In this document: positions 1 to 47,969 of the stretch, piece by piece | Position numbering within the stretch: position 1 is the first letter of the stretch | Layout: every line of letters starts with the position of its first letter | Assembly: GCA_031258505.1 (NCBI GenBank) | Contig: JAIRMT010000013.1 | Span: forward strand, 1-47,969 | Length of the DNA stretch: 47,969 bases | Source: Treponema sp. | GTDB taxonomy: Bacteria > Spirochaetota > Spirochaetia > Treponematales > Breznakiellaceae | Direction: 5' to 3' | Position numbers and translations under genes: made by a program | The notes under the pieces: model-generated | Databases searched by the model: none | The model's input: only the letters and a program-made list of their open reading frames with translations | What the model was told of the DNA's origin: nothing

Positions 1-119
1 GATCATCGAATTACGCGAATGAACGCAAATCTTCTTTAGAGAAATGAAATATTCGCGTATATTAGCGTCCATTCGATGATAAATTCTTACCGGTTTTTCT
101 TCCTGCGTAACATGAGTTA
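1..119. repeat. Left copy of an inverted repeat of at least 119 bp (partner 10525..10643). It may extend beyond the window edge.
   Basis: The reverse complement of 10525-10643 aligns base for base with 1-119, with about 8 mismatches by eye. It is internally self-complementary: ATCATCGAAT 2-11 pairs with ATTCGATGAT 71-80, and ACGCGAAT 13-20 pairs with ATTCGCGT 51-58. Confidence 0.85.
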
Positions 120-251
120 TATGTTCGCTGCCAGTTCGGGCCTGACTTCGCCGGTCTCCAGCGACAGCAAATACTTGCCCCACGCCCGCCCAATCGCGCA
201 GAGCTTGTACGCTAAGCGGGTTCGGAGCGCGGGAATCTGTGTGCGCGGCTA
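117..251 (-). pseudogene. Remnant of the 3' end of the NifH-like gene (duplicate of 3872..4008)
   Basis: 116-251 matches 3871-4008 in direct orientation, with 3 substitutions and a 2-nt deletion (ccccac--gcccg vs ccccacttgcccg). The deletion breaks the frame. Only about 44 terminal codons are present. Confidence 0.85.
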
Positions 252-292
252 AACGCGCTACGATTTATACAAGCCTGCCTGTTGGTAGTGGG

Positions 293-2485
293 TTAGGTAA
301 CTTTGAAGCGAGAAACCTCAATCATAAGCCGCTCTATCTGCTTCTTGTTCTCCGCACTTATATCATTCACCCGATTAACCGCTGTGTCTATCTGCTGGGA
401 GCCAGAGGCCATCTCCTGTATACTGTTCCCTATCTCCGCCGAAAGCTGCTCCAGAGTTCTACTCTCCTGTATCACTTCCCGGCTGCCACTCAGCATACCT
501 GTAGCGCTTCCTTTTACTTCCCCAGTGATTCCGTTCAGACTCCCTATAGAGTCCAGTATGGCTTTGCTTCCTATCCCCTGCTCTTCCATAGCAGCGCGGA
601 TAGCCTGCTCCTGATTCGTTACAATCTGTACTCCTTGACTTATCGCCTCGAAATTTCGCAGTACCTCACTAGTGGACGCAGTGATCTTATCTATGGAGCC
701 TTTTATCTTTTTCAATACATCGCTTATGGTCTTTGATTGCTCACCGGAAGACTCCGCCAGCTTGCGTATCTCGTCGGCAACAACCGCGAAGCCCTTGCCC
801 GCTTCCCCGGCGTGCGCGGCTTCTATGGCCGCGTTCATGGAAAGCAGGTTTGTCTGGCTGGCTATGTTCTCCATCACCCCGTTTATCTCCAGCAAGCCTT
901 CCGACTCCCGCGCTATTTCTTGAATATCTCCAGAGACTCCCGCTAACCCTTTCTTACCCACCTGCGCTGCATGGGAGAGATTGCTAACGTTAGTTTCGTT
1001 CTTGATAAGGCTTTGGGTTACGTTTTTGATATTGGCCAGCATTTCTTCGATTGCAGAGGAGGATTGGCTGACACATTCGGACTGTTTCTGTATCTGCTCA
1101 TTTATAACGCCGATGTAGTCGACGACCTGCCCCATGATTGAACCGGCGCTTTTGACGCTGGCCTGCTGTTTGCTGGTTTGAGCCTTGATACTTTGAATGT
1201 TTGCAGCGATTTGGTTTATGGAAGAAGCGGTTTCATTCATGTTCGTAGCAAGTTCGGAGCCGGTTTGAGCGAGGGATTGGACTTCGTTCTTAATAGCGAT
1301 CACGAGGTTTTTGATCTTGGCAATGGTGAGGTTGAAGTAATGGGCCAGGTCTCCTATCTCGTCATGGGCAGTAATGCTAATGGTTTTGGTGAGGTCACCT
1401 TCTCCTTCGGAAATATCCTTGAGCATTGAAGCAAGACTGTTGATCGGGCGGCTTATGGAGCGCGCCATGAAGAAGACCCCTGCCAGCAAGATGGTAATGG
1501 TAAGGATGCCAATGATAAAGCTGGTACTAAGCATACGGGAAACCGGCGCCATGATCGTGTTGCGGGAAACCCCAACGACCAATGTCCATGGCTGAGGAAC
1601 ATGCCCGATGGTGAAGGGGACGGAATAATACTGCATGACTGTATCTGATTGCGGGGGCTGGTAGGAGAAGGAGACGGAAGTTCCTTTATTGACAGCCTCT
1701 ACCATAGTGTCAAGGAAGGGTCCGAAGGTATCCGCTTCTGTTTCCCGCATATCTTTTCCCAGCCGCTGCGAATCGCTGTGGGCGGCCACAATGCCCCCGG
1801 AGCTGAACACAAAGGCATGGCCGTCGCCGAAAGGTTTAACCTCATTAGCTATAGTCTGTATAGTCGATACTGTAAGGTCGATACCAGCATATCCTACAAT
1901 CGCGCCCTTATTTCTGACTGGAATAGTGATCGTAACGACGAAATCCGTTTCTCCGGTGAGGGAATTTTTTATGTATATTCCGGGGTCAAAGAGATATTCG
2001 GCGTTCATATTCAGCGACAAGACCAGATCCCATGGGAAGTCGGCTATAGCTACCCATTGCGGTACGCCATCAATATAGATACAGTTTGGTATATACCGTC
2101 CGGTTTCGTCTGTTCCAGGGGTATTGGCGTATTCCGCGTCCATGCCGTCTAGTCCATTGGGCGACCAGTTAGCCCAGACACTGCTTACTTCAGGGTGGGC
2201 GATAAGCACCTGTTTCAACATTAAATCGAAATACCCGCGCCGCTCTACAGCGGGTATTTCTGGATAACCTTCCATGATATGAGCCAGGGTTCTTGCCGCG
2301 CCCATATACTCTTCAAACCAGCTCTTTATTTTCTCGCTGCTCTCTCGCGCAATACTTTCCGCCTCTTCCTCAGCCAGGTGGCTGATTTCCTGCTGGGATT
2401 GCAAGAGGGTAATACCGGCAAGCAAACCGATACCGATGATGTTAAAGATACTGATAATTAACACCAGCTTAACACGGATTTTCAT
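293..2485 (-). CDS. Methyl-accepting chemotaxis protein (N-terminal TM, Cache-like periplasmic sensor, second TM, HAMP, MCP signalling domain)
   Basis: 730-aa ORF with AAGGAGT SD before the ATG. The C-terminal half has the conserved MCP hairpin motif ([38 protein letters not shown]). Confidence 0.92.
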
Positions 2486-2612
2486 AAAACACTCCTTACT
2501 ACGTGGACATATGGAAATAAATAATCCCCACCGCAGAGCGGCAGGGTACTGAAGATTTCACCTTGCAATCTTTGTGTATGCGGGGGAACAATCCTTCGCG
2601 CCTCTATATTTA

Positions 2613-2629
2613 CGCCCCCAAGAGGGGCG
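2613..2629 (-). terminator. Possible stem-loop terminator downstream of the hydrolase gene
   Basis: CGCCCC-CAAGA-GGGGCG hairpin, 23 nt past the stop at 2652. There is no clear U-tract. Confidence 0.25.
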
Positions 2630-2651
2630 AAGTATTAAACCTGAAAGGAAA

Positions 2652-3704
2652 TCAGCGCTTGGGAGTCAATAATGGTTGGGTATATAGCGCTTGGGGCGCG
2701 GACAAAAAACGCAGGATATCAGCCGTGATTTCTTCATCCAAGTGTCCTTCCCAATGCATATTATGACCTATACCCGCTTTGGTTAAAAATTCGATGCGAC
2801 TGGAGCCTAGTCGGGCGATCAAGTCGAGTTGATCATCTTTGGAAAAAAAGTTGTCCTCCGTACCCCAGATGATTTGTACGGGAATGGTAATAGCGGACGG
2901 GTCTGCCAGCTCGCCAATGTCTATGCCGTTGAAAATATTGTCCCAGATAGGAACCGACAACTGCGCGACAGATTCATACAACTTTTGCACAAAGATGTCA
3001 TCATAATTGGAAGAAGCTATCCATGCCCGCAGGAAATCGTCTGTCAGTTCCGTTACATGATTGATCCCAAGGAATTCCCCGTCGCCTTCCAATATCCATG
3101 CCATTGTCTCGTTGCCCGCTATACGGCCCGACGTGCCGATGAGAGTTAAAGACGCCGCCCGATCGGGATAAGCGGCAGCCACGTACTGGGCGGTGAACGA
3201 ACCCATGGAATGTCCAACGATATGTACGCCGGACAGATCGAGCTGCGCCAGCAGCGCGTTGATATCCGCGGCGTGCATAGATACGGTATAGGGACCGGAT
3301 AGCGGCTTATCAGTATGCCCGTGTCCGCGCAATTCTGGAACGATGACATAATAGCCGGCGTTAGCCAGTCGAGGCGCTACCTGAGAAAAAGACAAATAGC
3401 TGTCAGTTGCGCCGTGCAGTAGCATCACTGGCGGGTCCTCGGACGAACCTAATAAAACATACGCCATGTTGATCCCCGTATCCAGACTGGCATACTGAAA
3501 TGTCGGCTCATAACTGATGGTGAGCGTCGGCGCCTTGTCGGGAACGCCATCCGCTTTAAGTCCTTGCATCGACTCACTCTTTGTAACAAGAGAACTTTGA
3601 CGAGACGACGTAAGAGCAAACAGTCCTGACGCAAAGACAAGTTCTGCTGAAAATAGGCACAACACACAGGCTATACCTAACACACATATTACTCGATTAC
3701 TCAA
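2652..3704 (-). CDS. Secreted alpha/beta-fold hydrolase
   Basis: 350-aa ORF with TTG start and a strong TAAGGAGGT SD. It has an N-terminal signal-like hydrophobic segment, the HGATDS oxyanion region, the GHSMG nucleophile elbow and a C-terminal GIGHNMH histidine. Confidence 0.85.
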   Translation of the reverse strand: MSNRVICVLGIACVLCLFSAELVFASGLFALTSSRQSSLVTKSESMQGLKADGVPDKAPTLTISYEPTFQYASLDTGINMAYVLLGSSEDPPVMLLHGATDSYLSFSQVAPRLANAGYYVIVPELRGHGHTDKPLSGPYTVSMHAADINALLAQLDLSGVHIVGHSMGSFTAQYVAAAYPDRAASLTLIGTSGRIAGNETMAWILEGDGEFLGINHVTELTDDFLRAWIASSNYDDIFVQKLYESVAQLSVPIWDNIFNGIDIGELADPSAITIPVQIIWGTEDNFFSKDDQLDLIARLGSSRIEFLTKAGIGHNMHWEGHLDEEITADILRFLSAPQALYTQPLLTPKR

Positions 3705-3843
3705 TTCTATACCTCCTTAGGTACTGTAATAAATGCTGATCGACGGGGCAACTCTTCCCACTTTTCTTTCAGCACATATTTTAAATCTATAATACTTTAC
3801 TATAAGAATAGCAAGCGAAAGCGCGGCTGGGGGCAGGGAAGCT

Positions 3844-3860
3844 GGGGCGAATCTCGCCCC
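3844..3860 (-). terminator. Possible terminator hairpin after the NifH-like gene
   Basis: Perfect GGGGCGA-atc-TCGCCCC stem-loop, 12 nt downstream of the stop codon at 3872-3874. No U-tract on the minus strand. Confidence 0.35.
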
Positions 3861-3871
3861 AATGCTTGTTG

Positions 3872-4750
3872 TTATATGTTCGTTGCTAGTTCGGGCCTGA
3901 CTTCGCCGGTCTCTAGCGACAGCAAATACTTGCCCCACTTGCCCGCCCAATCGCGCAGAGCTTGTACGCTAAGCGGGTTCGGAGCGCGGGAATCTGTGTG
4001 CGCGGCTATCTCCCGCGCCAGCGATAAATACACCTGCGCCTGAGCTGAATCAGGCGCAGCCTCTATGGTGGTCTTGCCTTGCAGTTCACACTGCGTAACC
4101 GTAACCGAGCGGGGGATATATTCCACTACGCGAGTCTGTGTCTGAGCCACAAAGTCATCGATAATTTCTTTCGCATAGGGCTGGTTAATCGAATTGGCTA
4201 TTACGCCGCCCAGTAACGCGCCGCCAGAGTTGGAGTATTTCTGGATGCCGCGAAAAAGGTTGTTCGCCGCGTAAACCGCCATGAAGTCCGCCGAGGAGAC
4301 AGTGAAGACGTGTTGAGCTATGCCTTCACGAATCGGAACCGCGAAACCGCCACAGACCACGTCGCCAAGCACGTCGTAGATCACGAAGTCCAGGTCAAGT
4401 TCCTCGAAGATGCGCTGCTGCTTGAACAGTTCTACGGCAGTGATGATGCCGCGCCCAGCACAGCCAACTCCGGGCGAGGGACCGCCAGCTTCCACGCAGT
4501 ACACGCCGTTAAAGCCTCTGAAAATAACTTCATGGGCGTTGACCGCGCTCTTTTCCCGCAGGGTATCGAGTACGGTCGGGATGTAGGTTCCATCGCGGAG
4601 GGTGTTGGTCGAGTCGCTTTTGGGATCGCAACCAAACTGCATGACCTTGTAGCCGAGTTTTGAGAGAGCGGCGCTCAGGTTGGATGTAGTGGTGGATTTG
4701 CCAATGCCTCCTTTGCCATAGATTGCGATCTGTTTTGCTTTGCCCATCAT
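3872..4750 (-). CDS. NifH-family ATPase / [4Fe-4S] reductase component of a nitrogenase-like enzyme
   Basis: 292 aa. It has the P-loop GKGGIGKS, switch I CDPKSDST, and both cluster cysteines in NifH-type contexts ([17 protein letters not shown] and [14 protein letters not shown]). Confidence 0.93.
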
Positions 4751-4757
4751 AGCCCTC

Positions 4758-6317
4758 TCATCCGTTCACCACAGACTTGATAGTCGGGGGTTCGTTGTCG
4801 CTGGACAGAGGGACGGACTTGATGTAACTGAACGGGTCCTGCTCGTACCATGTTTTCTTAAAGGGCAGCGGCACGTTGAGCGAGAGTTGGCGGTTGAACT
4901 CAGCATTGCGGAACTTCTTTGCCAAACGCCGCGCAATCTCAAACACGCCTGAATAGCCGCAGTAGTTGTACTGAGGGCCGAAGAGTGGAAGCAAAGGGAG
5001 TCCATGGCGAGAAGCGATGTTGTTTCCGCCAACATGGGCAACGAGAATGTCCGGCTTGAGCTTTGAGATGATGTTCGACGATTCAAAGGGCTGGTTTGTG
5101 GCAACGCTGAATAACACATCATCAACATCGTGAAGCGCCTCAAAGATGGGTTCAACAAAGCGGTCGTAGTGGTGCGCCTTGAACCCAACGACTTCTATCT
5201 CCAAGTCTTGCAAGACCTCGGCAGTGGCGAGGATGCGTACCTCGCCGCCGAGTAGGTAGGCGCGTTTGCCTTTGAGGGTTTTACGGTATGGGTTCAGCGC
5301 TTCCTCAAGGTACTGATGCTCGGCTTTGATGAGGCGTTCTGTCTCATCCTCAATGCCGAAGTGGGCGGCGATGCGGCGCAGCCACCTGTCCGTGTTCTTC
5401 CGACCAATCGGGATGGTGTCAACCACAAAGGGAATGTTGTACATGGTCTTCAGGTGTTCCACGAAATAGTCATCGTGTGTGCCGCAGAGACTTACGTTGA
5501 GGCTGGTTTCCAGCGCGTACTGAAAATCCTCTGGTTTTGCGTAACAGGGGATAAACGTAACCTCAAGCCCCAGGGCTTCAAGGATGCGGCGGAACTCGGT
5601 TTCGTCAAAACGGCTCATGGAACCGACATTCAGCACGTTCAGCTTTCGGCTCCGGCGGTACTGTTCTCGCTGGCGCTGTTCCTCCTGTTCCCAGATGGGC
5701 TGCTTACGGTCTGGATAGCGAATGTACTTCTTGAGTATGCCGTGATACACCGCGTCATAGGCAGTTGCCATGAGCTTTGTCTTAAAGCCCTCGCAGTGTA
5801 TGGGAACGAGGATTGCCGCAGTTTCCTTCTGTATATCCTGAAGGATGTTGTCAATGTCGTCCCCGATGAGCGCCGGGACACAGCTATTGGTAACAATGAT
5901 GGACTCAGGCCGGAATTCCTTGTCCGCGTACAGGATTGCGTCGCGCAGCTTTTTTTCACCGCCGCCGATGACGTCTGGCTCATCAAGGTTGGTACTGAGC
6001 CAGATAAGCCCTGTTGCATTGGGGTCTCGTACCTGTTTCATGGCTTTGTTCTGCCCATAAGCGCCGATGGAACACATACCGCAACCCACAGGACCGTGCA
6101 TGATTACTACAGAGTTTCGTATGGAGTTGAGCATACCGAGGCTCAGGGTAAATTGACACCCCTGGGCTTGGGTGAAGGCGCGGGATGAGAGGTTTGTACA
6201 GCCATGCGCCTTTGCGCGGTCGCAAGTCCGTACCTGCGAACAGGTTCCGCCAAAAGCAATGGCTGCATGGAGCCGGTCTTCCCGTGATGGGGCTGATTTC
6301 GCATCTAAAAAGTTCAT
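4758..6317 (-). CDS. NifD/NifE-like subunit of a nitrogenase-like (component 1 type) oxidoreductase
   Basis: 519 aa. It carries NifD-type motifs QGCQF (Cys54), HGPVGCG (Cys79), [13 protein letters not shown] (Cys146), PIHCEGF (Cys175) and [25 protein letters not shown] (Cys278, aligned by eye to the NifD Cys275 region). AAGGAG SD. Confidence 0.88.
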
Positions 6318-6329
6318 ATTTTCTACTCC

Positions 6330-7670
6330 TTATCTTGTTGCTACCAGGTAGGTAATGACGTCTTCCGCAAAGGAAAGTCCTCCGCTATAGCCGGCATAGG
6401 CGCGGTTCATCACGCAGCGTCCGGTAAGAGGGAAACTAACGGGTATGAGGGGATAACCGAATTCATCGGATAGGTCCCGCTCAAACGAACTGCCAATAAT
6501 GACCGTTGGATTAAAGGGGTCGTAGTACCGGTCATTCTGGTTCCGGGGCCAGACTTCTCTCAGGTATTTTTTTACCGAAGATGCGTCAGTATCAAAGCGC
6601 ACTGACGGCGTGAGTCCTGAGTTCAATTCCTGAAACTGGGCGCTTACACTCTGTTGACGGCTCTTGTCGAGAGTGTCTGTTACCATAACCAGTTCTGGTA
6701 TCCAGCCCAGCTCGTCAGAGACAAAACGGGTTATTGCCGGCGCATAGTTGGAATCACCGATTACCACAGCATAGCGCTGGAGATCAGCGTCATTGTATAT
6801 GTCCGCGATACGTGAGAGGTAGTCGTAGTAGATTGACTTCTCCTCGTCAATGACGCGCTTGACCGCTGCCGAGTCAAGCGCAAGCGCCTTGCCGACGCTG
6901 TTCAGGAAAACCTCGCTTGCCAGCGCCCCGATGGGGAAGGGCGTTACAATGTAGGGGATGCCGTGTACTTCCTCAAAGTATTGGGCGCTGTCAATGCCCG
7001 GTCCATTGGATACAACGATGTTCAGCCCCGCGTTACCCGCGTTTTTGAGCGCGTCCAGGGTTTCACCCTCGCCAAAGAAGGTGTTTACCGTGAGTCCAAG
7101 CCGCTCCAGAAGCCGCTTGAGTTCCCGCAGATTGCCCTTCCAGAATACGTCCTGCGCTGGAACTATACCAAGCACGTTGACGGTGAGCGGGTCTTTCGAG
7201 GCTTGCTTGGCAATGTACTTGGCGATGAGTCCTTTCAGCACAAGCTCATAACCAGTGAAGGCGTTACCTTTGAAGCTAGGCGTGGGAATGGCGATGACTG
7301 GTTTTTCCGCGTCAGCGAATTCAGCTGCAACTGATACGGTGTCGTCGCCAATCATATCAACCATACAGCCGGTTACGACGACATAGAGGTCGCCGTCCAC
7401 GATTTCAAGGGTTGACTGTATCTGCTCCCGCAGGCGGCCTTCACCGCCAAACACCACATCCCGTTCCACCACGTTGGAACTGGGCAGGGCAGCGCCGCCG
7501 CAGTAGCCGCCGCCGAGATAGCCTGCGCCGGCATTGAGCGCCGCGTTTATGTTGCCGCCGCAACCTGCCGAGCCGTGTATAATGCTTATTGTCCTGGGCA
7601 GGGCATGCAATGTACCAATCGCGCCGCCAAGCGCACAGGTGTAGCGCGGTCGGTCGATAAATTTACTCAT
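6330..7670 (-). CDS. NifK/NifN-like subunit of a nitrogenase-like oxidoreductase
   Basis: Three P-cluster-type cysteine motifs: RYTCALGGA, HGSAGCGG and VTGCMVDMIGDD. I prefer the start at 7670 (MSKFIDRP) because GGAGG lies 8 nt upstream. The track start at 7685 lies inside that SD. Confidence 0.85.
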   Translation of the reverse strand: MSKFIDRPRYTCALGGAIGTLHALPRTISIIHGSAGCGGNINAALNAGAGYLGGGYCGGAALPSSNVVERDVVFGGEGRLREQIQSTLEIVDGDLYVVVTGCMVDMIGDDTVSVAAEFADAEKPVIAIPTPSFKGNAFTGYELVLKGLIAKYIAKQASKDPLTVNVLGIVPAQDVFWKGNLRELKRLLERLGLTVNTFFGEGETLDALKNAGNAGLNIVVSNGPGIDSAQYFEEVHGIPYIVTPFPIGALASEVFLNSVGKALALDSAAVKRVIDEEKSIYYDYLSRIADIYNDADLQRYAVVIGDSNYAPAITRFVSDELGWIPELVMVTDTLDKSRQQSVSAQFQELNSGLTPSVRFDTDASSVKKYLREVWPRNQNDRYYDPFNPTVIIGSSFERDLSDEFGYPLIPVSFPLTGRCVMNRAYAGYSGGLSFAEDVITYLVATR

Positions 7671-7691
7671 TTCATATACCTCCATATTGTT

Positions 7692-8639
7692 TTAACCATG
7701 AGAAAACGTTTCCTCAATAGGCGTTCTGTTTTCGCCATAGATGAGGGACGCAAAATCCCCCTTACCCGGAATGCCGATGGCGTCGGCGCGGCAGTGCTGA
7801 CAGTGCCTGAACACTGGCAAGTAGGCTTCAGCCGCCTCACGAGCGCGGCTAAGCGCGTCGCAGTCCGGCGCGCTGTATTCCGCGAACTCGTGTTGGGGTA
7901 TGAGGGGAATAATGTTAATGATAGACGCGCCCCAATCATGCGCGGCGCGGGCAATGTCGGCGATGTGTGTGTCGTTAACGCCCGGAATCAGCACGATGTT
8001 AATCTTGATGGTGAAGCCAATGTCCGCCGCCTCTTGTATACCCCGCTCTTGCGCGCTGATTAAGAAGACCGCGCCTTCAACGCCAGTATAGACCTTGCCG
8101 TCAAGCATTACATGGGAACAAATCCGGTGAAGAATGACTGGATCAACAGCGTTCACGGTTACGGTCAGAGTTTTGACTCCGACCTGTGCAAGGTCTTGGG
8201 CGTAGCGCTCCAGCAACAAGCCGTTGGTGGATAGACATTTGATGAGCGCCGGGTATGCCTGATGAATGAGCGCGAAGGTTTCAATGGCGTGAGTCGTTGC
8301 CAGCGTATCTCCCGGACCAGCGATACCTGCCACTGTGATGTCAGGACAGCGTTCCAGCGCCTCTTTCACCAGGTCAACCGCGTCTTTTGGCGCAAGCAGT
8401 CTCGCGCTTACCCCAGGGCGATTCTCGAACTTGTTAAACGAGCGCTTGCAGAACCGGCACTGTATGTTACACACCGGACTGACAGGCAAATGCACCCGTC
8501 CATGATTCAAGGTTGCCCCGCTAGAAAAGCAGGGGTGATTCAGCGAAGGGTGAAGGCTGGAGCGCGCATTAGCGGTTCCAGTGGATTGAAGAATCTTGAC
8601 ATTCTCCGTAATCGCTGAAGCAGCGAGAGCTGCACTCAT
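7692..8639 (-). CDS. nifB: NifB-like radical-SAM cofactor maturase (stand-alone SAM domain, no C-terminal NifX domain)
   Basis: 315 aa. It has HPCF...[20 protein letters not shown] (a CX3CX2C motif), [32 protein letters not shown] and a C-terminal [12 protein letters not shown]. These are the characteristic NifB motifs. Its ATG overlaps the cysK stop (ATGA). Confidence 0.88.
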
Positions 8640-9583
8640 AGCGGTCGTTCCAGTGAATCGAAGAGCGCTGTTGAGAGATAGCGTTCGCCCGTATCTGGCA
8701 GGAGCGCGACAATGGTCTTGCCTTGAAACTCCGGTCGTTTGGAGATTTGGGTTGCTGCGTATACAGCCGCGCCTGAAGAAATGCCCACGAGCAAGCCTTC
8801 GGTTATGGCAAGACGCTGGGACGCGATATAGGCTTCCTCAGTACGCACCTTGTAAATCTCGTCGTATATCGAGGTGTTAAGCACATGGGGTACAAAACCC
8901 GCGCCTATGCCCTGAATCTTGTGCGGACCTGGCGCTGAACCAGACAGTACCGCTGAATCGTAGGGTTCCACGGCAATCACTTTTATTGCCGGATTCTGCG
9001 CTTTGAGGAACTCGCCCGCGCCAGTGATAGTGCCGCCAGTTCCAATGCCTGCGACAAAGGCAGCCACATCGCCGTCAGTGTCCCGCCATATTTCAGGACC
9101 AGTGGTTTTCCGGTGAATGTCTGGATTTGCCGCATTGTTAAACTGCTGGGGAATAAAGGAACCGTTAATCTGAGCGTGGAGTTCCTCAGCCTTCCTGATA
9201 GCGCCTTTCATGCCGTCCTTACCCGGTGTGAGTACCAGCTCTGCGTTCAGCGCGCTCAACAGTTTCCGCCGCTCTATACTCATGGTGTCGGGCATAACCA
9301 GAATGATGCGGTAACCCTTAGCTGCGGCGACAAAAGCCAGCCCCACGCCAGTATTCCCACTCGTTGGCTCAATCAGCACGCTGTCCTTGGTTATCAGCCC
9401 CTGCTGTTCCGCCGCCTCGATCATTGCCAGCGCGATACGGTCTTTAACGCTCCCCGCTGGATTGAAGTATTCCAGCTTTGCCACGAGCCTTCCCTTCAGC
9501 TCAAAGCCCTCAGCATAGCCGCTCAGTTCCAGCAGCGGCGTATTCCCGATAAGCTCCGTCAGTTTCTTTGCAATCTTTGCCAT
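8636..9583 (-). CDS. cysK: Cysteine synthase A / O-acetylserine sulfhydrylase (first gene of the nitrogenase-like operon)
   Basis: 315 aa. PLP-lysine motif [15 protein letters not shown] loop and [20 protein letters not shown]. Confidence 0.93.
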
Positions 9584-9651
9584 CTTTTTCTCCTTCCTTC
9601 TTTATATAAATAAATCGTTAAACGATGAGGAATTGCCCCTCATTGCTTTAA

Positions 9652-10460
9652 GGATTGAACGCCCAGTTCCTTTAGGAACTAACGCCTAGTTCCTTAGGGG
9701 AACTAACACCTAGTTCCTCTAGGAACTAACACCTCGTTCCTCTAGGAACTAACACCTAGTTCCTTATGGGAACTAACACCTAGTTCCTTAGGGGAACTAA
9801 CACCTAGTTCCTCTAGGAACTAACACCTAGTTCCTTTAAGGAACTAACGCCTAGTTCCTTAGGGGAACTAACACCTCGTTCCTTAGGGGAACTAACGCCC
9901 AGTTCCTTAGGGGAACTAACGCCCAGTTCCTTTAGGAACTAACGCCTAGTTCCTTTAGGAACTAACACCCTGATCCTAGAGGAACTAACGCCTCGTTCCT
10001 TAGGGGAACTAACCGCTAGTTCCTTAGGGGAACTAACACCCTGATCCTCTAGGAACTGATACCTAGTTCCTTTAGGAACTAACACCTAGTTCCTCTAGGA
10101 ACTAACACCTAGTTCCTTATGGGAACTAACGCCTAGTTCCTTATGGGAACTAACGCCTAGTTCCTTATAGGAACTAACGCCTAGTTCCTTATGGGAACTA
10201 ACACCCTGATCCTCTAGGAACTAACACCCTGATCCTCTAGGAACTAACGCCCAGTTCCTTTAGGAACTAACCGCTAGTTCCTCTAGGAACTAACCACTAG
10301 TTCCTCTAGGAACTAACGCCTAGTTCCTTATGGGAACTAACACCTAGTTCCTCTAGGAACTAACACCTCGTTCCTTATGGGAACTAACACCTCGTTCCTT
10401 ATGGGAACTAACACCCTGATCCTCTAGGAACTAACACCCTGATCCTCTAGGAACTAACAC
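9652..10460. repeat. Tandem array of about 34 palindromic units with a 23-24 bp period
   Basis: The unit is GGAACTAAC[A/G]CC[T/C][A/C]GTTCC plus a 4-5 nt linker (TTTA, TCTA, TTAGG, TTATG). I counted 33 full units plus degenerate ends. TAG/TAA stops occur in every unit, and the ORF track has no ORF of 60 aa or more across it. Confidence 0.95.
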
Positions 10461-10524
10461 AGTCGGCGTGGCGACCTTCATTTTTGAGTAAGGTTGTTAC
10501 CTTTTCGATATTTTGGGGGAATGG

Positions 10525-10643
10525 TAACTCATGTTACGCAGGAAGAAAAAATGGTAAGAATTGGTCATCGAATGGACGCTAATATACGCGAATAGGTCAT
10601 TTCTCTAAAGAAGATTCGCGTTCATTCGCGTAATTCGATGATC
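10525..10643. repeat. Right copy of the inverted repeat of at least 119 bp (partner 1..119)
   Basis: See feature 1..119. It lies between the palindromic array and the ispG stop. Confidence 0.85.
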
Positions 10644-10688
10644 TTTTTCTTTCCGGTGCGTAAGGTGAATGGTAAGTCAGAATTTGAA

Positions 10689-11801
10689 CTATCTTTTCGC
10701 GCCAGCTTCCCCCAGCATTTCCCGCCACGCCTCGTCCGCGTCCCTTGCGTCTATCGTGCGCAGCAGTTCCCCGCGCCGGAACAACATTACCTTGTCGCCA
10801 ACGCCCGTGATGCCGAGGTCTGCCGAGCGCGCCTCGCCGGGGCCGTTCACTACGCACCCCATTACCGCGATGGTCAGCGGCTTGTCCAGCGCGTATAGCG
10901 TGGTTTTCCAGCGCTCGGTGAAGGCGTGCGTGTCAAAGCTGTTTCTGCCGCAGCGGGGACACGAGATGATTGTTACGCCATTGCGCGGAACACGGTCAGA
11001 GGCTAGGGTGGCGAGGATTTCTCTGGCGGCAATGACTTCGTTCTCCATCGTGTCAGAGAGCGAGACACGGATTGTATCGCCGATGCCGGTGGAAAGCAGC
11101 GAGTGCAGGGCAATGGTGTTCCGTACCACACCAGCGATGAGGGGACCGGCTTCAGTAACGCCGATGTGGAGTGGCGCGTCAGTGCGGTCGGCAAGGAGGC
11201 GGTTTGCGGCGATGGTGTCAGAGACAGAAGAGGCTTTCATTGAGACGAGTACCTTGTCAAAGGCGAAGTCGCGGAAGATGGCAAGTTCACGTTCTGCGGC
11301 CTGTACCAGCGCTTCCACACGGCTGAGACGCTTTTCGTCAACCTGAATGTGGAGGTCTTGCGGCAGACTTCCAGCGTTCAAGCCAATACGGATGGGGACG
11401 CCTGCGGCGGCGGCTTTCTCCAGCACTTGGGCGGTTTTGTCTTTGCCACCGATGTTACCGGGGTTCAGGCGGATTTTGGCTATTGGGAAGTCAAGGCAGC
11501 GAAGCGCGATTTTGTAGTTGAAGTGTATGTCTGCTACCAGCGGCATGGAGACCATGCCAGCCAGGGTTCCTATGACTTCGGCGGCGTCCATGTCTGGCAC
11601 GGCAAAACGCAATAAGCCGCATCCCATGTCTTGTAATGCGGCTATGCGTTTGACGATGGCTTCGCCAGATGCGCCTTCGATGTCCGTAAAATGAAGGCGG
11701 TCTTTCCACATCGTTTGTATAACGATGGGTAGACCGCCGCCGATAGAAACGGCAGAGACGTTTGCTCTGCCGCCTATTGTTATGGTTCGGGAAAGCCGCA
11801 C
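10689..11801 (-). CDS. ispG: 4-hydroxy-3-methylbut-2-en-1-yl diphosphate synthase (MEP pathway)
   Basis: 370 aa. It has the typical IspG N-terminus (IGG..PI.IQTM), the NPGNIG motif and a C-terminal [4Fe-4S] CPRCGR...GCVVNGPGE. It starts 6 nt after the V-ATPase K gene. Confidence 0.92.
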   Translation of the reverse strand: MRLSRTITIGGRANVSAVSIGGGLPIVIQTMWKDRLHFTDIEGASGEAIVKRIAALQDMGCGLLRFAVPDMDAAEVIGTLAGMVSMPLVADIHFNYKIALRCLDFPIAKIRLNPGNIGGKDKTAQVLEKAAAAGVPIRIGLNAGSLPQDLHIQVDEKRLSRVEALVQAAERELAIFRDFAFDKVLVSMKASSVSDTIAANRLLADRTDAPLHIGVTEAGPLIAGVVRNTIALHSLLSTGIGDTIRVSLSDTMENEVIAAREILATLASDRVPRNGVTIISCPRCGRNSFDTHAFTERWKTTLYALDKPLTIAVMGCVVNGPGEARSADLGITGVGDKVMLFRRGELLRTIDARDADEAWREMLGEAGAKR

Positions 11802-11807
11802 GGTTTG

Positions 11808-12239
11808 CTAGAGGCTGACCATTGAGAGTACCATCGCAAAGAGCGCGACGGTTTCGCAGATGCCGACAACCGAGATGTACTGTGCAAAGCCCTTACCGGT
11901 TTCGCCCTGTGCATCGGAGGCTGCAGCGCCTGCCTGACCCTGCGCGATTGCCGAGAATGCCATTGCCAGACCTGAGCCGATACCAAAGCCTAAGTAGAGC
12001 CAGCCTTGGTCAGGGTTTGCCAGCGCTGCAGCTTTTATCTGACCCATGAGAATGAACCCGTAAAACGTCTGGGTTAAGGGTGCGCCAGCAAAGGTAACCA
12101 GTGTCATGGGTGCGGGTTTGTTGGCAATGTAACACCGCTTCCACGCGCCTATTGCCGATTGCCCGGCAATGCCGATACCGATTGCTGAACCTATTGCCGC
12201 AATACCCATTACAAGACCTGCGCCTAATAATCCTAACAT
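11808..12239 (-). CDS. ntpK: V-type ATPase proteolipid subunit K
   Basis: 143 aa, glycine/alanine-rich, four predicted TM helices. It is the last gene of the V-ATPase operon. Confidence 0.88.
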   Translation of the reverse strand: MLGLLGAGLVMGIAAIGSAIGIGIAGQSAIGAWKRCYIANKPAPMTLVTFAGAPLTQTFYGFILMGQIKAAALANPDQGWLYLGFGIGSGLAMAFSAIAQGQAGAAASDAQGETGKGFAQYISVVGICETVALFAMVLSMVSL

Positions 12240-12309
12240 GTTAAACTCCTTCTATAATCTGCAAGTTTAAAGCTTGGTAAAGACTTGGCTTTACCAGAAA
12301 CTCATTGCA

Positions 12310-14148
12310 TTAAATTTTAACCGTTTTACCAAACGGTTTATACATAAAGCCTGACCAGGTAAGCCCTAAATGCCCGGAGAATTCTAGGGTATTCAGCCGC
12401 ACACCGTGAACAAGCACCGACAACACATTGAGTACGACATTCAAGCCATGCCCAAAGACTAAAAGAATGATGCCCATAAAGATTAAAAAGTTTCCTAAGA
12501 GGGGGCCTGCCATAGTATTCACGGTCGATGAAATCGACGCGCCAGCAAGCCCTACAGCCCAGAGACGGATGTAGGACATGATGTCCGAGAACACGTTAGT
12601 AATGCCCAGTACCACTGAGATGATGTTCTTAAAACTGTACAAGATGGACTGCCCCAGATTGCCCTCATAACCAGCGAACACAAACGTAAGGAAGAAGCCG
12701 CCGCCTAAGAGGTACAGCGACGCTGGCAAAAGGGGTATCTGCCGGTAGCTGTTACTGACCACGAGGAAAAGCACAAGGTTGAACATTCCGATGAGCATGG
12801 CAAGGGAGCCTAGTTCAGCGAACAGTTTTAAGGACTTGATGTTGCGAAAGAAACCTTTGATGTGCGCAATGCCGAGTTGCAGGAGCGCAAGTGAGAAACA
12901 GAAGATTTGCAGGTTTTGATCAACGATAGCCTTTTGCGCCACGCCTTTTGCCGCTTCCGCACTGGAAAGCGCTGGTAACGAGATACTTCGCAGGATTTCT
13001 GGCAGCTTCGCCGCATCAATGCCGAACCATGTGCAGGTAATAATACCCCAGGCGATATTGGATAGGCTGAGTAGTCCCAGCATTTTAAGCGCGGCGGGAA
13101 CGCCTTGAGCCGCAGTCTTGGCAATACCGATGATGGCGATAATACCAAGTATCGCGCCATAGCCTGCATCCCCGAAAATCATGCCGAAAAATATGCAGAA
13201 GAACAGCAGGAACCAGCCAGATATGTCTACTTCACGGTAGCCCGGCACTACTTCTAGGAAGTCGGTGAGCGGGTAGATGAGGCTGGCGAGTTTGTTGTTC
13301 TTGAGCAGGGTCGGTACTGCATCTTCTTCGGACGGGTCGGCTATTGCCAATGCCCAGCCGTTTTCGGCGGCGGCGCGTTTCAGCACGCCAACGTCGTCCT
13401 TTGGCGCAAAACCAGTGAGCCAGGAAATGCCTGTGCTAAGGGAATTTGCGCCCGGGCTAACGCTGTCCATGCTTGCCTTCGCGGTTTCAAACTCAATGTT
13501 TCGCGCCAGGGTCTTTAGCTCGTCCTCAATACTGTTTTTATGAGCGGCAAGCATTGCAAAGCGTTTCTCAAGGTCTGCCAGTTTTGTCTGAATGTTCTTT
13601 ATGAGCGTGCGCATTTCAGACAGAGATTTTTCGGGCAGGGCAAAGGGCGTCTCACCGGTGATTTCGTGATCCAGCGCCACGCCGTATACCTTAACCTTGT
13701 CCCGAAACAGGGTAATAAAACGCTGTTCTTTGTCCAGAGACTCATACGCCTTGTAGGACAATTCATAGGGGATAAGAGTGAGTCCCTGCTTGACCAGCTC
13801 TTTCAAGGCAGCGGGGTTGAAATCCCCCCACTTCTCAACGCGGCTCTCTTCTTTGCCAAGCGACAAAACCTGTTCCTGAAGCGTCTTCTTTTCGTTGTCC
13901 ATACCCAAGACCTCGGTAACTAGGTCTGAGATAGACGCTTTTGAATCAGTTTCTGCGGCTTTATAAGACCGCAGAAGTCCGAGCGCTGTTTCCGCCTTTG
14001 CCTTGCGGTCGAGCTGCTTTGAGAGACCGTCGCTGGCAACAGGACGCGACTCAATGTGCAACAAGCCCAAGTCACGGAGTTTGGCAAGCGATGCGTCGCG
14101 GGTTTTATCCATAACCACGATGGAGATTTTCTTCATTGGTACTATCAT
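12310..14148 (-). CDS. ntpI: V-type ATPase subunit I (membrane stator/a-subunit)
   Basis: 612 aa with a soluble N-terminal half and a polytopic C-terminal half. Operon position is between D and K. Confidence 0.88.
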   Translation of the reverse strand: MIVPMKKISIVVMDKTRDASLAKLRDLGLLHIESRPVASDGLSKQLDRKAKAETALGLLRSYKAAETDSKASISDLVTEVLGMDNEKKTLQEQVLSLGKEESRVEKWGDFNPAALKELVKQGLTLIPYELSYKAYESLDKEQRFITLFRDKVKVYGVALDHEITGETPFALPEKSLSEMRTLIKNIQTKLADLEKRFAMLAAHKNSIEDELKTLARNIEFETAKASMDSVSPGANSLSTGISWLTGFAPKDDVGVLKRAAAENGWALAIADPSEEDAVPTLLKNNKLASLIYPLTDFLEVVPGYREVDISGWFLLFFCIFFGMIFGDAGYGAILGIIAIIGIAKTAAQGVPAALKMLGLLSLSNIAWGIITCTWFGIDAAKLPEILRSISLPALSSAEAAKGVAQKAIVDQNLQIFCFSLALLQLGIAHIKGFFRNIKSLKLFAELGSLAMLIGMFNLVLFLVVSNSYRQIPLLPASLYLLGGGFFLTFVFAGYEGNLGQSILYSFKNIISVVLGITNVFSDIMSYIRLWAVGLAGASISSTVNTMAGPLLGNFLIFMGIILLVFGHGLNVVLNVLSVLVHGVRLNTLEFSGHLGLTWSGFMYKPFGKTVKI

Positions 14149-14747
14149 TGGGCAGCCCTCTGCATACCACGTTTGGCGATCTTGCCGCGAACCACTGCCG
14201 CAGTCTGCTGATCACCGAGGTATACCTGAATTTTCTTGATATTCCCTGTAGTTTCGGGAATCTTGATCTTCTCAAACAGGTTGACTCGCTGAGTCGTTAC
14301 CCGCAGTTCATGCTCCAGCCGCTTGCGCTGTTCCTCGAGGGTCTGCGCCTCAAGGTCAAGCAAGAGTACCTGCTTCATGCGCTCCACAGCTGCGTCAAGC
14401 CAGAGCGGGGTACGGACGAGGTCGTAAGGCGTGATTTCAAAGTCAGCGCCATGAAAGACAGGGATTGTTACGCCCGCAATGTTTCCCTCAGAAGTCCGCA
14501 GACTGGTGATTCGGAGTATGTCTGGGGTGAAAAAGCCCTTCTCGCCGTAGACCGCGATCCATGCCTTGAAGGTTTCATCAATCCGCTTTTTTTCGTCGAG
14601 CAGTTCTTTGATACGCGACTCTGTGGTTCTGATTTCTGCCTGAAGCTGTTGTTTCTTGAGCATGAGCGTAGGCAGATAACGCTGAAACATTTTCAGCGAA
14701 TCTTTCTGCTTTTTAAGCTCATTCTTCGTCAGCTTGATCTTTGCCAT
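14145..14747 (-). CDS. ntpD: V-type ATPase subunit D
   Basis: 200 aa, with a coiled-coil N-terminus (KLTKNELKKQKDSLKMFQRYLPTL). It overlaps the start of subunit I. Confidence 0.88.
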   Translation of the reverse strand: MAKIKLTKNELKKQKDSLKMFQRYLPTLMLKKQQLQAEIRTTESRIKELLDEKKRIDETFKAWIAVYGEKGFFTPDILRITSLRTSEGNIAGVTIPVFHGADFEITPYDLVRTPLWLDAAVERMKQVLLLDLEAQTLEEQRKRLEHELRVTTQRVNLFEKIKIPETTGNIKKIQVYLGDQQTAAVVRGKIAKRGMQRAAQ

Positions 14748-14754
14748 GGCGACC

Positions 14755-16053
14755 TCAGTTCTTCTTGGGCCAGAACTGGTTGATCAGTTCAGTCCGCAGG
14801 CCGGTTTCTTCTGGTGTGAAGCAATCGGCGAGGATTTCCCACCCCTGGTCCAGGGCGTGTTCCAGCGGGATGTTAACCGAAAGGTCCATCATCTTGCTTT
14901 CAAAATGCTCGCCGTATTTAAGGAGCTTCTCATCCCAGTTGGTCATCATAAAGCCCATGGCCTTTTTCTCAAGCGTGTCCTTGTACGCGGCGTAGAGCCG
15001 AATCATGCCGTCCATGATAGCGCGGTGGTCCTTGCGGGTCTTGTTGTTTACCTGCTGTTTTAAGCGCGACAACGAACCAAACGGTTCAATGCGCCCGTTC
15101 TTCAGGTAGTACTGGCCTTCGGTGATATAACCTGTGTTATCCGGCACCGGATGGGTTACATCGTCACCAGGCATCGTGGTTACGCCAAGAACGGTAATGG
15201 AACCAGCAGTATCGAAGTCAACCGCTTTTTCGTAACGGGACGCGAGTTGGCTGTAAAGGTCGCCTGGATAACCACGGTTTGACGGAACCTGCTCCTGTAT
15301 AATGGAGATTTCTTTCATGGCATCGGCGAAGTTCGTCATGTCGGTCAAGAGGACCAGCACATCCTTGCCCTGCAAGGCGAACTGCTCGGCAACCGCCAGC
15401 GACATATCGGGGATCATGAGGCACTCGACAGTGGGGTCGCTCGCCGTATGCACAAACATCACGGTGCGGGAAAGCGCGCCCCCTTCCTCCAGTGTATCCT
15501 TGAAAAACAGATAGTCATCATACTTTAGACCCATTCCGCCTAAAATGATAACGTCAACCTCAGCCTGCATTGCGATACGCGCCAAGAGTTCGTTGTACGG
15601 TTCACCAGACACCGAGAAGATTGGCAGTTTCTGGGAAACGACCAGCGTGTTAAACATGTCTATCATGGGGATACCGGTACGGATCATACGGCGTGGGATG
15701 ATGCGCTGCGCAGGATTCACCGACGGCCCCCCGATGGGTATCAGATTCTCGTGGAGCGCCGGTCCCCTGTCGCGGGGAGCGCCTGAACCGGAGAACACGC
15801 GCCCCATGAGGTTGTCAGAGAACGAGACCTGCATGGGGTGTCCGAGGAAGCGTACCGTGTCGCCGGTAGAGATACCGCGCCCGCCCGCGAACACTTGCAG
15901 GGAAACGATGTCGTTTTCCAGTCGGTTTACCTCGGCAAGGGATATGCCGAAAGCAGTGTCAACTTCCGCGAGGTCGCCGTAGCGAATGCCCTCGGCTTTC
16001 ACCGTAATAACGCTACCGGTGATGGATTCTATCTTGCTATATACCTTTTTCAT
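14755..16053 (-). CDS. ntpB: V-type ATPase subunit B
   Basis: 432 aa, non-catalytic A/B-family nucleotide-binding fold. Confidence 0.92.
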
Positions 16054-16063
16054 CTATGCCACC

Positions 16064-17824
16064 CTATGCCAAAAGTTTTTCCACTGTCTTATCCAGACCC
16101 TGGGAACGCTCAGTTACCGCGTCTGTGATTTCTTTTTCAAGAAGCTTGAACTCCTCACTCTTCCAAGGCGTGCCATTGTAATCCAGGAACTTCTGCCGCA
16201 GATGGTTAAACCATGTACGCGCCTCAGCTTTCTCTGTGAAAGTAAGCTTTGACCCCAGGATTTGCAGAATGACAAGGAAGATGTGATTCTGCCGCTCAGG
16301 ACTGACCGCAGAGTCAACCGGATTAAATGAATCCTGCTGCATATACACCGCATCAAGGAAATCGCCCTTGAGGTACACGATGTAGTCGTCAAGACTCGTT
16401 CCCTCCTCACCCACGACTTTCATCATTTGCTCGATCTCGCTCCCGCGATGGATAAAACTGTAAGCGTACCATACGCGCTTTGGGTCAATCGTGCTTTTGT
16501 ACTTTGACCACGAATCCAGCGGGTGAATAGCCGGGTACTTGCGGGCGTCGGAACGCTCACGCGACAGTCCATGAAATGCACCCACGACTTTCAGCGTTGC
16601 CTGCGTTACCGGCTCCTCGAAGTTACCGCCAGCGGGACTGACCGTACCGCCAATGGTAACTGACCCCAGCGCCCCGTCCTTGAGCCGTACCAGCCCTGCC
16701 CGCTCGTAAAAGCTGGCAATGGTTGATTCAAGGTAGGCGGGAAAAGCCTCCTCTCCAGGAATTTCTTCTAGGCGTCCTGACATTTCGCGCATAGCCTGCG
16801 CCCAGCGGCTTGTTGAGTCAGCCAGCAAGAGAATGTGCAAGCCCATCTGCCGATAGTATTCGGCAAGCGTTACCGCCGTGTACACCGATGCTTCACGCGC
16901 TGCGACAGGCATGGACGATGTGTTACAGATGATCACGGTGCGTTCCATAAGGGAACGGCCTGTTTTGGGATCAATAAGTTCCGGGAACTCTTTGAGGGTT
17001 TCCACGACCTCACCAGCGCGCTCGCCACAGGCCGCGACAATCACAATGTCCACATCCGCGTTACGGCTGGTAACGTGCTGGATAACGGTCTTGCCCGCGC
17101 CGAATGGTCCGGGGATACAGTAGGTTCCGCCACGCGCCACAGGGAAGAAGGTGTCGATGAGCCGGAGCTTCGTCAACATCGGGTCTTCCGGCTTGAGCCG
17201 TTCCTCGTAACAGTCAATCGCGCGCTTCACTGGCCAGTGAAACGACATTGTTACAGGAATTGTGTTACCCTTACCATCGCTCAGTTCCGCGATGGTCTCG
17301 CGTATTGTGTATGAACCCGCCGCTTTTATTGACGAAACGGTATACGAGCCATACATGGTGAATGGCACCATAATGCGGTGGGTAAAAGCGCCTTCCGGCA
17401 CGGTTCCCAGCGTATCGGCACGTTCCACATGGTCGCCGACCTTTGCTATGGGCGTGAAATCCCACTTACGGTCATCTGACAGGGGGTCAAGATAAATCCC
17501 CCGCTCCAGAAAGTATCCGGCGGTTTCGGCCAGTTTAGGCAGAGGGTTTTGCAGACCGTCGTAGACCTGGCCCAGAAGCCCTGGACCCAATTCAACTGCC
17601 AGCATATTCCCTGAAAACTCAACCTCGTCTCCGATAGCGATCCCCTTGGTGATCTCGAACACCTGCATCTGGGATATATCGCCCCGAATACGGATAACCT
17701 CGCCCTTGAGCCTTTTGTCCTCAACCTTGACATAGCCGACTTCATTCATGGAGACGGCACTGTCGAAGCGGACGCTCACCATATTGCCGTTAACGGCGAC
17801 AATTTTTCCTTTGGTTCCGGTCAT
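16064..17824 (-). CDS. ntpA: V-type ATPase catalytic subunit A
   Basis: 586 aa. It has the Walker A motif GPFGAGKTV and the non-homologous insert typical of A subunits. Confidence 0.93.
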   Translation of the reverse strand: MTGTKGKIVAVNGNMVSVRFDSAVSMNEVGYVKVEDKRLKGEVIRIRGDISQMQVFEITKGIAIGDEVEFSGNMLAVELGPGLLGQVYDGLQNPLPKLAETAGYFLERGIYLDPLSDDRKWDFTPIAKVGDHVERADTLGTVPEGAFTHRIMVPFTMYGSYTVSSIKAAGSYTIRETIAELSDGKGNTIPVTMSFHWPVKRAIDCYEERLKPEDPMLTKLRLIDTFFPVARGGTYCIPGPFGAGKTVIQHVTSRNADVDIVIVAACGERAGEVVETLKEFPELIDPKTGRSLMERTVIICNTSSMPVAAREASVYTAVTLAEYYRQMGLHILLLADSTSRWAQAMREMSGRLEEIPGEEAFPAYLESTIASFYERAGLVRLKDGALGSVTIGGTVSPAGGNFEEPVTQATLKVVGAFHGLSRERSDARKYPAIHPLDSWSKYKSTIDPKRVWYAYSFIHRGSEIEQMMKVVGEEGTSLDDYIVYLKGDFLDAVYMQQDSFNPVDSAVSPERQNHIFLVILQILGSKLTFTEKAEARTWFNHLRQKFLDYNGTPWKSEEFKLLEKEITDAVTERSQGLDKTVEKLLA

Positions 17825-17827
17825 TTG

Positions 17828-18406
17828 TTATTTCTCCACACCTTTTGAGGCAGACGCCAGAATAGCGTCATAAAGCCCCTTGTATTCTGCGAAGCCCTCT
17901 TCAACCTTGAACGCAGCCCTTCGTTCCATGAGGAGCAGCTTGAGAAGATAGGCATATATCATATTAACACTGAACGAGTCCAGTCCCTGCCTGGCCTCGA
18001 TAGCGTTCCACCGCGCCTGATCAATGAACAGCTCTGCTTCCAGCGGCGATTCCAGCGCGAAAGCAGCCTTTGCCGCCAGTGCCGCGTCAGCCGGAGAGTC
18101 CGGCGGCTCTATCGACGCGCCATTGTCCCGCTTCTGGGCGCGATACCGCGCGAGATTGAGGCGCAGGGTACGCTCCCAAGCTCGCCATTCATTGATAAAA
18201 CGCGACGAAGTAGGCGCAGGCGGTTCCACGTAACTTTTTTCTTGGTCAGCGCCATGTTCCGGGTCTAGCGAACACCCGTCAAGCAGAGCCGCATCTCCAG
18301 CACTGAGCGCATGAGCGCAAAGCGCTCTAAACGCCTGTGAAGACATGGGCGACTGCTGTCCATAGACCAGATAGGGAAGCTGGGCGACTAGATAGTAATA
18401 AGCCAC
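17828..18406 (-). CDS. DUF2764-like protein (C-subunit-like accessory of Bacteroidetes/spirochaete-type V-ATPase operons)
   Basis: 192 aa with N-terminal YYYLVAQLPYL. Its position between E and A matches the E-DUF2764-A-B-D-I-K operon layout. Confidence 0.7.
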   Translation of the reverse strand: MAYYYLVAQLPYLVYGQQSPMSSQAFRALCAHALSAGDAALLDGCSLDPEHGADQEKSYVEPPAPTSSRFINEWRAWERTLRLNLARYRAQKRDNGASIEPPDSPADAALAAKAAFALESPLEAELFIDQARWNAIEARQGLDSFSVNMIYAYLLKLLLMERRAAFKVEEGFAEYKGLYDAILASASKGVEK

Positions 18407-18409
18407 CGC

Positions 18410-19051
18410 TTAGGTTCCCACAGAATTAGCAACTTTGTTGCCGACGCTTACAGCGCTGCTAAGGATCGCCGCCAGCCGCGGGTTAAGGTAGGCGGAGAGT
18501 AGTTCTGCAACCGACTCGGCGGAGAAGTCGTAGTAAGCAGAGCCATCTTTGTTGGCGATACGGAAACCTGCGCCCAGTTTCCGATCTGATTTGAGTTCAA
18601 CGCCTTTTTTCAGCTCAACGCTGAGTTTGTCATTGAACCAGTCCTGGAGCTTCTTGAGGTCTGCCTCGCTAACAATGATGTCTAGCGTGTCGCCGCCCTT
18701 GCTTGCCCAAGCCTTCAAAATCTCAGGGAGCGTTGCTTTCAAAGCATCCTCGGTATAGGATGCGGCGAGCTCCCTCGCCACAATCTTCTCCAGCAATGCT
18801 GTGATTTCCGCCTTGAATGCCAGTACAAGGTTCCGTGACGCCTGCTCCAGCGCTGCGACGCCGGCTTTCTCTGAGCGTTCAGCGTCAGCCTTACTTTTGG
18901 CGATGATGGCGTCCGCTTCTTTCTGCGCGGCCTCGATAATACGTTTAGCCTCGCCCTCGGCTTGAGACTTGAGTTTAGCGGCCTCAGTTGCCGCACCCTC
19001 AATCCCGTCCTTCTTTATCCTATCGATCAATTCCTGAAGTTGAATGTCCAT
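18410..19051 (-). CDS. ntpE: V-type ATPase subunit E
   Basis: 213 aa with a charged coiled-coil N-terminus rich in A/E/K. It is the first gene of the operon. Confidence 0.85.
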   Translation of the reverse strand: MDIQLQELIDRIKKDGIEGAATEAAKLKSQAEGEAKRIIEAAQKEADAIIAKSKADAERSEKAGVAALEQASRNLVLAFKAEITALLEKIVARELAASYTEDALKATLPEILKAWASKGGDTLDIIVSEADLKKLQDWFNDKLSVELKKGVELKSDRKLGAGFRIANKDGSAYYDFSAESVAELLSAYLNPRLAAILSSAVSVGNKVANSVGT

Positions 19052-19312
19052 ACACTCCTCTTTATTGTTATAGTATTTTAAAAAGATAGTACAGTTTGTT
19101 CAAGCCTTATTCTATAGTTTTTTATATAATTTAGTATATATCGTTGCATTACTTCTGCATTGATATATTCCGATATAGGAGATAACTTTTACAAAGAAAA
19201 CGCTTTTAGAGATCGCGTCGGCAATGGTGCCGGTAGCGTATTTGTTTATATTCTTAGAATTAAAAAGTTTTCTAAGGAATTTTCCTTAAGCATTTCCTCG
19301 GAAAGGGACACT

Positions 19313-20296
19313 ATGTTAATCTTGAAAGAAGACGAAGCGCGCCTCGTTGAGGACATTCAGACGTATCTTGATAGCGCCTATCCCGAAGAAAGCAAGGTGG
19401 TACGGGACCGCTTCCGCTGTCTACAACAGTTGGGTGAGGCGATTAGCCAGTATCCATCAATACACTCAACCCAGATTCTGCGCGGGTCGCTACGCACTGA
19501 GGAAGACCTCGTGGACTCACTTTTACATTTTGGACCATCATCTCACCTTCTGCACATTCCGGCGCGGGTCGTAGCGGTGCGCGGCTTTCTCGTTACCAAG
19601 TTCCAGTCTTTTTCCATGCTGGCAATACTGGTAGAGGACATACAGGCATTCTCGGTACCTCTGCGAAGCATACTCTTTTCTATTATATGCACACTTCTGG
19701 CGGAGGACGTGTACTTCTCCTGCCTTGAAGACCCGGATTTTTCCTTCGACACCAAGTTCATACTCGCGCAAGACCTCATCGCGCTCTGGGACAATGGCAA
19801 AGACTTGCGTTCCGTTCACCATTTTCCCGCGCTTCAAGCGCTCTGGGTCGCCCGTGACGCTACGCCGCCGGTGTTCGGTACCATGAATGGCACAAGCGAA
19901 CTTATCCGCATTTCAATGGATATGAAGAAGGACTGGCAGCACTTTCTGGTTGAAGAAAGCGTTGAGGACGAGACTCAGTGGGCGCTGGAGGAGTTTTTGT
20001 TCGGTCTTTCCTACGAGGAGATCAATAGTGTACGGACATGGCTGGAACGTTTCGGCCTTTCCGCCGTCAGTGGCGAGGAAGTACGTTCATACATCGGGCA
20101 GAGTAGCTACGGCATCATCAAAGGCGCAGGGCCACGCGCCTTCTACGATTTTTACATTGACCGGCGCGACGCAGCGCTGTTCCGCAGGCGCATCTCCGCA
20201 CCCGGTCCCAAACAGACGTTGGAGGAAATCTACCTTAAATACCGTATCAGCTTTGAGTTGAGCGGTTGCCCCGGTATGATCGAGGAGGACGACTGA
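19313..20296 (+). CDS. Hypothetical protein
   Basis: Long ORF. I prefer the ATG at 19313 (MLILKEDEARL) over the upstream TTG at 19160, which lies in AT-rich promoter-like DNA. No motif recognised. Its stop overlaps the next gene's ATG. Confidence 0.7.
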   Translation: MLILKEDEARLVEDIQTYLDSAYPEESKVVRDRFRCLQQLGEAISQYPSIHSTQILRGSLRTEEDLVDSLLHFGPSSHLLHIPARVVAVRGFLVTKFQSFSMLAILVEDIQAFSVPLRSILFSIICTLLAEDVYFSCLEDPDFSFDTKFILAQDLIALWDNGKDLRSVHHFPALQALWVARDATPPVFGTMNGTSELIRISMDMKKDWQHFLVEESVEDETQWALEEFLFGLSYEEINSVRTWLERFGLSAVSGEEVRSYIGQSSYGIIKGAGPRAFYDFYIDRRDAALFRRRISAPGPKQTLEEIYLKYRISFELSGCPGMIEEDD

Positions 20297-20784
20297 TGAG
20301 CGACGTTTATAAGCGCCCCACTTGGGACGAATACTTTATGGAAGTGTGCAACGCCATTGCCAAGCGCGCAACTTGTGACCGCGGGCGTTCTGGCTGCGTC
20401 ATAGCCAAAGACAACCAGATTCTGGTTACCGGCTATGTTGGCGCGCCGGCTGGCCTGCCGCACTGCGACGAGGTAGGCCATCAGTTCAAGAAAATGCTCC
20501 ACGAAGACGGCAGTGTTACCACGCACTGTGTGCGGACGGTACACGCCGAGCAGAACGCGATCTGCCAGGCGGCAAAACGCGGCATTGCCATTGCCGGCGC
20601 GACACTCTACTGCCGCATGACGCCGTGCCGCACCTGCGCCATGCTCATCATCAACTGCGGCATCATGCGGGTCGTCTGCCAGCGCCGCTACCACGACGCC
20701 GACGACTCCGAGACAATATTCAAGGCTGCTGGCATCAGCCTTGAATACGTCTACAACGAAACCCAACAGTACGAGCAGCAGTAA
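20296..20784 (+). CDS. dCMP (deoxycytidylate) deaminase
   Basis: Zinc motifs HAEQNAI and PCRTCAMLI are present. The start at 20296 (MSDVYKRPTWDEYFM) is the typical family N-terminus. Confidence 0.9.
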   Translation: MSDVYKRPTWDEYFMEVCNAIAKRATCDRGRSGCVIAKDNQILVTGYVGAPAGLPHCDEVGHQFKKMLHEDGSVTTHCVRTVHAEQNAICQAAKRGIAIAGATLYCRMTPCRTCAMLIINCGIMRVVCQRRYHDADDSETIFKAAGISLEYVYNETQQYEQQ

Positions 20785-20832
20785 GACTCCGCTACTATTG
20801 GCGTACAGAGAGTAATTACCCAGTCCAGATGC

Positions 20833-20875
20833 TTGACATTGATAAACATTAGTTATACTAAAAGTTTAATATAAT
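20833..20875 (+). promoter_or_regulatory. Putative sigma70-type promoter region for the NifX-like gene
   Basis: TTGACA at 20833-20838, TATACT/TACTAA 15-17 nt downstream, and a perfect TATAAT at 20870-20875. AAGGAG SD at 20886-20891. Confidence 0.4.
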
Positions 20876-20897
20876 TTATTCGATTAAGGAGTCGCTT

Positions 20898-21248
20898 ATG
20901 GCTTGGCGAGTTGCATTCACGAGCGCCGACGATGTTTATGTGAACCAGCATTTTGGACACGCCCGTTACTTCGTCATCAGGGATATAGAGGCTGATGGTA
21001 CGAGTAGCTTTTTGGAACGACGGGAGATTACACCAGTCTGCGGAAGCGGCGATCACGGCGCTGGGGTGCTAGACGATGTGATCGAGAGCCTGCACGATTG
21101 TATCGCGGTACTTACCGCAAAGATTGGTCCCGCACCCCGCAAACGGTTGGAATTGGCGGGTATCACGGTTTTCGAGGAACCAGCTATCATTGAGGAGGCG
21201 GCGAGGAAACTGGCGGCTTACTATAGCCGGACAAAGCGAGAGGAGTAG
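20898..21248 (+). CDS. NifX/NifB-C-terminal-domain family protein (Fe-S/FeMo-cofactor-binding family)
   Basis: 116 aa. It shows the family signature VNQHFGHARYFVIRDIE at the N-terminus and the small alpha/beta size typical of NifX/NafY/NifB-C domains. Confidence 0.75.
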   Translation: MAWRVAFTSADDVYVNQHFGHARYFVIRDIEADGTSSFLERREITPVCGSGDHGAGVLDDVIESLHDCIAVLTAKIGPAPRKRLELAGITVFEEPAIIEEAARKLAAYYSRTKREE

Positions 21249-21745
21249 CCATTAAAACGGTGGTTCAGCGACCACAACCAGACCCTGAGCTTATCGAAGG
21301 GGCAGTCGTTTCAAGTGGCTCAAGAATTTCTTATAAAAAACCTTAAAATCCATTGACACTCTATGTTTTACAAGATATATTCTTAGTAAATCAGTGGGTA
21401 TTATAAATAAAGGAGTTTTTATGTCGGAACTAAGCATAAGCGCCGCGCCAAAGGGCCTAAGCGTTGACAAAGACTTGACGCTGTCTATCCATTTTGACTG
21501 GCGCACTTTGATCCCACTCGCCTCGGTCGCTTTTACGCAGGTACTTCGGTATACCGCGTTGCCAGTGGCATCAGCATACCGTACCAAGGTTTCGCCATGG
21601 TTCATCTGGTTCAACATCGCTGCCGGAGTACTGGTAATACTTGCGGTTCGGGAGCGCTTCACGTATAAATCGTGGTTTCTGGGGGTAGCGTTTTTTCTGC
21701 TCAACTTGTATAACCTCATCACCGTAAAGTTCGGCCTGATTCCCA
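21176..21745 (+). repeat. Copy A of a dispersed direct repeat (NifX-like 3' end, operator, promoter, SD and permease 5' end)
   Basis: It aligns by eye with 28121-28545 (copy B) and, from 21311 on, with 40377-40834 (copy C). Confidence 0.85.
21321..21381 (+). promoter_or_regulatory. Imperfect 24-bp AT-rich palindrome plus sigma70-like promoter (copy A)
   Basis: CAAGAATTTCTTATAAAAAACCTT at 21321-21344. TTGACA at 21353-21358, a 17-nt spacer, and TATATT at 21376-21381. Confidence 0.55.
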
Positions 21746-21780
21746 TACAGCAGAGGGCAGATTGGTCTGCCGTTATTTGA
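21421..21780 (+). pseudogene. 5' fragment of the NitT/TauT-type permease gene (about the first 108 codons of 40486..41502, then a divergent tail). The ORF is still open.
   Basis: MSELSISAAPKGLSVDKD... parallels MSELSISTASNGLSVGKD... of the full-length gene. Homology ends near 21745 and the stop is at 21778-21780. Confidence 0.7.
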
Positions 21781-21794
21781 ATTAAGAGGAGAAT

Positions 21795-22940
21795 ATGACG
21801 AAAAAGACAAATCGGGACCCGATTAGAGTTCAGCCGGGACCTGCCAACTACTATTCTTATCCTGGTGCCCTGGAGGAACTGGGACGGCTCTACCCGGGAA
21901 AAAACATGGAAAGGGCATTCCTACTGTACGGAAAGCGGGCTTTGGCGGGGGCCGCACCCTATCTGCCTCTAGCCGTCAGCCGGCTGGTGGGTTCCCGAGG
22001 CTTCCTCTTTGGAGGTGAGGACAGGCGCTTTAATACCGGCAGGCCGTTTAATACGACCCACTGTAGCCATGAGCTGGTGGACGCCCTATCCACCAGTCTG
22101 GGACCAGACGGGGTAAGCGTAATCATCGGGTTGGGGGGCGGTTCGGTACTGGATACGGCAAAGTCCCTAGCGGTAAAGCTCGATCTTCCCTTTGTGGCGA
22201 TTCCTACCATAGCGGCCACCTGCGCTGCGGCCACTCCCCTTTCGGTGTGGTACAGCCTGGAGGGTAAGGCCCTGGGCTTCGAGGTCTTTAACCGGGCTGT
22301 TGACGCAGTACTTGTTGAGCCCCGAATCATCCTTGATGCCCCCGCTGAGTATCTCAAAGCGGGGATCGCCGACACTTTGGCCAAGTGGTACGAAGCTTCG
22401 ATACTTACCGCAGGAGGCGAGGGCCTGCCACTGAGCGCCCGGCTGGGCCTCGATGTATCGGCCACCCTGAAGGATGTGCTGCTGGAAAAGGGGAAAGCCG
22501 CAAAAACCGCCCTGCAAACCCGTACCCTAAGCCCGGAATTTATCGAGGTAGTAGACACTGTCATCATTGGCGGGAGTCTCGTGGGCGGTCTGGGGGAAAG
22601 GTACACCCGGGTTGCGGCTGCCCATGCCCTCCACAACGGTATTTCCGTATTAAGCGAAACCCATCATCTGCTCCACGGCATCAAGGTGGCATACGGCCTG
22701 CTTGTGCAGGCGGCTCTGATGGAAGACGGTTCCCTTGACGAGCTGATTCCCAAATTCCGGGAACTGGAACTGCCCCTCAGCCTGCGGGATCTGGGCATCG
22801 ATCCTGAGGACAAAGAAAAACTGCGGCGTTTTATCGACGCGAGTCTTGTTCCGTCAGAATCAATACACTATCTTCCCTTTCCCGTAGACCATGAGCGTCT
22901 CCTCCGGGCGATTGAGGCTGTAGAAAACCTGAGCTGTTAA
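21795..22940 (+). CDS. Iron-containing alcohol dehydrogenase / glycerol-dehydrogenase-family oxidoreductase
   Basis: 381 aa with the nucleotide-binding motif IGLGGGSVLDTAKSLA and a histidine-rich metal site (HALHNG...HLLHG). Confidence 0.8.
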   Translation: MTKKTNRDPIRVQPGPANYYSYPGALEELGRLYPGKNMERAFLLYGKRALAGAAPYLPLAVSRLVGSRGFLFGGEDRRFNTGRPFNTTHCSHELVDALSTSLGPDGVSVIIGLGGGSVLDTAKSLAVKLDLPFVAIPTIAATCAAATPLSVWYSLEGKALGFEVFNRAVDAVLVEPRIILDAPAEYLKAGIADTLAKWYEASILTAGGEGLPLSARLGLDVSATLKDVLLEKGKAAKTALQTRTLSPEFIEVVDTVIIGGSLVGGLGERYTRVAAAHALHNGISVLSETHHLLHGIKVAYGLLVQAALMEDGSLDELIPKFRELELPLSLRDLGIDPEDKEKLRRFIDASLVPSESIHYLPFPVDHERLLRAIEAVENLSC

Positions 22941-23071
22941 AATCCCCGATTGGAGTTTTACCGTAAAAACCGGGAACGTTGTTTCCGATTTAGCCGGAGT
23001 TGATTCGCTACGAAGGATTCCGGCTTATAAAATCACGAGTGTACGGCGGGAGTCGTACAAAGGAGTTTGTT

Positions 23072-23899
23072 ATGAAAAAAAGCGTGTTTATTCTGTTGGC
23101 GATTTTCGCGGCCTGCGTCGGCGCTTACGCGGGAGGTACACGGCAGAGCAGCGGGCAGACGGTGGTAAAGATCGGCCTTATGGGTGAGGAACTGCGTCCC
23201 GCGTGGAACGAGGCGAGCCGGTTGCTGGAGAAGGACAACATCAAGATTGAACTGGTTAATTTCAGCGATTACGCGGTTCCCAACCGGGCATTGGCTGATG
23301 GGGACATCGATCTCAATTCGTTTCAGCACGACGCGTTTTTGCAGAACGAAATCGCGAACCAGAAATACGAAATTACCGCCATCGGCAACACGGTTATCTT
23401 TTTTCTGGGGGTATACTCCAAGAAGATCAAGAATCTTGATGAACTTAAAGACGGCGATACTGTGGTGATTATGAACGACGCCACAAACGGAGGCCGGGCG
23501 CTAAAGGTGCTTGAGGCGGCCGGGGTCTTCTCGCTGGACCCTTCCAAGGGTAATACGCCTACGCCGCAGGACATCGTATCCAATCCCAAAAATATCAAGA
23601 TTGTTGAGGTTGACGCGTCCCAGACTTGGCGTACCCTTGACGATCCGGTAGTAGCGGCGGCAGTGGTAAACTCCAACTTTGTGGTAGATGGCGGCGGAGT
23701 GCCTGCCCAGGATGCCATATTCATCAAACCTATTGATCAAGTTGGCGACAAGCCTTACATTAACCTTGTAGCCGCCCGTATCAAAGACAAGGACAATCCA
23801 GTCTACAGAAAAGTGGTTGCTGCTTTCCAGACGCCGGAGGTTTCCCGGGTAATAACCGACGAAGCGCCCCTTAAGGGGACAGCCCTGCCAGCCTGGTAA
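23072..23899 (+). CDS. metQ: Methionine ABC transporter substrate-binding lipoprotein (NlpA/MetQ family)
   Basis: Start at 23072 (MKKSVFILLAIFAACVG) with AAGGAG SD. It has a lipobox-like FAAC and NlpA-family motifs (DIDLNSFQH, NDATNGGRAL). Confidence 0.88.
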   Translation: MKKSVFILLAIFAACVGAYAGGTRQSSGQTVVKIGLMGEELRPAWNEASRLLEKDNIKIELVNFSDYAVPNRALADGDIDLNSFQHDAFLQNEIANQKYEITAIGNTVIFFLGVYSKKIKNLDELKDGDTVVIMNDATNGGRALKVLEAAGVFSLDPSKGNTPTPQDIVSNPKNIKIVEVDASQTWRTLDDPVVAAAVVNSNFVVDGGGVPAQDAIFIKPIDQVGDKPYINLVAARIKDKDNPVYRKVVAAFQTPEVSRVITDEAPLKGTALPAW

Positions 23900-23907
23900 A
23901 TAAGAAA

Positions 23908-23989
23908 TTAACCACGAAGGCAAAAAGTCCAAGAAGGAAGGAAACCCAAAGATTTCATCCTTTTTTACCTTCTGCGCCTTTGTGGTTAA
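23908..23989 (+). terminator. Long structured element or possible terminator after metQ
   Basis: TTAACCACGAAGGC (23908-23921) pairs with GCCTTTGTGGTTAA (23976-23989), with one G-U pair. It encloses a 54-nt loop and is followed by AAAAAATTCTTTATT. Confidence 0.3.
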
Positions 23990-24078
23990 AAAATTCTTTA
24001 TTCCGTGTCCTGTAAATCAGTGTTTACAAGGTACGAGACCCCACTGTGAATGAAATATGAAACTTGTACGGAGGAGTT

Positions 24079-25128
24079 ATGAGATTAGCTGATGAACTGC
24101 GGACGGCAGCCGAAGAATACCGGGCGTGGATAAAAAAATTTCTTGACATCGGTACGGAGATTGTGTACCTGTCCCAGGACCACGTGAAAAGCATACCGGT
24201 AACGCCCCATGAAATACGATCCCTGGTGGAAAAAGCCCTTGTTGCGTACAGCGCGAAACAGGTAGACATGCCGCCGAAGATCGCCCTGCATCCGATTAAG
24301 GATACGTTTTTTCACGCGATGCCCGCCTATGTGCCCAGCGAATTCGCCGCAGGCCTTAAATGGGGTTCCTGTTATCCTGAAAACCTTAAAACCTACGGCT
24401 ATCCTCAGGCCCAGGGGCTTATCATCTATAACGATCATCTTTCGGGAATGCCTCTGGCCGTTATGGACTGCAAGTACGTTACCGAAATCCGTACTGCCGC
24501 CGTTACCTACACGGCGGCCAAATACCTTGCCTCCAAAGAAACCGAAACCGCGGGAATGATCGGCTGCGGCGTTGAGGGAAGGCAGCATGTCAAAAACCTC
24601 GAAACCGTTCTGCCCAACTTAAAAAAAATCTACGTGTACGATATTGTTGAAAAAGCGGCCGACGCGTTGATAGCAGATCTGCAGCCCTCCGTTAAAGCGG
24701 CGATTGTCAAGGCTTCCGGCTATGAAGAACTGGTAAAAAATTCCGGGGTGATTATATCGGCAACCGTCGCTGCGGAAGGCTACAACCCTGTTATCAAAGA
24801 TCAATGGATCGGCAAGGGAAAAACAATCCTCCTCTGCGAAGGACACACATTGTACGAAGACGCCGTTTACAAGCGCGCCGACAAGTACGTCGTAGACAGC
24901 CGCGAACAGGTTGAACAGTTTGTTCAGTACGGATTCTATCCGTTCGGGCATCCTGAAATTTACGCGGAAACGGGAGAAATAGCAGCTGGAAACGCCAAAG
25001 GCAGGGAACGTCCCGATGAGCTTATCGTGGGCAATAACTTCGGAATGGCCGTCGAAGATATGTTCGTCGTCAGGGCTTTGTTTGACCGCGCCCTTGAAAA
25101 GAACATCGGCGTAAGGCTGCCGCTTTAA
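24079..25128 (+). CDS. Ornithine cyclodeaminase / mu-crystallin family NAD(P)-dependent enzyme
   Basis: Start at 24079 with GGAGG SD. It has a Rossmann motif (MIGCGVEGRQH) and a family-typical length of about 350 aa. Confidence 0.75.
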   Translation: MRLADELRTAAEEYRAWIKKFLDIGTEIVYLSQDHVKSIPVTPHEIRSLVEKALVAYSAKQVDMPPKIALHPIKDTFFHAMPAYVPSEFAAGLKWGSCYPENLKTYGYPQAQGLIIYNDHLSGMPLAVMDCKYVTEIRTAAVTYTAAKYLASKETETAGMIGCGVEGRQHVKNLETVLPNLKKIYVYDIVEKAADALIADLQPSVKAAIVKASGYEELVKNSGVIISATVAAEGYNPVIKDQWIGKGKTILLCEGHTLYEDAVYKRADKYVVDSREQVEQFVQYGFYPFGHPEIYAETGEIAAGNAKGRERPDELIVGNNFGMAVEDMFVVRALFDRALEKNIGVRLPL

Positions 25129-25132
25129 CCTT

Positions 25133-26212
25133 ATGATTGAACTAAAAAACATCACAAAAACTTTTCGGGGAAAAGGTTCGTTTGAAAACCGTCTCCACGA
25201 TATACACGCCGTGCGGAATGTAAGCCTTTCCGTCGGGGAGGGAGACATCTTCGGGGTTATCGGCTTTTCCGGGGCGGGAAAGAGTACCCTTGTGCGCTGT
25301 ATCAACCTGCTGGAACGACCCGATGAGGGCGAGGTTATCATAAACGGTGAAGACCTGATGAAGCTTTCCCGAAATGATCTCCGCCTTACCCGCAAAAAGA
25401 TTGGCATGGTATTCCAGCATTTCAACCTTTTCCGCTCCCGCACCGTGGCTGGAAACATCGCCTTTCCCATCAAGTATGACTGGCAGCCGGACGGGACCGC
25501 CGGGCGCCGCGCCTCGCGTCCAGCGGTCGAGAAGCGGGTAACTGAATTGCTTGACATGGTTGGACTTGTGGAAAAAACCAACGCCTACCCTTCCCAGCTT
25601 TCCGGGGGCCAGAAACAGCGAGTCGGCATTGCCCGGGCTTTGGCGTCCAACCCCTCAATCCTGCTCTGCGACGAGGCAACCAGCGCCCTTGACCCCCAGA
25701 CAGCCCAGTCCATCCTCGCCCTGCTCAAGGAACTCAACAGAAAGCTGGGCATTACTATTGTTATCATCACCCATGAGATGCAAGTGATAAAGTCTATCTG
25801 CGGTCATGCCGCAGTCATGGATTCGGGGGAAATTGTGGAGCAGGGTTCGGTATTCGACATTTTTTCCAATCCCCAAAAACAGATCACCCGGGATTTTACC
25901 GCTACTACTTCGCATCTGAACAAGATTAACGATCTACTTGCCGAAGATACGCCCCTCACCCGGCTTAGGTCGAATCAGATACTTGCCCGCTTCAGCTATT
26001 CAGGGCCAAACACGGTGGACGCGCTGATCTCCACCGCTTCGCTGCGCTTCAACGTAAAGCTGAACATCATCTTCGGAGACCTGGACATTATCCAGGAAAA
26101 GCCAATCGGGGGGCTTATCGTTATTCTTGAAGGAGAGAAAGATGCTCTGGAAAAAACCATGGAGTGGTTCCGTGGCAAAGGTGTTCTGGTGGAGGTACTG
26201 AAACATGGTTGA
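25133..26212 (+). CDS. metN: Methionine ABC transporter ATP-binding protein with C-terminal NIL domain
   Basis: Walker A GFSGAGKST, signature LSGGQKQR and Walker B ILLCDEATSALD are present. The C-terminal extension of about 100 aa is typical of MetN. Confidence 0.9.
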   Translation: MIELKNITKTFRGKGSFENRLHDIHAVRNVSLSVGEGDIFGVIGFSGAGKSTLVRCINLLERPDEGEVIINGEDLMKLSRNDLRLTRKKIGMVFQHFNLFRSRTVAGNIAFPIKYDWQPDGTAGRRASRPAVEKRVTELLDMVGLVEKTNAYPSQLSGGQKQRVGIARALASNPSILLCDEATSALDPQTAQSILALLKELNRKLGITIVIITHEMQVIKSICGHAAVMDSGEIVEQGSVFDIFSNPQKQITRDFTATTSHLNKINDLLAEDTPLTRLRSNQILARFSYSGPNTVDALISTASLRFNVKLNIIFGDLDIIQEKPIGGLIVILEGEKDALEKTMEWFRGKGVLVEVLKHG

Positions 26213-26885
26213 ATTACTAAAAATCCTTATGCCGAATGTAATGGAACGGCTTCCAGAACTCTGGACGAGCCTGGTCCAGAGTCTTTACCTGATCGTTTTT
26301 GTCGGAATCGTCTCATTTGTTTTTGGAATTTTTTTCGCGGTAGTGCTGACGGTAAGCAAAAAAGGCGGCCTTATGGAAAATATTCCTCTCTGGACTGTGC
26401 TGGACAAGCTGATAAACTTTTTCCGTTCCGTACCTTTCATCATCCTTATCGCCCTGCTTATTCCCCTGACGCGGGTCATAGCCGGAACCGCTATCGGGGT
26501 AAAAGGCGCCATTCCACCCCTGATATTTGGAACCGCGCCCTTTTTCAGCCGCCAACTGGAAAACGCCCTGGCTGAGGTGGATTCAGGATCAGTGGAGGCG
26601 GCTTCTTCCATGGGCATCAGCAACGTGGGGATCATCTTCCGGGTCTACCTTAAGGAAAGCATTCCCGGCATCATCCGGGGGATCACCATCACCCTGATAA
26701 GCCTTATCGGGCTTACCGCCATGGCTGGCGCAGTAGGCGGCGGAGGACTGGGAGATTTTGCCATACGCTACGGTTATCAGCGCTACCAGACCGACATCAC
26801 CATCGTAACTGTGATCATACTCATACTCCTAGTGTCGCTGATACAGGCGGCTGGGAATTATTTTGCCAAAAAAACAAGTCACTAG
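26205..26885 (+). CDS. metI: Methionine ABC transporter permease
   Basis: 226 aa, polytopic. It overlaps the metN end by 8 nt. Confidence 0.88.
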   Translation: MVELLKILMPNVMERLPELWTSLVQSLYLIVFVGIVSFVFGIFFAVVLTVSKKGGLMENIPLWTVLDKLINFFRSVPFIILIALLIPLTRVIAGTAIGVKGAIPPLIFGTAPFFSRQLENALAEVDSGSVEAASSMGISNVGIIFRVYLKESIPGIIRGITITLISLIGLTAMAGAVGGGGLGDFAIRYGYQRYQTDITIVTVIILILLVSLIQAAGNYFAKKTSH

Positions 26886-26921
26886 CATTGCTGCTAAACT
26901 TGATTAAGGGAGTTAAAGAAC

Positions 26922-28112
26922 ATGCCTGAAACAAGCCTCCGTACCGCCGGATTCGGTGAATCGGTAATACGTCGTATGACCCGCGTTGCCTTGGAACACG
27001 GGGCTATCAACCTTTCCCAGGGCTTCCCGGATTTCGATCCCCCGTCAGAGCTTACCCGCGCCCTGGCCGAAACAGCGACAAAGGGGCCGCACCAGTACGC
27101 CATAACCTGGGGCGCGCCGAATTTCCGCCGAGCATTGGCGGAAAAGCAGCAGCGCTACATGGGTATACCCATTGACCCGGAAAAGAACATCACTGTTACT
27201 TGCGGTTCCACAGAGGCGATGATGGCTGCCATGATGAGTGTGGCAAACCCCGGCGACAAGGTTATCGTGTTTTCCCCGTTTTATGAAAACTACGGCGCTG
27301 ACGCTATACTCTCTGGCGCGCAGCCGATCTACGTGCCTCTCCTCCCGCCTGATTTCGGTTTTGACCGGGACCTTCTGCGTAGGGCATTCGCGGAGCGTCC
27401 CAAGGCGCTGATCCTCTGCAACCCTTCCAACCCCAGCGGCAAGGTGTTCAGCCGGCCGGAGCTTGAGTACATCGCGGCACTGGCGGAAGAATTTGACACA
27501 TGGGTTATTACCGACGAGGTCTACGAACATATCGTGTACGCTGATGGGGCAGGCGGTTCCCCGGGACAGCATATCTACTTTGCCTCCCTGCCGGGCATGG
27601 CGGAGCGAACCATAAGCTGTTCCTCCCTTTCCAAGACCTACTCCATAACCGGCTGGCGCTTGGGCTACACTATCGCCAGCGAAAAAGCCACCGACATTAT
27701 CCGTAAAGTCCATGATTTTCTTACCGTTGGAGCTGCAGCCATCCTCATGGAAGCGGCGCTTACCGCCTTGCGTTTTCCGCAGAGTTACTACGATGGGCTT
27801 TTAGCCTCCTACACCAGTAAACGGAAGCTCTTCCTGGACGCACTAGACCGGGCGGGTCTCCGCTACACCCGTCCCCAGGGGGCCTACTATGTGCTGGTGG
27901 ACATCAGCGAGTTTTGCGGTAACGACGATACCCGTTTCTGCGAATGGTTGGCAAAAGAGGTAAAGGTCGCGGCGGTTCCGGGTTCCAGCTTCTTCCATGA
28001 ACCGGTAAACCATCTAATCCGTTTCCACTTCGCCAAGAAAGACGAGACCCTCATCGCTGCAGGAGAGCGGCTTGCCGGACTGCGGGACGCCTGGGCAAAG
28101 CGGGGGTATTAG
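26922..28112 (+). CDS. Class I PLP aminotransferase (YbdL / kynurenine-glutamine transaminase-like, possible methionine/2-oxoacid transaminase)
   Basis: 396 aa with N-terminal INLSQGFPDFDPP and the PLP lysine motif SLSKTYSITGWRLGY. Confidence 0.82.
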   Translation: MPETSLRTAGFGESVIRRMTRVALEHGAINLSQGFPDFDPPSELTRALAETATKGPHQYAITWGAPNFRRALAEKQQRYMGIPIDPEKNITVTCGSTEAMMAAMMSVANPGDKVIVFSPFYENYGADAILSGAQPIYVPLLPPDFGFDRDLLRRAFAERPKALILCNPSNPSGKVFSRPELEYIAALAEEFDTWVITDEVYEHIVYADGAGGSPGQHIYFASLPGMAERTISCSSLSKTYSITGWRLGYTIASEKATDIIRKVHDFLTVGAAAILMEAALTALRFPQSYYDGLLASYTSKRKLFLDALDRAGLRYTRPQGAYYVLVDISEFCGNDDTRFCEWLAKEVKVAAVPGSSFFHEPVNHLIRFHFAKKDETLIAAGERLAGLRDAWAKRGY

Positions 28113-28120
28113 CGGCAGAC

Positions 28121-28193
28121 GGAACCAGTAATCATTGAGGAGATGGTGTAGAAGCTGGCGGCTTACCATAGCCGGACGAAGCGTGAAGAGTAG
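28121..28193 (+). pseudogene. Remnant of the NifX-like gene 3' end
   Basis: ggaaccagtaatcattgaggag...gaagagtag parallels 21176-21248. It has an internal in-frame TAG and no start. Confidence 0.8.
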
Positions 28194-28257
28194 TCATTAA
28201 ACGGTGGTTCAGCAACTGGAACCTGAGCTTGCCGAAGGGTCAGTCGTTTCAAGCGGC

Positions 28258-28318
28258 TTAAGATTTTTTATAAAAAATCTTAAAATCTATTGACACTCCA
28301 TTTTTTATAATATATATT
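28258..28318 (+). promoter_or_regulatory. Perfect 26-bp palindrome plus sigma70-like promoter (copy B)
   Basis: TTAAGATTTTTTATAAAAAATCTTAA at 28258-28283. TTGACA at 28290-28295, a 17-nt spacer, and TATATT at 28313-28318. Confidence 0.55.
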
Positions 28319-28357
28319 CTTAGTAAATCAGTGGGTATTATAAGCGAAGGAGCTTTT

Positions 28358-28564
28358 ATGTCAGAACTAAGTACAAGCGCCGCGCCAAAGGGCCTGAGCG
28401 TTGACAAAGACTCGGCGCTGTCCATTCATTTTGACTGGCACACTCTGCTCCCACTCGCCTCGGTCGCATCAAGGTACTGCATACTGCACGTTGGTTGTGT
28501 CAACGTACCGTACCAAGGTTCTACCGTGGTTCATCTAGTTCAACTACTAGGAATTAAGGAGTGA
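28358..28564 (+). pseudogene. Degenerate, frameshifted 5' fragment of the permease gene. Its stop abuts the SBP start.
   Basis: MSELSTSAAPKGLSVDKDSALSIHFDW matches the full-length gene. Indels then shift the frame after ...PLASVA. TGA at 28562-28564 precedes the ATG at 28568. Confidence 0.75.
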
Positions 28565-28567
28565 ATC

Positions 28568-29599
28568 ATGAAAAAGATGCTATGTTCTTTTCTGGTTCTG
28601 TCGGTTCTTGCGGGTAGCCTATGGGCAAGCGGCAAGAAAGATTCAGCAAGTTCGGGTAGCGCGGCAGCTTCCGAACCAGCCCTGTCAGGGAAAAAGGTAA
28701 TTGTGGCGGATGCGAATTCCACCCACCACCTCAACCTCTATGTGGCTTATGAAAAGGGGCTGTTCACCAAGCGCGGTCTTGAGGTGGAAATCCAGCAGAC
28801 CAGTTCCGGGGTTGCCGCAGTGGTAGGCGGGGAAGCGGACATCGTGTTTAATTGCCCCACCGGAGTCATTACGCCTATCGCCAAAGGGCAAAACATCACC
28901 ATCATCGGTCAGGTGAAAATTCCTTGCACTTCCGTACTGGTCGTCCCGGCTGACTCGCCTTACAAAACGCCGGCTGACCTCAAGGATCTGCAAATCGCCG
29001 GGCTGTCTACCACCTGCTGCGCCGTGGTGATTATCCGGGATGCCCTTCAGGAGCAATACAATACCGAGTTTGAACTGGTAACACTAGCTCCGGCTGCGGC
29101 GATACAGGCCCTTGAAGCCGGGCAGGTGAAGGGCGCGATCCTTGAGGAACCTTTTGTCGCTCTGGCTCTGCTCCAGAAAGATGCCAATGGCGAGGCAACA
29201 TACAAGACGCTTTTTGACGGCACTTCCGATGCGGACGGCGACGGCAATAACGACGCGAACCTTGCTGGGGTTAATCCTCCCTGCCGGACTATCAACGCCA
29301 ACACCAGCTTTGTGGCCTCCCGCGAAAGCGATGCGAAAGCCTTTATTGAGGCCATCGCTGAAGCAGACCAGCTTATCCTGGCAAATCCGGTCGCCCCGGA
29401 CATCGTGGACATTGCCGCCAAATACGTCAGCGTTGACCGGCAGGCAATCATCAACAGCAACCCGAAACTAGGCTTTACCACCCAGCTTGATACAGCCGGC
29501 CTCATCGGTTACGCCGATGCCCTGGTAAAACTGGGAACCATCGACCGGAATCCGGGCGAGGCCCTGTTTGCCCCGCAGTTTAAGGGAATCACCTGGTAG
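28568..29599 (+). CDS. ABC transporter substrate-binding protein, NMT1/SsuA/TauA-like (NitT/TauT family)
   Basis: 343 aa with a signal peptide and AAGGAG SD. It is followed by a matching permease and ATPase. Confidence 0.8.
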   Translation: MKKMLCSFLVLSVLAGSLWASGKKDSASSGSAAASEPALSGKKVIVADANSTHHLNLYVAYEKGLFTKRGLEVEIQQTSSGVAAVVGGEADIVFNCPTGVITPIAKGQNITIIGQVKIPCTSVLVVPADSPYKTPADLKDLQIAGLSTTCCAVVIIRDALQEQYNTEFELVTLAPAAAIQALEAGQVKGAILEEPFVALALLQKDANGEATYKTLFDGTSDADGDGNNDANLAGVNPPCRTINANTSFVASRESDAKAFIEAIAEADQLILANPVAPDIVDIAAKYVSVDRQAIINSNPKLGFTTQLDTAGLIGYADALVKLGTIDRNPGEALFAPQFKGITW

Positions 29600-29638
29600 A
29601 GCAATCCGCAGGGCTGCCATTAGAAAAGGAGATGAAAA

Positions 29639-30508
29639 ATGAGAGCTAAAAATAGCGGCCTTGCATTTTTTGGAGAAGAAACCATGACTGATTACGAGAC
29701 AAAAGGTATCCGCCGGGTCTTGCTTGAACTCGGCGGCTTCCTCAAAAATTCCTTGGGGAATTTTTTCTCCCCAGAATTTTTGTGCGTTTTAATACCATTG
29801 CTCCTGCTCTGGGAATTCCTGCCTCGCTGGGGAGTGCTACCCGAAGGACTTGTCCCCAGCCTTTCAACAGTAGTGGCGCGTTTCTGGTATATGCTCTGGC
29901 ACAAACAGCTTGTCCTACACATCGGTATCAGCATGGGGCGTTTCTTTACGGCTTTCGGCATAGCCGTTGTTTTGGCGGTTCCCATCGGCCTCTTGATGGG
30001 CTGGAATCTTAAAATCCGCGCCTTTGTACTGCCCCTCTGGCAGTTACTCTCGCCCATACCACCGCCAGCCTGGGTTCCCATGACAATCATCTTTTTCGGT
30101 ATCGGATCAAAAATGCACATCTTCCTCATGTTCATCGGGATTTTTTATCCCGTGCTGTTTAACACCTACCAAGGAATCAAAGACACCGACCCTCGCTACC
30201 TCGCTTCGGCCCGAGTCTTCGGAGCCAGCGAATTCACCCTGCTGCGGAAAGTCTATTTTTGGCACGCTTTCGGTTCCATCATCATGAGCCTCAAGACTGG
30301 CGTCGCAATGGGGCTGGTGATGCTGCTCATCGGCGAATCCTACGGCGGGCGTTACGGCATTGGTTATCTTTTGGGGCAGGCAAAAGATTATTTTGTCATT
30401 CCCGAAATGATGGTCTGTATGGCAATCCTCGGCTGGATTGGCTGGTTCCTTATCGAAATTCTCAAATACATCGAGATAAAACTTGCGGTGTGGAAAGTGG
30501 GGAGATAG
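29639..30508 (+). CDS. ABC transporter permease (NitT/TauT family, SsuC/TauC-like)
   Basis: Polytopic BPD-transporter-type protein. An alternative start is at 29684 (MTDYETKG). Confidence 0.85.
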   Translation: MRAKNSGLAFFGEETMTDYETKGIRRVLLELGGFLKNSLGNFFSPEFLCVLIPLLLLWEFLPRWGVLPEGLVPSLSTVVARFWYMLWHKQLVLHIGISMGRFFTAFGIAVVLAVPIGLLMGWNLKIRAFVLPLWQLLSPIPPPAWVPMTIIFFGIGSKMHIFLMFIGIFYPVLFNTYQGIKDTDPRYLASARVFGASEFTLLRKVYFWHAFGSIIMSLKTGVAMGLVMLLIGESYGGRYGIGYLLGQAKDYFVIPEMMVCMAILGWIGWFLIEILKYIEIKLAVWKVGR

Positions 30509-30515
30509 GCGCGAC

Positions 30516-31421
30516 ATGATTGAAGCAAAAAGCATCGGCAAATTTTTTTCAGTTATAAACGAGAAGGGAATCGCCGAGGGGCTTACGGCAGTGTTAAACG
30601 TGTCCCTCACCATTCCTGACGGTAAAATCGTTTCGCTTCTGGGACCATCCGGCTGCGGCAAGTCAACGTTTCTGGAAATCCTGGCTGGATTGCAAGCGCC
30701 CACTGACGGCACGATTCACATAGACGGCAAGCTGGTGCTGGAACCGCTGCCCGCAACACGCAAAGAGCAAATCGCCTACAGACGGCGTTACCGGTTTATC
30801 TCTCCCCTTGCCAACGGCGTGTTCCGCGACCACCCCAAGCATGACATCGCCATGATATTTCAGGATTACGCAGTTTTCCCCTGGATGACGGCGAGCCAAA
30901 ACGTGGAGTTCGCGCTCAAACTGCGCAACGCCGGAAGAACAGGACCAGCCCGGCTCAAACGGGCAGAACTCACCGAGAAGGCGCGCTTCTACTTACACAA
31001 AGTAGGCTTGAGCAGCTTCGCCAATAAGTACCCATCTCAACTTTCAGGCGGTATGCGCCAGCGCCTTGCTCTTGCCCGCGCCCTTTCGGTGGAACCAAAA
31101 ATTATTTTGATGGACGAGCCATTCGCAGCAGTGGACGCATTAACCCGCGAAAAATTGCAGGACGAATTACTACGACTCTGGAACGAGATAACGCCATCTC
31201 CGATTACCATTATACTTGTTACCCACGAAGTGCAGGAGGCAGTGTACCTTTCCGACGAGGTGATTGTCTTTTCACCAGGACCGGGAACTATCCGCAATCG
31301 AATCCCCATTGAGACCAAACGCCCCAGAGCTAGAACCGATTCGACGCTGGTAGAAATTCAGGAGCGTATTTTCGCCATGTTTCAATATGACCTTAATCAG
31401 GAGGCAGATTATTCAATATGA
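30516..31421 (+). CDS. ABC transporter ATP-binding protein (SsuB/TauB-like)
   Basis: Start at 30516 ([11 protein letters not shown]). Walker [10 protein letters not shown], signature LSGGMRQR and Walker [12 protein letters not shown] are present. Confidence 0.9.
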
Positions 31422-32374
31422 GTGTTAATCTTACGGATAGTCGTGGAAAAATCTATAGCAATATCACCGAAGCGAGGGGAAATACGCCGCTGGTAAAACT
31501 GGCGAAACTCGGCTTGGGACTTCCGGCAACCGTGCTTGCCAAAGTGGAATCTTTTAATCCTATGAATAGCGTCAAGTGTCGTATTGGCGCGGCTATGCTG
31601 GACGCCGCTGAACGGGACGGTAAACTCAAACCCAGCGGTATAGTGATTGAGCCGACCAGCGGCAATACCGGCATAGGGCTTGCTTTTGCCTGTGCCGCCA
31701 GAGGCTATAAACTTGTTCTTACCATGCCGGAAACAATGTCGGTTGAACGACGCAAGCTGGCCCAAATGCTAGGCGCAGATGTGGTGCTGACCAGCGGCAA
31801 AGACGGCATGAAGGGCGCCATGCGTAAAGCCGAAGAACTGGTAAGCCAGACGCCCGGAAGTTTCATGCCGCTGCAATTTGACAACCCTGCCAATCCCGAG
31901 GCGCACCGCCGCACCACCGCTGAGGAAATCTGGGCTGACACTGCTGGAAACGTGGATATCTTTGTCGCCGGAGTGGGAACTGGCGGAACCATCACTGGCG
32001 TGGGCGAGGTGCTGAAAAAGCGCAAGAACAACGTGAAAATAATCGCTGTGGAGCCTGACGCATCTCCGGTTCTTTCAGGCGGTTTGCCCGGACCCCACCG
32101 CATACAGGGTATCGGGGCGGGCTTTATCCCCAAAGTGTTGAACCGTTCCATCATTGACGAGATTGTGCGCGTTACCAACGAGGACGCAATCATCACCGCC
32201 CGCAGGGTTGCCCGTATGGAAGGCATACTCGTTGGCATTTCCGCAGGAGCTGCAGTGTGGGCCGCTCTGCAAATCGCCGCGCAGCCGGAAAATAACGGAA
32301 AAAATATCGTGGTTATTCTCCCCGATTCAGGGGAGCGGTATCTGTCAACACAGCTTTCTGACCTGGAGGTATGA
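31418..32374 (+). CDS. cysK: Cysteine synthase A paralogue
   Basis: 318 aa with NPMNSVKCR (PLP lysine), TSGNTG and GTGGTITG. Its ATG overlaps the ATPase stop (ATGA). Confidence 0.92.
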
Positions 32375-32375
32375 A

Positions 32376-32831
32376 TTGAAAAGCCTTGTTTTTCTCTTTC
32401 TTGCGATTTTCGTTACAGCCTGCTCATCGCGGCAAGAACTTGACGACCCGCCAATCATCACATCGGCGAGTTATCAGCATACCTTGTACAACGGCAGGGG
32501 ACAAAGCATTGACGCAAGAGCGGCAAAAGAAGATGCCCCAATCGCCGTTACCTATTATACGTCGGAAGCTGATTATGATGCAGACCAAAATGGTTTCTCC
32601 CAAGCGCCAAGCGAAGTCGGCCTCTACTACGCGCGAATCCGACGACCAGAAGGCAACGGGTACAAACAGGGAAGGGACATCAAGGTTGAGTATCGTATTC
32701 AAAAAGCGCTGCAAGCGCCGGAAGTTTTATCTGGCGCGAATCAGCAGTCTACAGACAATGGAGTATTGTCTACAGACAACGGCTCATTGTCTACAGACAA
32801 CGGAGTATTGTCTACAGACAATGGAGCGTAG
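32376..32831 (+). CDS. Small lipoprotein with C-terminal STDNG[V/S]L heptad repeats
   Basis: An in-frame TTG at 32376 lies 5 nt after GGAGG. The N-terminus (M)KSLVFLFLAIFVTAC has a lipobox. The upstream part of track ORF 32154.. lies inside cysK. Confidence 0.65.
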   Translation: MKSLVFLFLAIFVTACSSRQELDDPPIITSASYQHTLYNGRGQSIDARAAKEDAPIAVTYYTSEADYDADQNGFSQAPSEVGLYYARIRRPEGNGYKQGRDIKVEYRIQKALQAPEVLSGANQQSTDNGVLSTDNGSLSTDNGVLSTDNGA

Positions 32832-32930
32832 TCTGTAGACTATGGAGCGTAGTCTGTAGACTATGGAGCGTAGTCTGTAGACTATGAGGCGTAGTCTGTA
32901 GACTATGAGGCGTAGTCTGTAGACTATGAC
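32747..32930. repeat. 21-bp tandem repeat, about 9 units in two subfamilies
   Basis: Four GTCTACAGACAAyGG... units (coding) are followed by five GTCTGTAGACTATGrrGCGTA units (non-coding). The junction holds the lipoprotein stop codon. Confidence 0.92.
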
Positions 32931-32951
32931 AGGAGGAAAACTTTTAAGACT

Positions 32952-33881
32952 ATGAATATGCTTGATTTAATCGGGAATACCCCGCTGGTTGAACTTAAAA
33001 AAATCTCCGCTGAACTTAATGGCGTGTCGATACATGCTAAGGCGGAGTTCCGCAATCCTTCTGGTTCCGTCAAGGATCGGGCGGCAAAAGCCATGCTCCT
33101 TGACGGCATTGAATCCGGCAAACTATGTCCCGGAAAGACCATCATCGACGCCTCAAGCGGCAACACGGGTATTGCCTACGCCATTTTAGGAGCAATCTTG
33201 GGCTATCCAGTAAGAATATATCTTCCGGCAAACGCCAGTTGGGAACGAAAAGCCTTCATCGCCTGCTGTGGAACAGCCGTTGTGGAGACCAATGCCCTGG
33301 AAAGCTCCGATGGCGCGTATCTGGCCGCAAAAGCCGAAGCGGAATCCCAAGCAGATAAATACTTCTGGCCTGACCAGTACAACAACGATGCTAACTGGAA
33401 AGCCCACTACCATACCACTGGTGTTGAAATATGGGAACAGACAGAGGGCAAAATTACTCACTTTATTACTGGCATGGGTACATCAGGAACATTCATGGGA
33501 ACTTCTCGAAGGCTCAAGGAGTACAACAAAAGCATTGAGGCTGTGGCAGTACAGCCTGATTCGCCCTTCCACGGCATTGAAGGAACAAAGCACATGGCCA
33601 GTTCCATTAAACCGGGATTTTACGATGAAACATTCCCCGACCGTTTTGTCATGGTCAATACTGAGGCGGCCTATGCCATGACTCGCAGACTTGTCCGTGA
33701 TGAAGGTCTTTTCGTGGGAATCAGTTCCGGCGCAAACGTGCAGGCTGCCCTTGACCTGGGGCGCACCTTGCCCCCAGGTTCGCTCATTGTTACCATGTTA
33801 TGCGATTCGGGCTTCCGCTATCTTTCGGATGCGTTCTGGAACATACCAGTTGAACTCAAAGGTCATGGAGAAGGAATATGA
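32952..33881 (+). CDS. cysM: CysM-type cysteine synthase (probably sulfur-carrier-protein dependent)
   Basis: 309 aa with NPSGSVKDR and SSGNTG. It is translationally coupled (ATGA) to the JAMM-CysO gene and followed by moeZ, as in the mycobacterial CysM/CysO/Mec/MoeZ system. Confidence 0.85.
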   Translation: MNMLDLIGNTPLVELKKISAELNGVSIHAKAEFRNPSGSVKDRAAKAMLLDGIESGKLCPGKTIIDASSGNTGIAYAILGAILGYPVRIYLPANASWERKAFIACCGTAVVETNALESSDGAYLAAKAEAESQADKYFWPDQYNNDANWKAHYHTTGVEIWEQTEGKITHFITGMGTSGTFMGTSRRLKEYNKSIEAVAVQPDSPFHGIEGTKHMASSIKPGFYDETFPDRFVMVNTEAAYAMTRRLVRDEGLFVGISSGANVQAALDLGRTLPPGSLIVTMLCDSGFRYLSDAFWNIPVELKGHGEGI

Positions 33882-34579
33882 TTCAGTTGTCCGCTCAATG
33901 TTTAGACGCAATCCGTACAGAAGGTGAAAAGGCGTACCCGAATGAGTGCTGCGGCGCTTTGTTAGGCGTAATTTTTGATGATGACAAGCGCCTAGTTCAA
34001 AGCATCTTTCCCATTACCAATGCCCGCGAGCAAACGGAACAGTACCATCGCTTTGAAATAGAACCGGAAGATTTGCTGCGGGCTGAAAAAGAGGCAAGGT
34101 CGCAAAATAGGGACGTGCTTGGATTTTACCATTCCCACCCGGATCATCCGGCGCGTCCCTCAGAATACGACCGGAACAACGCCTTTCCATTTTATTCGTA
34201 TCTGATTGTATCGGTTGAGAAAAAGAAGGCGGCGGCTCTGACAAGCTGGCGGCTTTCCGACGACCGGAAAGAAATTTTTGAAGAAGTAGTTAAGGAGGAA
34301 ACTATGGCGGTAATCATTCAAATCCCGACAGCCCTGCGGGGTTTTACGGAACGGAAACATGAAGTTGAGGTTGAAGGCCAGACCGTAGGTGAGGCAATCA
34401 ATGCCCTTGCCGGAAAGTACCCGGACTTGCGGCAGCATCTTTATCAAGGTGAAAATTTGCGTTCGTTTATCAACGTGTTTGTAGGCGATACCAACATTAA
34501 GAAACTTGAAGGGCTTGATACAAAACTGTCAGGTAACGAAACAGTCATGCTGGTTCCAGCAATCGCTGGCGGCGCCTAA
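33878..34579 (+). CDS. In-frame fusion of a JAMM/MPN+ metalloprotease (Mec-like) and a ThiS/MoaD-type sulfur carrier (CysO-like)
   Basis: The N-terminal 142 aa carry ECCGALLG and HSHPDHPARPSEYD (the JAMM motif). The C-terminal 91 aa form a beta-grasp-sized domain ending AIAGGA. No stop codon lies between the domains. Confidence 0.85.
   Translation: MIQLSAQCLDAIRTEGEKAYPNECCGALLGVIFDDDKRLVQSIFPITNAREQTEQYHRFEIEPEDLLRAEKEARSQNRDVLGFYHSHPDHPARPSEYDRNNAFPFYSYLIVSVEKKKAAALTSWRLSDDRKEIFEEVVKEETMAVIIQIPTALRGFTERKHEVEVEGQTVGEAINALAGKYPDLRQHLYQGENLRSFINVFVGDTNIKKLEGLDTKLSGNETVMLVPAIAGGA
34304..34579 (+). CDS. cysO: Possible independently translated CysO-like sulfur carrier (internal start)
   Basis: The ATG at 34304 is in frame and preceded by AAGGAGG at 34292-34298 (5-nt spacing). 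The product MAVIIQIP...VPAIAGGA is 91 aa. Confidence 0.5.
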   Translation: MAVIIQIPTALRGFTERKHEVEVEGQTVGEAINALAGKYPDLRQHLYQGENLRSFINVFVGDTNIKKLEGLDTKLSGNETVMLVPAIAGGA

Positions 34580-34580
34580 C

Positions 34581-35762
34581 ATGAACTCTATTATAGAAGA
34601 AAGCCGCCTCATTAGTCTCACCAACGAGGAGATTGCCCGCTACAGCCGCCATCTTCTCTTGCTAGAAGTCGGCATTGAGGGACAGAAACGGCTCAAGGCG
34701 GCGAAGGTCTTGCTTGTGGGAACTGGCGGCCTCGGCGCTCCACTTGCGCTTTACCTTGCCGCCAGTGGCGTGGGGACTATCGGCATCGTGGACTTTGACT
34801 TTGTGGAGGAATCAAACCTTCAGCGACAGGTGATCCATTCCACACGGGATGTGGGTCGTCCTAAAGTCGCGTCAGCGCAGGAGCGCATCAAGGGCATAAA
34901 TCCAAAGTGCAATGTGATAACGTATAACACTATGCTCAACAGCGGCAACGCCCTTGACATCATCAAAGAATACGACATTGTTGCTGACGGTACTGACAAT
35001 TACCAGACCCGCTACCTTGTGAACGATGCCTGCGTGTTATTGGGAAAGCCCAATGTGTATGGCTCGGTATTTCAATTTGAAGGGCAGGTTTCGGTTTTCT
35101 TCGCCAAAGAAGGACCTTGCTACCGCTGCCTGTACCCGGAACCGCCGCCGCCGGGACTCGTACCCTCCTGCGCCGAAGGCGGCGTTGTCGGGGTATTGCC
35201 CGGCATCATCGGCTGTATTCAGGCAAACGAAGTAATCAAACTCATTACCGGTTTCCGGGAAGAGGATGGCGCAAGCCTTATCGGGCGGCTGCTTCTTTTT
35301 GACGCATGGAAAATGAAGTTTCGGGAACTCGTTCTGGACAAAGAAAGCGCCTGCCCTATCTGCGGCGCAAACCCCACAATCCATGAGTTGATTGATTACG
35401 AGCAATTCTGCGGCCTTAAAAAAAGCGATGAGGCGGAACCCATAGAAACCATCAGCGCAACAGAACTGAAATCCCGGCTGGATGCGGGCGTTCCAGTACA
35501 AATCATCGACATCCGGGAACCTCACGAGCGGGCAATCGCAAAGTTTCCCAACGCAAAGTCAATCCCTCTGGGGCAGATGACCCGCCGCATTGACGAGTTT
35601 GACCCAGCGATTGACTCGGTATTCATCTGTAAAATTGGACAGCGGAGTGTTTTCGCCATTCACGCCTTACGCGAGGCTGGCTACAAGGGCCGGCTGCTCA
35701 ACTTGAAAGACGGTGTGAACGGCTGGGCGCGGGAAGTGGACAGGCTGCTGCCTGTTTATTAA
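34581..35762 (+). CDS. moeZ: MoeZ/MoeB-like E1 adenylyltransferase with C-terminal rhodanese domain
   Basis: Start at 34581, 1 nt after the CysO stop. It has the nucleotide loop VGTGGLGAP, CxxC pairs (CYRC, CPIC) and a rhodanese active-site loop (CKIGQRS). Confidence 0.88.
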   Translation: MNSIIEESRLISLTNEEIARYSRHLLLLEVGIEGQKRLKAAKVLLVGTGGLGAPLALYLAASGVGTIGIVDFDFVEESNLQRQVIHSTRDVGRPKVASAQERIKGINPKCNVITYNTMLNSGNALDIIKEYDIVADGTDNYQTRYLVNDACVLLGKPNVYGSVFQFEGQVSVFFAKEGPCYRCLYPEPPPPGLVPSCAEGGVVGVLPGIIGCIQANEVIKLITGFREEDGASLIGRLLLFDAWKMKFRELVLDKESACPICGANPTIHELIDYEQFCGLKKSDEAEPIETISATELKSRLDAGVPVQIIDIREPHERAIAKFPNAKSIPLGQMTRRIDEFDPAIDSVFICKIGQRSVFAIHALREAGYKGRLLNLKDGVNGWAREVDRLLPVY

Positions 35763-35780
35763 ATAGAAAGGAGAATGATT

Positions 35781-36734
35781 ATGGCAGAAAAGACAATCAA
35801 CGCATTGGGACGGAGCGCGGCATATCAGCTTGCGAATGTTACAAAAACACCGCCCCAGTTTGGCTCCCTTACCCCTAAATGGCTTACAAGGGTACTGGAA
35901 TTCAAAGGACTTGAAGCGGGTATTTACCGGGTTAATCGGGTCGCTGAGGGCGAAACGCCTCTTGACGTTCTGTGCAGCCAGGACCCGAAAAAAGTTGAGA
36001 TTCCCCAGGGCTTCGTGGATTACGTTTCAAAACCGCGGGAGTATCAACTCAGCTCAATATCCACGATTATCAATGTGGACACTAAAGTTTCAGATGTCTA
36101 CAGTTCGCCGTATGACCAGACTCAGGAACAGATAAAGCTGGCAGTTGAAAGCCTCAAGGAGCGGCAGGAGAGTCAAATCATCAACAGCGATGATTACGGC
36201 CTCCTCAAAAACGCCGTGGACAGTCAGCGTATACAAACCCGCTACGGCCGCCCCATGCCCGACGACTTGGATGAACTCATCACCAAAGTATGGAAAGAGC
36301 CGAGTTTCTTCCTGGCTCATCCTCGCGCTATCGCCGCCTTTGAGCGGGAATGCACCCGTCGGGGCGTCCCGCCGGTAACGGTAACTATTGCCGGAGGAAT
36401 TTTTATCGCGTGGCGGGGCATTCCTCTTATTCCCACGGACAAGCTCTTTGTGGACGGCCTCAAGAACCCCAAAGCCAAAACCGGCAAGACCAATATCCTG
36501 TTAGTCCGTACCGGTGAAGCCAAACGCGGTGTTGTGGGCCTCTACCAGGCTGGCGTTCCGGGCGAACAGAGTCGCGGTCTTTCGGTGCGTTTTCGGGGCA
36601 TTGACGATAATGGCGTTGCCTCGTACCTCCTCTCGGTGTACTGCTCCGCAGCCATTCTCGCTGATGATGCTGTGGCCGTGCTGGAAGACGTGGAGGTAGG
36701 AGATTACTATGAATATACCCAACAGCCGGTTTAG
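35781..36734 (+). CDS. Family 2A encapsulin shell protein (SrpI-like, HK97-fold nanocompartment)
   Basis: Recalled SrpI-family motifs are present: GIYRVNRV, PREYQLSSIST, KVSDVYSSPYDQ, KVWKEPSFFLAHPRAIAAFERECTRRGVPP, WRGIPLIPTDK and ILLVRTGEAKRGVVGLYQ. The ATG at 35781 has AAGGAG 7 nt upstream. Confidence 0.8.
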   Translation: MAEKTINALGRSAAYQLANVTKTPPQFGSLTPKWLTRVLEFKGLEAGIYRVNRVAEGETPLDVLCSQDPKKVEIPQGFVDYVSKPREYQLSSISTIINVDTKVSDVYSSPYDQTQEQIKLAVESLKERQESQIINSDDYGLLKNAVDSQRIQTRYGRPMPDDLDELITKVWKEPSFFLAHPRAIAAFERECTRRGVPPVTVTIAGGIFIAWRGIPLIPTDKLFVDGLKNPKAKTGKTNILLVRTGEAKRGVVGLYQAGVPGEQSRGLSVRFRGIDDNGVASYLLSVYCSAAILADDAVAVLEDVEVGDYYEYTQQPV

Positions 36735-38184
36735 TTTTTCAGAGTGGGGCTTGCCGTCTGCGGCAGAGATAGCCGCGTTAGCCGCGAACTATTTCCCTGA
36801 ATTCGGCAATGCGCCCGCAGGCAGGTCCCCGCAGCCAGTGTCAGAGGTCATTTCGCCTAACGCCTATTCGCCGGTTGTGCTTCCCAAAGAAAAAAAGCTG
36901 GAGCATAGCGGTTCCGCAGCGCGTCAAGCCAGCGGCGCCAGACTCTACGCCAAAACACAGGGCGTTTCAGTCGGTCATCGTTCCCTTGATTCCATACGCG
37001 CTGATTTCCCCATTCTTGCGGAAAAGGTATCAGGCGGCCATGACCTGGTGTGGTTTGATAACGCGGCTACTACCCAGCGACCCAGGCAGGTAATTGAGCG
37101 CCTGTCCTATTATTATGAACACGAGAATTCCAATGTCCATCGAGGAGCGCATGAACTGGCGGCACGTTCTACCAACGCCTACGAGGAAGCCAGGGCGAAG
37201 ATTGCCTGCTTTTTAGGCGCGCCCTCGCCGGACAATATTGTGTATGTACGGGGAACTACTGAAGGGATAAATCTTGTGGCACAGGCTTATGTCAAACCGC
37301 TGCTCAAAGCTGGGGACGAGATAATTCTTACCATGCTGGAACACCACGCCAACATTGTCCCCTGGCAGCTTATCGCCGCTGAAACTGGAGCGGTTCTGCG
37401 GGTTGCGCCGATTGACCAAAGCGGCCAGCTCATTCTTTCGGAGTACGAAAAACTCTTTAACAGCCGCACCCGCTTTGCCGCAGTAACCCATGTGTCAAAC
37501 GCTTTAGGCACGATTGCGCCAGTGGAGGAACTGGTACACATCGCTCATGCCCGCGGAGTGCGAATCCTCATTGACGGGGCGCAGTCTGTGTCGCATATTC
37601 CGGTGAATGTCGCGGCTCTGGACACTGATTTTTTCGTGTTTTCGGGGCATAAGATTTTCGGGCCAACAGGTATAGGGGCGCTTTATGGTAAAAGCGATGT
37701 TCTGGAAGCAGCCCAGCCATACCAAGGTGGAGGTAACATGATTTTCGATGTTACCTTTGAGCGTACCCTCTATCACAAGCCGCCCGCGAAATTTGAGGCA
37801 GGTACTGGCAGCATTGCGGACGCGGTGGGTCTGGGCGCGGCGCTGGACTATGTTTCGGAGATTGGCATACAGAATATCGCTGCATGGGAACACGAACTCC
37901 TGCAATACGGCATGAAAGAACTTGCGAAGATTCCCGGCCTGCGTCTCATTGGAACAGCCGCTGAAAAGGCGAGCGTCCTCTCCTTCGTGCTTGAAGGACA
38001 CAGCCTTGAGGAAGTAGGTAAACATCTCTCAAGTCGGGGAATCGCCGTCCGCGCCGGGCATCACTGCGCCCAGCCAGTACACCGATTCTTTGGCCTTGAA
38101 GGAACCGTTCGCCCCTCTGTTGCCTTGTACAACACGTTGGGCGAGATTGACAAGCTTGTAACGGCAGTAGGAGAGCTGGTATGA
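36709..38184 (+). CDS. Cysteine desulfurase (SufS/CsdA-like) with N-terminal disordered cargo-loading extension
   Basis: The catalytic domain starts around residue 95 (FPILAEK...VWFDNAATTQRP) and includes HHANIVPW and SGHKIFGPTGIGALYG. The Pro/Ala/Ser-rich N-terminal ~90 aa contain AEIAALAANYFPEF. AGGAG SD. Confidence 0.88.
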   Translation: MNIPNSRFSFSEWGLPSAAEIAALAANYFPEFGNAPAGRSPQPVSEVISPNAYSPVVLPKEKKLEHSGSAARQASGARLYAKTQGVSVGHRSLDSIRADFPILAEKVSGGHDLVWFDNAATTQRPRQVIERLSYYYEHENSNVHRGAHELAARSTNAYEEARAKIACFLGAPSPDNIVYVRGTTEGINLVAQAYVKPLLKAGDEIILTMLEHHANIVPWQLIAAETGAVLRVAPIDQSGQLILSEYEKLFNSRTRFAAVTHVSNALGTIAPVEELVHIAHARGVRILIDGAQSVSHIPVNVAALDTDFFVFSGHKIFGPTGIGALYGKSDVLEAAQPYQGGGNMIFDVTFERTLYHKPPAKFEAGTGSIADAVGLGAALDYVSEIGIQNIAAWEHELLQYGMKELAKIPGLRLIGTAAEKASVLSFVLEGHSLEEVGKHLSSRGIAVRAGHHCAQPVHRFFGLEGTVRPSVALYNTLGEIDKLVTAVGELV

Positions 38185-39395
38185 AGCAAAAAAAATTATG
38201 TGCCGACCGTATCGGCGATCAGACGCTGTCAATTCACGCCGGTGAATTTCCCGATCCGCTTACCGGCGCTTCCGCGCCAAACCTGGTCATGTCCACTACC
38301 TTTGTGGTAGAGGCTGACACAGGATTTTCCGTCGAGGGTATGGGTGAAAACGATCCCTTTGTGTATACCAGGTGGGGCAACCCTACCATCAGACAGCTTG
38401 AGGAAAAACTCACTGCCTTGGAGGGTTCGGAGACTGCTGTGGCCTTTGCAAGTGGCATGGCTGCTGCCACTGCCCTGCTGCTGCATACACTCAAAGCTGG
38501 GGACCACGCGGTGGTGAGCGATGTTACCTACGCCGCAGTGTCGGAGGCTGCCAATGAACTGTTTCCGGGTTTGGGGTTTCAGATTAGTAAAGTTGATACT
38601 TCAGATTTAGACGCACTGCGTGAGGCGGTGCGGCCTAATACCCGGCTCATTTATATCGAAACCCCCTGTAACCCGCTCTTGCGCTTGACGGATATTGCGG
38701 CTGCCGCTGATATAGCGCATAAGGCAAATGCCCTTCTTGCGGTGGATTCAACTTTTGCCACCCCCGCTGGAACTAAACCGCTTGCGTTGGGGGCGGACTT
38801 CGTTATCCATTCCCTAACCAAGTATCTAGGCGGCCACGGCGACGCGCTGGGCGGCGCGATTCTGGGGAGAGCCGCAGACCTTGCGCCGCTTCGCAAAAAA
38901 ACCGCAGTCCGTCTGGGTGGAACCCTAAGCCCCTTTAATGCCTGGCTGATTCTCCGGGGGCTTGCCACTTTTCCCCTACGCATGAAGGCTCACGAGGAAA
39001 ACGCGCTCAAGGTAGCCGCATTTCTTGAAAGCCATCCAAAAGTGGTAAAACTGATCTACCCTGGCCTACCGTCTCACCCCCAGCATGAACTCGCCCAGCG
39101 GCAGATGAAGAATTTTTCCGGCATGGTAACCTTTCAAACAGAAAAAGGCAAAGAAACCGCCATTGCCCTGGCGAAAAAGCTGAAGATAATCCATTACGCA
39201 GTTTCCCTGGGTCATCACCGCTCGTTGATTTTTTATCTTAACAGCGAAGAGCTTTTAAAAACCTCGTTCAGGCTTGATACCCCAAAGCAGCTTGAATCGT
39301 GGAAAGCATTTGCTGGTGAGGGGATTTTTCGTCTTTCTGTGGGGCTGGAAAACGCGGAAGACATAATCGCCGATTTAGAACAAGCAATCGGCTGA
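38181..39395 (+). CDS. Cys/Met-metabolism PLP enzyme (cystathionine gamma-lyase/synthase, methionine gamma-lyase or O-acyl-homoserine sulfhydrylase family)
   Basis: 404 aa with YTRWGNPT, AVDSTFATP and the PLP lysine in HSLTKYLGGHGD. ATGA overlap with the desulfurase gene. Confidence 0.85.
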   Translation: MKQKKLCADRIGDQTLSIHAGEFPDPLTGASAPNLVMSTTFVVEADTGFSVEGMGENDPFVYTRWGNPTIRQLEEKLTALEGSETAVAFASGMAAATALLLHTLKAGDHAVVSDVTYAAVSEAANELFPGLGFQISKVDTSDLDALREAVRPNTRLIYIETPCNPLLRLTDIAAAADIAHKANALLAVDSTFATPAGTKPLALGADFVIHSLTKYLGGHGDALGGAILGRAADLAPLRKKTAVRLGGTLSPFNAWLILRGLATFPLRMKAHEENALKVAAFLESHPKVVKLIYPGLPSHPQHELAQRQMKNFSGMVTFQTEKGKETAIALAKKLKIIHYAVSLGHHRSLIFYLNSEELLKTSFRLDTPKQLESWKAFAGEGIFRLSVGLENAEDIIADLEQAIG

Positions 39396-39404
39396 GGAGT
39401 AACT

Positions 39405-40373
39405 ATGCAACACGAAACCAATACAAAAGTAAAACATCTGGTTGACATACTGTCACGGAGTTACCGGGATCATGCGGAAATTATAAAAGTCGATGCGGAA
39501 AATCAGCTTAACCGGAGTGTCATCATTGATATTCTTGAGCGGCTGCGCAAACTTATTTTTCCCGGCTATTTTGGCAAGAAACATCTTTCCGCTGACTTGA
39601 TAGAATATTACGCTGGAGATTTGCTTGAAGAAGTTATCCATGATCTCACCCCGGAGCTGGCTAAAGCACTGTGTCATCTTGATGACACGGCAGTTTCCCC
39701 GGCGGAAAAGGCAAGCAGCGGTTTATTTTTTCAAGAACAGGCCAGTGATATTGCCTTTACGTTTTTGTCAAGATTGCCGGAAATCCGGGAATATCTTGTC
39801 TCCGATGTTTCCGCCGCCTTTGACGGCGACCCTGCGGCGTTCAGCAAAGATGAAATAATCTCGTCCTATCCGGGAATATACGCTATCATGGTCTACCGTC
39901 TGGCACATGCGCTATACGAACTTGATGTCCCGCTCATTCCCCGAATTATGACCGAACATGCGCATAGCGTTACTGGCATCGACATTCACCCCGGCGCGGT
40001 AATCGGACATCATTTCTTCATTGACCACGGAACCGGAATTGTCATTGGAGAGACAACGATCATCGGTAACCATGTAAAAATATACCAGGGCGTAACTCTG
40101 GGCGGGCTTTCCACCAGAGGCGGTCAGGCTCTTAAAGGAACTAAACGCCATCCCACCATTGAAGATCATGTAACGATCTATTCAGGCGCTTCCATATTCG
40201 GCGGCGCTACGATTATCGGTGAGGGAGTTGTAATCGGCAGCAGCGCCTTTATCACCAAGTCGGTACCGGAAAAAACTAGGGTTAGCGTGAAAAATCTGGA
40301 AATGCAGTACAAGGTAGACCAGAGCGCCCGCGCCGAGCTTGTCCAGGACGGCTTTTGGGATTGGGTGATATAG
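39405..40373 (+). CDS. cysE: Serine O-acetyltransferase (long form)
   Basis: Hexapeptide-repeat core GIDIHPGAVIGHHFFIDHGTGIVIGETTIIGNHVKIYQGVTLGG. GAGGAG SD. Confidence 0.88.
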   Translation: MQHETNTKVKHLVDILSRSYRDHAEIIKVDAENQLNRSVIIDILERLRKLIFPGYFGKKHLSADLIEYYAGDLLEEVIHDLTPELAKALCHLDDTAVSPAEKASSGLFFQEQASDIAFTFLSRLPEIREYLVSDVSAAFDGDPAAFSKDEIISSYPGIYAIMVYRLAHALYELDVPLIPRIMTEHAHSVTGIDIHPGAVIGHHFFIDHGTGIVIGETTIIGNHVKIYQGVTLGGLSTRGGQALKGTKRHPTIEDHVTIYSGASIFGGATIIGEGVVIGSSAFITKSVPEKTRVSVKNLEMQYKVDQSARAELVQDGFWDWVI

Positions 40374-40376
40374 AGG

Positions 40377-40834
40377 TCAAGCGATTCAAGGTTTTTTATA
40401 AAAAACCTTGAAACCTATTGACACTTGATGTTTTACAAGATACATTCTTAGTAAATCAGTAGGTATTATAAGCAAAGGAGCTTTTATGTCGGAACTAAGT
40501 ATAAGCACTGCGTCAAATGGCCTAAGCGTTGGCAAAGACTCGGCGCTGTCCATCCATTTTGACTGGCGCACTCTGATCCCACTCGTCTCGGTCGCCTTTA
40601 CCCAGGTACTGCATACCGCGCTGCCAGTAGCGTCAACGTATCGCACCAAGGTTCTACCGTGGTTCACCTGGTTCAACGTCGTTGCTATCGGGGTACTGGC
40701 AATACTCGCGGTGGTGAGTCTCTTTAACAGCCGGTATCGGGAACGGTTCACGTATAAATCATGGTTTCTGGGGGTAGCGTTTCTTCTGCTCAACTTGTAT
40801 AACCTCATCACCGTCAAGTTCGACCTGATTCCCA
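40377..40834 (+). repeat. Copy C of the dispersed direct repeat (the functional copy, continuous with the full-length permease)
   Basis: It aligns with 21311-21745 (copy A) and with copy B from about 28250 to 28545. Confidence 0.85.
40387..40446 (+). promoter_or_regulatory. Perfect 24-bp palindrome plus sigma70-like promoter (copy C)
   Basis: CAAGGTTTTTTATAAAAAACCTTG at 40387-40410. TTGACA at 40418-40423, a 17-nt spacer, and TACATT at 40441-40446. AAGGAG at 40475-40480. Confidence 0.55.
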
Positions 40835-41502
40835 GCCTCTATTTCCCATCGCCGGAACGGATCGTGTATGTATTTCTCACAGACTGGTTCTTTATACTGC
40901 GCTGCCTAGTCTACTCGCTCCGTTTGTTGCTGGGCGGCTTCTTCCTCGGCGCGCTGCTTGGGGTGCTAACCGGTACGCTCATCGGCTGGAGCCAGCGCTG
41001 GAACTACTGGATCATGCCCTGTATCCGAATCGTGGGACCGATTCCATCAACCGCCTGGATACCCATCGCGCTGGTGGTCTTCACAAAAGCGACCGATGCA
41101 GCGCTGTTCCTCATCGCCCTGGGAGTCTGGTTCCCCACAACGGTACTCACCAGTTCAGGCATCCTCAATGTGCGGAAAAGTTACTTCGAGGTTTCAAGCA
41201 CCTTGGGAGCGAGCAATCTGCGGAATGTGCTTTCCATCGCCCTACCCGGCGCCGCGCCAAACATCTTCGCGGGCCTGTTTAACGGCACATCGTCGTCATT
41301 CCTAACCCTTATGGCCGCTGAAATGATCGGCTGTAAGTTCGGCATTGGCTGGTACATCAACTGGCAGAGGGAAACCATGGCGTATTCACAGGTGTACGCA
41401 GCGCTCATCGTGATTGCCATAACCTTTTCACTCCTCATTAACCTCCAGTTCAAGATTCGCAATCGCGTCCTGAGTTGGCAGAAAGGCACAATTCGGTGGT
41501 AG
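40486..41502 (+). CDS. ABC transporter permease (NitT/TauT family) with an extra N-terminal membrane extension of about 110 aa
   Basis: 338 aa. The C-terminal ~230 aa resemble permease 29639..30508. The N-terminal extension is the part duplicated in copies A and B. Confidence 0.88.
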   Translation: MSELSISTASNGLSVGKDSALSIHFDWRTLIPLVSVAFTQVLHTALPVASTYRTKVLPWFTWFNVVAIGVLAILAVVSLFNSRYRERFTYKSWFLGVAFLLLNLYNLITVKFDLIPSLYFPSPERIVYVFLTDWFFILRCLVYSLRLLLGGFFLGALLGVLTGTLIGWSQRWNYWIMPCIRIVGPIPSTAWIPIALVVFTKATDAALFLIALGVWFPTTVLTSSGILNVRKSYFEVSSTLGASNLRNVLSIALPGAAPNIFAGLFNGTSSSFLTLMAAEMIGCKFGIGWYINWQRETMAYSQVYAALIVIAITFSLLINLQFKIRNRVLSWQKGTIRW

Positions 41503-41510
41503 GTGAAAAT

Positions 41511-42305
41511 ATGCAAACAGCAGTACATGGCGGAACCATACGGATCAACGGTGTAACTAAAACCTTTCCTCAAGAAGGCGCGGCTGATATTACCGTGCTG
41601 GATAACATCAGCCTTGTTTTCAAAAGCGGCGAGTTTATTTCTCTCATCGGCCCATCCGGATGCGGGAAGTCAACCCTGCTGCGGCTCATCGCTGGACTTA
41701 CCCAAAGCGATAGCGGCTCACTTTTTTTGGATGACGCCGAGATACAAGCGCCGGGACATGAGCGAGGGCTGGTGTTTCAGGACCCAACCCTGTTCCCGTG
41801 GAAAACCATCTGGGAGAACATCGCCTTCGGGCTGCGGGCGCGTGGGGTCTATCGTGAAGAAAAACAGAACATTCCCGGGTTTTTCAAGCTCGTGGGGCTT
41901 GAGGGCTTTGAGAAGTCCTATCCTCACCACCTTTCCGGCGGTATGGCGCAGAGGGCGTCGCTGGCCAGGACCCTCATCAATAACCCAAAAGCGCTCCTGC
42001 TTGACGAGCCTCTGGGCGCTCTTGACGCCTTTACCCGCATGAATATGCAGGACGAGATTCTCAAGATATGGGAAGAACGTCGAATGACTATGGTCATGGT
42101 TACGCATGATGTTGATGAGGCGATTTACATGGCTGACCGCATCGTGGTCATGTCAGCGCGCCCGGCTAAGATTGAAAAGATGATTACAGTGGAGATTGGC
42201 CGTCCGCGACAGCGCGACGACCCGGACTTCCTCGACCTGCGAGCGAAGATACTACAAATCCTGCACTTCGCGGGCGCAAAGCAGGAACCGGAGTACAACT
42301 TGTGA
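41511..42305 (+). CDS. ABC transporter ATP-binding protein (SsuB/TauB-like)
   Basis: Start at 41511 (MQTAVHGG). Walker [10 protein letters not shown], signature LSGGMAQR and Walker B LLLDEPLGALD are present. Confidence 0.9.
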   Translation: MQTAVHGGTIRINGVTKTFPQEGAADITVLDNISLVFKSGEFISLIGPSGCGKSTLLRLIAGLTQSDSGSLFLDDAEIQAPGHERGLVFQDPTLFPWKTIWENIAFGLRARGVYREEKQNIPGFFKLVGLEGFEKSYPHHLSGGMAQRASLARTLINNPKALLLDEPLGALDAFTRMNMQDEILKIWEERRMTMVMVTHDVDEAIYMADRIVVMSARPAKIEKMITVEIGRPRQRDDPDFLDLRAKILQILHFAGAKQEPEYNL

Positions 42306-42354
42306 AAAAACCGTCGTTGACGGAGAACATCTTTTTAAGGAGAGGATATAAACT

Positions 42355-43380
42355 ATGAAAAAAGCTATCCTTTTGCTTTCATTGGTTTGCGTGGCGGTAC
42401 TTAGCGTCCACGCAAGAGGTCAGAATCAGGGAACTTCCGCTGCTGCAGCGGAAGACCCGAACTATGTGGTCAAGATCGGACGGTCAGTCTCCGTCGGTCT
42501 TTGTACTTCACCTTTCGTCATCGCCGAGCATTTCGGTTACTACGAGGAAGAGGGACTCAAGTGGGATTCTGTCGCTATTGAGACAGGTCAGGCCAACCTC
42601 CTGCTCACCACCGGCGCGGTTGATGTTACCAACAACCTTTTGGCCACGCTCATTCAGCCCATTGCCAATGGTCTTGACGTGAAGATTCCCCTGGGCATAC
42701 ACACGGGCTGCCAGAAGGTACTGGTACGCGTTGATTCTGATATACAAACGCCCGCAGACCTTCGCGGCAAGCGAATCGGCACAACCGGCATGGCATCCAG
42801 CGGCACGGTCATCACCCAGCGCTATCTCGCGGAACTAGGCATTGGCGTTACCGCCGATAACCTTGAGGTTGAGTGGCTGATCTATCAGCAGGCAGACCTC
42901 CCGTTGGCGCTTGAGCGGGGACAGGTTGACGCCATCGCGCTTGGAGACCCGACCGCTTACATCGTTGAGCAGGAAGGAAAGGCTAGGGTAATCATCAATC
43001 AGGCTACAGACGACTACCTCAAGGACGAATTCTGCTGTGTGGTAGTTGCTTCAGCCAACTTTGTGAAGGATCATCCCGAAGCTGCGGCAAAGTTCACCCG
43101 CGCTATTCAGAAAGCCGCAGCCTTTGTGCAGGAGAACCCTGATGAGACCGCCCGTATTCTTGATGAGCGAAAGTATGTGGCCGGCGATCCAGAGGTAAAC
43201 GCCGCCATACTCAAGACCTACAACTTTAGGGCTTCGGTGAGCGAGGCGGAAGTGGCGATTTCCCGTAATACGCGCGACCTCCAGAGAATCAATCTGGTGG
43301 ACAGCGACGTTGACCCCGACGCCCTTACGCGGAACGTCTTCATTGCCCTGCCCGGTGTGCCGGATTCACTGTATAAGTGA
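42355..43380 (+). CDS. ABC transporter substrate-binding protein (NMT1/SsuA-like)
   Basis: 341 aa with a signal peptide (MKKAILLLSLVCVAVLSVHA) and GGAGAGG SD. Confidence 0.8.
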   Translation: MKKAILLLSLVCVAVLSVHARGQNQGTSAAAAEDPNYVVKIGRSVSVGLCTSPFVIAEHFGYYEEEGLKWDSVAIETGQANLLLTTGAVDVTNNLLATLIQPIANGLDVKIPLGIHTGCQKVLVRVDSDIQTPADLRGKRIGTTGMASSGTVITQRYLAELGIGVTADNLEVEWLIYQQADLPLALERGQVDAIALGDPTAYIVEQEGKARVIINQATDDYLKDEFCCVVVASANFVKDHPEAAAKFTRAIQKAAAFVQENPDETARILDERKYVAGDPEVNAAILKTYNFRASVSEAEVAISRNTRDLQRINLVDSDVDPDALTRNVFIALPGVPDSLYK

Positions 43381-43408
43381 GGTTTTAGAAGTTAGCGCTG
43401 CAGTTTGA

Positions 43409-43439
43409 GGATTAACCGCAATACCTTTGCGGTTAATCC
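43409..43439 (+). terminator. Strong stem-loop after the SBP gene (putative terminator)
   Basis: GGATTAACCGCA-atacctt-TGCGGTTAATCC, a perfect 12-bp stem 28 nt after the stop. There is no U-tract, and it abuts the second repeat array. Confidence 0.4.
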
Positions 43440-43443
43440 CGTA

Positions 43444-43766
43444 GGAATGAGGCGTTAGTTCCCCTAAGGAACTAGGCGTTAGTTCCTAGAGGAACTAGGC
43501 GTTAGTTCCTCTAGGAACAGGGTGTTAGTTCCTAGAGGAACTAGGCGTTAGTTCCTCTAAGGAACGAGCGGTTAGTTCCCCTAAGGAACGAGGCGTTAGT
43601 TCCTAGAGGAACTAGGCGTTAGTTCCTATAAGGAACGAGGCGTTAGTTCCTAGAGGAACTAGGTGTTAGTTCCTAAAGGAACTAGGTGTTAGTTCCTAGA
43701 GGAACTAGGTGTTAGTTCCCATAAGGAACGAGGCGTTAGTTCCTAGAGGAACTAGGTGTTAGTTCC
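43444..43766. repeat. Second palindromic tandem array (14 units), inverted relative to 9652..10460
   Basis: The units GGAAC[T/G]AGG[C/T]GTTAGTTCC are the reverse complement of the GGAACTAAC[A/G]CCTAGTTCC unit in array 1. Linker types are the same. Confidence 0.93.
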
Positions 43767-44029
43767 TAGGGAAGGCTTAGAGCGTCTCTTATCAAAGAGA
43801 GTACCGCATCTCATACCTTTCACACTCTGTACCATTGACAATATCGCCAGAGCCGCCTGTTTTATCGTTTGCAGATTTTGCGCCTCATGCTTCCTCATCG
43901 TCGTATGCTGGTCGTCTTGAACGCATCTATAGCTGCATGGGAGTATGCCTGGGGAATTTCTATGCGTTTATCCTGGTGATTGCCTATGCAGTCTTGCGCC
44001 ACTTGGTGTTGAATTGATATATTCATGTT

Positions 44030-44611
44030 ATGCATATTACTGCGATGCAAAAAATACTTGTACGATTCATCTTTAGCTTTGGTCTGTTTTTAATGTTAGT
44101 AGGAATCGCTTTTCTTTTAGGAACGCTTACCGGTATCTCACAGGTTTCAGTGTTGGTATCTTTCTTCTTTGTACTGGTCGGGGCGTTTTGCGCTACGCTG
44201 GCAGTCAAGCTTAACCCGAACAGGTTCAAGCGTTCCGTATATCTTTTCTTCTCAACGTTTTTTATCCTGGTCGGGCTTTTTCTCTTCTTGTCCGCGCTGA
44301 ATATCTTCCCTGTCCCTTTTTTTCAGGCATGGCCGCTCCTTTCGTTATTCTCTGGACTGGCGCTGATTCCCGCAGGTTGGAATCGCTTTAGAGCGCTTCG
44401 CTTCCGGTATATTGTTCCGTCTGTTACCTTTATCGTGCTAGGCTGTATACTCCTCGTGTTTTCGTTTGATATGGTTCCCTTCTCGTTTACCCAGTTTGTT
44501 TTGCAGTGGTGGCCTCTCCTCGTAGTGCTTGCGGGACTTATTCTGGTCTTGCTTGCAGTAGGAACAAAGAACACCAATGCCGATACTACAAAAGATGAGA
44601 CTTCAAAATAA
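44030..44611 (+). CDS. Hypothetical integral membrane protein (about 6 TM segments)
   Basis: 193-aa ORF that is hydrophobic throughout. No recognised motif. Confidence 0.65.
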   Translation: MHITAMQKILVRFIFSFGLFLMLVGIAFLLGTLTGISQVSVLVSFFFVLVGAFCATLAVKLNPNRFKRSVYLFFSTFFILVGLFLFLSALNIFPVPFFQAWPLLSLFSGLALIPAGWNRFRALRFRYIVPSVTFIVLGCILLVFSFDMVPFSFTQFVLQWWPLLVVLAGLILVLLAVGTKNTNADTTKDETSK

Positions 44612-46340
44612 AGAATCTCCCAAAGGCATAGTATTAAATCCCCTCTGGCTGTGTTTTTTTATCAGCCTTATGACGCTGGCCTGCGCTTTCTCGCGGATAC
44701 AGGAAACGCCTCTGCCTGCTCAAGCGCCGCTGACGAATGGCGTGGAGGCGGCATTGCCGCGTGGAGGCGGCATTGCCGATGATATCCGCGCACTGACCGA
44801 GAGCGGGATACCGGACTCGCTGAATGAGGCGCTGGAGCTGATCCGAAGCAGAGATCTCGGCGGAAGCGAATTCGGCAGAAATATGAACTATGTAATTGTT
44901 ACCCTGTTCAAGATGCTCTATCCCGATATTACAACAACGCTTCCCGTAGCCGATCCATCGCCGAGTCATGTCTATACCAAAATAATCAGAAACGTCGCTC
45001 AGGGGGTGTATATCTCACCGCCAGATGATTCACAAGATTTTTTTGAGTACATTCTACCGTTTCTGGCTTTTTTCGCGCCAAGCGGAGCAAAACCTTACGC
45101 CACAGCCCTGCCAGATGTCAGACGGGCAGCGGAACTCAACCCCGATTCCGTGCTGCCGCCGTATTTTCTGGGGCTTATCTATGAGCATACCGGCAGTCTG
45201 AAAGAGGCGCGATCTTCATTTGAACGCGCTGTCGCTCGCTCGGCAGCCTGCTACCCAGCCGCGATTGGGCTTGCGCGGGTTATGGACGCAAGCGGCCAGA
45301 AACAAACAGCCACCAGTATGTTGCAGGAAATGGTCAACAGCTACCCGGACAACATGGCGATTAAACGTCAGCTTGCCCTTAACTATTACAACAATCAGGA
45401 TTGGTCCCGCGCTGAATCGGCCATTGCGGAGATACTCCAGAAGGACAGCAAAGACGCTGACTTTACCCTCATGCGCGCCCGTGTGCTTGTGGAAGAGGGA
45501 CAGCTTGTTCAGGCGCAGGCCGCACTTGAACAGTACGCTCCCATAAACCCGAATAACCGCCTCTATCTGTTCCTGCGCGCGAGAATACAAGCCGAAGGCT
45601 ACCGCAACCCGGATGCGGCTCTCACCTACCTTCGCGCCATTCTCAAGTCTCCTATGGTTAATGATGAAATATCGATCTACACCGCCCGTCTGCTTTTGGA
45701 ATCACGACGAGAAGATGACCAGAACGAAGGCCGTTCCCTGCTGAAAAGCCTGCTTAATGAAAAAGACCCTGTGTTTTCCGTTATTGACCTGGCGTTTCAG
45801 GACGCGCTGAACCGCAAAGACTGGGATGAGGCGGCTGTGTATCTTGACCGTGTACTTGAAGAGTCCCGCGCCGCTCATCTTCTGGACGCCTACAAAGTTG
45901 AGAATGGACGGGGAAATACGCAAGCGGCGCTGGCTTATGCCCAGGAGCTCCATCAACAGAAACCAACCAGCGAGGAAGGAACTCTCGCCCTGGTTACTGC
46001 CTTTGTCGAGACCGGCGCCCGCGACGAGGCCAGCCGCCTTATCGAAAGCCGCCTCGCAGACCTGAACAGCGGAAGCGTGAAGTCTCAGTATTACTATCTG
46101 CGAAGCCGCCTGCGGGATAACGATACAGAGGCGCTGGAGGACCTGCGTTCCAGTAACTTTGAAGACCCCCGCAACCTCGTGGCTCTGGTGGGCCTGTTCG
46201 AGGTATACCGGCGGCAAGGCGATGAGCGCCACGCGGTTTTCTACCTCAAACAGGCGCTTGCGCTGGCCCCGGACGCGCCGGAACTGCAAGTCTACAAACA
46301 GCAGTACGCCTCAGAGCTTTCTTACGATCCAACCGGATAG
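44577..46340 (+). CDS. TPR-repeat protein, probable lipoprotein
   Basis: 587 aa. Lipobox-like SLMTLAC follows a hydrophobic segment. TPR-like A/L/Y-rich repeats run throughout. The start is uncertain (44577 or 44595). Confidence 0.75.
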   Translation: MPILQKMRLQNKESPKGIVLNPLWLCFFISLMTLACAFSRIQETPLPAQAPLTNGVEAALPRGGGIADDIRALTESGIPDSLNEALELIRSRDLGGSEFGRNMNYVIVTLFKMLYPDITTTLPVADPSPSHVYTKIIRNVAQGVYISPPDDSQDFFEYILPFLAFFAPSGAKPYATALPDVRRAAELNPDSVLPPYFLGLIYEHTGSLKEARSSFERAVARSAACYPAAIGLARVMDASGQKQTATSMLQEMVNSYPDNMAIKRQLALNYYNNQDWSRAESAIAEILQKDSKDADFTLMRARVLVEEGQLVQAQAALEQYAPINPNNRLYLFLRARIQAEGYRNPDAALTYLRAILKSPMVNDEISIYTARLLLESRREDDQNEGRSLLKSLLNEKDPVFSVIDLAFQDALNRKDWDEAAVYLDRVLEESRAAHLLDAYKVENGRGNTQAALAYAQELHQQKPTSEEGTLALVTAFVETGARDEASRLIESRLADLNSGSVKSQYYYLRSRLRDNDTEALEDLRSSNFEDPRNLVALVGLFEVYRRQGDERHAVFYLKQALALAPDAPELQVYKQQYASELSYDPTG

Positions 46341-47591
46341 AATCCCGCCGTAGAAATAAAAGGCAACGTCAAAACGTATACCGCTGCTCGCGTCGTTCAC
46401 TTCGTAGTGCTTCGTAACCCCGAATTCCTTACAAAGGCGGTACTCACCCAGGCGGAGTTCCTTGCCTTTGGTGTATTCTCGCATCTTTTCGTGAATCAGC
46501 CGCATAACCCCTTCTTTTTCAAACGGATCGACCACGACGCTCTTGTTAAGCGGCGTTTGATAGCCTGACGCAGCGCGGCGGACGCGGGCAGCATCCGCGT
46601 AAGCGCGGAACGCGGCGCGAACTTCCGGGGAACGAATCGAGTCTATCGTAAAAATGGAAATGCCTTCAGCTCCGTTGTTCAGCGCCGCATCCATGAACTC
46701 GGTTACAGCCAGGGTATCCTTAATCATAAGGCCGCAGTAGAGCGTGGTTTCCGGCTTCTTGTCCCGCAGGTTTTCGAGAGTGCAGTCAGCGATGAAGCTG
46801 GCGTCTTCAGTATAAAAATCGTGATAGACCATAGGGAACACGATATCCAGATTCCACTTCCCCCAATCCTGCCGTACCATGGAACGCGACATCTTGGGCG
46901 TGGGAAACGGCGACGCGGCCATTACCTTGCTATAAGAATGAACCACATCCGCGATTTCATTAGCAACTTCAGTGATCTGCTCACAACGGAAGTTCAGCCA
47001 GGTCTCATCGCATGACGGGTCTTCCTGCTTGCGGGGATCATAGCTGTGGCGCTCCTTGAACGCGGCGATCATGGCTGGATGATACCCATAGTCCCACTGC
47101 GGATATTCCCGATCTTGCACCACATCATACTTTGGCCACAGCGTTGTCGGCAGGATTACATCCACGAAGCGATGATAGTCAATGGAAATCCCGTTAAGGC
47201 CATCGACTTCGCAGAACGCCCGCACTCGTTGCTTAATGAACTTGCGTACCTCCGGCAGAGCTGGACACAAAAACTTGTAGTAATCAACATACGCCTTAGT
47301 TTCCGTAATACTCTGCCCGAGCCGGTTCGCGCTGAACCAGTCCGGGTGTTCTACAAGCAGCTTGTCCACCCCCTGAGACTTCTCGACGTTCATCGTAACC
47401 ACCCAAGCATACACCTCAATGCCGTAGTTACGGGCAATAGCCACTGCCTTTCGGTAGTCTTCTGGTGTAGCTGCATTCAACTGTACGCCGTCAATACCGG
47501 TTTCCCGCATACGCGCGCACGCGGCGTCAAAATCCGCAGACGGGTCATAGCCCATCCATGTCCAGAACATGGGATACTGTTTTGTATTCAT
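46311..47591 (-). CDS. Putative TIM-barrel glycoside-hydrolase-like protein (GHL10/DUF187-like). Function is uncertain.
   Basis: 426-aa ORF with a clear ATG. Motifs such as HPDWF and GISIDYHRF resemble glycosyl-hydrolase-like family 10 proteins. This assignment is from memory only. Confidence 0.6.
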   Translation of the reverse strand: MNTKQYPMFWTWMGYDPSADFDAACARMRETGIDGVQLNAATPEDYRKAVAIARNYGIEVYAWVVTMNVEKSQGVDKLLVEHPDWFSANRLGQSITETKAYVDYYKFLCPALPEVRKFIKQRVRAFCEVDGLNGISIDYHRFVDVILPTTLWPKYDVVQDREYPQWDYGYHPAMIAAFKERHSYDPRKQEDPSCDETWLNFRCEQITEVANEIADVVHSYSKVMAASPFPTPKMSRSMVRQDWGKWNLDIVFPMVYHDFYTEDASFIADCTLENLRDKKPETTLYCGLMIKDTLAVTEFMDAALNNGAEGISIFTIDSIRSPEVRAAFRAYADAARVRRAASGYQTPLNKSVVVDPFEKEGVMRLIHEKMREYTKGKELRLGEYRLCKEFGVTKHYEVNDASSGIRFDVAFYFYGGILSGWIVRKL

Positions 47592-47840
47592 GCTTTCTCC
47601 TTGCCATTAAGTGTAGCACGGTCTTGTGCCAAGGTTAGATGCCTGGCACTGGTTGGATGTCTGCCATACTCGGCGCGAGCTTCGCCTATATCTTATGTCC
47701 TCTCGTCCCAGTAACTCAAATTTTTTAAAAATCCTCTAAAACCCTCTTGATATTTTTCTTACAGCACGATAGAATCTTAGCATGGTCTTGATGAAACGTC
47801 AGATGTCCGCTAGACATCTGCTAGTCTATAGTTATCTTCC

Positions 47841-47921
47841 TCCCGGCTCCCGGCTCCCGGCTCCCGGCTCCCGGCTCCCGGCTCCCGGCTCCCGGCTCCC
47901 GGCTCCCGGCTCCCGGCTCCC
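47841..47921. repeat. Heptanucleotide microsatellite (TCCCGGC) x 11.5
   Basis: I counted 11 perfect units plus TCCC directly in the sequence. It is intergenic, about 250 nt upstream of the 46311..47591 gene start. Confidence 0.97.
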
Positions 47922-47969
47922 ATTATACTCTCTTAACAAGACCGTTTGTCAAGCACTTTTCGACAAGTA

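Follow-up and report, generated by a model that had tools for sequence, protein, structure and literature searches.

A nitrogenase-like operon with its own cysteine synthase in a termite-gut Treponema, probably a reductase system for sulfur acquisition

Mar, Mar2 and Isr are nitrogenase-like enzymes of sulfur acquisition that are induced by sulfur limitation; Mar2 also takes ethanedithiol as a substrate, and growth of R. palustris on DMS and DMSP requires NifX (bioRxiv 10.64898/2026.08.20.746119; PMC13474568). MarBHDK of R. rubrum (group IV-C; PDB 9FMG, confirmed as the MarDK2H2 complex, and 9D9U) and Mar1/Mar2 of R. palustris combine a stand-alone NifB with an Fe protein and a D/K pair, as does the locus described here, and they share with it the absence of NifEN and of homocitrate ligands and a sulfur neighbourhood with sulfonate-type transporters and NifX. 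The same B/H/D/K set serves anaerobic sulfur assimilation in Rhodobacter capsulatus (IsrBHDK, group IV-F, surrounded by tauABC, cysE, cysK and sufS) and occurs in the group IV-A NfaBHDK of Endomicrobium proavitum and Heliophilum fasciatum, which is reported to support N2 fixation. A link between such genes and cysteine synthase is already in the literature, in passing. It was noted in 2012 for Cys275-bearing nitrogenase-like genes of Clostridium beijerinckii and Geobacter sp. FRC-32 (PMC3464626), and in 2026 for group IV nifK/nifD of Pillotina corrugata, a termite-gut Breznakiellaceae spirochete (PMC13067680); both papers propose only 'sulfur metabolism', in one-sentence annotations. The lineage is widespread and has been noticed before, and it has never been characterised.

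The window is the whole stretch analysed, 47,969 nucleotides of Treponema sp. (assembly GCA_031258505.1, contig JAIRMT010000013.1). Its host is a termite-gut treponeme of the Breznakiellaceae type, as supposed in an earlier reading made from the sequence only. The open reading frames and family profiles agree with that reading on a run of five co-directional minus-strand genes at 3872-9583, which encode, from the 5' gene, CysK and NifB-, NifK-, NifD- and NifH-like proteins (Table 1; hereafter B, K, D and H). The first two overlap by 4 nt (ATGA); the gaps that follow are 6 nt, 12 nt and 7 nt. K measures 451 aa from its first ATG and 446 aa from a second one at 7670, which is the probable start because 446 aa is the length found in relatives; the gap from B to K is then 21 nt.

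Table 1. Features of the window, in order of position.
Feature	Position	Strand	Details
Frameshifted copy of the 3'-terminal 45 codons of the H gene	116-251	-	136 nt; tblastn match to H residues 247-292 at 92-95% identity
NifH/MarH-like ATP-dependent Fe protein (reductase component)	3872-4750	-	292 aa; TIGR01287 397.8 bits, cut-off 394.35
NifD/MarD-like catalytic alpha subunit	4758-6317	-	519 aa; PF00148 248 bits
NifK/MarK-like beta subunit	6330-7685	-	PF00148 229 bits
NifB/MarB-type radical-SAM protein, stand-alone	7692-8639	-	315 aa; TIGR01290 258 bits
cysK (dedicated CysK paralogue, O-acetylserine sulfhydrylase)	8636-9583	-	315 aa; first gene of the operon; TIGR01139 447 bits, cut-off 351
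Tandem array of a 23-nt palindromic unit, AGTTCC-N4-5-GGAACT	9658-10460		34 copies (period 23, 34.2 copies); between ispG and cysK
Orphan NifX-like cofactor carrier	20898-21248	+	PF02579 74.8 bits
cysE (serine O-acetyltransferase)	39405-40373	+	TIGR01172 164 bits, below cut-off 210.65; NF041874 (EpsC) 151 bits, cut-off 150
SsuA/NMT1-type ABC importer (permease, ATPase, binding protein)	40486-43380	+	orthologue of the importer 5' of cysK in related treponemes
Second copy of the 23-nt array, inverted	43443-43773		14 copies; follows the ABC binding-protein gene directly

By bit score, the nearest characterised or solved relative of H, D and K is R. rubrum MarHDK, the precedent that the sequence-only reading had also named. 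H is 77% identical to MarH (498 bits; next NifH, 275 bits), K is 36% identical to MarK (289 bits; next PDB match, 86 bits) and D is 29% identical to MarD of 9FMG (210 bits; next match, 115 bits). The AlphaFold model of D, at a pLDDT of 67, has 9fmg_A as its best Foldseek match, with TM scores of 0.60/0.66.

The metal sites are kept as well. H carries a P-loop (GKGGIGKS) as well as Cys97 and Cys133, the ligands of its [4Fe-4S] cluster. Cys17, Cys42 and Cys107 of K align with the P-cluster ligands Cys32, Cys56 and Cys121 of MarK, and Cys54, Cys79 and Cys146 are the predicted ligands in D, so that six of six P-cluster cysteines are retained across K and D. Cys278 and His428 of D correspond to Cys270 and His429, by which MarD binds its [Fe8S9C] L-type cluster. 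An extra cysteine lies three residues past the second P-cluster cysteine (Cys82 in D, Cys81 in NfaD). In IsrDK, by contrast, NifD Cys62 and Cys154 have no counterparts and the Cys270/His429 pair is missing too; window D has all of these, whereas IsrDK is predicted to hold only a [4Fe-4S] cluster.

B matches the archaeal NifB structures 7BI7 and 7JMB (272 bits, E 6e-80) and has the motifs HPC (Cys37), CxxxCxxC (Cys57/61/64) and, at its C-terminus, CxxCRAD (Cys280/283). It aligns only to positions 11-278 of the TIGR01290 profile, the SAM domain, and therefore has no NifX domain. From these matches and motifs we assign it as a predicted NifB-type cluster synthase, which would build the [Fe8S9C] (L-cluster) precursor. 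CysK has the canonical motifs SVKDR, TSGNTG and GIGTGGT and is 60% identical to the product of a second cysK in the window.

Of 79 related genomes, 56 have a CysK-like gene no more than 8 kb from the K-D pair, and in all 14 loci whose D is at least 58% identical to that of the window the distance is at most 3 kb; near unrelated paralogous D-K pairs of the same loci, such a gene occurs in 2 of 18 cases. The CysKs encoded beside nitrogenase-like genes, that of the operon included, form their own clade, which excludes CysK2, and diverge in step with D (r = 0.80). Linkage and divergence mark the cysteine synthase as a conserved partner that co-evolves with the K-D pair, in keeping with the sequence-only reading, and CysK-K-D forms the most conserved core. 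SsuA-type ABC genes also recur nearby, as do NifX (beside the pair in 33 of the 79 loci), Cys_Met_Meta_PP enzymes and Rrf2/CymR-like regulators. Given the reports of 2012 and 2026, that reading overstated the novelty of the link. It also took the K-D order as distinctive, but this order is the rule in the operon's clade, and R. palustris genes are themselves named marKD2 (bioRxiv 10.64898/2026.08.20.746119). The earlier notice of the CysK linkage makes the operon a variant of a known nitrogenase-like type rather than a separate category. It shares with the Pillotina, C. beijerinckii and Geobacter operons a Cys275-bearing D/K adjoining cysteine synthase, and differs from that of Pillotina, whose B and H lie at other loci with leucine-rich-repeat genes interspersed, in uniting B, K, D, H and CysK.

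We now propose that the operon encodes a complete two-component group IV nitrogenase-like reductase for anaerobic sulfur acquisition, a reading that, with the whole route below, we regard as reasonably probable from sequence and gene context. The system is almost certainly concerned with sulfur scavenging rather than N2 fixation, and its most likely predicted role is the ATP-driven reductive cleavage of a C-S bond in an imported organosulfur compound, the released sulfide or thiol being captured as cysteine. Expressed under sulfur limitation, it would receive the compound through the ABC importer or by diffusion; H would hand electrons to K2D2, whose L-type cluster would be the site of reductive C-S cleavage; from the reduced product, most plausibly sulfide and otherwise a small thiol, and O-acetylserine, the dedicated CysK would then form cysteine. 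Substrate, product and even the direction in which CysK works are here read from gene linkage. Gene context alone can mislead, since NflDK3 of R. palustris (RPA2363-64), a Mar-like D/K with the same P-cluster and L-cluster ligands and a sulfur context, is induced by sulfur limitation and yet inactive on every compound tested. Unlike the window pair, NflDK3 is 52-56% identical to MarDK1, which puts it on the Mar side, and has genes for O-acetylhomoserine sulfhydrylase and a methionine transporter, not CysK, as linked genes.

The operon might instead encode a divergent Mar with the same chemistry, turning DMS, ethyl methyl sulfide or methylthioethanol into methanethiol and a hydrocarbon, with CysK either a general sulfur-regulon gene or an enzyme converting methanethiol to S-methylcysteine. 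In its favour, Mar is the best characterised match, H is close to MarH, the metal ligands are identical, and sister clades have as recurrent neighbours corrinoid methyltransferase (mlp) genes, of clusters proposed to use methyl sulfides (PMC10418091). We nonetheless find it unlikely. About two dozen 50%-identity cluster representatives outscore MarD against D. In neighbour-joining (not maximum-likelihood) trees of D with 100 bootstrap replicates, and with Mar anchor sequences reconstructed from printed PDB alignments, the window subclade is supported at 100% and its superclade at 94%; Mar groups at 94% with an IV-A-like proxy, a representative whose seven cysteine positions fit those published for NfaD, and none of the 100 replicates makes window D the sister of Mar. 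Window D is also more distant from MarD than the proxy is (29% against 42.5% identity). Because of these identities of D and K, the separate superclade and the lack of a sister position, the enzyme is placed by sequence in a sister lineage of Mar rather than as a Mar orthologue, in line with the distinct group IV member envisaged by the sequence-only reading.

The cofactor pocket differs too. The position of Trp195, the only pocket residue whose mutation abolishes Mar (PMC13474568), is occupied by Met in window D, as in 18 of 18 close relatives; Phe199 is replaced by Tyr in all 86 superclade members, none of which carries the Arg428 found in 9 of 9 sequences on the Mar/IV-A side. Gly198, on the helix above the cofactor, is Ala in window D. 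This remodelled pocket points to a substrate and product unlike those of the thioether-to-methanethiol chemistry of Mar. So does the partner: Mar-side clusters pair with MetY/O-acetylhomoserine sulfhydrylase, both in our neighbourhoods and in the R. palustris preprint (bioRxiv 10.64898/2026.08.20.746119), which the operon's lineage replaces with CysK.

The sulfur context seen by the sequence-only reading holds, with one qualification. An orphan NifX-like gene is present, and two SsuA-type ABC systems with many Cys/Met genes occupy 23000-43380; however, the operon does not lie inside this island, from which it is separated by ispG and a V-type ATPase operon (10689-19051). The system is also larger than the five genes of that reading: an orthologous SsuA-type importer and the NifX-like carrier, part of the same conserved set, are encoded at other places in the window. 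In related treponemes the importer directly precedes cysK, with perm-atp-sbp-cysK-B-K-D-H colinear at three loci (L002, L008 and L009); identities to the L002 importer genes (79%, 82% and 73%) are at the divergence level of the operon genes. The NifX-like protein is 42% identical to one encoded inside the Sporobacter termitidis cluster and probably serves the operon's system. cysE sits immediately upstream of the importer, and from pathway logic and this position we infer that it supplies O-acetylserine to the operon's CysK.

These surroundings also suit an ATP-driven multi-electron reductase that makes sulfide from a sulfonate or from sulfite/thiosulfate and feeds it directly to CysK. CysK, of the most conserved core, needs sulfide; the importer is of the sulfonate/nitrate (SsuA/NMT1) family; the sulfur island of the window has no sulfite reductase; isethionate reductase shows that nitrogenase-like enzymes can attack sulfonates; and nitrogenase can carry out the six-electron reduction of nitrite (PMC13474568). 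We judge it improbable all the same: no nitrogenase-family enzyme is known for such activity, Isr lacks the L-cluster ligands that window D has, and a sulfite reductase may be encoded outside the window. The importer, which scores 120 bits with SsuA_fam TIGR01728, under the cut-off, is not diagnostic of the substrate, because transporters of this type are also found beside true Mar loci, and Mar substrates are volatile.

As to nitrogen fixation, D and K share with Mo, V and Fe nitrogenases the fold (TM about 0.53-0.58), two-component ATP-driven electron transfer, the P-cluster and NifB dependence. They nevertheless score 69-168 bits against the NCBIfam profiles of NifD/K/E/N, Vnf and Anf, far under the cut-offs of 427-874, which sets them apart from groups I-III, and the homocitrate/heterometal machinery and the extended N-terminus of K are absent. 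As the sequence-only reading had stated, the window has no second D/K pair by tblastn, for which D, K, H and B served as queries, and family scans of essentially all its ORFs of at least 150 aa find no PII, NifA, NifV or NifS-type gene; the sole cysteine desulfurase of the window is a SufS-type encapsulin cargo.

It is very unlikely that the operon encodes a functional Nfa-like nitrogenase fixing N2, as in termite-gut E. proavitum. The habitat, the complete NifB, H, D and K with P-cluster and Cys/His ligands as in NfaD, and an H above the NCBIfam nifH equivalog cut-off speak for it; against it, window D is 29% identical to the IV-A-like proxy and shares a clade with it in 0 of 100 replicates, has no His at the NifD His442 position in the PDB alignment, and lies in a window without NifEN, NifV, PII or NifA, while the conserved neighbours across the 79 genomes are sulfur genes. 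Equally slight is the chance that K and D are a NifEN-like scaffold maturing a metal cluster for another enzyme, as proposed for nitrogenase-like proteins in 2012 (PMC3464626) and as the best NCBIfam match of D (NifE, 181 bits, under the cut-off) might suggest, for the window holds no second D/K-type client, the homologous MarDK is itself a catalyst with an L-type cluster (PMC12552129), and a co-evolving CysK and an importer would be pointless for a scaffold.

The separation of operon and importer appears to stem from a 33-kb inversion between the two palindromic arrays, which are mutually inverted, with arms 89-96% complementary, and would mark the two breakpoints. In the window the operon has been cut off from its importer and native promoter, and no sigma-70-like promoter is found in the 75 nt upstream of cysK; its expression here is therefore a prediction. 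The array at 9658-10460 may form a 5' leader of the operon. At the other end, the only extra tblastn match to D, K, H or B in the window is the duplicate of the 3' end of the H gene, which, with 3871-4008, brackets an insertion of alpha/beta-hydrolase and chemoreceptor genes; the direct repeats found there, D6 and D7, show 96-100% identity.

Five genes lie in one direction on the minus strand at 3872-9583, packed as the sequence-only reading had described, with a 4-nt overlap and gaps of at most 21 nt: cysK and the NifB-, NifK-, NifD- and NifH-like genes, called B, K, D and H below. In the ORF listing cysK and B share an ATGA, and the remaining gaps are of 6 (or 21), 12 and 7 nt. From its second ATG, K is 446 aa long, a length common to all relatives. 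An NCBIfam scan matches B over the SAM domain only, with no NifX domain. A tblastn search with all components found no second D/K pair in the window, and family scans found no PII, NifA, NifV or NifS-type gene among its other ORFs, in agreement with the same reading, whose orphan NifX-like gene was also recovered.

Features of the window, with positions, strand and supporting evidence
Feature	Position	Strand	Evidence or description
cysK	9583..8636	-	CysK; TIGR01139, 447 bits against a cut-off of 351
B, radical-SAM gene (315 aa)	8639..7692	-	NifB-type; TIGR01290, 258 bits, profile positions 11-278 of 441
K-like gene	7685..6330	-	PF00148; second ATG at 7670
D-like gene (519 aa)	6317..4758	-	PF00148
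H-like gene (292 aa)	4750..3872	-	NifH family; 397.8 bits against the nifH equivalog cut-off of 394.35
Repeat of H gene 3' end	116-251 and 3871-4008		final 136 nt of H
Inverted repeat	1-119 and 10525-10643		second copy just beyond the 34-copy array
34-copy array	9658-10460		23-nt palindromic unit AGTTCC-N4-5-GGAACT; just upstream of cysK
Nearest sigma-70-like promoter to cysK	10609..10581		past the 34-copy array
Orphan NifX-like gene	20898-21248		PF02579, 74.8 bits
Cassette, three copies	21327-21545, 28264-28482, 40392-40610		about 220 nt each
Cys/Met island	23000-43380		metQNI, aminotransferase, two SsuA-type ABC systems, second cysK, cysM + JAMM-MoaD fusion + MoeZ, Cys_Met_Meta_PP enzyme, cysE
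150-aa ORF	32386-32838		unannotatable
21-nt tandem array	32747-32928		about 9 copies
cysM set	32952-35762		cysM, then JAMM-desampylase/MoaD-like fusion, then MoeZ/MoeB-type adenylyltransferase with rhodanese domain
Encapsulin pair	35775-38184		family 2A shell (NF041162, 489 bits), then cysteine desulfurase cargo (NF041166, 772 bits, slightly below the 800 cut-off)
SsuA/NMT1-type ABC importer	40486-43380	+	
14-copy array	43443-43773		AGTTCC-N4-5-GGAACT unit, directly after the importer; inverted relative to the array at 9658-10460 and 33 kb from it
7-nt tandem repeat	47840-47921		CTCCCGG, perfect, 11.7 copies

H, K, D and B were compared with all PDB sequences. The top matches of the first three are chains of 9FMG and 9D9U, the former being the R. 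rubrum methylthio-alkane reductase (Mar) complex MarDK2H2 (PMC12552129); the enzyme named earlier as the closest described precedent thus keeps that place. H scores 498 bits to the Mar chain against 275 for the runner-up, a NifH, K 289 against 86, and D 210 against 115. B reaches 272 bits to archaeal NifB structures and has the cysteines of the HPC, CxxxCxxC and C-terminal CxxCRAD motifs. An AlphaFold model of D (mean pLDDT 67, pTM 0.71, low in the cluster-binding loops), which served for a fold-level match only and not for pocket geometry, finds 9fmg_A as its first structural match (TM 0.60/0.66), with nitrogenase alpha chains at about 0.53-0.58.

Cys54, Cys79 and Cys146 of D correspond to the P-cluster ligands Cys66, Cys91 and Cys158 of MarD and are invariant in all 86 D sequences of the superclade, the unnamed CysK-linked group IV lineage that holds the window's D; Cys17, Cys42 and Cys107 of K likewise correspond to Cys32, Cys56 and Cys121 of MarK. 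Cys278 and His428 of D, equivalent to the MarD ligands Cys270 and His429 of the [Fe8S9C] (mar2) cluster, are invariant in the same 86 members. H carries the P-loop GKGGIGKS and the [4Fe-4S] ligands Cys97 and Cys133. Since all metal ligands are present, the K-D enzyme is expected to hold a P-cluster and a NifB-derived L-type cluster, like Mar.

Pairwise identity to R. rubrum Mar is 77% for H, 36% for K and 29% for D. When D was searched against 1.84 billion cluster representatives at 50% identity, about two dozen of them outscored MarD, the best at 42% identity. We then have a neighbour-joining tree with simple distance correction (66 D-type sequences, 484 columns, 100 bootstraps), whose Mar anchors were rebuilt from HMMER alignment printouts of the PDB matches (D residues 10-499, K 24-462, H 11-288) and whose clades are anchored by the rebuilt MarD and by a cysteine-pattern match to published NfaD positions. 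Group IV-A (NfaBHDK) is represented by a proxy (P0151/P0308) chosen by cysteine positions alone, which has all seven published E. proavitum NfaD positions, offset by one residue.

In this tree the window's D groups with its close relatives at 100% support, inside the superclade at 94%, while MarD joins other representatives with 94-96% support. D is sister to the Mar group in none of the 100 replicates, as the suspicion of a lineage distinct from Mar would have it. The IV-A proxy falls on the side of Mar and apart from the window, whose D it matches at 29% identity. With the proxy at 42.5% identity to MarD and the window's D at 29%, D is farther from MarD than is a IV-A-type protein. The distance of the window lineage to MarD is that of MarD to nitrogenase-like proteins of other function. 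By these sequences the CysK-linked K-D superclade belongs neither to Mar nor to the IV-A-like group; it may be what has been published as IV-D or IV-E. The window's D shares its traits: identity of at least 40%, Tyr at MarD position 199, no Arg428 and K-D linked to a co-evolving CysK, with frequent SsuA-type ABC, NifX, B and H genes.

Around the cofactor, a systematic difference in residues separates the 86 superclade members from nine sequences of the Mar/IV-A side. Arg428, conserved in nearly all group IV proteins according to a 2026 Chem Rev review, is present in 9/9 of the latter and 0/86 of the former, and none precedes His428 of the window. Trp195, the sole pocket residue whose mutation inactivates Mar (PMC13474568), is Trp in all nine Mar/IV-A-side sequences and Met in 18/18 close relatives of the window. 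The position of MarD Phe199 is Tyr in every one of the 86 superclade members, and that of Gly198 is Ala in most. Residues H194, W195, S196, F199, F374 and H375 are conserved in Mar, Mar1 and Mar2 (R. palustris study, bioRxiv 10.64898/2026.08.20.746119); at these six positions the window reads Leu, Met, Ala, Tyr, His and His. Compared with Mar, the window lineage keeps the P-cluster and L-cluster machinery in full, but its pocket is remodelled. Such a lineage, with full clusters and an altered pocket, is a clean target for new nitrogenase-cofactor chemistry. To our knowledge, reactions are known for just two sulfur-acquiring nitrogenase-like enzymes, Mar and the isethionate reductase Isr.

The closest D proteins (75-99% identity) belong to Treponema and Spirochaetaceae MAGs with the isolate names of termite-gut bins. 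Writing perm, atp and sbp for the ABC permease, ATPase and binding protein and X for NifX-like genes, the order is perm-atp-sbp-CysK-B-K-D-H in Treponema MAGs, B-H-CysK-K-D-perm-atp-sbp-X-X in Sporobacter termitidis, CysK-B-K-D-perm-atp-sbp-X-H-Rrf2 followed by a Cys_Met_Meta_PP gene in Oxobacter pfennigii, and Rrf2 / CysK-B-K-D-X-H in an Oscillospiraceae MAG. Some spirochete loci are rearranged: H is inverted in one (L009) and does not follow D in another (L001). The locus L006 lacks B and H and carries an inserted restriction system.

A wider sample, limited to a single genome for each GTDB species, gave 80 loci whose D is 41-84% identical; they span spirochetes, many Clostridia, Negativicutes, Paenibacillus, Gorillibacterium, Geobacter, Geomonas, Deltaproteobacteria, Planctomycetes and Synergistetes. 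All neighbouring ORFs were clustered without prior labels for 79 loci. The commonest partners of K-D are an ABC ATPase and CysK (56 loci each), an ABC permease (47), an SsuA/NMT1 binding protein (37, and 18 more in a second cluster), NifB (36), a NifH-like protein (35) and a NifX-like protein (33). URO-D/MtaA-type methyltransferases (20 loci), RACo activases (15) and corrinoid proteins (14) are confined to more distant sub-clades, where D is 41-53% identical; they correspond to the mlp clusters, which have been linked to 'MarHDK-like' genes (PMC10418091).

CysK lies within 3 kb of K-D in 46 of 71 loci and in all 14 of those with D at 58% identity or more; by comparison, only 2 of 18 unrelated paralogous D-K pairs in the same loci have it so close. 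The K-D gene order is kept in 59/71 loci. The linked CysKs form one clade, with the window's second CysK outside it, and their divergence tracks that of D (r = 0.80); the linked CysK is therefore no chance neighbour but a dedicated component of long standing. CysK-K-D is a conserved core across several phyla. The gene neighbourhoods of orthologues, proposed as a check by the sequence-only reading, thus bear out the association with cysteine synthase, both in its frequency and in its dedicated clade. Several Clostridia and Negativicutes (loci L019, L038, L057, L065 and others) also have two to four extra D-K pairs within 10 kb of the CysK-linked one; at 26-31% identity to the window's D, they suggest sets of related reductases that differ in substrate.

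In clusters of the Mar side the partner is O-acetylhomoserine sulfhydrylase: at the IV-A-like proxy locus the order is D-K-X-B-MetY-like-sbp-perm-atp-H, and metY adjoins Mar2 and NflDK3 of R. palustris (bioRxiv 10.64898/2026.08.20.746119). The split between CysK and MetY partners is in keeping with a different product for each: MetY would turn methanethiol into methionine on the Mar side, whereas in the window lineage cysteine would be formed by CysK from sulfide or another nucleophile. SAM riboswitches stand before neighbouring Met genes in seven orthologous clostridial loci, with none before the cysK-B-K-D operon; an Rfam search across the whole window found no riboswitch, T-box or other known RNA.

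Drawing entirely on homology and gene linkage, we consider a general mechanism of uptake, H-driven C-S cleavage and sulfur fixation by CysK to be fairly probable. An organosulfur compound would enter the cell, possibly via the SsuA-type importer, which cysE adjoins. H would spend ATP to drive electrons via the P-cluster to D and its L-type cluster, where the C-S bond would be cleaved reductively, and CysK would join the reduced sulfur to O-acetylserine. Expression would respond to sulfur limitation, because Rrf2/CymR-like regulators occur in clostridial loci and Mar, Mar2, NflDK3 and Isr are induced by it (bioRxiv 10.64898/2026.08.20.746119; PMC13474568). Sulfide is quite possibly the product, though we hold this more tentatively; R. 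palustris Mar2, required for growth on ethanedithiol, gives a precedent for its release (bioRxiv 10.64898/2026.08.20.746119). A bolder and somewhat unlikely version makes CysK-K-D a catalytically new L-cluster branch yielding sulfide rather than methanethiol, with CysK perhaps docked on K2D2, where it would channel sulfide. Candidate reactions for such a branch are the reductive desulfurisation of thiols or sulfonates and the direct multi-electron reduction of sulfur oxyanions. If true, it would be a third reaction class for nitrogenase-type cofactors.

The foremost alternative is that the enzyme performs the same chemistry as Mar, whose chains are its best structural matches and whose cluster ligands it shares. 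Given the low identity of D, its separate superclade, the bootstrap result and the remodelled pocket, we reject orthology to Mar, and judge the same chemistry unlikely. Less plausible still is that a sulfonate or sulfur oxyanion is reduced completely to sulfide, an option to which the SsuA-type transporters might point. The substrate cannot be read from the transporter, because a PDB search with the importer's binding protein gave only distant matches, with ligand unknown or unrelated, and its SsuA_fam and SaoX scores are under the NCBIfam cut-offs. Isr, for its part, is without equivalents of NifD Cys62 and Cys154 and of the MarD Cys270/His429 pair and is predicted to carry [4Fe-4S] only; the window's D holds all of these residues, and identity with Isr was rejected.

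Nitrogen fixation is highly improbable, although the E. proavitum NfaD group (IV-A) is reported as N2-fixing. K and D score well under every NifD/K/E/N, Vnf, Anf, Bch and Cfb cut-off of NCBIfam (D: TIGR01862 168 bits against 486, TIGR01282 155 against 654; K: TIGR01286 91 against 427). Aligned to its PDB match, D has no His at the NifD His442 position. For these reasons, and with no NifEN in the window, nitrogenases of groups I-III were rejected. An Nfa orthologue was rejected as well, since D lies outside the group of the IV-A proxy at 29% identity and the window has no PII gene. The contig of P0308 (locus L094) itself bears a sulfur-type cluster, D-K-NifX-NifB-O-acetylhomoserine sulfhydrylase-like-ABC-NifH, consistent with the doubts of the 2026 review on N2 fixation as the primary role of group IV-A. 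K-D as a NifEN-like cofactor scaffold was considered, rejected and is equally hard to credit.

The kind of enzyme, a nitrogenase-like, ATP-driven one for anaerobic sulfur acquisition, is already known (Mar 2020, Isr 2024, Mar2 2026). Linkage of Cys275-bearing nitrogenase-like genes to cysteine synthase has been noted in C. beijerinckii and Geobacter (Dos Santos et al. 2012, PMC3464626), and in the termite spirochete Pillotina corrugata (2026 paper, PMC13067680). New here, as judged from sequence comparison, are the placement outside Mar and the IV-A-like group, the conserved pocket substitutions, the co-evolving CysK paralogue and the CysK-K-D core. The lineage is widespread and may offer a common way for anaerobes to turn organosulfur compounds into cysteine.

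Termite guts and other anoxic habitats have long yielded a 'group IV nifH' signal; if the bolder version is true, this signal would stand for sulfur scavenging, not nitrogen scavenging. D homologues bear public names such as 'nitrogenase molybdenum-iron protein alpha chain' or, for MBE5958684.1, 'oxalate:formate antiporter'. As H passes the nifH equivalog cut-off and D is misnamed, diazotrophy surveys based on nifH/COG1348 count sulfur genes as nitrogenases, in termite guts and elsewhere.

The sulfur context claimed for the operon holds up with one reservation. The large Cys/Met island is there, but ispG and a V-type ATPase operon part it from cysK-B-K-D-H. V-ATPase subunit A shares 97% identity with a 'Treponema sp.' MAG protein and 82-84% with those of Breznakiella homolactica, Leadbettera azotonutricia and Hollandina. 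Amid the island we also observed an encapsulin shell with its cysteine desulfurase cargo, and a cysM set reminiscent of the way Mycobacterium makes cysteine via CysO-thiocarboxylate.

The importer, 31 kb from the operon and on the opposite strand, is orthologous to the one preceding cysK in related treponemes. Its proteins are 79%, 82% and 73% identical to those of the related locus L002, the same divergence as for the operon genes. Inverting the DNA between the two 23-nt arrays would restore perm-atp-sbp-cysK-B-K-D-H, as in related treponemes, and the operon would then close the sulfur island in the same direction. Recombination between the arrays may have truly inverted the segment and so split the system; otherwise the assembly would be wrong at the repeats. 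The 23-nt array is absent from all 87 related loci; JGI metagenome contigs gave no exact match and, with a relaxed pattern, only six two-unit matches. It looks lineage-specific rather than a conserved regulatory feature of the family. A promoter scan found no sigma-70-like promoter in the 75 nt before cysK.

Other repeats mark the same region. The two copies of the H gene 3' end (96-100% identity, with a 2-nt indel) flank inserted alpha/beta-hydrolase and chemoreceptor genes. Positions 1-119 repeat the segment beyond the array in inverted orientation at 94% identity; inverted repeats therefore stand on both sides of the 10.6-kb operon region, the left one cut by the window edge. The cassette, whose copies are 85-89% identical, joins the importer's promoter, which is close to consensus (TTGACA-17-TATATT), to a ribosome-binding site and roughly the first 42 codons of its SsuA-type permease. 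The copies precede three different sulfur-related gene groups, and two of these copies are truncated permease fragments. The 21-nt array has a unit with the palindromic core GTCTACAGAC, overlaps the 3' end of the 150-aa ORF and stops just before cysM. A short CTCCCGG repeat lies near the right end of the window.

Follow-up and report, generated by a model that had tools for sequence, protein, structure and literature searches.

Predicted metal-binding residues of a Treponema nitrogenase-like enzyme match those of methylthio-alkane reductase, not of nitrogenase

The closest solved relatives of the enzyme described here are the methylthio-alkane reductases (MAR). The 2025 structure of Rhodospirillum rubrum MarDK (PDB 9FMG) revealed P- and L-type clusters, the latter being an [Fe8S9C] cluster coordinated by Cys270 and by His429 from the MarD-specific loop I (PMC12552129), and the MAR variants C270A and H429L/F were inactive (PMC13474568). 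Nearly all Group IV systems are said to conserve the equivalent of MarD Arg428, a proposed hallmark. According to a 2026 review, most sequences of Groups IV-A, C, D, E and F are predicted to hold clusters of the P and L types (PMC13474568), and published screens detected no MAR activity on DMS, EMS or MT-EtOH outside IV-C (PMC13753814), expressed Group IV-D and IV-E proteins included (PMC13753814, PMC13474568). On the maturation side, MAR can be served by either of two R. rubrum proteins, NifB or MarB, one replacing the other (PMC13753814). A P-cluster combined with an L-type ligand pattern is therefore already known from Group IV and is not new. This matters for the Treponema locus, for which a sequence-only reading predicted a P-cluster plus a NifB-co-type cofactor held without the nitrogenase histidine: the prediction has already been borne out by the 2025 MAR structures, so that the ligation it regarded as novel had a solved precedent (PMC12552129).

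The locus lies in a window of 47,969 nucleotides, the whole stretch of Treponema DNA analysed. The NflD-like alpha subunit D (519 aa; 4758..6317, minus strand; PF00148, 248 bits) is preceded, in the sense of transcription, by the NflK-like beta subunit K (446 aa; 6330..7670, minus strand; PF00148, 229 bits). In D the motifs QGCQF (residues 52-56), HGPVGCG (74-80) and an 11-residue segment (144-154) contain Cys54, Cys79 and Cys146, encoded at 6156-6158, 6081-6083 and 5880-5882, respectively. The K motifs YTCALGGA, HGSAGCG and TGCMVDMIGDD yield Cys17/42/107 if counted along the 451-aa open reading frame; numbered from the real start, the ATG at 7670 (MSKF, with GGAGG 8 nt upstream), they become Cys12/37/102 (codons 7635-7637, 7560-7562 and 7365-7367). 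This start is common to all relatives, and the end coordinate 7670 originally given for the D/K region was thus correct. All the motifs initially quoted as evidence for three P-cluster cysteines per subunit were found, and alignments placed them as proposed: by HMMER comparison with solved structures, Cys54/79/146 of D match MarD Cys66/91/158 and Cys12/37/102 of K match MarK Cys32/56/121. These sites correspond to the P-cluster positions of NifD and NifK, and MAFFT L-INS-i and hhalign agree. The best solved relatives are MarD 9FMG_A for D (E 5e-61) and MarK 9D9U_C for K (E 7e-85), and hhalign of D against a Mar/Nfa profile gave a probability of 100% (E 6e-84). Given these pairwise E-values and the near-invariance of the residues concerned, the likeness of motifs is not a matter of chance. 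Among 81 D and 70 K relatives, each sharing at least 48% identity, the six cysteine sites and the cofactor-ligand residues are invariant or nearly so, the three cysteines of K being retained in 70 of 70. Both homology and ligand conservation are here direct observations.

The same three alignment methods defined the putative cofactor ligands of D. Cys278 (codon 5484-5486), located in a 12-residue segment at 273-284, aligns with NifD Cys275 and MarD Cys270, just as had been assumed, while His428 (codon 5034-5036), embedded in ILVAHVGG, aligns with MarD His429 on loop I; each is present in all 81 relatives. The second of these predicted L-cluster ligands was overlooked when the ligation was called atypical. 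The suggested replacement of the other nitrogenase residues proved right: no equivalents of His442, Gln191 or His195 came out of the alignments, the NifD His442 position being occupied by Phe446 in the 11-residue segment 444-454, and those of Gln191 and His195 by Met183 and Tyr187 in KTKLMATAY (179-187). HMMER paired NifD His195 with His192 of D, at the cost of a five-residue gap; this was dropped, and preference was given to the Mar-type register without gap, which is that of the structure paper and of L-INS-i. Cys453, in the segment 444-454, was rejected as a stand-in for the His442 ligand, since it is restricted to the Treponema lineage and replaced by M or L elsewhere. Taken together, these data support the expectation of a P-cluster and a NifB-co-derived cofactor on the Cys275 equivalent, without His442 and in a pocket untuned for N2.

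The surroundings of this cofactor deviate from those of MAR. His428 is preceded by Ala427, a position taken by T, G, I or A across the family and never by Arg, so that D does not carry the Arg428 hallmark of MarD, and its loop I is one residue shorter. The whole MAR active-site set is absent, with Trp195, His194, Phe199 and Arg428 substituted by Met183, Leu182, Tyr187 and Ala427, respectively. D retains just two of 13 pocket and channel residues of MarD, Asp200 and His375; in the channel, M70, C73, Y98 and I101 are replaced by L, G, A and Q. Since Arg428 is absent and the MAR-essential Trp195 is Met, the cofactor may sit or behave differently than in MAR. The family possesses additional invariant residues of its own, D-His281 and K-Cys57 (codon 7500-7502), and D-Cys258 is found in 79 of 81 relatives. 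An extra N-terminal cysteine triad had also been remarked in D; Cys26, Cys32 and Cys40 are indeed present in the 18-residue segment 23-40, but only Cys40 is invariant (81/81), with Cys26 and Cys32 retained in 89% and 64% of the relatives. An AF2 model of the D monomer, built from a 15-sequence alignment, had a poor pLDDT (mean 65.5, below 50 in the cluster-binding segments) and was usable only for a fold search; 9FMG_A ranked first in this search, with TM of about 0.55-0.60.

The partners of K and D are of the Mar type. H (292 aa; 3872..4750, minus strand), an ATP-dependent reductase with [4Fe-4S] ligands Cys97 and Cys133, scores 498 bits against R. rubrum MarH (9FMG_D, 77% identity) versus about 275 bits against any NifH, and 397.8 with TIGR01287 (cut-off 394.35). 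B (315 aa; 7692..8639, minus strand) had been taken for a genuine NifB. Homology to NifB holds, with 272 bits to the Methanothermobacter thermautotrophicus protein (MtNifB, 7BI7), but B is of the MarB type: it consists of the radical SAM domain only, has no NifX domain, falls below the NCBIfam nifB cut-off (TIGR01290, 258 against 343.65) and is devoid of a Cys63 equivalent. Canonical NifB has nine cysteines, in MaNifB numbering 50/54/57 for radical SAM, 30/63/129 for K1 and 264/274/277 for K2 (PMC6053413), eight of which are retained in B as radical SAM Cys57/61/64, K1-type Cys37 and Cys135, and K2-type Cys260/280/283. The missing one is the K1 ligand corresponding to Cys63, where B has Phe71 and none of 44 aligned family B proteins has Cys; Cys98, invariant in the same alignment, may replace it. 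The B protein of a Mar-clade locus is 51% identical and has the same cysteine pattern. The D/K pair is thus linked to both a NifH-type reductase and a NifB/MarB-type maturase, and a stand-alone NifX/NafY-like cofactor-binding protein of 116 aa (20898..21248, plus strand; PF02579, 75 bits), which matches the NifX region at the C-terminus of the nifB model, is encoded elsewhere in the window and has homologues in 31 of 80 related loci. The genome, a 69% complete MAG, contains one D/K pair, one B and one NifX-like gene.

These features bear on the possibility that D and K form a NifEN-like scaffold or carrier, or else an enzyme with [4Fe-4S] clusters only, as DPOR, CfbD and IsrDK are thought to be. 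NifE is the top NCBIfam match of D, yet the score reaches only 181 bits where the cut-off is 505 (TIGR01283), K holds all three P-cluster cysteines, unlike NifN, which has no full set of them, and no client nitrogenase was found in the genome, where the D/K pair is the sole one, though in a MAG of 69% completeness the failure to find further nif genes carries little weight. On these grounds the NifE-like scaffold role was rejected, and the NifE-like binding initially envisaged is not supported. A carrier function is favoured by the alignment of D Cys40 with Cys25 of NifE, which is a known or presumed ligand for docking the L-cluster (PMC13031127); the linked NifB-type maturase and the NifX-like protein, unneeded by nitrogenase-like (NFL) enzymes with [4Fe-4S] clusters only, and the P- and L-type clusters of MarDK, which has the same ligand set (PMC12552129), speak against this whole group of explanations, which we regard as quite unlikely. 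Nitrogenase of Groups I-III is no better fit, D being far under the respective cut-offs (TIGR01282, 155 against 654; TIGR01862, 168 against 486).

Gene neighbourhood connects the system with sulfur. Directly upstream of B is cysK, encoding O-acetylserine sulfhydrylase A (8636..9583, minus strand; TIGR01139 score 447, cut-off 351), the stop of which overlaps the B start by 4 nt. Of 80 related loci, 56 contain a cysK-like gene, mostly directly upstream of B-K-D; in the 80 genomes the genes usually run from the ABC importer through cysK, B, K and D to H, and the recurrent K-D neighbours are cysK, B, H, NifX and an ABC importer of the SsuA type. This linkage, too, is directly observed. In our window the ancestral operon has had its 5' half displaced to 39405..43380 on the plus strand, where Pfam and NCBIfam matches identified cysE (39405-40373), an ABC permease (40486-41502), an ABC ATPase (41475-42305) and a binding protein of the SsuA/NMT1 family (42355-43380). 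In the relatives L001 and L002, which are 94-95% identical, the order cysE-abcP-abcA-SBP-cysK-B-K-D-H is preserved on a single strand, and an inversion in the window separates the operon from its transporter half and native promoter; arrays of 23-24-nt repeats lie at 9602-10460 and 43420-43766. The window harbours a large sulfur island; a search for riboswitches or leaders gave no Rfam family at gathering score anywhere within it. A sulfite reductase of the NIR_SIR family is absent from the genome and from its four genus mates, for the 69% complete MAG itself weak evidence, and just 3 relatives out of 31 have one.

Phylogenetic placement sets the pair apart from MAR, Nfa and the nitrogenases. 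The clade that contains D has 17 representatives, is supported at 100% and is separate from a 14-representative clade (also 100%) holding MarD together with P0151, a representative taken as NfaD-like because its cysteine pattern differs from that of NfaD of Endomicrobium proavitum only by a shift of one residue; P0256 and P0264, which are true nitrogenases, also fall outside the D clade. By clade, D therefore belongs neither to Group IV-C nor, as P0151 falls with MarD, to Group IV-A (Nfa). The CGTHDDYF signature of the D clade was detected in 257 species-level genomes, many of which come from the gut of termites or humans or from the rumen; Sporobacter termitidis DSM 10068, Faecalicatena contorta and Mobilisporobacter senegalensis are cultivable carriers. 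As judged from sequence, the D/K pair is neither MAR nor Nfa but represents a separate clade, which is widespread and has a pocket of its own, marked by Met183, Tyr187, His281 and no Arg before His428.

Two alternatives are to be weighed against this placement. An identity with methylthio-alkane reductase proper, converting DMS, EMS or methylthioethanol into methanethiol and a hydrocarbon, would agree with MarD, MarK and MarH being the nearest solved structures, with the 77% identity of H to MarH, with the MarB-type gene set in a sulfur-salvage setting and with corrinoid methyltransferase genes adjoining K-D in one sub-clade. However, D shares only 29% identity with MarD and belongs to the other clade, nearly all pocket residues are changed including the loss of Trp and Arg, and linkage is to cysK and cysE rather than metY, with an importer which suggests a non-volatile substrate; this explanation appears unlikely. 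Even less probable is an enzyme that serves as an alternative to nitrogenase in fixing N2, or that reduces nitrogen in some other form, like the Nfa (IV-A) proposed for the termite-gut E. proavitum. The nitrogen-poor termite gut as habitat, the P-cluster and Cys/His pattern identical to that of NfaD (PMC13474568) and the failure to find a canonical nitrogenase in the MAG would fit it, but D lies outside the clade of P0151, Gln191, His195 and His442 are all substituted, K-D is surrounded by sulfur genes in the 80 genomes and never by PII, nifI or amt, and the Nfa claim is itself unsettled (PMC13474568, section 4.2).

We consider it likely that cysK-B-K-D-H encodes a two-component Group IV NFL reductase of MAR-type build, predicted to supply sulfide to CysK. 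In such a system the MarH-type Fe protein would pass electrons in an ATP-driven manner to a D2K2 core, reaching an [8Fe-7S] P-cluster held at the D/K interface by D-Cys54/79/146 and K-Cys12/37/102 and an all-iron, homocitrate-free [Fe8S9C] L-cluster (NifB-co) in D, anchored by Cys278 on one side and His428 of the Mar-type loop I on the other, with no His442 equivalent; we infer these cluster identities from the MarDK structures. The neighbouring radical SAM protein of the MarB type would build the cofactor, probably assisted by the NifX-like protein and with NifEN uninvolved. An organosulfur compound would enter via the linked SsuABC-like transporter and undergo reductive C-S cleavage by D2K2, a reaction that we infer, and the product, judging by gene linkage, is probably sulfide, which would be converted to cysteine by CysK with O-acetylserine provided by CysE. 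A more specific version can be advanced only tentatively, with more doubt than confidence: enzymes of the K-D clade would carry out the complete ATP-driven desulfurisation of imported non-volatile organosulfur compounds (thiol, thioether acid or sulfonate) to sulfide, on an L-cluster without the Arg and Trp of MAR and in hosts without sulfite reductase, a reaction undescribed for nitrogenase-family enzymes, and Cys40 (with Cys26/32) could dock NifB-co like NifE Cys25 (with Cys15), in the absence of NifEN. The clade, being large and unlike MAR in pocket and gene context, offers a well-defined target for further chemistry of nitrogenase-type clusters and may explain the supply of cysteine sulfur in those spirochaetes and Clostridia of the gut that lack a sulfite reductase.

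Compared with known systems, the enzyme is closest in its predicted metal-binding residues to MarBHDK of R. rubrum (Group IV-C; 9FMG, 9D9U), with which it shares the two-component architecture, the six-cysteine P-cluster site, the ligand pair Cys270/Cys278 and loop-I His429/His428, the lack of His442, Gln191 and His195 equivalents, the MarH-type reductase, the maturase without NifX domain and the sulfur-salvage setting. It differs in gene order (K-D here, D-K in Mar), in linkage to cysK, cysE and the SsuABC-like importer instead of metY, and in forming a separate clade, with K 36% identical to MarK. Nfa (NfaBHDK of E. proavitum and Heliophilum fasciatum) is similar as an NFL of gut or anaerobic bacteria with six cysteines, the Cys/His pair, a NifB homologue and an extra cysteine three residues past the second P-cluster one (NfaD Cys81, D Cys82), but its representative keeps the RH motif and Trp and clusters with MarD, and Nfa is implicated in nitrogen metabolism, whereas the D/K clade is set among sulfur genes. 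NifDK, VnfDK, AnfDK and NifEN have in common with it the fold, P-cluster cysteine triads, the Cys275 equivalent and a NifB-derived 8Fe core, which for D is a predicted one, whereas D carries neither His442, Gln191 and His195 nor the homocitrate-pocket residues of the nitrogenases, and no nifEN was found in the 69% complete MAG. By published description, Groups IV-D and IV-E in the nomenclature of the North laboratory resemble the present system in predicted P- and L-type clusters, in proximity to cysteine synthase and sulfur genes and in occurrence among Clostridia and gut anaerobes (PMC13753814, PMC13474568).

The NifK- and NifD-like proteins (K and D) are encoded within a packed string of minus-strand genes, which begins with cysK (8636-9583) and continues with a NifB-like radical SAM gene (B, 7692-8639, its start overlapping the cysK stop by 4 nt), K (6330-7670), D (4758-6317) and a NifH-like gene (H, 3872-4750), B, K, D and H being spaced by gaps of 6 to 21 nt. 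For K, the true start codon lies at 7670 (ATG; MSKF...), with GGAGG 8 nt upstream, and is shared by every relative, therefore the end coordinate assigned to this gene from sequence alone was correct; the start chosen by the ORF caller at 7685 adds five residues. Rfam search revealed no Rfam elements. In two relatives with 94-95% identity (L001 and L002), the operon reads cysE-abcP-abcA-SBP-cysK-B-K-D-H. In the window cysE-abcP-abcA-SBP is found at 39405-43380 on the strand opposite to cysK-B-K-D-H, and arrays of 23-24-nt repeats located at both break points (9602-10460 and 43420-43766) bound a segment of about 33 kb at both ends. Inversion of this ~33-kb segment would rejoin the two parts in the order of L001 and L002.

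HMMER search against all solved structures returned subunits of methylthio-alkane reductase (MAR, MarBHDK of R. rubrum) as the best matches: MarD (9FMG_A / 9D9U_A, E 5e-61) for D and MarK (9D9U_C, E 7e-85) for K. 9FMG_A was again first in a fold search with a poor AF2 model of D (pLDDT 65.5), exploited for this purpose only. MarD and MarK sequences were rebuilt from the HMMER alignments with numbering that agrees with published ligand numbers, and residues were mapped by HMMER, L-INS-i (including representatives of Mar, Nfa-like and true nitrogenase sequences) and hhalign comparison of profiles (probability 100%, E 6e-84 for the D profile), while conservation was assessed in relatives with at least 48% identity (81 for D, 70 for K). 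All D and K motifs quoted in the sequence-only reading are in place, and the three cysteines it placed at P-cluster positions in each subunit are confirmed: D Cys54, Cys79 and Cys146 align with MarD Cys66, Cys91 and Cys158, and K Cys12, Cys37 and Cys102 with MarK Cys32, Cys56 and Cys121. Its counterpart of NifD Cys275 is D Cys278 by all three methods (MarD Cys270), and these seven cysteines are invariant in the relatives except Cys79 (80/81). The replacements it noticed also persist in the alignments, with D Phe446 at the position of NifD His442, and Met183 and Tyr187 at those of Gln191 and His195 (MarD Trp195 and Phe199).

Cryo-EM of MarDK revealed a canonical P-cluster and an [Fe8S9C] cluster ligated only by Cys270 and His429, the latter sitting on a Mar-specific loop I and not on the nitrogenase loop with His442 (PMC12552129); variants C270A and H429L/F are inactive (PMC13474568). 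MarD His429 corresponds to D His428 ([11 protein letters not shown] versus KPDFIIIRHNG in MarD), overlooked in the sequence-only reading, found by all three alignment methods and kept in 81/81 relatives, so the predicted ligation appears atypical, as had been claimed, by nitrogenase standards only, and would match the published pattern, which a 2026 review predicts for most Group IV-A, C, D, E and F sequences (PMC13474568). The earlier interpretation was right in outline but is overtaken by the MAR structures: K-D is a member of the Group IV nitrogenase-like proteins, in a clade distinct from that of MarD.

H scores 498 bits against MarH (9FMG_D; 77% identity over 278 ungapped residues) versus about 275 bits against any NifH, and is a MarH-type reductase. 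Across Group IV clades the Fe protein is far more conserved than the core, with D only 29% identical to MarD and K 36% to MarK. B (272 bits against M. thermautotrophicus NifB) carries the CxxxCxxC motif, two K1-type and three K2-type cysteines, and is devoid of a NifX domain; a stand-alone NifX-like gene occupies 20898-21248. The equivalent of MaNifB Cys63, a canonical K1 ligand of NifB (numbering of PMC6053413), is Phe71, a position without Cys in any of 44 family B proteins, and Cys98, seven residues before the GIAGPGD motif, is invariant (44/44). The same Cys pattern characterizes the B protein of a Mar-clade D/K pair on a human-gut contig (L083:663-1526; 51% identical to window B), so the absent Cys63 equivalent would be a MarB-type feature rather than a defect. 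The MAG (2.06 Mb, 69% complete) contains no second D/K pair or second NifB, and B would serve only the K-D enzyme of the window. It is unlikely that K-D is a scaffold like NifEN or an enzyme with [4Fe-4S] clusters only: K keeps all three Cys, the 69% complete MAG holds no client nitrogenase, and a NifB-type maturase dedicated to the enzyme is encoded alongside. A point of likeness to NifE concerns the N-terminal Cys triad mentioned earlier for D, of which Cys40 is invariant but Cys26 and Cys32 are kept in only 89% and 64%: in HMMER alignments of both the full-length protein and a fragment, D residue 38 and NifE residue 23 are the first to be paired, which brings Cys40 at or near NifE Cys25. 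In the absence of NifEN, docking of NifB-co during its insertion may fall to these cysteines. Cys453 of D (in [11 protein letters not shown]) is confined to the Treponema lineage.

The family scan, covering one genome per species with the most conserved peptides of the family as query, yielded 257 encoding stretches; the 80 best come from termite-gut Treponema MAGs, many Clostridia (Sporobacter termitidis, Mobilisporobacter senegalensis, Faecalicatena contorta, Desulfitobacterium sp.), Synergistaceae and others. Clustering of neighbour genes across these 80 loci showed K always upstream of D, a cysK-like gene in 56/80, usually directly upstream, and an ABC importer with SsuA/NMT1-family binding protein in about 40/80; H, B and NifX accompany 45, 43 and 31 loci, respectively, and further recurring neighbours are Rrf2-type regulators, cysE and PLP enzymes of the Cys/Met type. 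In one sub-clade, a corrinoid methyltransferase set adjoins K-D: in Bacillota loci L070-L073 and L078 the match is preceded, at about 2.7-6 kb, by genes for a corrinoid protein (DxHxxG), a methyltransferase of the URO-D type and an activator of the RACo type, an arrangement that hints at a methylated sulfur substrate there. In many genomes a single locus contains two to four distinct Group IV D/K pairs (27-39% identical to the window's pair; L050, L051, L053, L055, L068, L077, L079, L080), which apparently share one H, B and NifX.

The window itself harbors a large sulfur island: besides importers of the methionine and sulfonate types, it comprises two additional CysK/CysM genes, a set of CysO/MoeZ type, an SrpI encapsulin accompanied by cysteine desulfurase, and a Cys/Met PLP enzyme. 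Consecutive genes at 32952-35762 (plus strand) for a CysM-like synthase, a JAB-ThiS fusion and a ThiF-rhodanese protein look like a thiocarboxylate route to cysteine of the CysO/Mec/MoeZ type, beside two further CysK genes. At 35775-38184 (plus strand), the shell gene of a type 2A encapsulin (SrpI-like; PF19307, 320 bits) and, immediately downstream, a class-V aminotransferase / cysteine desulfurase constitute a shell-and-cargo pair within the island. NIR_SIR sulfite reductase is absent from the MAG (69% complete) and its four genus mates and occurs in only 3/31 relatives, therefore the sulfite route would be a dead end. From gene linkage we infer that the K-D enzyme acts on an imported organosulfur compound, where reductive C-S cleavage would yield sulfide or a thiol accepted by CysK. 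The termite-gut habitat makes a nitrogen role like that of Nfa (Group IV-A) tempting, yet neither clade placement nor neighbours support it, and the sulfur-supplying role is preferred.

The remaining candidate, MAR orthology, is rejected on phylogeny, pocket residues and context. In a maximum-likelihood tree computed from 70 D-type sequences, namely family members, MarD and representatives at 50% identity drawn from a phmmer search of the whole library, window D falls in a clade of 17 rows and MarD in a different clade of 14, both with 100% support. MarD is joined by P0151, whose cysteines (49/52/59/77/80/145/256) reproduce the E. proavitum NfaD pattern (50/53/60/78/81/146/257) shifted by one, and a third clade contains P0256 and P0264, true nitrogenase alpha subunits that score above the TIGR01862 cut-off. 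Only 2/13 MarD pocket and channel residues named in the literature are retained in D, namely Asp200 and His375. Expression screens found physiologically relevant MAR activity in Group IV-C only (PMC13753814). The window's clade possesses invariant signatures of its own, HCEGFKTK-x-[14 protein letters not shown] (with His281) and K-Cys57, and D-Cys258 is kept in 79/81 relatives. Mar and Nfa sequences have in common the R-H motif in loop I and Trp at position 195, whereas in the window's clade loop I is one residue shorter, T/G/I/A precedes the His, and Met (94%) takes the position of Trp.

Follow-up and report, generated by a model that had tools for sequence, protein, structure and literature searches.

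Gene content of the contig

The window analysed here is an entire contig of 47,969 bp from a termite-gut-type Treponema. Its ispG gene is 91–92% identical to those of Treponema sp. MAGs and 72–74% identical to that of T. primitia ZAS-2. Sulfur metabolism dominates the gene content, which comprises methionine and sulfonate-type ABC transporters, three cysK paralogues, ThiS/JAB/MoeZ-like genes, a hexapeptide-repeat transferase that is probably CysE, and an SrpI encapsulin encoded together with a cysteine desulfurase. Five intact genes on the minus strand (3872–9583) specify CysK, a NifB-like radical SAM protein, two nitrogenase component-1-like proteins and a NifH-like protein. An exact-protein look-up of this CysK returned no record. 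Nitrogenase-like methylthio-alkane reductases serve in sulfur salvage (PMC12552129) and, judged from its composition and setting, the cysK/nif-like operon would appear to resemble such a methylthio-alkane reductase locus.

Two arrays of short palindromic repeats are present. Array A1 (9652–10460, minus strand) lies between the ispG stop codon and the cysK start codon, its edge being 68 nt upstream of the cysK ATG (9583, minus strand). Array A2 (43443–43773, plus strand) lies between the binding-protein gene of an SsuA-family ABC transporter and a LiaF-like gene.

The sequences next to A1 retain traces of an older gene order. Positions 9584–9651 (minus strand) are an AT-rich remnant of the ancestral spacer before cysK, in which homology with relatives restarts at 9595; it contains degenerate edge units (GGCGTTCAATCC, GGGCAATTCCTC), a conserved CTCATCGTTTAACGAT stretch and a ribosome-binding site. 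On the other side, A1 begins right after 10461–10486 (minus strand), the ancestral ispG-downstream sequence TCAAAAATGAAGGTCGCCACGCCGACT shared with the relative L005. A MITE-like insertion of ∼185 bp comes next (10487–10672, minus strand); it is missing from L005, and a second partial copy is found at 1–119. It carries a weak promoter-like site (10609–10581) directed through A1 to cysK, and the contig of a strain that is 98.8% identical at the DNA level (L003) ends inside it, before A1. Beyond the insertion lies ispG itself (10689–11801, minus strand), the last gene of a V-ATPase/ispG block and the present upstream neighbour of A1.

On the A2 side, the permease, ATPase and binding-protein genes of the SsuA-family transporter (40486–43380, plus strand) are those that cysK directly follows in five relatives. 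A candidate native promoter module precedes the permease gene (40385–40446, plus strand) and consists of a 28-bp perfect palindrome followed by TTGACA-17-TACATT, its strong promoter-like part spanning 40418–40446. This module is found three times in the window, which indicates a reused regulatory cassette. Directly after the binding-protein gene, a conserved intercistronic hairpin, GGATTAACC..GGTTAATCC (43409–43439, plus strand), forms the final base-for-base homology with relatives ahead of A2. The 211-bp stretch from A2 to the LiaF-like gene (43774–43984, plus strand) is without a homologue in relatives, and homology of L012 and L013 with the window begins only at 43985/44002. Annotation of the neighbouring genes found no invertase or recombinase, par gene, initiator, candidate binding protein or RAYT gene within the 48-kb window.

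Structure and variation of the arrays

Tandem Repeats Finder placed A1 at 9658–10460, with a period of 23, 34.2 copies and 86% matches, and detected a weaker higher-order period of 165 bp. Parsing resolved 33 full units, half of 23 bp and half of 24 bp, with truncated units at the ends. Each unit consists of GGAACTA-ACRCC-TAGTTCC plus a linker of 4–5 nt, which is TCTA (n=12), TTAGG (n=7), TTATG (n=7) or TTTA (n=4), apart from a few singletons; on the minus strand, the sense of the flanking genes, the unit reads GGAACTA-GGYGT-TAGTTCC. The half-sites GGAACTA and TAGTTCC alternate at 11–12 bp intervals along the whole of A1. A subfamily with CTGATCC comprises six units (13, 16, 23–24 and 32–33). 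Stop codons number 16–41 in each of the six frames, and no open stretch exceeds 48 codons.

A preliminary description, made from the letters alone, had reported about 34 hairpin-forming units with these four linkers, forming an unbroken, non-coding chain of alternating inverted half-sites that begins 68 nt from cysK and includes a variant subfamily often found in adjacent pairs. Our parsing agrees with it in each of these respects, the adjacent pairs being units 23–24 and 32–33. It had also proposed a search with the 19-nt core to map further arrays. The core, GGAACTAACRCCTAGTTCC, gave 49 matches at ≤3 mismatches in the window, where shuffles expect 0.01, and all of them fall inside A1 or A2. 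The search thus yielded A2 and nothing more: at ≤4 substitutions, no solitary or degenerate copy of the window unit was found elsewhere in the window or in ∼180 kb of relatives (17 loci).

A2 contains 14 units of the A1 family (14.2 copies by Tandem Repeats Finder) and is 87–89% identical to A1 on the opposite strand. The two arrays are therefore inverted relative to each other, and they are oriented alike relative to their own flanking genes. Their internal variant patterns differ, the GGATCAG/CTGATCC variant half-site being present in A1 only. Across the 47 units of both arrays, the left half GGAACTAAC (9 nt) is invariant in 46–47, and stem variation is confined to positions 13, 14 and 16 in the right half. 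This asymmetry between half-sites amounts to about six mutational events versus one and is a weak signal. The 7-bp stem is perfect in 26 of the 47 units and carries uncompensated mismatches in the remaining 21; compensatory stem changes were found in none.

The array is a non-coding, strain-specific tandem repeat of small palindromes. Its head-to-tail, non-coding units fall within the 10–100 bp range (period 23; 34.2 and 14.2 copies), so that by definition it is a bacterial minisatellite or VNTR, with an unusual, fully self-complementary design.

Searches of public collections

The preliminary description had recognised neither a CRISPR nor any described repeat family, and both judgements were upheld. 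The linkers are 4–5 nt long and of few recurring types (TCTA, TTAGG, TTATG and TTTA), as opposed to the unique spacers of ∼21–72 nt in a CRISPR, and annotation with Pfam and NCBIfam showed no cas genes or leader among the neighbours. Rfam gave no match in the whole window at the gathering threshold and none in the repeated leader region at E≤1. The exact core unit had zero matches in genome, metagenome and viral collections, and BLAST searches against plasmids and phages returned no match to the unit. No relevant account of such repeats in Treponema or Breznakiellaceae emerged from literature searches. The repeat family appears to be undescribed.

The arrays lie at a broken operon junction

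In five related Treponema contigs, whose CysK proteins are 94–97% identical to that of the window, the sequence is colinear with the window as far as position 43439 and there joins the equivalent of position 9595 on the opposite strand. Ancestrally, the permease, ATPase and binding-protein genes preceded a short spacer, which was followed by cysK, the radical SAM gene and the nif-like genes; Breznakiellaceae SP9, with a CysK 84% identical, also keeps the transporter–cysK order. The spacer between the binding-protein gene and cysK measures 82–130 bp in the relatives and contains one conserved hairpin with an 11–12 bp stem and no T-tract. We considered whether this hairpin is a dispersed REP-like element and rejected the idea, as it is single-copy per locus. 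Comparison with the relatives shows that, in what is evidently the ancestral arrangement, the site of the array corresponds to this transporter/cysK intercistronic spacer.

In the window the junction is broken, and the two ends, 43439 and 9595, bear A2 and A1, respectively, which belong to one family and are inverted relative to each other. A1 and A2 thus stand exactly at both ends of a synteny break relative to the five relatives, which supports the role of recombination substrate, the only one of the three candidate functions listed earlier to gain such comparative support. The earlier placing of A1 where the promoter of the nif-like operon should be is not supported as worded: at that place the relatives have the transporter genes and the 82–130 bp spacer, and it is ahead of the permease gene (40418–40446), not at the array, that the strong promoter-like module is found. 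The ancestral transporter–cysK order and the position of this module together indicate that the array marks a cut in the operon, not its promoter region. The candidate promoter is now 33 kb from the cysK operon and points in the opposite direction.

At the second breakpoint, neither the ispG-downstream sequences (L004, L005) nor the LiaF-upstream sequences (L012, L013) show the adjacency that a simple inversion predicts. We set aside a clean reciprocal inversion, because the sequences that follow ispG in L004 and L005 and those that precede the LiaF-like gene in L012 and L013 match neither the window's second junction nor one another. At the start point of A1, L005 has the palindrome GGATCAGCGCTGATC, similar to the A1-only half-site GGATCAG/CTGATCC; from this one 7-mer, we infer that A1 may truly be resident beside ispG. 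Derivation of the unit from an arm of the local hairpin was also rejected, since 256 of 300 shuffles did equally well in a circular-alignment test. An origin from the local hairpin is hinted at solely by the degenerate edge units.

Palindromic arrays in related strains

Arrays of the same architecture and other sequence occur in relatives. In the closest one, L006, the same junction holds 22 units of TTGAAC-CGCTCT-GTTCAA-AGTGG (23 bp), after which ∼8 units of a second 23-bp family continue in phase; an inverted copy of this second family is found beyond the NifH-like gene. L007 carries 20 units of 24 bp (GGTTCC-AACTA-GGAACA-GGGATCA) at 11875–12351, 13 nt past the end of homology, with the nif-like genes missing. 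A 22-bp array lies ∼400 bp upstream of cysK in L014 (9157–9602), in a different neighbourhood. In L017, 22/23-bp repeats are found beyond the NifH-like gene, and the junction has a three-pair mini-chain of GGAACC/GGTTCC half-sites. Further arrays fill indels or lie at synteny breaks in L006 (2213–3259), L007 (2050–2172) and L009 (6457–6706), with periods of 21, 42 or 63 bp; the 21-bp period is divisible by three, and part of these arrays may therefore be coding. No such arrays were found in 62 kb of housekeeping context (L004, L005, L012 and L013; V-ATPase/ispG, and rpoBC to FliG).

The transporter/cysK junction is consequently polymorphic: there is no array in L007–L011, 22 plus 8 units of other families in L006, and 34 plus 14 units of the window family in the window. 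Presence and copy number of the array vary among close strains at one locus, as in a VNTR. Palindromic arrays of 22–24 bp units precede cysK in three lineages (the window, L006 and L014). The period is kept and the unit sequence differs between strains; none of 36 comparisons of unit families against shuffles was significant after correction for their number, and only two pairs were nominally above chance (the window unit with L006 family 2, 5/300; L006 family 2 with L014-a, 4/300). This survey of contigs shows that arrays of this kind have evidently been gained or lost between close strains, with turnover of the unit sequence. The absence of the array from most close relatives, the unit turnover and the uncompensated stems all argue against a conserved sequence-specific site. 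Operon decay was also observed in relatives: L007 is without the nif-like genes, the radical SAM gene of L009 is truncated, and L006 has an internal duplication. Such decay fits a locus under relaxed constraint.

Assembly and orientation of the enclosed segment

Because A1 and A2 form an inverted repeat of 330–800 bp, the orientation of the segment that they enclose is ambiguous for short reads and can be an arbitrary choice of the assembler. It could be supposed that the array itself is false, or that only the orientation of the 33-kb segment is wrong and the operon is intact; the strain is represented by one metagenomic contig, and the contig of the 98.8% identical L003 stops short of A1. 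We judge such an artefact very unlikely. The analogous arrays of relatives come from separate assemblies in the JGI, NCBI and Logan data, the internal variants of A1 and A2 are distinct, and one A1 variant resembles the ispG-side flank. Moreover, a wrong orientation would still leave two arrays at separate loci, and two arrays at two loci must exist whichever orientation is right. That the array is artefactual is thus unlikely, a judgement that applies to its presence and not to copy number or segment orientation in this contig.

The same geometry raises the question of phase variation by a programmed flip-flop switch, in which recombination between the inverted arrays would reversibly link the operon to its sulfur-regulated promoter. 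The arrays bound exactly the segment whose inversion rebuilds the ancestral operon, and the operon of L006 is likewise flanked by inverted arrays. Yet the window encodes no invertase or recombinase, and the second junction is unlike that of any relative. We attach a very low probability to such a switch, the lowest among the explanations weighed here.

Folding potential and possible effects on transcription

As single-stranded DNA, A1 folds at −166 kcal/mol versus −80±4.8 kcal/mol in shuffles (z −17.8), and z values for the arrays as single-stranded DNA or RNA range from −10 to −18. The array comes close to being its own reverse complement, and for this reason the minimum-energy structure folds back over a long range, pairing distant units in a diffuse ensemble in place of a series of small hairpins. 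A scan for terminator-like sites gave 19 in the A1 region and 8 in the A2 region, where 1–2 are expected; the stems have only three G-C pairs and the hairpin tails are GTGTTAGTT, not T-runs. A weak terminator-like hairpin with a T-rich tail was found on the sense strand eight times in A1 and four times in A2, and the antisense strand yields 5-pair stems only. The arrays are probably not a canonical terminator.

These signals raise the possibility of an RNA element of the REP/BIME type, whose stable hairpins would shield the transporter cistrons from 3′ exonucleases and lower read-through to cysK and the nif-like genes; selection would then be on structure and not on sequence. There is a precedent in E. 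coli, where clustered REPs attenuate read-through and stabilise the upstream message, REP325 between yjdM and yjdN acting as a dual attenuator and stabiliser (bioRxiv 10.64898/2026.03.23.713779). Several features of the locus point the same way: the ancestral intercistronic site already has an 11–12 bp hairpin without a T-tract, A1 and A2 share the same orientation relative to flanking transcription, the terminator-like motifs are on the sense strand (with 5-pair stems opposite), and arrays alike in structure and unlike in sequence precede cysK in three lineages. Against this, a single hairpin suffices in most close relatives, stem mismatches stand without compensation in 21 of the 47 units, the predicted fold is a diffuse long-range fold-back without a defined structure, and A1 now follows ispG and not the transporter genes. 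We therefore consider a selected RNA element rather unlikely, though the least improbable of the alternatives.

The arrays as possible protein-binding sites

The 19-bp dyads of the arrays recur at 23–24 bp, the phasing (dyads at about two helical turns) that characterises iteron and centromere arrays. The arrays might offer a dimeric HTH or winged-helix protein many sites on the DNA, as a platform or as a decoy, with one dimer per 19-bp dyad; a regulator, a partition protein and a phage or plasmid replication initiator are examples of such proteins. A loop-agnostic two-unit pattern matched one unrelated site in genomes and one in metagenomes, and none in viral contigs; a similar pattern for the L006 unit gave chance single matches only. 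At L001, TAGTTCC-N4-GGAACTA occurs twice in 23-bp phase before a MarR gene. At L002, it occurs three times in 24-bp phase inside an initiator-like ORF, next to which lies a DnaB helicase gene. The latter arrangement has the layout of a lambda-type origin.

That the sole public two-unit matches are genuine protein-site arrangements speaks for a binding platform, as do the invariance of the 9-nt left half in 46–47 of the 47 units and the conservation of the period while the unit sequence varies by strain. However, the window is without a candidate binding protein, par genes or an initiator, most relatives are without an array, and matching sites occur in no phage or plasmid of the collections searched. 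A host regulator would be expected to keep its specificity among strains with CysK proteins 94–97% identical, and the asymmetry of the half-sites is weak (∼6 versus 1 mutational events). A binding platform or decoy is, in our estimation, quite unlikely.

Discussion

Two palindromic arrays of one family mark the two ends of a disrupted transporter–cysK junction. The reading that we favour, with moderate confidence, is that the array is a lineage-specific, self-complementary minisatellite acting as a recombination substrate, with possible secondary, structure-based effects on expression. Most probably, the repeat is unstable and itself promotes rearrangement, and it serves neither as a promoter nor as a conserved regulatory site.

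Such a minisatellite may have arisen by tandem amplification of a 19-nt palindrome with its 4–5 nt linker. Each half-site is able to pair with either neighbour, which makes slipped hairpins and cruciforms possible and would favour slippage, breakage and recombination. In general, long DNA palindromes attract cleavage by SbcCD and are prone to template switching. Units could be gained and lost through slipped-strand pairing, helped by the alternating chain of half-sites, and variants would spread by unequal exchange, which would account for the mosaic of subfamilies and for the degenerate edge units. An inversion-type event that involved the 33-kb block 10461–43442 then probably divided a single junction array; alternatively, recombination between two inverted arrays may have produced the present order. 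Either event would have severed the cysK/nitrogenase-like sulfur-salvage operon from its putative promoter at about 40.4 kb.

Expression of the cysK/nif-like genes at present could depend on read-through from ispG over 0.8 kb of hairpins, on the weak promoter-like site (10609–10581) in the MITE-like insertion, or on an unrecognised start in the 68-nt AT-rich remnant. Any effects of the array on expression, such as attenuation of read-through or 3′ protection of the REP/BIME kind, would come from its structure and not from its sequence.

Among known systems, the architecture of A1 and A2 is closest to BIME-2-type REP clusters. In Enterobacteria, Xanthomonas and Pseudomonas, BIME-2 and clustered REPs consist of regularly spaced palindromes in alternating orientation (PMC2817692). 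A1 and A2 are similarly tandem, regularly spaced and alternating, extragenic or intercistronic, and variable between strains in copy number and presence. They differ from REPs, which have >100 dispersed copies per genome, solitary and in doublets, and a RAYT transposase, in being the only occurrences in 48 kb and ∼180 kb of relatives; the A1 unit has 19 nt, the arrays reach 34 units, and near-identical strains have different units. The period of REP pairs is also roughly 80–100 bp, compared with 23–24 bp here. Since the dispersal of REPs is not seen and there is no RAYT gene in the 48-kb window, we do not class the array with the REPs or BIMEs.

Other repeat classes share some of these properties. 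The MIRUs of Mycobacterium are non-palindromic repeats of 40–100 bp that often link flanking reading frames. With MIRU/VNTR loci the arrays have in common a head-to-tail, non-coding organisation in operon intergenic spacers, strain polymorphism and concerted evolution of variants within an array; unlike in MIRUs, each unit is a dyad and the entire array is self-complementary. Neisseria dRS3 elements flank RS segments of 50–150 bp, number hundreds per genome and are sites of phage integration. Like these dRS3/NIME elements, A1 and A2 are intergenic arrays of short repeats with terminal inverted halves at rearrangement breakpoints, but RS segments, hundreds of copies and a role in phage integration are not seen.

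Iteron and centromere arrays (lambda-type origins, the 22-bp iterons of R6K, sopC of F) comprise 3–12 sites beside or inside the gene of the binding protein, with which they are co-conserved. A1 and A2 resemble them in having a dyad site of ∼19 bp with a short linker at 22–24 bp phase, and differ in their 14–34 units, chromosomal location, lack of a partner gene (Rep/O, ParB/SopB or ParR) in the window and lack of conservation. As with the long palindromes of fragile sites, the arrays can adopt hairpin or cruciform structures and are associated with breakage and rearrangement; in structure they are instead a periodic quasi-palindrome of 7-bp arms, and cleavage would be suggested by analogy.

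One further proposal embraces two of the alternatives above. The 22–24-bp dyad arrays may be chromosomal decoys or platforms for a dimeric DNA-binding protein of rapidly evolving specificity, or the inverted pair may be a recombinational operon switch. Either would explain the kept architecture and phase, the strain-variable unit and the recurrence before cysK, and even so we hold the proposal to be improbable. An example of such a decoy would be one in which ‘iterons' borne by the host titrate the replication initiator of a phage or plasmid. The recurrence of arrays before cysK in three lineages, together with the invariant left half, could reflect selection, whether for protein binding or for a structural role, and not mechanism alone.

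On balance, the data favour an unstable repeat and a hotspot of rearrangement, not a new regulatory device, and a new regulatory system is not indicated unless a binding protein is found. For those who work with metagenomes of these Treponema, the minisatellite reading would advise caution, as assemblies would break or flip at the arrays. The locus would also offer a natural test case for the effect of hairpin-forming repeats on operon expression. If the minisatellite reading is correct, termite-gut Treponema carry an undescribed class of self-complementary minisatellites that mark breaks in gene order and that appear, change and vanish among strains with CysK proteins 94–97% identical. These repeats would then explain, by a concrete mechanism, how a nitrogenase-like locus for sulfur salvage comes to be plastic and to decay.

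A third hairpin-type array and dyads in unrelated contigs

The window contains a third array of the hairpin type at 32747-32928, built of 21-bp units that fall into two subfamilies and flanked by two cysK paralogues. The four units of the GTCTACAGACAAYGGAGYATT subfamily lie in frame at the C-terminal end of a lipoprotein-like ORF (32386-32838), where they encode STDNGVL repeats. The five units of the second subfamily, which carry the 14-bp palindrome TAGTCTGTAGACTA, lie past the stop codon of this ORF.

The half-sites of the A1/A2 unit, arranged as TAGTTCC-N4/5-GGAACTA at a 23-24 bp phase, were also found in two unrelated places. In L002, an environmental contig, the dyads (1909-1975) are located within an initiator-like ORF, after which comes a DnaB helicase. 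In L001, a contig from a Planctomycetota MAG, the dyads (1615-1665) precede a MarR gene; an integrase is encoded upstream, and a small multidrug-resistance pump downstream.

A MITE-like element and the contig ends

A MITE-like element of ∼185 bp, flanked by CTTAC, is located downstream of ispG at 10487-10672. It has an inverted repeat in its interior as well as a weak promoter-like site, and the insertion is missing from the relative L005. The contig itself starts with a partial, inverted second copy (1-119), and the contig of a strain sharing 98.8% DNA identity ends within the element. Next to the partial copy at 1-119 is a 138-bp duplicate of the NifH-like gene's 3′ end (116-251 versus 3871-4008, 96% identical); the two sequences are 3.6 kb apart, with hydrolase and chemoreceptor genes between them. 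Near the other end of the contig, the heptamer CTCCCGG is perfectly repeated 11.7 times (47840-47921).

Gene loss in related strains

The nitrogenase-like sulfur operon is in decay in three related strains. Its nif-like genes are gone from L007 (10954-12566), the radical SAM gene is truncated in L009 (11152-11838) and the start of the NifH-like gene carries a 218-bp tandem duplication in L006 (14714-15152). In the window, two consecutive genes embedded in the sulfur locus (35775-38184) encode first the shell of an SrpI-like type 2A encapsulin and then an N-terminally extended cysteine desulfurase; this pair is mostly deleted in L006.

A triplicated promoter-like/permease cassette

Three copies of a cassette, 82-85% identical to each other, are found at 21176-21745, 28121-28544 and 40377-40834. 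The cassette consists of a 28-bp perfect palindrome, a promoter-like TTGACA-17-TACATT sequence (TATATT replacing TACATT in two of the three copies), a ribosome-binding site and the 5′ part of the sulfonate-type permease gene, spanning approximately the first 100 codons and fewer in the shortest copy. No matches to the cassette were obtained in Rfam. The copies precede the genes for the Fe-ADH, the first binding protein and the permease, and the triplication looks like promoter capture via duplication.

Follow-up and report, generated by a model that had tools for sequence, protein, structure and literature searches.

Two inverted arrays of short repeats enclose a 33-kb block in the DNA studied here. 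The question that this locus raises is whether the present gene order is one state of an inversion, as a preliminary description of the sequence had supposed, and, if so, whether the arrays caused the inversion or were left behind by it. The stretch of DNA that was analysed (the window) makes up one entire metagenome contig of 47969 nt from a Treponema sp. of the termite-gut type, and its left end lies inside a dispersed repeat.

Gene content of the window and the Mar-like operon

A Pfam scan of the window ORFs agrees with the gene content and strands given in the preliminary description: a nif-like operon on the minus strand, a sulfur island on the plus strand, and ispG and the V-ATPase genes between them. 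The operon (3872..9583, minus strand) consists of cysK1, a radical SAM (MarB-like) gene and NifK-, NifD- and NifH-like genes, in this order. The genes for ispG and the V-ATPase occupy positions 10689-19051 of the minus strand, and the sulfur island extends from a NifX-like gene to a second ABC importer (20898-43380, plus strand). The last genes of the island, permease2-ATPase2-SBP2 (40486..43380, plus strand), encode a NitT/TauT-type importer, which in relatives adjoins cysK upstream. The block between the arrays (10461..43442), with ispG and the V-ATPase operon on the minus strand and the sulfur island on the plus strand, is inverted compared to close relatives. The GC content stays even over the whole stretch.

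To judge from its sequence, the operon described as nif-like is Mar-like (methylthio-alkane reductase), i.e., closer to Mar than to nitrogenase, and it is found in a context of sulfur genes. The best solved-structure match of its D subunit is MarD of R. rubrum (9FMG), with an E-value of 4.6e-61 versus 3e-32 for the best true NifD. Rhodospirillum rubrum and Rhodopseudomonas palustris have Mar neighbourhoods in which nitrogenase-like B, H, D and K genes are surrounded by genes of sulfur metabolism and sulfonate-type transport (bioRxiv 10.64898/2026.08.20.746119; PMC12552129). The window resembles these loci in that its B/H/D/K set is also embedded among sulfur and sulfonate-type transport genes, and differs from them in its spirochaete host, in the gene order cysK-B-K-D-H, and in that the cluster, which relatives carry fused to a far larger island (with a Met importer), is split here by inversion.

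Structure of the repeat arrays

Tandem Repeats Finder called two arrays of the same family. Array 1 (9658..10460, minus strand) contains about 34 units of 23/24 bp with the plus-strand consensus AACACCTAGTTCCTCTAGGAACT (period 23, 34.2 copies, 86% matches). In array 2 (43443..43773, plus strand) there are 14 units (period 23, 14.2 copies, 83% matches), and their consensus is the array 1 consensus in reverse complement, exactly the inverted relationship that had been noticed earlier. Each unit is composed of a palindrome of 18-19 bp with 7-8-bp arms (TAGTTCC-loop-GGAACTA) and a spacer (ACRCC). The two-unit palindrome pattern is present 20 times in the window (0.00 expected from shuffles) and the single palindrome 42 times (0.19 expected), with all but one copy inside the arrays. 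The two arrays are connected by 19 maximal exact inverted matches of at least 30 nt, the longest being 47 nt; the longest inverted-repeat arm pair spans 219 nt at 89% (10240-10458 vs 43501-43719). In direct orientation they share no match of 18 nt or longer, so their relative orientation is unambiguous although each unit is palindromic. Neither the length nor the order of the units is the same in the two arrays, and a unit-by-unit comparison gave no clear signal. Array 1 lies 74 nt before the start of cysK1, with its “sense” on the minus strand (from ispG through the array to cysK). Array 2 begins 62 nt past the SBP2 stop codon with its “sense” on the plus strand, and on its side away from SBP2 it is adjoined by a LiaF-like gene, TPR gene(s) also being present on that side.

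In the sense orientation the unit is an 8-bp stem followed by GUGUUAGUU; array 1 has 8 such hairpins of 8-9 pairs, and array 2 has 4. Counted over all types, terminator-like sites are in excess (19 vs 1.9 expected in the array 1 region and 8 vs 1.2 in the array 2 region), and folding of the units gives z-scores of -4.8 to -5.3. Such properties would be in line with arrays that are primarily functional DNA or RNA elements, i.e., operator or decoy arrays for a palindrome-binding regulator or BIME-like hairpins attenuating or stabilising the mRNA between the SBP gene and cysK, the location of the arrays at the breakpoints being incidental. In a Planctomycetota contig, two copies of the same palindrome (TAGTTCC-N3/4-GGAACTA), 7 bp apart, lie between a MarR-family gene and a TTGACA box, and arrays occupy the orthologous spacer in a relative, L019. 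However, we consider this explanation unlikely: the palindrome was not found elsewhere in the promoter regions of the island, no regulator gene is present close to the arrays, the arrays of L019 are different in sequence and do not surpass shuffles in folding (z -1.6 and +1.0), and the corresponding spacer of another relative, L014, has no array.

Several known kinds of repeats can be compared with the window arrays. REP and BIME elements of enterobacteria (e.g., those after malE or hisJ), which lie within or between operons for transport and metabolism, fold into hairpins and are known as hot spots of recombination and rearrangement; they are present in many dispersed copies per genome and are associated with a RAYT transposase. 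Like them, the window units are short imperfect palindromes arranged in tandem outside genes, directly after a substrate-binding-protein gene. Unlike them, the window arrays are much longer and strictly periodic (14-34 units), only two of them are present in 48 kb, no RAYT-like gene was seen in the window, and the sequence of such arrays is not conserved and turns over completely between close relatives. Copies of the window arrays were not found in the public collections scanned. Iterons and centromere-like arrays are represented by the 22-bp iterons of R6K and the 43-bp sopC repeats of F, which have internal inverted repeats. The window arrays share with these systems tandem direct repeats, a period of about two helical turns and an internal inverted repeat in each unit; in contrast to them, the window arrays lie in a chromosomal housekeeping context with no rep or par genes near them (Pfam) and no plasmid or phage match, and an iteron or partition-site array was rejected. 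A CRISPR array was ruled out because the units follow each other head-to-tail without spacers in between and no cas domains were found among the window ORFs (Pfam). A composite transposon or mobile island with terminal inverted repeats was also rejected, since no transposase or integrase gene was found and the gene order of the block is conserved in relatives: the order of ispG, V-ATPase, a TP_0813-like gene, a deaminase gene and NifX is kept in three of them, which, together with the even GC content, indicates that the block is not mobile.

Layout in relatives and array ends

The window was compared with L014, with L017 and L019 (two ends of one contig), with L018 and with L020. In L014, a Treponema sp. 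MAG contig with proteins 72-91% identical to those of the window, the permease, ATPase, SBP, CysK, radical SAM, NifK, NifD and NifH genes are contiguous and co-directional, the spacer between SBP and cysK being 108 nt long. In L017/L019 (JAISAE010000060.1 / Ga0466704_243621; protein identities of 82-98%, or 91-98% when the radical-SAM protein is set aside), one strand carries ispG and the V-ATPase genes, and the other carries NifX ... CGL, SAT, permease, ATPase, SBP and cysK-radical SAM-K-D-H. It had been proposed that inversion would unite the island and the nif-like operon in one supercluster. Flipping 10461-43442 would indeed place permease-ATPase-SBP beside the array and cysK, co-directionally with the latter. 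The genes from the permease to NifH do form one co-directional block in two independent relative contigs, L014 and L017/L019, and in the second of these the whole island is joined to the operon, exactly as proposed. The contiguous layout in two relatives means that the window represents the derived, inverted state. The idea that the present layout is one state of an inversion is supported. The reciprocal junction, ispG beside the LiaF-like/TPR genes, was not found in L017, L018 or L020, whose sequences after ispG differ from each other and show no homology to the LiaF side of the window; this is a weak result as the region varies among relatives, but it leaves only one of the two junctions of a clean inversion documented. 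The rearrangement itself is well documented and mechanistically ordinary, inversion at repeats being a textbook event.

The spacer between SBP and cysK in JAISAE010000060.1 is 919 nt long and carries 23-bp arrays of 22 and 7.7 units. Compared on the same sense strand, its cysK-proximal unit and the window unit agree at 13-15 of 23 positions (shuffle p 0.002-0.05). Downstream of ispG, no array was found in L017 (315-nt tail), in L018 (174-nt tail) or in L020, where a convergent MMPL gene is located 54 nt after ispG.

The same-species fragments L001, L015 and L016 end before the arrays, and the window layout is seen in one contig. An assembly artefact, i.e., a chimeric contig in which a block of a truly contiguous genome was mis-oriented or mis-joined at the repeats, would be in keeping with the window being an entire metagenome contig that begins in a dispersed repeat, and with other same-species assemblies breaking at or near the array repeats. 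Yet the longest exact stretch shared by the arrays is only 47 nt and the longest exact repeats within array 1 and array 2 are 65 nt and 48 nt, respectively, so that paths from flank through array to flank are unique with ordinary reads or large k-mers and an orientation error is unlikely to arise from assembly. Also considering that the arrays differ from each other and that their ends are cut mid-unit and joined directly to unique flanks, we regard an artefact as very unlikely.

The arrays mark the inversion breakpoints, and their ends are of two kinds: units are decayed at the SBP2-side and cysK-side ends, whereas the ispG-side and LiaF-side ends are abrupt. At breakpoint 1 (10456..10466), array 1 stops mid-unit where GGAACTAACAC meets AGTCGGCG, and L018 homology downstream of ispG ends 5 nt from this array end. 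At breakpoint 2 (43760..43780), array 2 stops mid-unit where AGTTCCTAG is followed by GGAAGGCTTAG. The two cut ends are in complementary phase, one ending in AGTTCCTAG and the other beginning with GTGTTAGTTCC, which is only modest evidence with a chance probability of ~0.1-0.4 depending on how the partial unit is read. The SBP2-proximal flank (43381..43442, plus strand) contains a hairpin, GAGGATTAACCGC...GCGGTTAATCC, conserved in L019, and the first unit of array 2 is a degenerate copy overlapping this flank, as would be expected of an “old” array end. In the cysK1-proximal flank (9584..9657, minus strand), degenerate units reach to within ~40 nt of the start codon, and a search of this interval between array 1 and cysK gave no sigma-70-like promoter.

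Origin of the inverted arrays and possible consequences

The inverted arrays can have arisen in two ways. The first, which we hold to be somewhat probable, is that the window is the derived state of a 33-kb chromosomal inversion that cut a single ancestral spacer array, and we favour the view that the inverted repeats are mainly a scar of the inversion rather than its cause. In the ancestor, the permease2-ATPase2-SBP2 end of the island, a spacer made of 23-bp palindromic minisatellite and the Mar-like operon cysK-marB-K-D-H would have followed each other co-directionally. One breakpoint would have occurred within the spacer minisatellite and the other ~40 nt downstream of ispG, leaving out a later 179-nt insertion. 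Upon the flip, one part of the array would have stayed with cysK, becoming array 1, now beside ispG, and the other with SBP2, becoming array 2, now beside the LiaF-like gene; two parts of an array split in this way are automatically in inverted orientation. The fragility of a hairpin-forming array may have been the trigger. We infer the split of a single array because the arrays break off abruptly at their outer ends, in phases that complement each other, and because no relative has an array beside ispG.

Alternatively, and in line with the preliminary description, two inverted arrays could have pre-existed, one in the spacer between SBP2 and cysK and one downstream of ispG, and RecA-dependent recombination between them could have flipped the block and might still do so in both directions. 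Inversions between inverted repeats, such as rrn operons, IS copies or prophages, are RecA-dependent and need no dedicated recombinase. The window block is likewise flanked by inverted homologous sequences and has the other orientation in relatives, and the exact homology of the arrays, as well as their arms of up to 219 nt, is sufficient for homologous recombination by RecA, which needs a few tens of bp. What distinguishes the window from these cases is that its repeats are a lineage-specific 23-bp palindromic minisatellite and that its arrays may have come from a single one, which the inversion itself cut in two. L019 has 23-bp arrays in mutually inverted orientation (11677-11852, 17865-17983) on either side of its Mar-like operon, which is in the ancestral orientation; this means that inverted arrays can exist without net inversion. 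Moreover, both window arrays have the same sense relative to the upstream gene, and arrays that follow divergent operons would then naturally be mutually inverted. However, ispG is not followed by an array in any of the three relatives, and the abrupt ends in complementary phase on the ispG and LiaF sides are not predicted by this scenario, which we consider possible but rather doubtful. Given the 19 exact stretches that the arrays now share, RecA-type recombination could flip the block back.

The flip may have changed the expression of the Mar-like operon, which is now downstream of ispG and was formerly downstream of the importer. This change of the upstream operon, the stretch before cysK in which no sigma-70-like promoter was found and the inverted arrays around the Mar-like operon of L019 would also fit a programmed invertible element, in which a site-specific recombinase acting at the arrays switches the operon between a sulfur-regulated importer unit and an ispG/V-ATPase unit. 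We find this highly improbable, because no recombinase, invertase or transposase domain was found in the 45 window ORFs scanned (Pfam), and because array sequence differs between close relatives, which speaks against a conserved recombinase site. Invertons have short conserved inverted repeats, a small promoter-bearing segment and an adjacent serine/tyrosine recombinase gene, unlike the 33-kb window block with its housekeeping operons. A bolder, recombinase-independent version is that 23-bp arrays are recurrent flip points of this Treponema lineage and that blocks between inverted arrays (33-kb here, the Mar-like operon in L019) invert back and forth, rewiring the Mar-like operon between a sulfur-starvation-controlled importer transcript and a constitutive V-ATPase/ispG transcript. 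A minisatellite-based expression switch of this kind for a costly nitrogenase-like enzyme is a speculation to which we give little credence.

What was deduced from raw sequence, i.e., the inverted arrays, a possible flip and the restored supercluster, proved verifiable by synteny, which fixes the ancestral order of a Mar-centred sulfur-salvage supercluster of termite-gut-type spirochaetes as NifX, Met importer, CGL, SAT, sulfonate-type importer and cysK-marBKDH. In two related genomes, synteny breakpoints are occupied by a fast-evolving palindromic minisatellite with a constant period (23 bp). Should arrays of this kind be fragile or recombinogenic, they would be a source of operon re-wiring in uncultured symbionts and a practical cause of assembly breaks in the MAGs of these symbionts. 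Compared with L019, where they were not seen, the window additionally carries genes for a type 2A encapsulin, a cysteine desulfurase and a CysO-like thiocarboxylate protein.

Gene content and the two arrays

Pfam assignments place on the minus strand, from the left, genes for an MCP (293-2485), an alpha/beta hydrolase, NifH-like (3872-4750), NifD-like (4758-6317) and NifK-like (6330-7685) proteins, a radical SAM protein (7692-8639) and CysK (cysK1, 8636-9583), and, beyond array 1, ispG (10689-11801) and a V-type ATPase operon extending to 19051. The plus strand then carries the gene for a 378-aa protein whose counterparts in relatives contain PF27435 (TP_0813_N), a deaminase gene and, from 20898, a NifX-like gene followed in order by genes for Fe-ADH, NlpA/MetQ, an OCD-family protein, MetN, MetI and an aminotransferase; an NMT1-type SBP, permease and ATPase (the first importer); CysK, CysK/M, JAB-ThiS and ThiF-rhodanese; the type 2A encapsulin SrpI, a cysteine desulfurase, a Cys/Met PLP enzyme and a hexapeptide acetyltransferase; and, directly before array 2, the second importer (permease2, ATPase2 and SBP2, the last at 42355-43380). 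A LiaF-like gene (44030) and genes for TPR and GHL10 proteins lie beyond array 2. The block at 33878-38184 (JAB-ThiS fusion, ThiF-rhodanese, SrpI-like type 2A encapsulin and an N-terminally extended cysteine desulfurase) is missing as a whole, as is the OCD-family gene (24064-25128), from L019, a locus of a close relative. No recombinase, integrase or transposase domains were found by Pfam in the 45 ORFs scanned; a search for tRNA genes found none, and over its whole length the window matched no Rfam families at the gathering threshold.

Comparison with solved structures gives MarD, from the methylthio-alkane reductase of R. rubrum (9FMG; E 4.6e-61), as the best match of the NifD-like protein, ahead of the best true NifD (3e-32). 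The operon, initially described as nif-like, is therefore Mar-like, with the gene order cysK-B-K-D-H. Mar loci sit amid sulfur-metabolism and sulfonate-transport genes (bioRxiv 10.64898/2026.08.20.746119). The window is an entire contig of 47,969 nt from a termite-gut-type Treponema. The homologues of the NifD-like protein and ispG belong to Treponema sp. MAGs, and ispG is 72-74% identical to its T. primitia ZAS-2 counterpart; exact-protein look-ups of CysK1 and ispG, with the ORF starts as called here, returned no matches.

Tandem Repeats Finder reports a period of 23 for both array 1 (9658-10460; 34.2 copies, 86% matches, with an additional 165-bp higher-order period) and array 2 (43443-43773; 14.2 copies, 83% matches). 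Their units of 23 or 24 bp consist of a palindrome with 7-8-bp arms, TAGTTCC and GGAACTA separated by 3 to 5 nt, and an ACRCC spacer; the palindrome has 42 matches in the window against 0.19 expected, one of them outside the arrays. Because the units are palindromic, array orientation was tested explicitly. The array 2 consensus, reverse-complemented, is that of array 1; array 1 shares 19 maximal exact matches of at least 30 nt (the longest 47 nt) with the reverse complement of array 2, and in direct orientation there are no matches of at least 18 nt, which bears out the preliminary description of the arrays as an inverted pair. The inverted arms align over up to 219 nt at 89%, and three unit variants are identical between the arrays.

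Mis-orientation of the block by the assembler is unlikely: exact repeats do not exceed 65 nt in array 1, 48 nt in array 2 or 47 nt from one array to the other, so each flank-array-flank path is unique at ordinary read lengths or with large k-mers. An independent check of the layout was sought in the same-species fragments L001, L015 and L016, all of which end before the arrays.

Ancestral layout

The proposal that the present layout is one state of an inversion finds support, as a historical event, in relatives. Locus L014 (proteins 72-91% identical) carries contiguous, co-directional genes for permease, ATPase, SBP, CysK, radical SAM, NifK, NifD and NifH, with a 108-nt SBP-cysK spacer that has no array. 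The contig JAISAE010000060.1 / Ga0466704_243621 (30,465 nt; loci L017 and L019 are its two ends), with proteins 82-98% identical, or 91-98% without the radical-SAM protein, carries ispG and the V-ATPase genes on one strand and, on the other, genes for the TP_0813-like protein, deaminase, NifX, Fe-ADH, NlpA, MetN, MetI, aminotransferase, CGL, SAT, permease2, ATPase2 and SBP2, followed after a 919-nt spacer by cysK-radical SAM-K-D-H. The arrangement that a flip would restore is therefore present on two independent contigs, and these gene orders indicate that the contiguous supercluster is the ancestral state and the window a recent derived one. Inversion at repeats is a known kind of event; here it involves an unusual repeat element in a well-documented arrangement.

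Further support for an ancestral contiguous supercluster comes from a leader of roughly 450-570 nt, present in three direct copies (21176-21745, 28121-28544 and 40392-40834) that are 78-94% identical and each precede one of three operons. A permease2 N-terminal pseudo-fragment is present in copies 1 and 2, and copy 2 also retains part of the NifX 3' end. The copies point to segmental duplication as the way in which a promoter or leader was captured, and imply an older core, NifX-leader-permease2-ATPase2-SBP2-cysK-marBKDH. The copy upstream of permease2 (40392-40834), the only one searched at the looser Rfam E-value threshold, gave no matches. The 151-aa minus-strand ORF at 21291-21746 is probably spurious.

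Origin of the inversion

The two arrays are oriented alike with respect to the gene that precedes each of them (ispG, array 1, cysK; SBP2, array 2, LiaF). If one inversion breakpoint fell within a single SBP2-cysK array, cysK would keep one part and SBP2 the other, and the two parts of an array cut in this way would automatically be inverted. We lean, a little beyond even chances, towards this explanation over recombination between two pre-existing arrays. Relatives L017, L018 and L020 have no array downstream of ispG, and the homology of L018 to the window past ispG breaks off no more than 5 nt short of the array 1 end. Decayed units are present at the SBP2-side and cysK-side array ends. Towards ispG and LiaF the arrays break off abruptly within a unit, and the two breaks are complementary in phase (...AGTTCCTAG/GGAAGG... 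and ...GCCGACT/GTGTTAGTTCC..., the slash marking the break), as expected from one cut within one unit.

Alternatively, two inverted arrays already present could have recombined and flipped the block. That inverted copies can pre-exist is seen in L019, where an inverted array pair flanks a non-inverted Mar-like operon, which speaks for this alternative and against a single cut array; the lack of an array past ispG in the three relatives speaks against the alternative, which is rather improbable. The single-cut explanation is itself weakened by the reciprocal ispG-LiaF junction, found in none of the three: the L017 and L018 tails and the MMPL neighbour in L020 have no homology to the right flank of the window, and the regions downstream of ispG differ from one relative to another. 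A unit-by-unit comparison of the arrays for a signature of recombination or continuity gave only a weak tendency. Either way, the arrays mark the end-points of the inversion, and the 30-47-nt exact homologies between them could revert it.

The L019 spacer consists of 23-bp arrays with units unlike those of the window, AACCGCTCTGTTCAAAGTGGTTG (22 copies) and GACGAAGCGTTACGTTCAGGCGA (7.7 copies); the second type recurs as its reverse complement just downstream of L019 nifH, at the contig end. The inverted pair bracketing the operon from cysK to nifH is located at 11677-11852 and 17865-17983, and the contig ends within the second array. On the same sense strand, the GACGAAGCGTTACGTTCAGGCGA-type unit agrees with that of the window at 13-15 of 23 positions (p 0.002-0.05, shuffling). 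An array in the SBP2-cysK spacer is therefore older than the split of the two lineages, its sequence having turned over with the 23-bp period kept. No such 23-bp arrays occur in the loci of the remaining relatives. The two-unit palindrome pattern gave isolated one- or two-site matches and no arrays in genome_contigs (185,579 species) and metagenome_contigs, and no matches at all in viral contigs, plasmids and phages.

Possible roles of the arrays and other repeats

Read in sense orientation, each array unit forms an 8-bp hairpin with GUGUUAGUU after it. Array 1 has eight and array 2 four hairpins of this kind with 8-9 pairs. Counting every kind of terminator-like site, the array 1 region has 19 (1.9 expected) and the array 2 region 8 (1.2 expected). 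The window units fold with z about -5, and the arrays resemble the REP/BIME clusters found after SBP genes; the L019 units, in contrast, fold no better than shuffles. Rfam at the E-value threshold matched only spurious miRNA hairpins in the arrays. Arrays of ECF-sigma or sigma-54 promoters were rejected by inspection because of misfitting spacing, and a sigma-70 scan of both arrays found no promoters. Since the scan also found no sigma-70-like promoter between array 1 and cysK, the Mar-like operon is probably read through array 1, and in this genome its transcription would start on the ispG side. In the Planctomycetota contig L003, a TTGACA box and two TAGTTCC-N3/4-GGAACTA palindromes 7 bp apart (1610-1680) lie directly 5' of a MarR-family gene; this pair, the same palindrome as in the array unit, is a putative double operator of that gene and a lead only.

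Downstream of ispG is a MITE-like insertion of roughly 179 nt (10493-10671), flanked by a 5-nt duplication (CTTAC), missing from L018 and folding into a long hairpin (z -4.5); a promoter-like site within it (10609-10581, minus strand) faces cysK1. An inverted copy of its 119-nt core (10525-10643), 94% identical, lies at the contig start (1-119). This inverted repeat was considered as a second inversion boundary and rejected; a dispersed MITE-like insertion, absent from L018, fits better. The same-species contig L016 stops exactly at the edge of the insertion, so the genome probably has several copies of the element. A 136-nt direct repeat (96-100% identical) of the NifH-like 3' end (3871-4008) is found at 116-251, its stop codon joined to the MITE-like core. 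The duplicate lies beyond the hydrolase and MCP genes, so direct repeats enclose this pair (252-3870), suggestive of an insertion or a segmental duplication.

A 21-bp palindromic tandem array with cores GTCTACAGAC / GTCTGTAGAC lies between cysK2 and cysK3 (32747-32928). An unrelated 1-kb 21-bp array of about 50 units occupies L019 4157-5203, exactly at the place of the 10-kb block of the window (SBP1 to cysteine desulfurase); here, too, an array coincides with a synteny breakpoint. The window also contains a perfect 19-bp repeat (44740-44778; 2.1 copies) in the 5' part of the TPR gene and a perfect heptamer repeat, CTCCCGG (47840-47921; 11.7 copies), about 50 nt from the right contig end. At the NifD/NifH boundary of L019 (16658-17096), a 218-bp tandem duplication (95% identical) produces an extra 73-aa NifH N-terminal fragment.

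Follow-up and report, generated by a model that had tools for sequence, protein, structure and literature searches.

The Treponema contig of 47,969 nt analysed here in full (the window) carries three direct copies, A, B and C, of one promoter-permease 5′ module (Table 1). This is quite probably a sulfur super-locus whose triplicated regulatory head descends from a single founding junction and brings the locus under shared promoter control.

Results

The repeated module and its surroundings

Aligned with MAFFT and locally, copies A and B are 86.7% identical over 421 nt (21176-21615 against 28121-28544), A and C 87.9% over 431 nt (21311-21745 against 40377-40834), and B and C 87.4% over 294 nt. 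A 43-nt promoter/5′UTR pattern has exactly three matches in the window, against none in 100 shuffles. The unit is ~600 nt long. It runs from the NifX-like 3′ end (~100 nt) through an intergenic spacer, an AT-rich palindrome, the promoter, a 25-bp box and the SD to permease codon 116. Judging from copy B of the related locus L003 (relatives are numbered with an L), its original left edge lies at ~21149, where 27 nt are missing from window copy B; the right edge lies at least 4 nt (TACA) past the permease break.

These alignments, with 87-88% identity over 294-431 nt, uphold the three direct repeats of the initial annotation, as well as most of its details. Only copy C runs into a full-length permease, A and B being truncated. 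Copy A ends in an open 119-aa frame with 108 permease codons, whose stop lies 14 nt before the Fe-ADH-like gene; the fragment in copy B is cut at ~codon 62 and carries -4 and -1 frameshifts, its stop (28562-28564) falling 3 nt before the SBP start. The NifX-like 3′ end in copy B has the premature stop described, an in-frame TAG read from the sequence. Pfam agrees with the stated gene content of both cassettes, which measure 6.4 kb and 11.8 kb.

Cassette 1 appears to be of the methionine uptake or salvage type. The transporter of cassette 2 shares merely 22-34% identity with that of copy C, whose homologues carry NitT/TauT names from JGI and whose permease-ATPase-SBP trio is kept in 80 of 80 related loci. 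In L001, L003, L004, L008, L011 and others, synteny places the core partner genes directly after the SBP gene. Two arrays of 23-nt units bound a 34-kb segment of the window that is inverted relative to relatives.

Table 1 Features of the window.
Feature	Position (nt)	Strand	Support or remark
NifX-like gene (stand-alone NifB C-terminal domain)	20898..21248	+	Pfam Nitro_FeMo-Co, 7e-21; NCBIfam match to NifB C-terminal region, positions 331-438
Copy A	21149 (or 21176)..21749	+	Repeat search, alignments, promoter scan
A, AT-rich palindrome	21322-21344	+	
A, -35; -10	21353-21358; 21376-21381	+	
A, box; SD	21382-21406; 21410-21415	+	
A, putative founding junction	21745/21746	+	TACA
A, fragment ORF	21421..21780	+	119 aa: 108 permease codons and 11 new
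Cassette 1	21795..28112	+	Pfam; Fe-ADH-like, MetQ, OCD/mu-crystallin, MetN, MetI, class I/II aminotransferase
Copy B	28121..28544	+	Repeat search, alignments, promoter scan
B, perfect 26-bp palindrome	28258-28283	+	
B, -35; -10	28290-28295; 28313-28318	+	
B, box; ATG	28319-28343; 28358	+	
Cassette 2 (12 ORFs)	28568..40373	+	Pfam
Cassette 2, first half			NMT1-type SBP, permease, ATPase, CysK-like PALP, unknown 150-aa ORF (u150), second PALP
Cassette 2, second half			JAB-ThiS, ThiF-rhodanese, SrpI family-2A encapsulin shell, cysteine desulfurase (N-terminal extension), Cys/Met PLP enzyme, hexapeptide (serine acetyltransferase-like)
Copy C	40377..40834	+	Repeat search, alignments, promoter scan
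C, perfect 28-bp palindrome	40385-40412	+	
C, -35; -10	40418-40423; 40441-40446	+	-10 TACATT
C, box; ATG	40447-40471; 40486	+	
Intact NitT/TauT-type ABC transporter	40486..43380	+	Pfam
Permease; ATPase; NMT1 SBP	40486-41502; 41475-42305; 42355-43380	+	
Core partner genes (3′ of the SBP gene in relatives)	3872..9583	-	NCBIfam and synteny
cysK; NifB-type radical SAM	8636-9583; 7692-8639	-	
Two nitrogenase D/K-like subunits; NifH-like	6330-7685, 4758-6317; 3872-4750	-	
Array, ~34 tandem 23-nt units	9636..10460	.	Palindrome in each unit (AGTTCCTnnAGGAACT)
Inverted copy of the array, ~14 units	43443..43773	.	

Origin of the copies

The ancestral order first proposed, NifX-like gene, promoter, then permease-ATPase-SBP, is indeed encountered in relatives. 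A NifX-like gene precedes the permease in L031 and L055; in L018, L028 and L062 the permease is directly abutted by a full-length NifB (Radical_SAM and Nitro_FeMo-Co), whose C-terminal domain is the NifX-like domain. In the window the left copy is continuous with NifX and the right copy with the permease, both edges of the middle copy being artificial. One right junction, CTGATTCCCA followed by TACA, is common to copy A of the window, of L008, of L011 (with TGCA) and of L094, and to copy B of L003. Since the truncated copies share this founding junction, B would have been copied from an A-type module, not captured independently.

In the tree, C copies form a clade apart from the truncated ones, so that the duplication would predate the split of these species. 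Copy A of L094 combines stretches of the A, B and C types: over the 5′UTR it matches L003 B at 100% identity, over the 5′ coding part L003 C at 96-98%, and over the 3′ part window A at 96-100%. This shows gene conversion between copies.

Cassette 1 also occurs in L003, L008/L088, L011 and L094, with OCD absent from L008 and L011, and deletions have left six close relatives with differing derivatives of the cassettes. Window B lacks permease codons ~62-116 and window C the NifX remnant, which still stands ahead of copy C in L008 and L010; L003 has lost the stretch from SBP2 through the 5′ end of u150. Gene fragments persist in relatives as well: part of SrpI in L008, part of u150 and an internally deleted CGL in L003. 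Among these relatives only L011 has SAT in the cassette. The present cassette boundaries are thus partly deletion products.

The initial annotation had envisaged two homology-driven insertions, each capturing a copy of the promoter; taken literally, the promoter and the start of the permease gene would have been picked up afresh from the intact locus both times. Homology-driven insertion as such is consistent with the geometry of the repeats, which fits Campbell-type integration or unequal crossover; empty sites in relatives also fit insertion, and a cassette-1-like operon exists elsewhere in the more distant relative L093. What is not supported is the separate capture of promoters: independent events are not expected to break at the same nucleotide, as the truncated copies of five genomes do, and those copies lie outside the C clade, none looking recently captured from C. 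We thus regard two separate captures as unlikely.

Permease fragments

Window A, L094 A, L003 B and L008 A retain an open fragment frame; window B and L011 A are frameshifted. Indels are in frame only in four of the six truncated copies: in window A all are multiples of three (+3, -3 and -24), and L008 A keeps its frame despite a large deletion inside it. In L094 A the orthologous ORF is likewise 119 aa long and ends at the stop used in window A. With dN/dS between truncated copies at 0.27-0.55, below neutral, two hydrophobic segments kept and stops 3-24 nt before the next start codon, the fragments could be a small membrane protein with two helices; alternatively, they could be upstream ORFs that must be translated for the downstream cassette to be expressed, by translational coupling or polarity protection. 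Such a function is doubtful, at about the same level as separate captures: two copies are frameshifted, L008 A is short of ~60 codons, the fragments do not extend to the conserved BPD_transp_1 core (residue 156 onward), gene conversion from a selected copy C can lower apparent dN/dS, and only two further annotated fragment ORFs were found in a protein database of 5.8 billion sequences. Nevertheless, a view of the fragments as mere relics does not fully explain their dN/dS and in-frame-only indels.

Promoter and candidate operator box

The promoter of the unit appears to be of near-consensus sigma-70 type: TTGACA-17 nt-TATATT in A and B, with TACATT as the -10 hexamer in C, matches 11, 11 and 10 of 12 consensus positions in A, B and C, respectively, and these are the best sites of the 20-kb region. 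Right after the -10 begins the 25-bp box, with the consensus CCTAGTAATTAnATAGGnATTATAA. It occurs three times only in the window, and has 65 matches in 1.19 Mb of related loci versus 0-2 in controls. In orthologous permease promoters it is kept at this place down to ~67% protein identity. Its orientation is always that of the downstream gene, which in related loci is cysK-like, NifH-like, CGL, SAT, NMT1-SBP (sulfonate-SBP), SBP_bac_3 or Rrf2. Judged from its position, the box probably covers the transcription start. By conservation and match counts, the box is the best-supported candidate for the operator, which need not be the AT-rich palindrome upstream of the -35.

The box appears to resemble the Firmicute CymR box. 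Genes for Rrf2-family regulators adjoin the cluster in eight loci, and in L041, L080 and L082 the box lies within the intergenic region adjacent to the Rrf2 gene. These neighbouring regulators fall short of the equivalog cut-offs for CymR and IscR; neither the window nor the loci of its closest relatives contain an Rrf2 gene.

Across the truncated copies, 30 of 32 key promoter positions (-35, -10, box, SD, ATG) are invariant, versus 65-68% of the coding remnants (206/303 columns; 62/96 third positions; Fisher p ~0.001-0.002) and 46 of 76 flanking promoter positions. On this count A and B appear to be maintained as promoters, and all three promoters look selectively maintained, although their conservation in A and B could come partly from gene conversion from C and not from direct selection.

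If A and B were instead inert scars, kept alike by conversion from C only, the cassettes would be transcribed by read-through from upstream or would depend on further promoters inside the locus. Conversion does take place between copies, no convincing intrinsic terminators were found between the cassettes, and the copy-B promoter, lost in L011 and missing with copy B itself in L008/L088, is dispensable at that position. Uniform conversion, however, would not yield the element-specific conservation seen, and the promoter elements stay intact even in the frameshifted window B and L011 A. Inert scars are thus rather improbable.

We give still less credence to the box as an RNA element, a protein- or metabolite-responsive leader at the transcript 5′ end, in place of a DNA operator. 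It is always oriented with the downstream gene, would begin at about +1, and has a short inverted repeat within it that might fold into a hairpin; against this, it is short and overlaps the -10, no Rfam family matches the window at threshold (riboswitches included), its changes are wobble-compatible with no clear Watson-Crick covariation by inspection, and Rrf2 DNA-binding regulators are encoded beside box-bearing promoters.

Although the window is a whole metagenomic contig and repeats are a classic source of misassembly, an assembly artefact or strain chimera is hardly credible, since copies differing by 12-13% cannot be collapsed or confused, and the same junctions recur in assemblies made independently of this one, from other samples (L003, L008/L088, L011, L094).

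Discussion

We propose a history in which the order of events, like promoter activity and co-regulation, is inferred from sequence comparison. The ancestor would have carried a NifB/NifX-like gene, the promoter and permease-ATPase-SBP, then cysK, nifB-rSAM and nitrogenase-like genes. One illegitimate event may have joined permease codon 116 to foreign DNA at CCCA/TACA, after which homology-based exchange would have spread the truncated module, through unequal crossing-over or through an excised circle that re-integrated in the Campbell manner. The outcome would be NifX-module-cassette 1-module-cassette 2-module-permease, later reshaped by deletions and patchy gene conversion that differ by lineage.

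Each copy would act as a live promoter, with transcripts beginning ~33 nt before the ATG. The box would be bound by a dimeric repressor, most probably a CymR/IscR-like member of the Rrf2 family, and initiation would be blocked under sufficient sulfur or cysteine; all three transcription units, ~22 kb plus the nitrogenase-like genes, would therefore answer the same signal. The AT-rich palindrome (about -46 to -68) may work like an UP element or as an activator site specific to the clade. The permease fragments would be mainly relics, the open ones probably translated and ending just before the next gene.

The arrangement recalls Campbell-type integration or unequal crossing-over: cassettes lying between direct repeats of a single homology region, outer copies continuous with flanking genes, an inner copy with two artificial edges, an empty site in relatives, and later deletions and gene conversion between repeats. 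It differs in that the locus has no remnant of a vector, integrase or plasmid, and the three copies have been kept at 87% identity for longer than the species divergence. What is repeated, moreover, is an entire regulated promoter, so that a further transcription unit arises with every event. As in integron arrays, a variable string of cassettes sits at one place behind a promoter, its content differing between close strains; here, however, the cassettes are multi-gene operons, each with its own promoter copy, recombination is homology-based, the interval from 19.2 to 43.4 kb has no integrase among its identified genes, and informally we recognise no attC-like site.

In Synechococcus elongatus, the family 2A encapsulin SrpI encloses a cysteine desulfurase cargo and is induced by sulfur starvation. 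Cassette 2 similarly has a SrpI-like shell gene; the cysteine desulfurase encoded after it bears an N-terminal extension of ~113 residues, rhodanese-domain and serine acetyltransferase-like genes lie nearby, and the setting is predicted to be sulfur-responsive. It differs in that these genes lie within a larger cassette with a cysteine pathway of the CysO/ThiS-ThiF-JAB type, behind a duplicated transporter promoter.

The box shares with CymR/IscR (Rrf2) operators of Firmicutes and Proteobacteria its length of ~25 bp and its overlap with the core promoter; it likewise stands at cysK, sulfonate and cystine transporter genes and Cys/Met enzymes, with Rrf2 genes beside regulated clusters. Repression under sufficient cysteine is the expected logic, as in the CymR-CysK mechanism (PMC2940859, PMC3828012). 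The host here is a spirochaete, though, with Rrf2 neighbours below the equivalog cut-offs and no regulator gene in the window.

The nitrogenase-like loci MarBHDK (methylthio-alkane reductase) and IsrBHDK (isethionate reductase) are induced by sulfur limitation and have sulfonate/taurine ABC transporter, cysE, cysK and desulfurase genes as neighbours. In R. capsulatus and R. rubrum a neighbourhood of 26-36 kb is co-induced under this condition (PMC13474568; bioRxiv 10.64898/2026.08.20.746119). As in those loci, NifB-, NifH- and NifD/K-like genes lie beside a NitT/TauT ABC transporter, adjoined by cysK, serine acetyltransferase and cysteine desulfurase genes. A repeated promoter module as a means of co-regulation is not described in the proteobacterial loci.

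In this uncultured, apparently termite-gut-type Treponema (Breznakiellaceae-like), the locus would thus be a sulfur-scavenging super-locus. Some 22 kb of sulfur-scavenging genes would answer to one control region present three times, a clear, if not unprecedented, case of a co-regulated gene block assembled by duplication and recombination.

Three co-linear copies of one promoter module

Copies A, B and C had been described in the initial annotation as direct repeats of a module made of an operator, a promoter, a Shine-Dalgarno sequence (SD) and the 5' part of a permease gene. Copy A shows the full order, which is a NifX-like 3' end, a spacer, a palindrome, the promoter, a 25-bp box, the SD and the permease start. 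Pairwise alignment bears this out: A and B share 86.7% identity over 421 nt (21176-21615 and 28121-28544), A and C 87.9% over 431 nt (21311-21745 and 40377-40834), and B and C 87.4% over 294 nt, the three copies being co-linear. The 43-nt promoter/5'UTR pattern has three exact matches in the window and none in 100 shuffles. The window is a complete metagenomic contig of 47,969 nt, and since independent assemblies contain the same junctions, the repeat is not an assembly artefact.

The more detailed claims about the modules hold as well. Copy A keeps an open 119-aa ORF (21421-21780) with its stop 14 nt ahead of the next gene; copy B is frameshifted (-4 and -1), stops 3 nt ahead of the start of the substrate-binding protein (SBP) gene and carries the NifX-like 3' end with its in-frame TAG. 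Pfam agrees with the gene calls in both cassettes.

Each copy carries a putative sigma-70-type promoter 40 nt 5' of the ATG, TTGACA-17-TATATT in A and B and with TACATT as -10 in C, an architecture shared by 40 orthologous upstream regions. In copy B 26 bp of the palindrome are perfect and in copy C 28 bp, with two symmetric double changes between these two palindromes. On the opposite strand, every module also has a sequence resembling a promoter (CCGACA or CTGACA, 16 nt, TATAAT; 10-11 of 12 matches), which draws on the box's conserved ATTATA and on the region of the start codon. It may be an antisense promoter, or the box may give rise to it by chance.

Positions of the features in the window, with module elements given for copy A
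Feature	Positions	Strand	Detail
Methyl-accepting chemotaxis protein gene	293-2485		
Alpha/beta hydrolase gene	2652-3704		
cysK, NifB radical-SAM, D/K-like and NifH-like partner genes	3872-9583	minus	NCBIfam
NifB radical-SAM part	7692-8639		
Left 23-nt tandem array	9636-10460		~34 copies, palindrome AGTTCCTnnAGGAACT
NifX-like gene	20898-21248		
Copy A, NifX-like 3' end	to 21248		
Copy A, spacer	21249-21321		
Copy A, AT-rich palindrome	21322-21344		AAGAATTTCTTATAAAAAACCTT
Copy A, -35	21353-21358		TTGACA
Copy A, -10	21376-21381		TATATT, 17-nt spacer
Copy A, box	21382-21406		CTTAGTAAATCAGTGGGTATTATAA
Copy A, SD	21410-21415		AAGGAG
Copy A, ATG	21421		
Promoter-like sites opposite the modules	21400-21427, 28337-28364, 40465-40492	minus	
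Cassette 1	21795-28112		Fe-ADH-like, MetQ, OCD, MetN, MetI, aminotransferase
Cassette 2	28568-40373		12 ORFs, including SrpI encapsulin
150-aa ORF between two PALP genes	32386-32838		no Pfam or NCBIfam match
Further tandem array	32726-32930		five units one way, then five inverted
233-aa ORF	33878-34579		JAB (Mec-like) and ThiS/CysO-like domains
SrpI-like shell gene	35775-36734		PF19307, 8e-96
Cysteine desulfurase gene	36709-38184		491 aa, Aminotran_5 from residue 114
Right 23-nt tandem array	43443-43773		~14 copies, palindrome AGTTCCTnnAGGAACT
CTCCCGG tandem repeat	47840-47921		perfect, 7-nt unit, 11.7 copies

The truncated copies share a single junction

The proposed ancestral order, NifX-like gene, promoter and permease, is seen intact in two related loci from other genomes (L031 and L055), and in three more (L018, L028, L062) the permease lies directly next to a full NifB, the protein that has the NifX-like domain at its C-terminus. 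These five loci represent the empty site of a duplicative insertion, the direct repeats of which are the 87-88% identical copies A, B and C. Copy A comes after the intact NifX-like gene and copy C continues into the intact permease: NifX stays with the left copy and the permease with the right one, as in a Campbell-type or unequal-crossover insertion. The NifX remnant ahead of copy C is kept in L008 and L010 and lost from the window and L003; L001 and L011 have other sequences there, in L011 a ~600-nt insert including a tandem array.

The initial annotation let each cassette capture its promoter independently, which is hard to reconcile with a junction common to the truncated copies: A of the window, L008, L011 and L094, as well as B of L003, end at one and the same nucleotide, in permease codon 116, followed by TACA (TGCA in L011). 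As this junction recurs even in L003 B, the template for B appears to have been a module of A type that had already been truncated. L003 B begins at the equivalent of 21149, where window B lacks 27 nt between two GGAA motifs. A single illegitimate founding event, with subsequent unequal crossing-over or the re-integration of a circle that had been excised, would yield this geometry. A tree built from eleven copies groups the C copies in a single clade, with the truncated copies outside, and so places the duplications before the divergence of these species. A recent transporter duplication as the origin of the SBP, permease and ATPase of cassette 2 is rejected, the two sets being only 22-34% identical.

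Deletion reshapes the cassettes, conversion the module copies

No two close relatives agree in cassette content, and the gene fragments that remain show deletion to be the dominant process.

Cassette content in the window and in related loci
Locus	Content
Window	12 of 12 genes of cassette 2
L001	ATPase through SAT seen; locus starts within the ATPase gene
L003	Missing from SBP2 to the 5' part of the 150-aa ORF; CGL internally deleted
L008/L088	Lacks OCD and copy B; only an SrpI fragment, CGL and SAT remain
L011	Lacks OCD; only SAT remains, fused to a NifX remnant
L010	SrpI, CyD, CGL and SAT seen; contig stops upstream of SrpI

Direct evidence for gene conversion among copies comes from copy A of locus L094, a mosaic that matches L003 B with 100% identity in the 5'UTR, L003 C with 96-98% in the 5' part of the coding sequence, and window A with 96-100% in the 3' part. 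In another locus, L093, a cassette-1-like MetN-MetI-Ldh-aminotransferase operon lies in an unrelated neighbourhood. Locus L041 (Treponema sp. Mcx344_bin19) combines the same parts in another order: PALP-JAB-ThiS-ThiF come first and a divergent Rrf2 gene, accompanied by cysK and MetQ, second; NflD/K-permease-ATPase-SBP follow, and directly after them SrpI, the desulfurase and SAT. From this gene order we infer that the encapsulin genes became linked to the transporter in an independent event, downstream of it.

We consider it improbable that the module serves as a homology-based platform for cassettes rather than being a scar alone. DNA between two modules would then loop out as a circle with one module, which would re-insert by a RecA-dependent single crossover at the NifX-promoter-permease site of a co-resident Treponema. 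If this were true, a cassette would bring its own sulfur-regulated promoter, the locus would work much like an integron that needs no integrase, and gut treponemes could trade sulfur-acquisition operons. We rate this reading low because recent exchange of cassettes between strains left no sign: per-gene identities to each relative are alike for cassette and core genes. A true integron is rejected, since none of the genes called from 19.2 to 43.4 kb is assigned to an integrase family (u378 and u150 are without any family match) and the cassette boundaries, on inspection, are copies of the module, not attC-like elements.

Promoters appear to be maintained in the truncated copies

We compared five truncated copies at 32 key positions, namely the -35, the -10, 11 high-information box positions, the SD and the ATG. 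Thirty are invariant, against 46/76 other promoter/UTR positions, 206/303 positions of the coding remnants and 62/96 third codon positions (Fisher p 0.0004-0.002). The promoter elements are intact even in frameshifted copies, which argues for selection on the function of promoters A and B; conversion from C may contribute. Isolation of the cassettes by intrinsic terminators is rejected: consensus matches are weak and at background frequency (32 against 23.6 ± 5.1 expected). With no strong terminators parting the cassettes, read-through probably adds to the internal promoters.

Four of the six truncated copies keep the permease frame open, and the indels of window A are all in frame. The dN/dS ratio is 0.27-0.55 between truncated copies and 0.11-0.27 (one value 0.43) among intact ones; gene conversion can account for part of this pattern. 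The fragment lacks the conserved transporter core; it may have a part in translation or coupling, but the pattern does not require one. A homology search with the 119-aa ORF returned only the window's own protein and two others; since its word index missed even the full-length permeases, it extended the sampling little; an exact database look-up of the window permease gave no match on record.

A conserved box abuts the -10 element

Aligned on the -35, the 40 orthologous permease upstream regions show TTGACA-17-TAnAnT followed directly by CCTAGTAATTAnATAGGnATTATAA, conserved down to ~67% protein identity. The upstream palindrome occurs only in the closest clade; in other orthologues the same position is just AT-rich, UP element-like. 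A weight matrix (PWM) derived from 16 diverse boxes matches only the three module copies in the window, and finds 65 sites in 1.19 Mb of related loci versus 0-2 in reversed or locally shuffled controls. Beyond permease genes, the sites precede cysK-like (7), NifH-like (5), CGL (2) and SAT (1) genes, and also lie 5' of NMT1-type SBP, SBP_bac_3 and one Rrf2 gene, in every case in the orientation of the downstream gene. A conserved box thus overlaps the core promoter of several sulfur and cysteine genes, as would be expected of a regulon with an Rrf2-type operator; it may resemble the Firmicute CymR box.

Rrf2-family genes adjoin the cluster in eight related loci (one Treponema, seven Firmicutes), and in L041, L080 and L082 the box lies within the intergenic region adjoining the Rrf2 gene. 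These neighbouring proteins score above the rrf2_super and Pfam Rrf2 cut-offs and below the CymR and IscR equivalog cut-offs. A locus-level search found no Rrf2 gene in the window or in the loci of its closest relatives.

The predicted leader is only ~33 nt long, and a riboswitch, T-box or S-box leader is ruled out by the absence of any Rfam match at the gathering threshold in the whole window. Scanning metagenomes with the promoter/5'UTR pattern gave three loci (L005-L007) with no homolog of any window gene; as they are also below the box PWM threshold, we take them as chance matches.

The core locus belongs to known families

The nearest homologs of the permease come from termite-gut Treponema/Breznakiellaceae metagenome-assembled genomes. 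In 80 related loci, cysK-like, NifB-type radical-SAM, two nitrogenase D/K-like and NifH-like genes are linked to the permease-ATPase-SBP trio. NCBIfam scores are 397.8 bits for nifH, 447 bits for cysK and 1e-76 for the radical-SAM part of nifB; the D/K-like subunits score far below nitrogenase cut-offs. NifB-, NifH- and NifD/K-like genes are thus clustered with sulfur-assimilation genes as in systems of the Mar/Isr type, with synteny across Treponema and Clostridia. Mar and Isr nitrogenase-like systems, which have sulfonate transporters of their own, are induced by sulfur limitation (PMC13474568; bioRxiv 10.64898/2026.08.20.746119). The partner set of the window is similar to them in gene families and clustering.

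NifB is split in the window: its radical-SAM part lies with the nitrogenase-like genes, and the NifX-like domain is a gene of its own, 12 kb off. In L018, L028 and L062 both parts form one 422-440-aa protein directly 5' of the permease.

In cassette 2, the SrpI-like shell gene adjoins that of a desulfurase with an N-terminal extension, the pairing expected of a Family 2A encapsulin system. The 150-aa ORF is 70% conserved in L001, while L003 retains only fragments of it. The JAB and ThiS/CysO-like domains, encoded by separate adjoining genes in L001 and L003 (140 and 92 aa), share one ORF in the window, which is either a fusion or the result of a lost stop codon.

Tandem arrays lie at operon and cassette boundaries

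The two 23-nt arrays are mutually inverted and 84-89% identical. They lie exactly at the ends of 9597-43439, a segment inverted relative to L001, L003, L004, L008/L088 and L011, where cysK and the nitrogenase-like genes come directly after the SBP gene. Its orientation is either a real inversion by array recombination or unresolvable by short reads; as long inverted arrays bound the segment, the orientation of this apparent 34-kb inversion is beyond short-read assembly.

Further arrays, with units of 21-23 or 42 nt, palindromic cores and a unit sequence that differs per site, always lie at operon or cassette boundaries of the locus. One is in the window, overlapping the 3' end of the 150-aa ORF; others are at 11304-12352 and 18302-19001 of L088 and at ~7250-7560 of L011. 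Arrays and permease fragments are an annotation hazard, being miscalled as genes in public records: the 508-aa 'protein' of L088 is a 1-kb array at the expected place of copy B.

Close to the left contig end, the NifH-like 3' end (3871-4008) recurs at 116-251 in direct orientation with 96% identity, a second gene-end duplication around an insertion, with the chemotaxis protein and hydrolase genes in between. Positions 1-119 are a 94% inverted copy of 10525-10643, so that the contig ends within a repeat. The CTCCCGG repeat lies near the right end.

A proposed common switch for sulfur acquisition

We now propose that every copy of the module would act as a sigma-70-type promoter kept off by a dimeric repressor, probably of Rrf2 type, bound to the box abutting the -10 and let go under sulfur or cysteine limitation. 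The AT-rich palindrome may be a UP-like or activator site. Through triplication, cassette 1, cassette 2 and the transporter would all answer one signal; in relatives, cysK and the nitrogenase-like genes come directly after the transporter. In copy C the -10 (TACATT) is weaker and the box scores higher (27.6 vs 22.0), which leads us to speculate that promoters A and B are perhaps somewhat leakier than C.

The process, in which DNA is inserted duplicatively, promoters are captured, and deletion and conversion act between the repeats, is ordinary bacterial genome evolution, and all components of the locus are of known families. What is new is how they are arranged, the single-junction history and, for these uncultured spirochaetes, an inferred regulon box. 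One control region, in several copies, precedes the genes for methionine uptake, a cysteine pathway of CysO type, a desulfurase encapsulin, and a sulfonate-type transporter together with its nitrogenase-like partner. The locus is a well-resolved case in nature of a regulon that grows when an entire regulated promoter is copied, not through the evolution of new binding sites. It also supplies a candidate box for a sulfur regulon, and a probable Rrf2 regulator, in termite-gut treponemes as yet uncultured and in related Clostridia, usable for predicting sulfur-responsive genes in their genomes.
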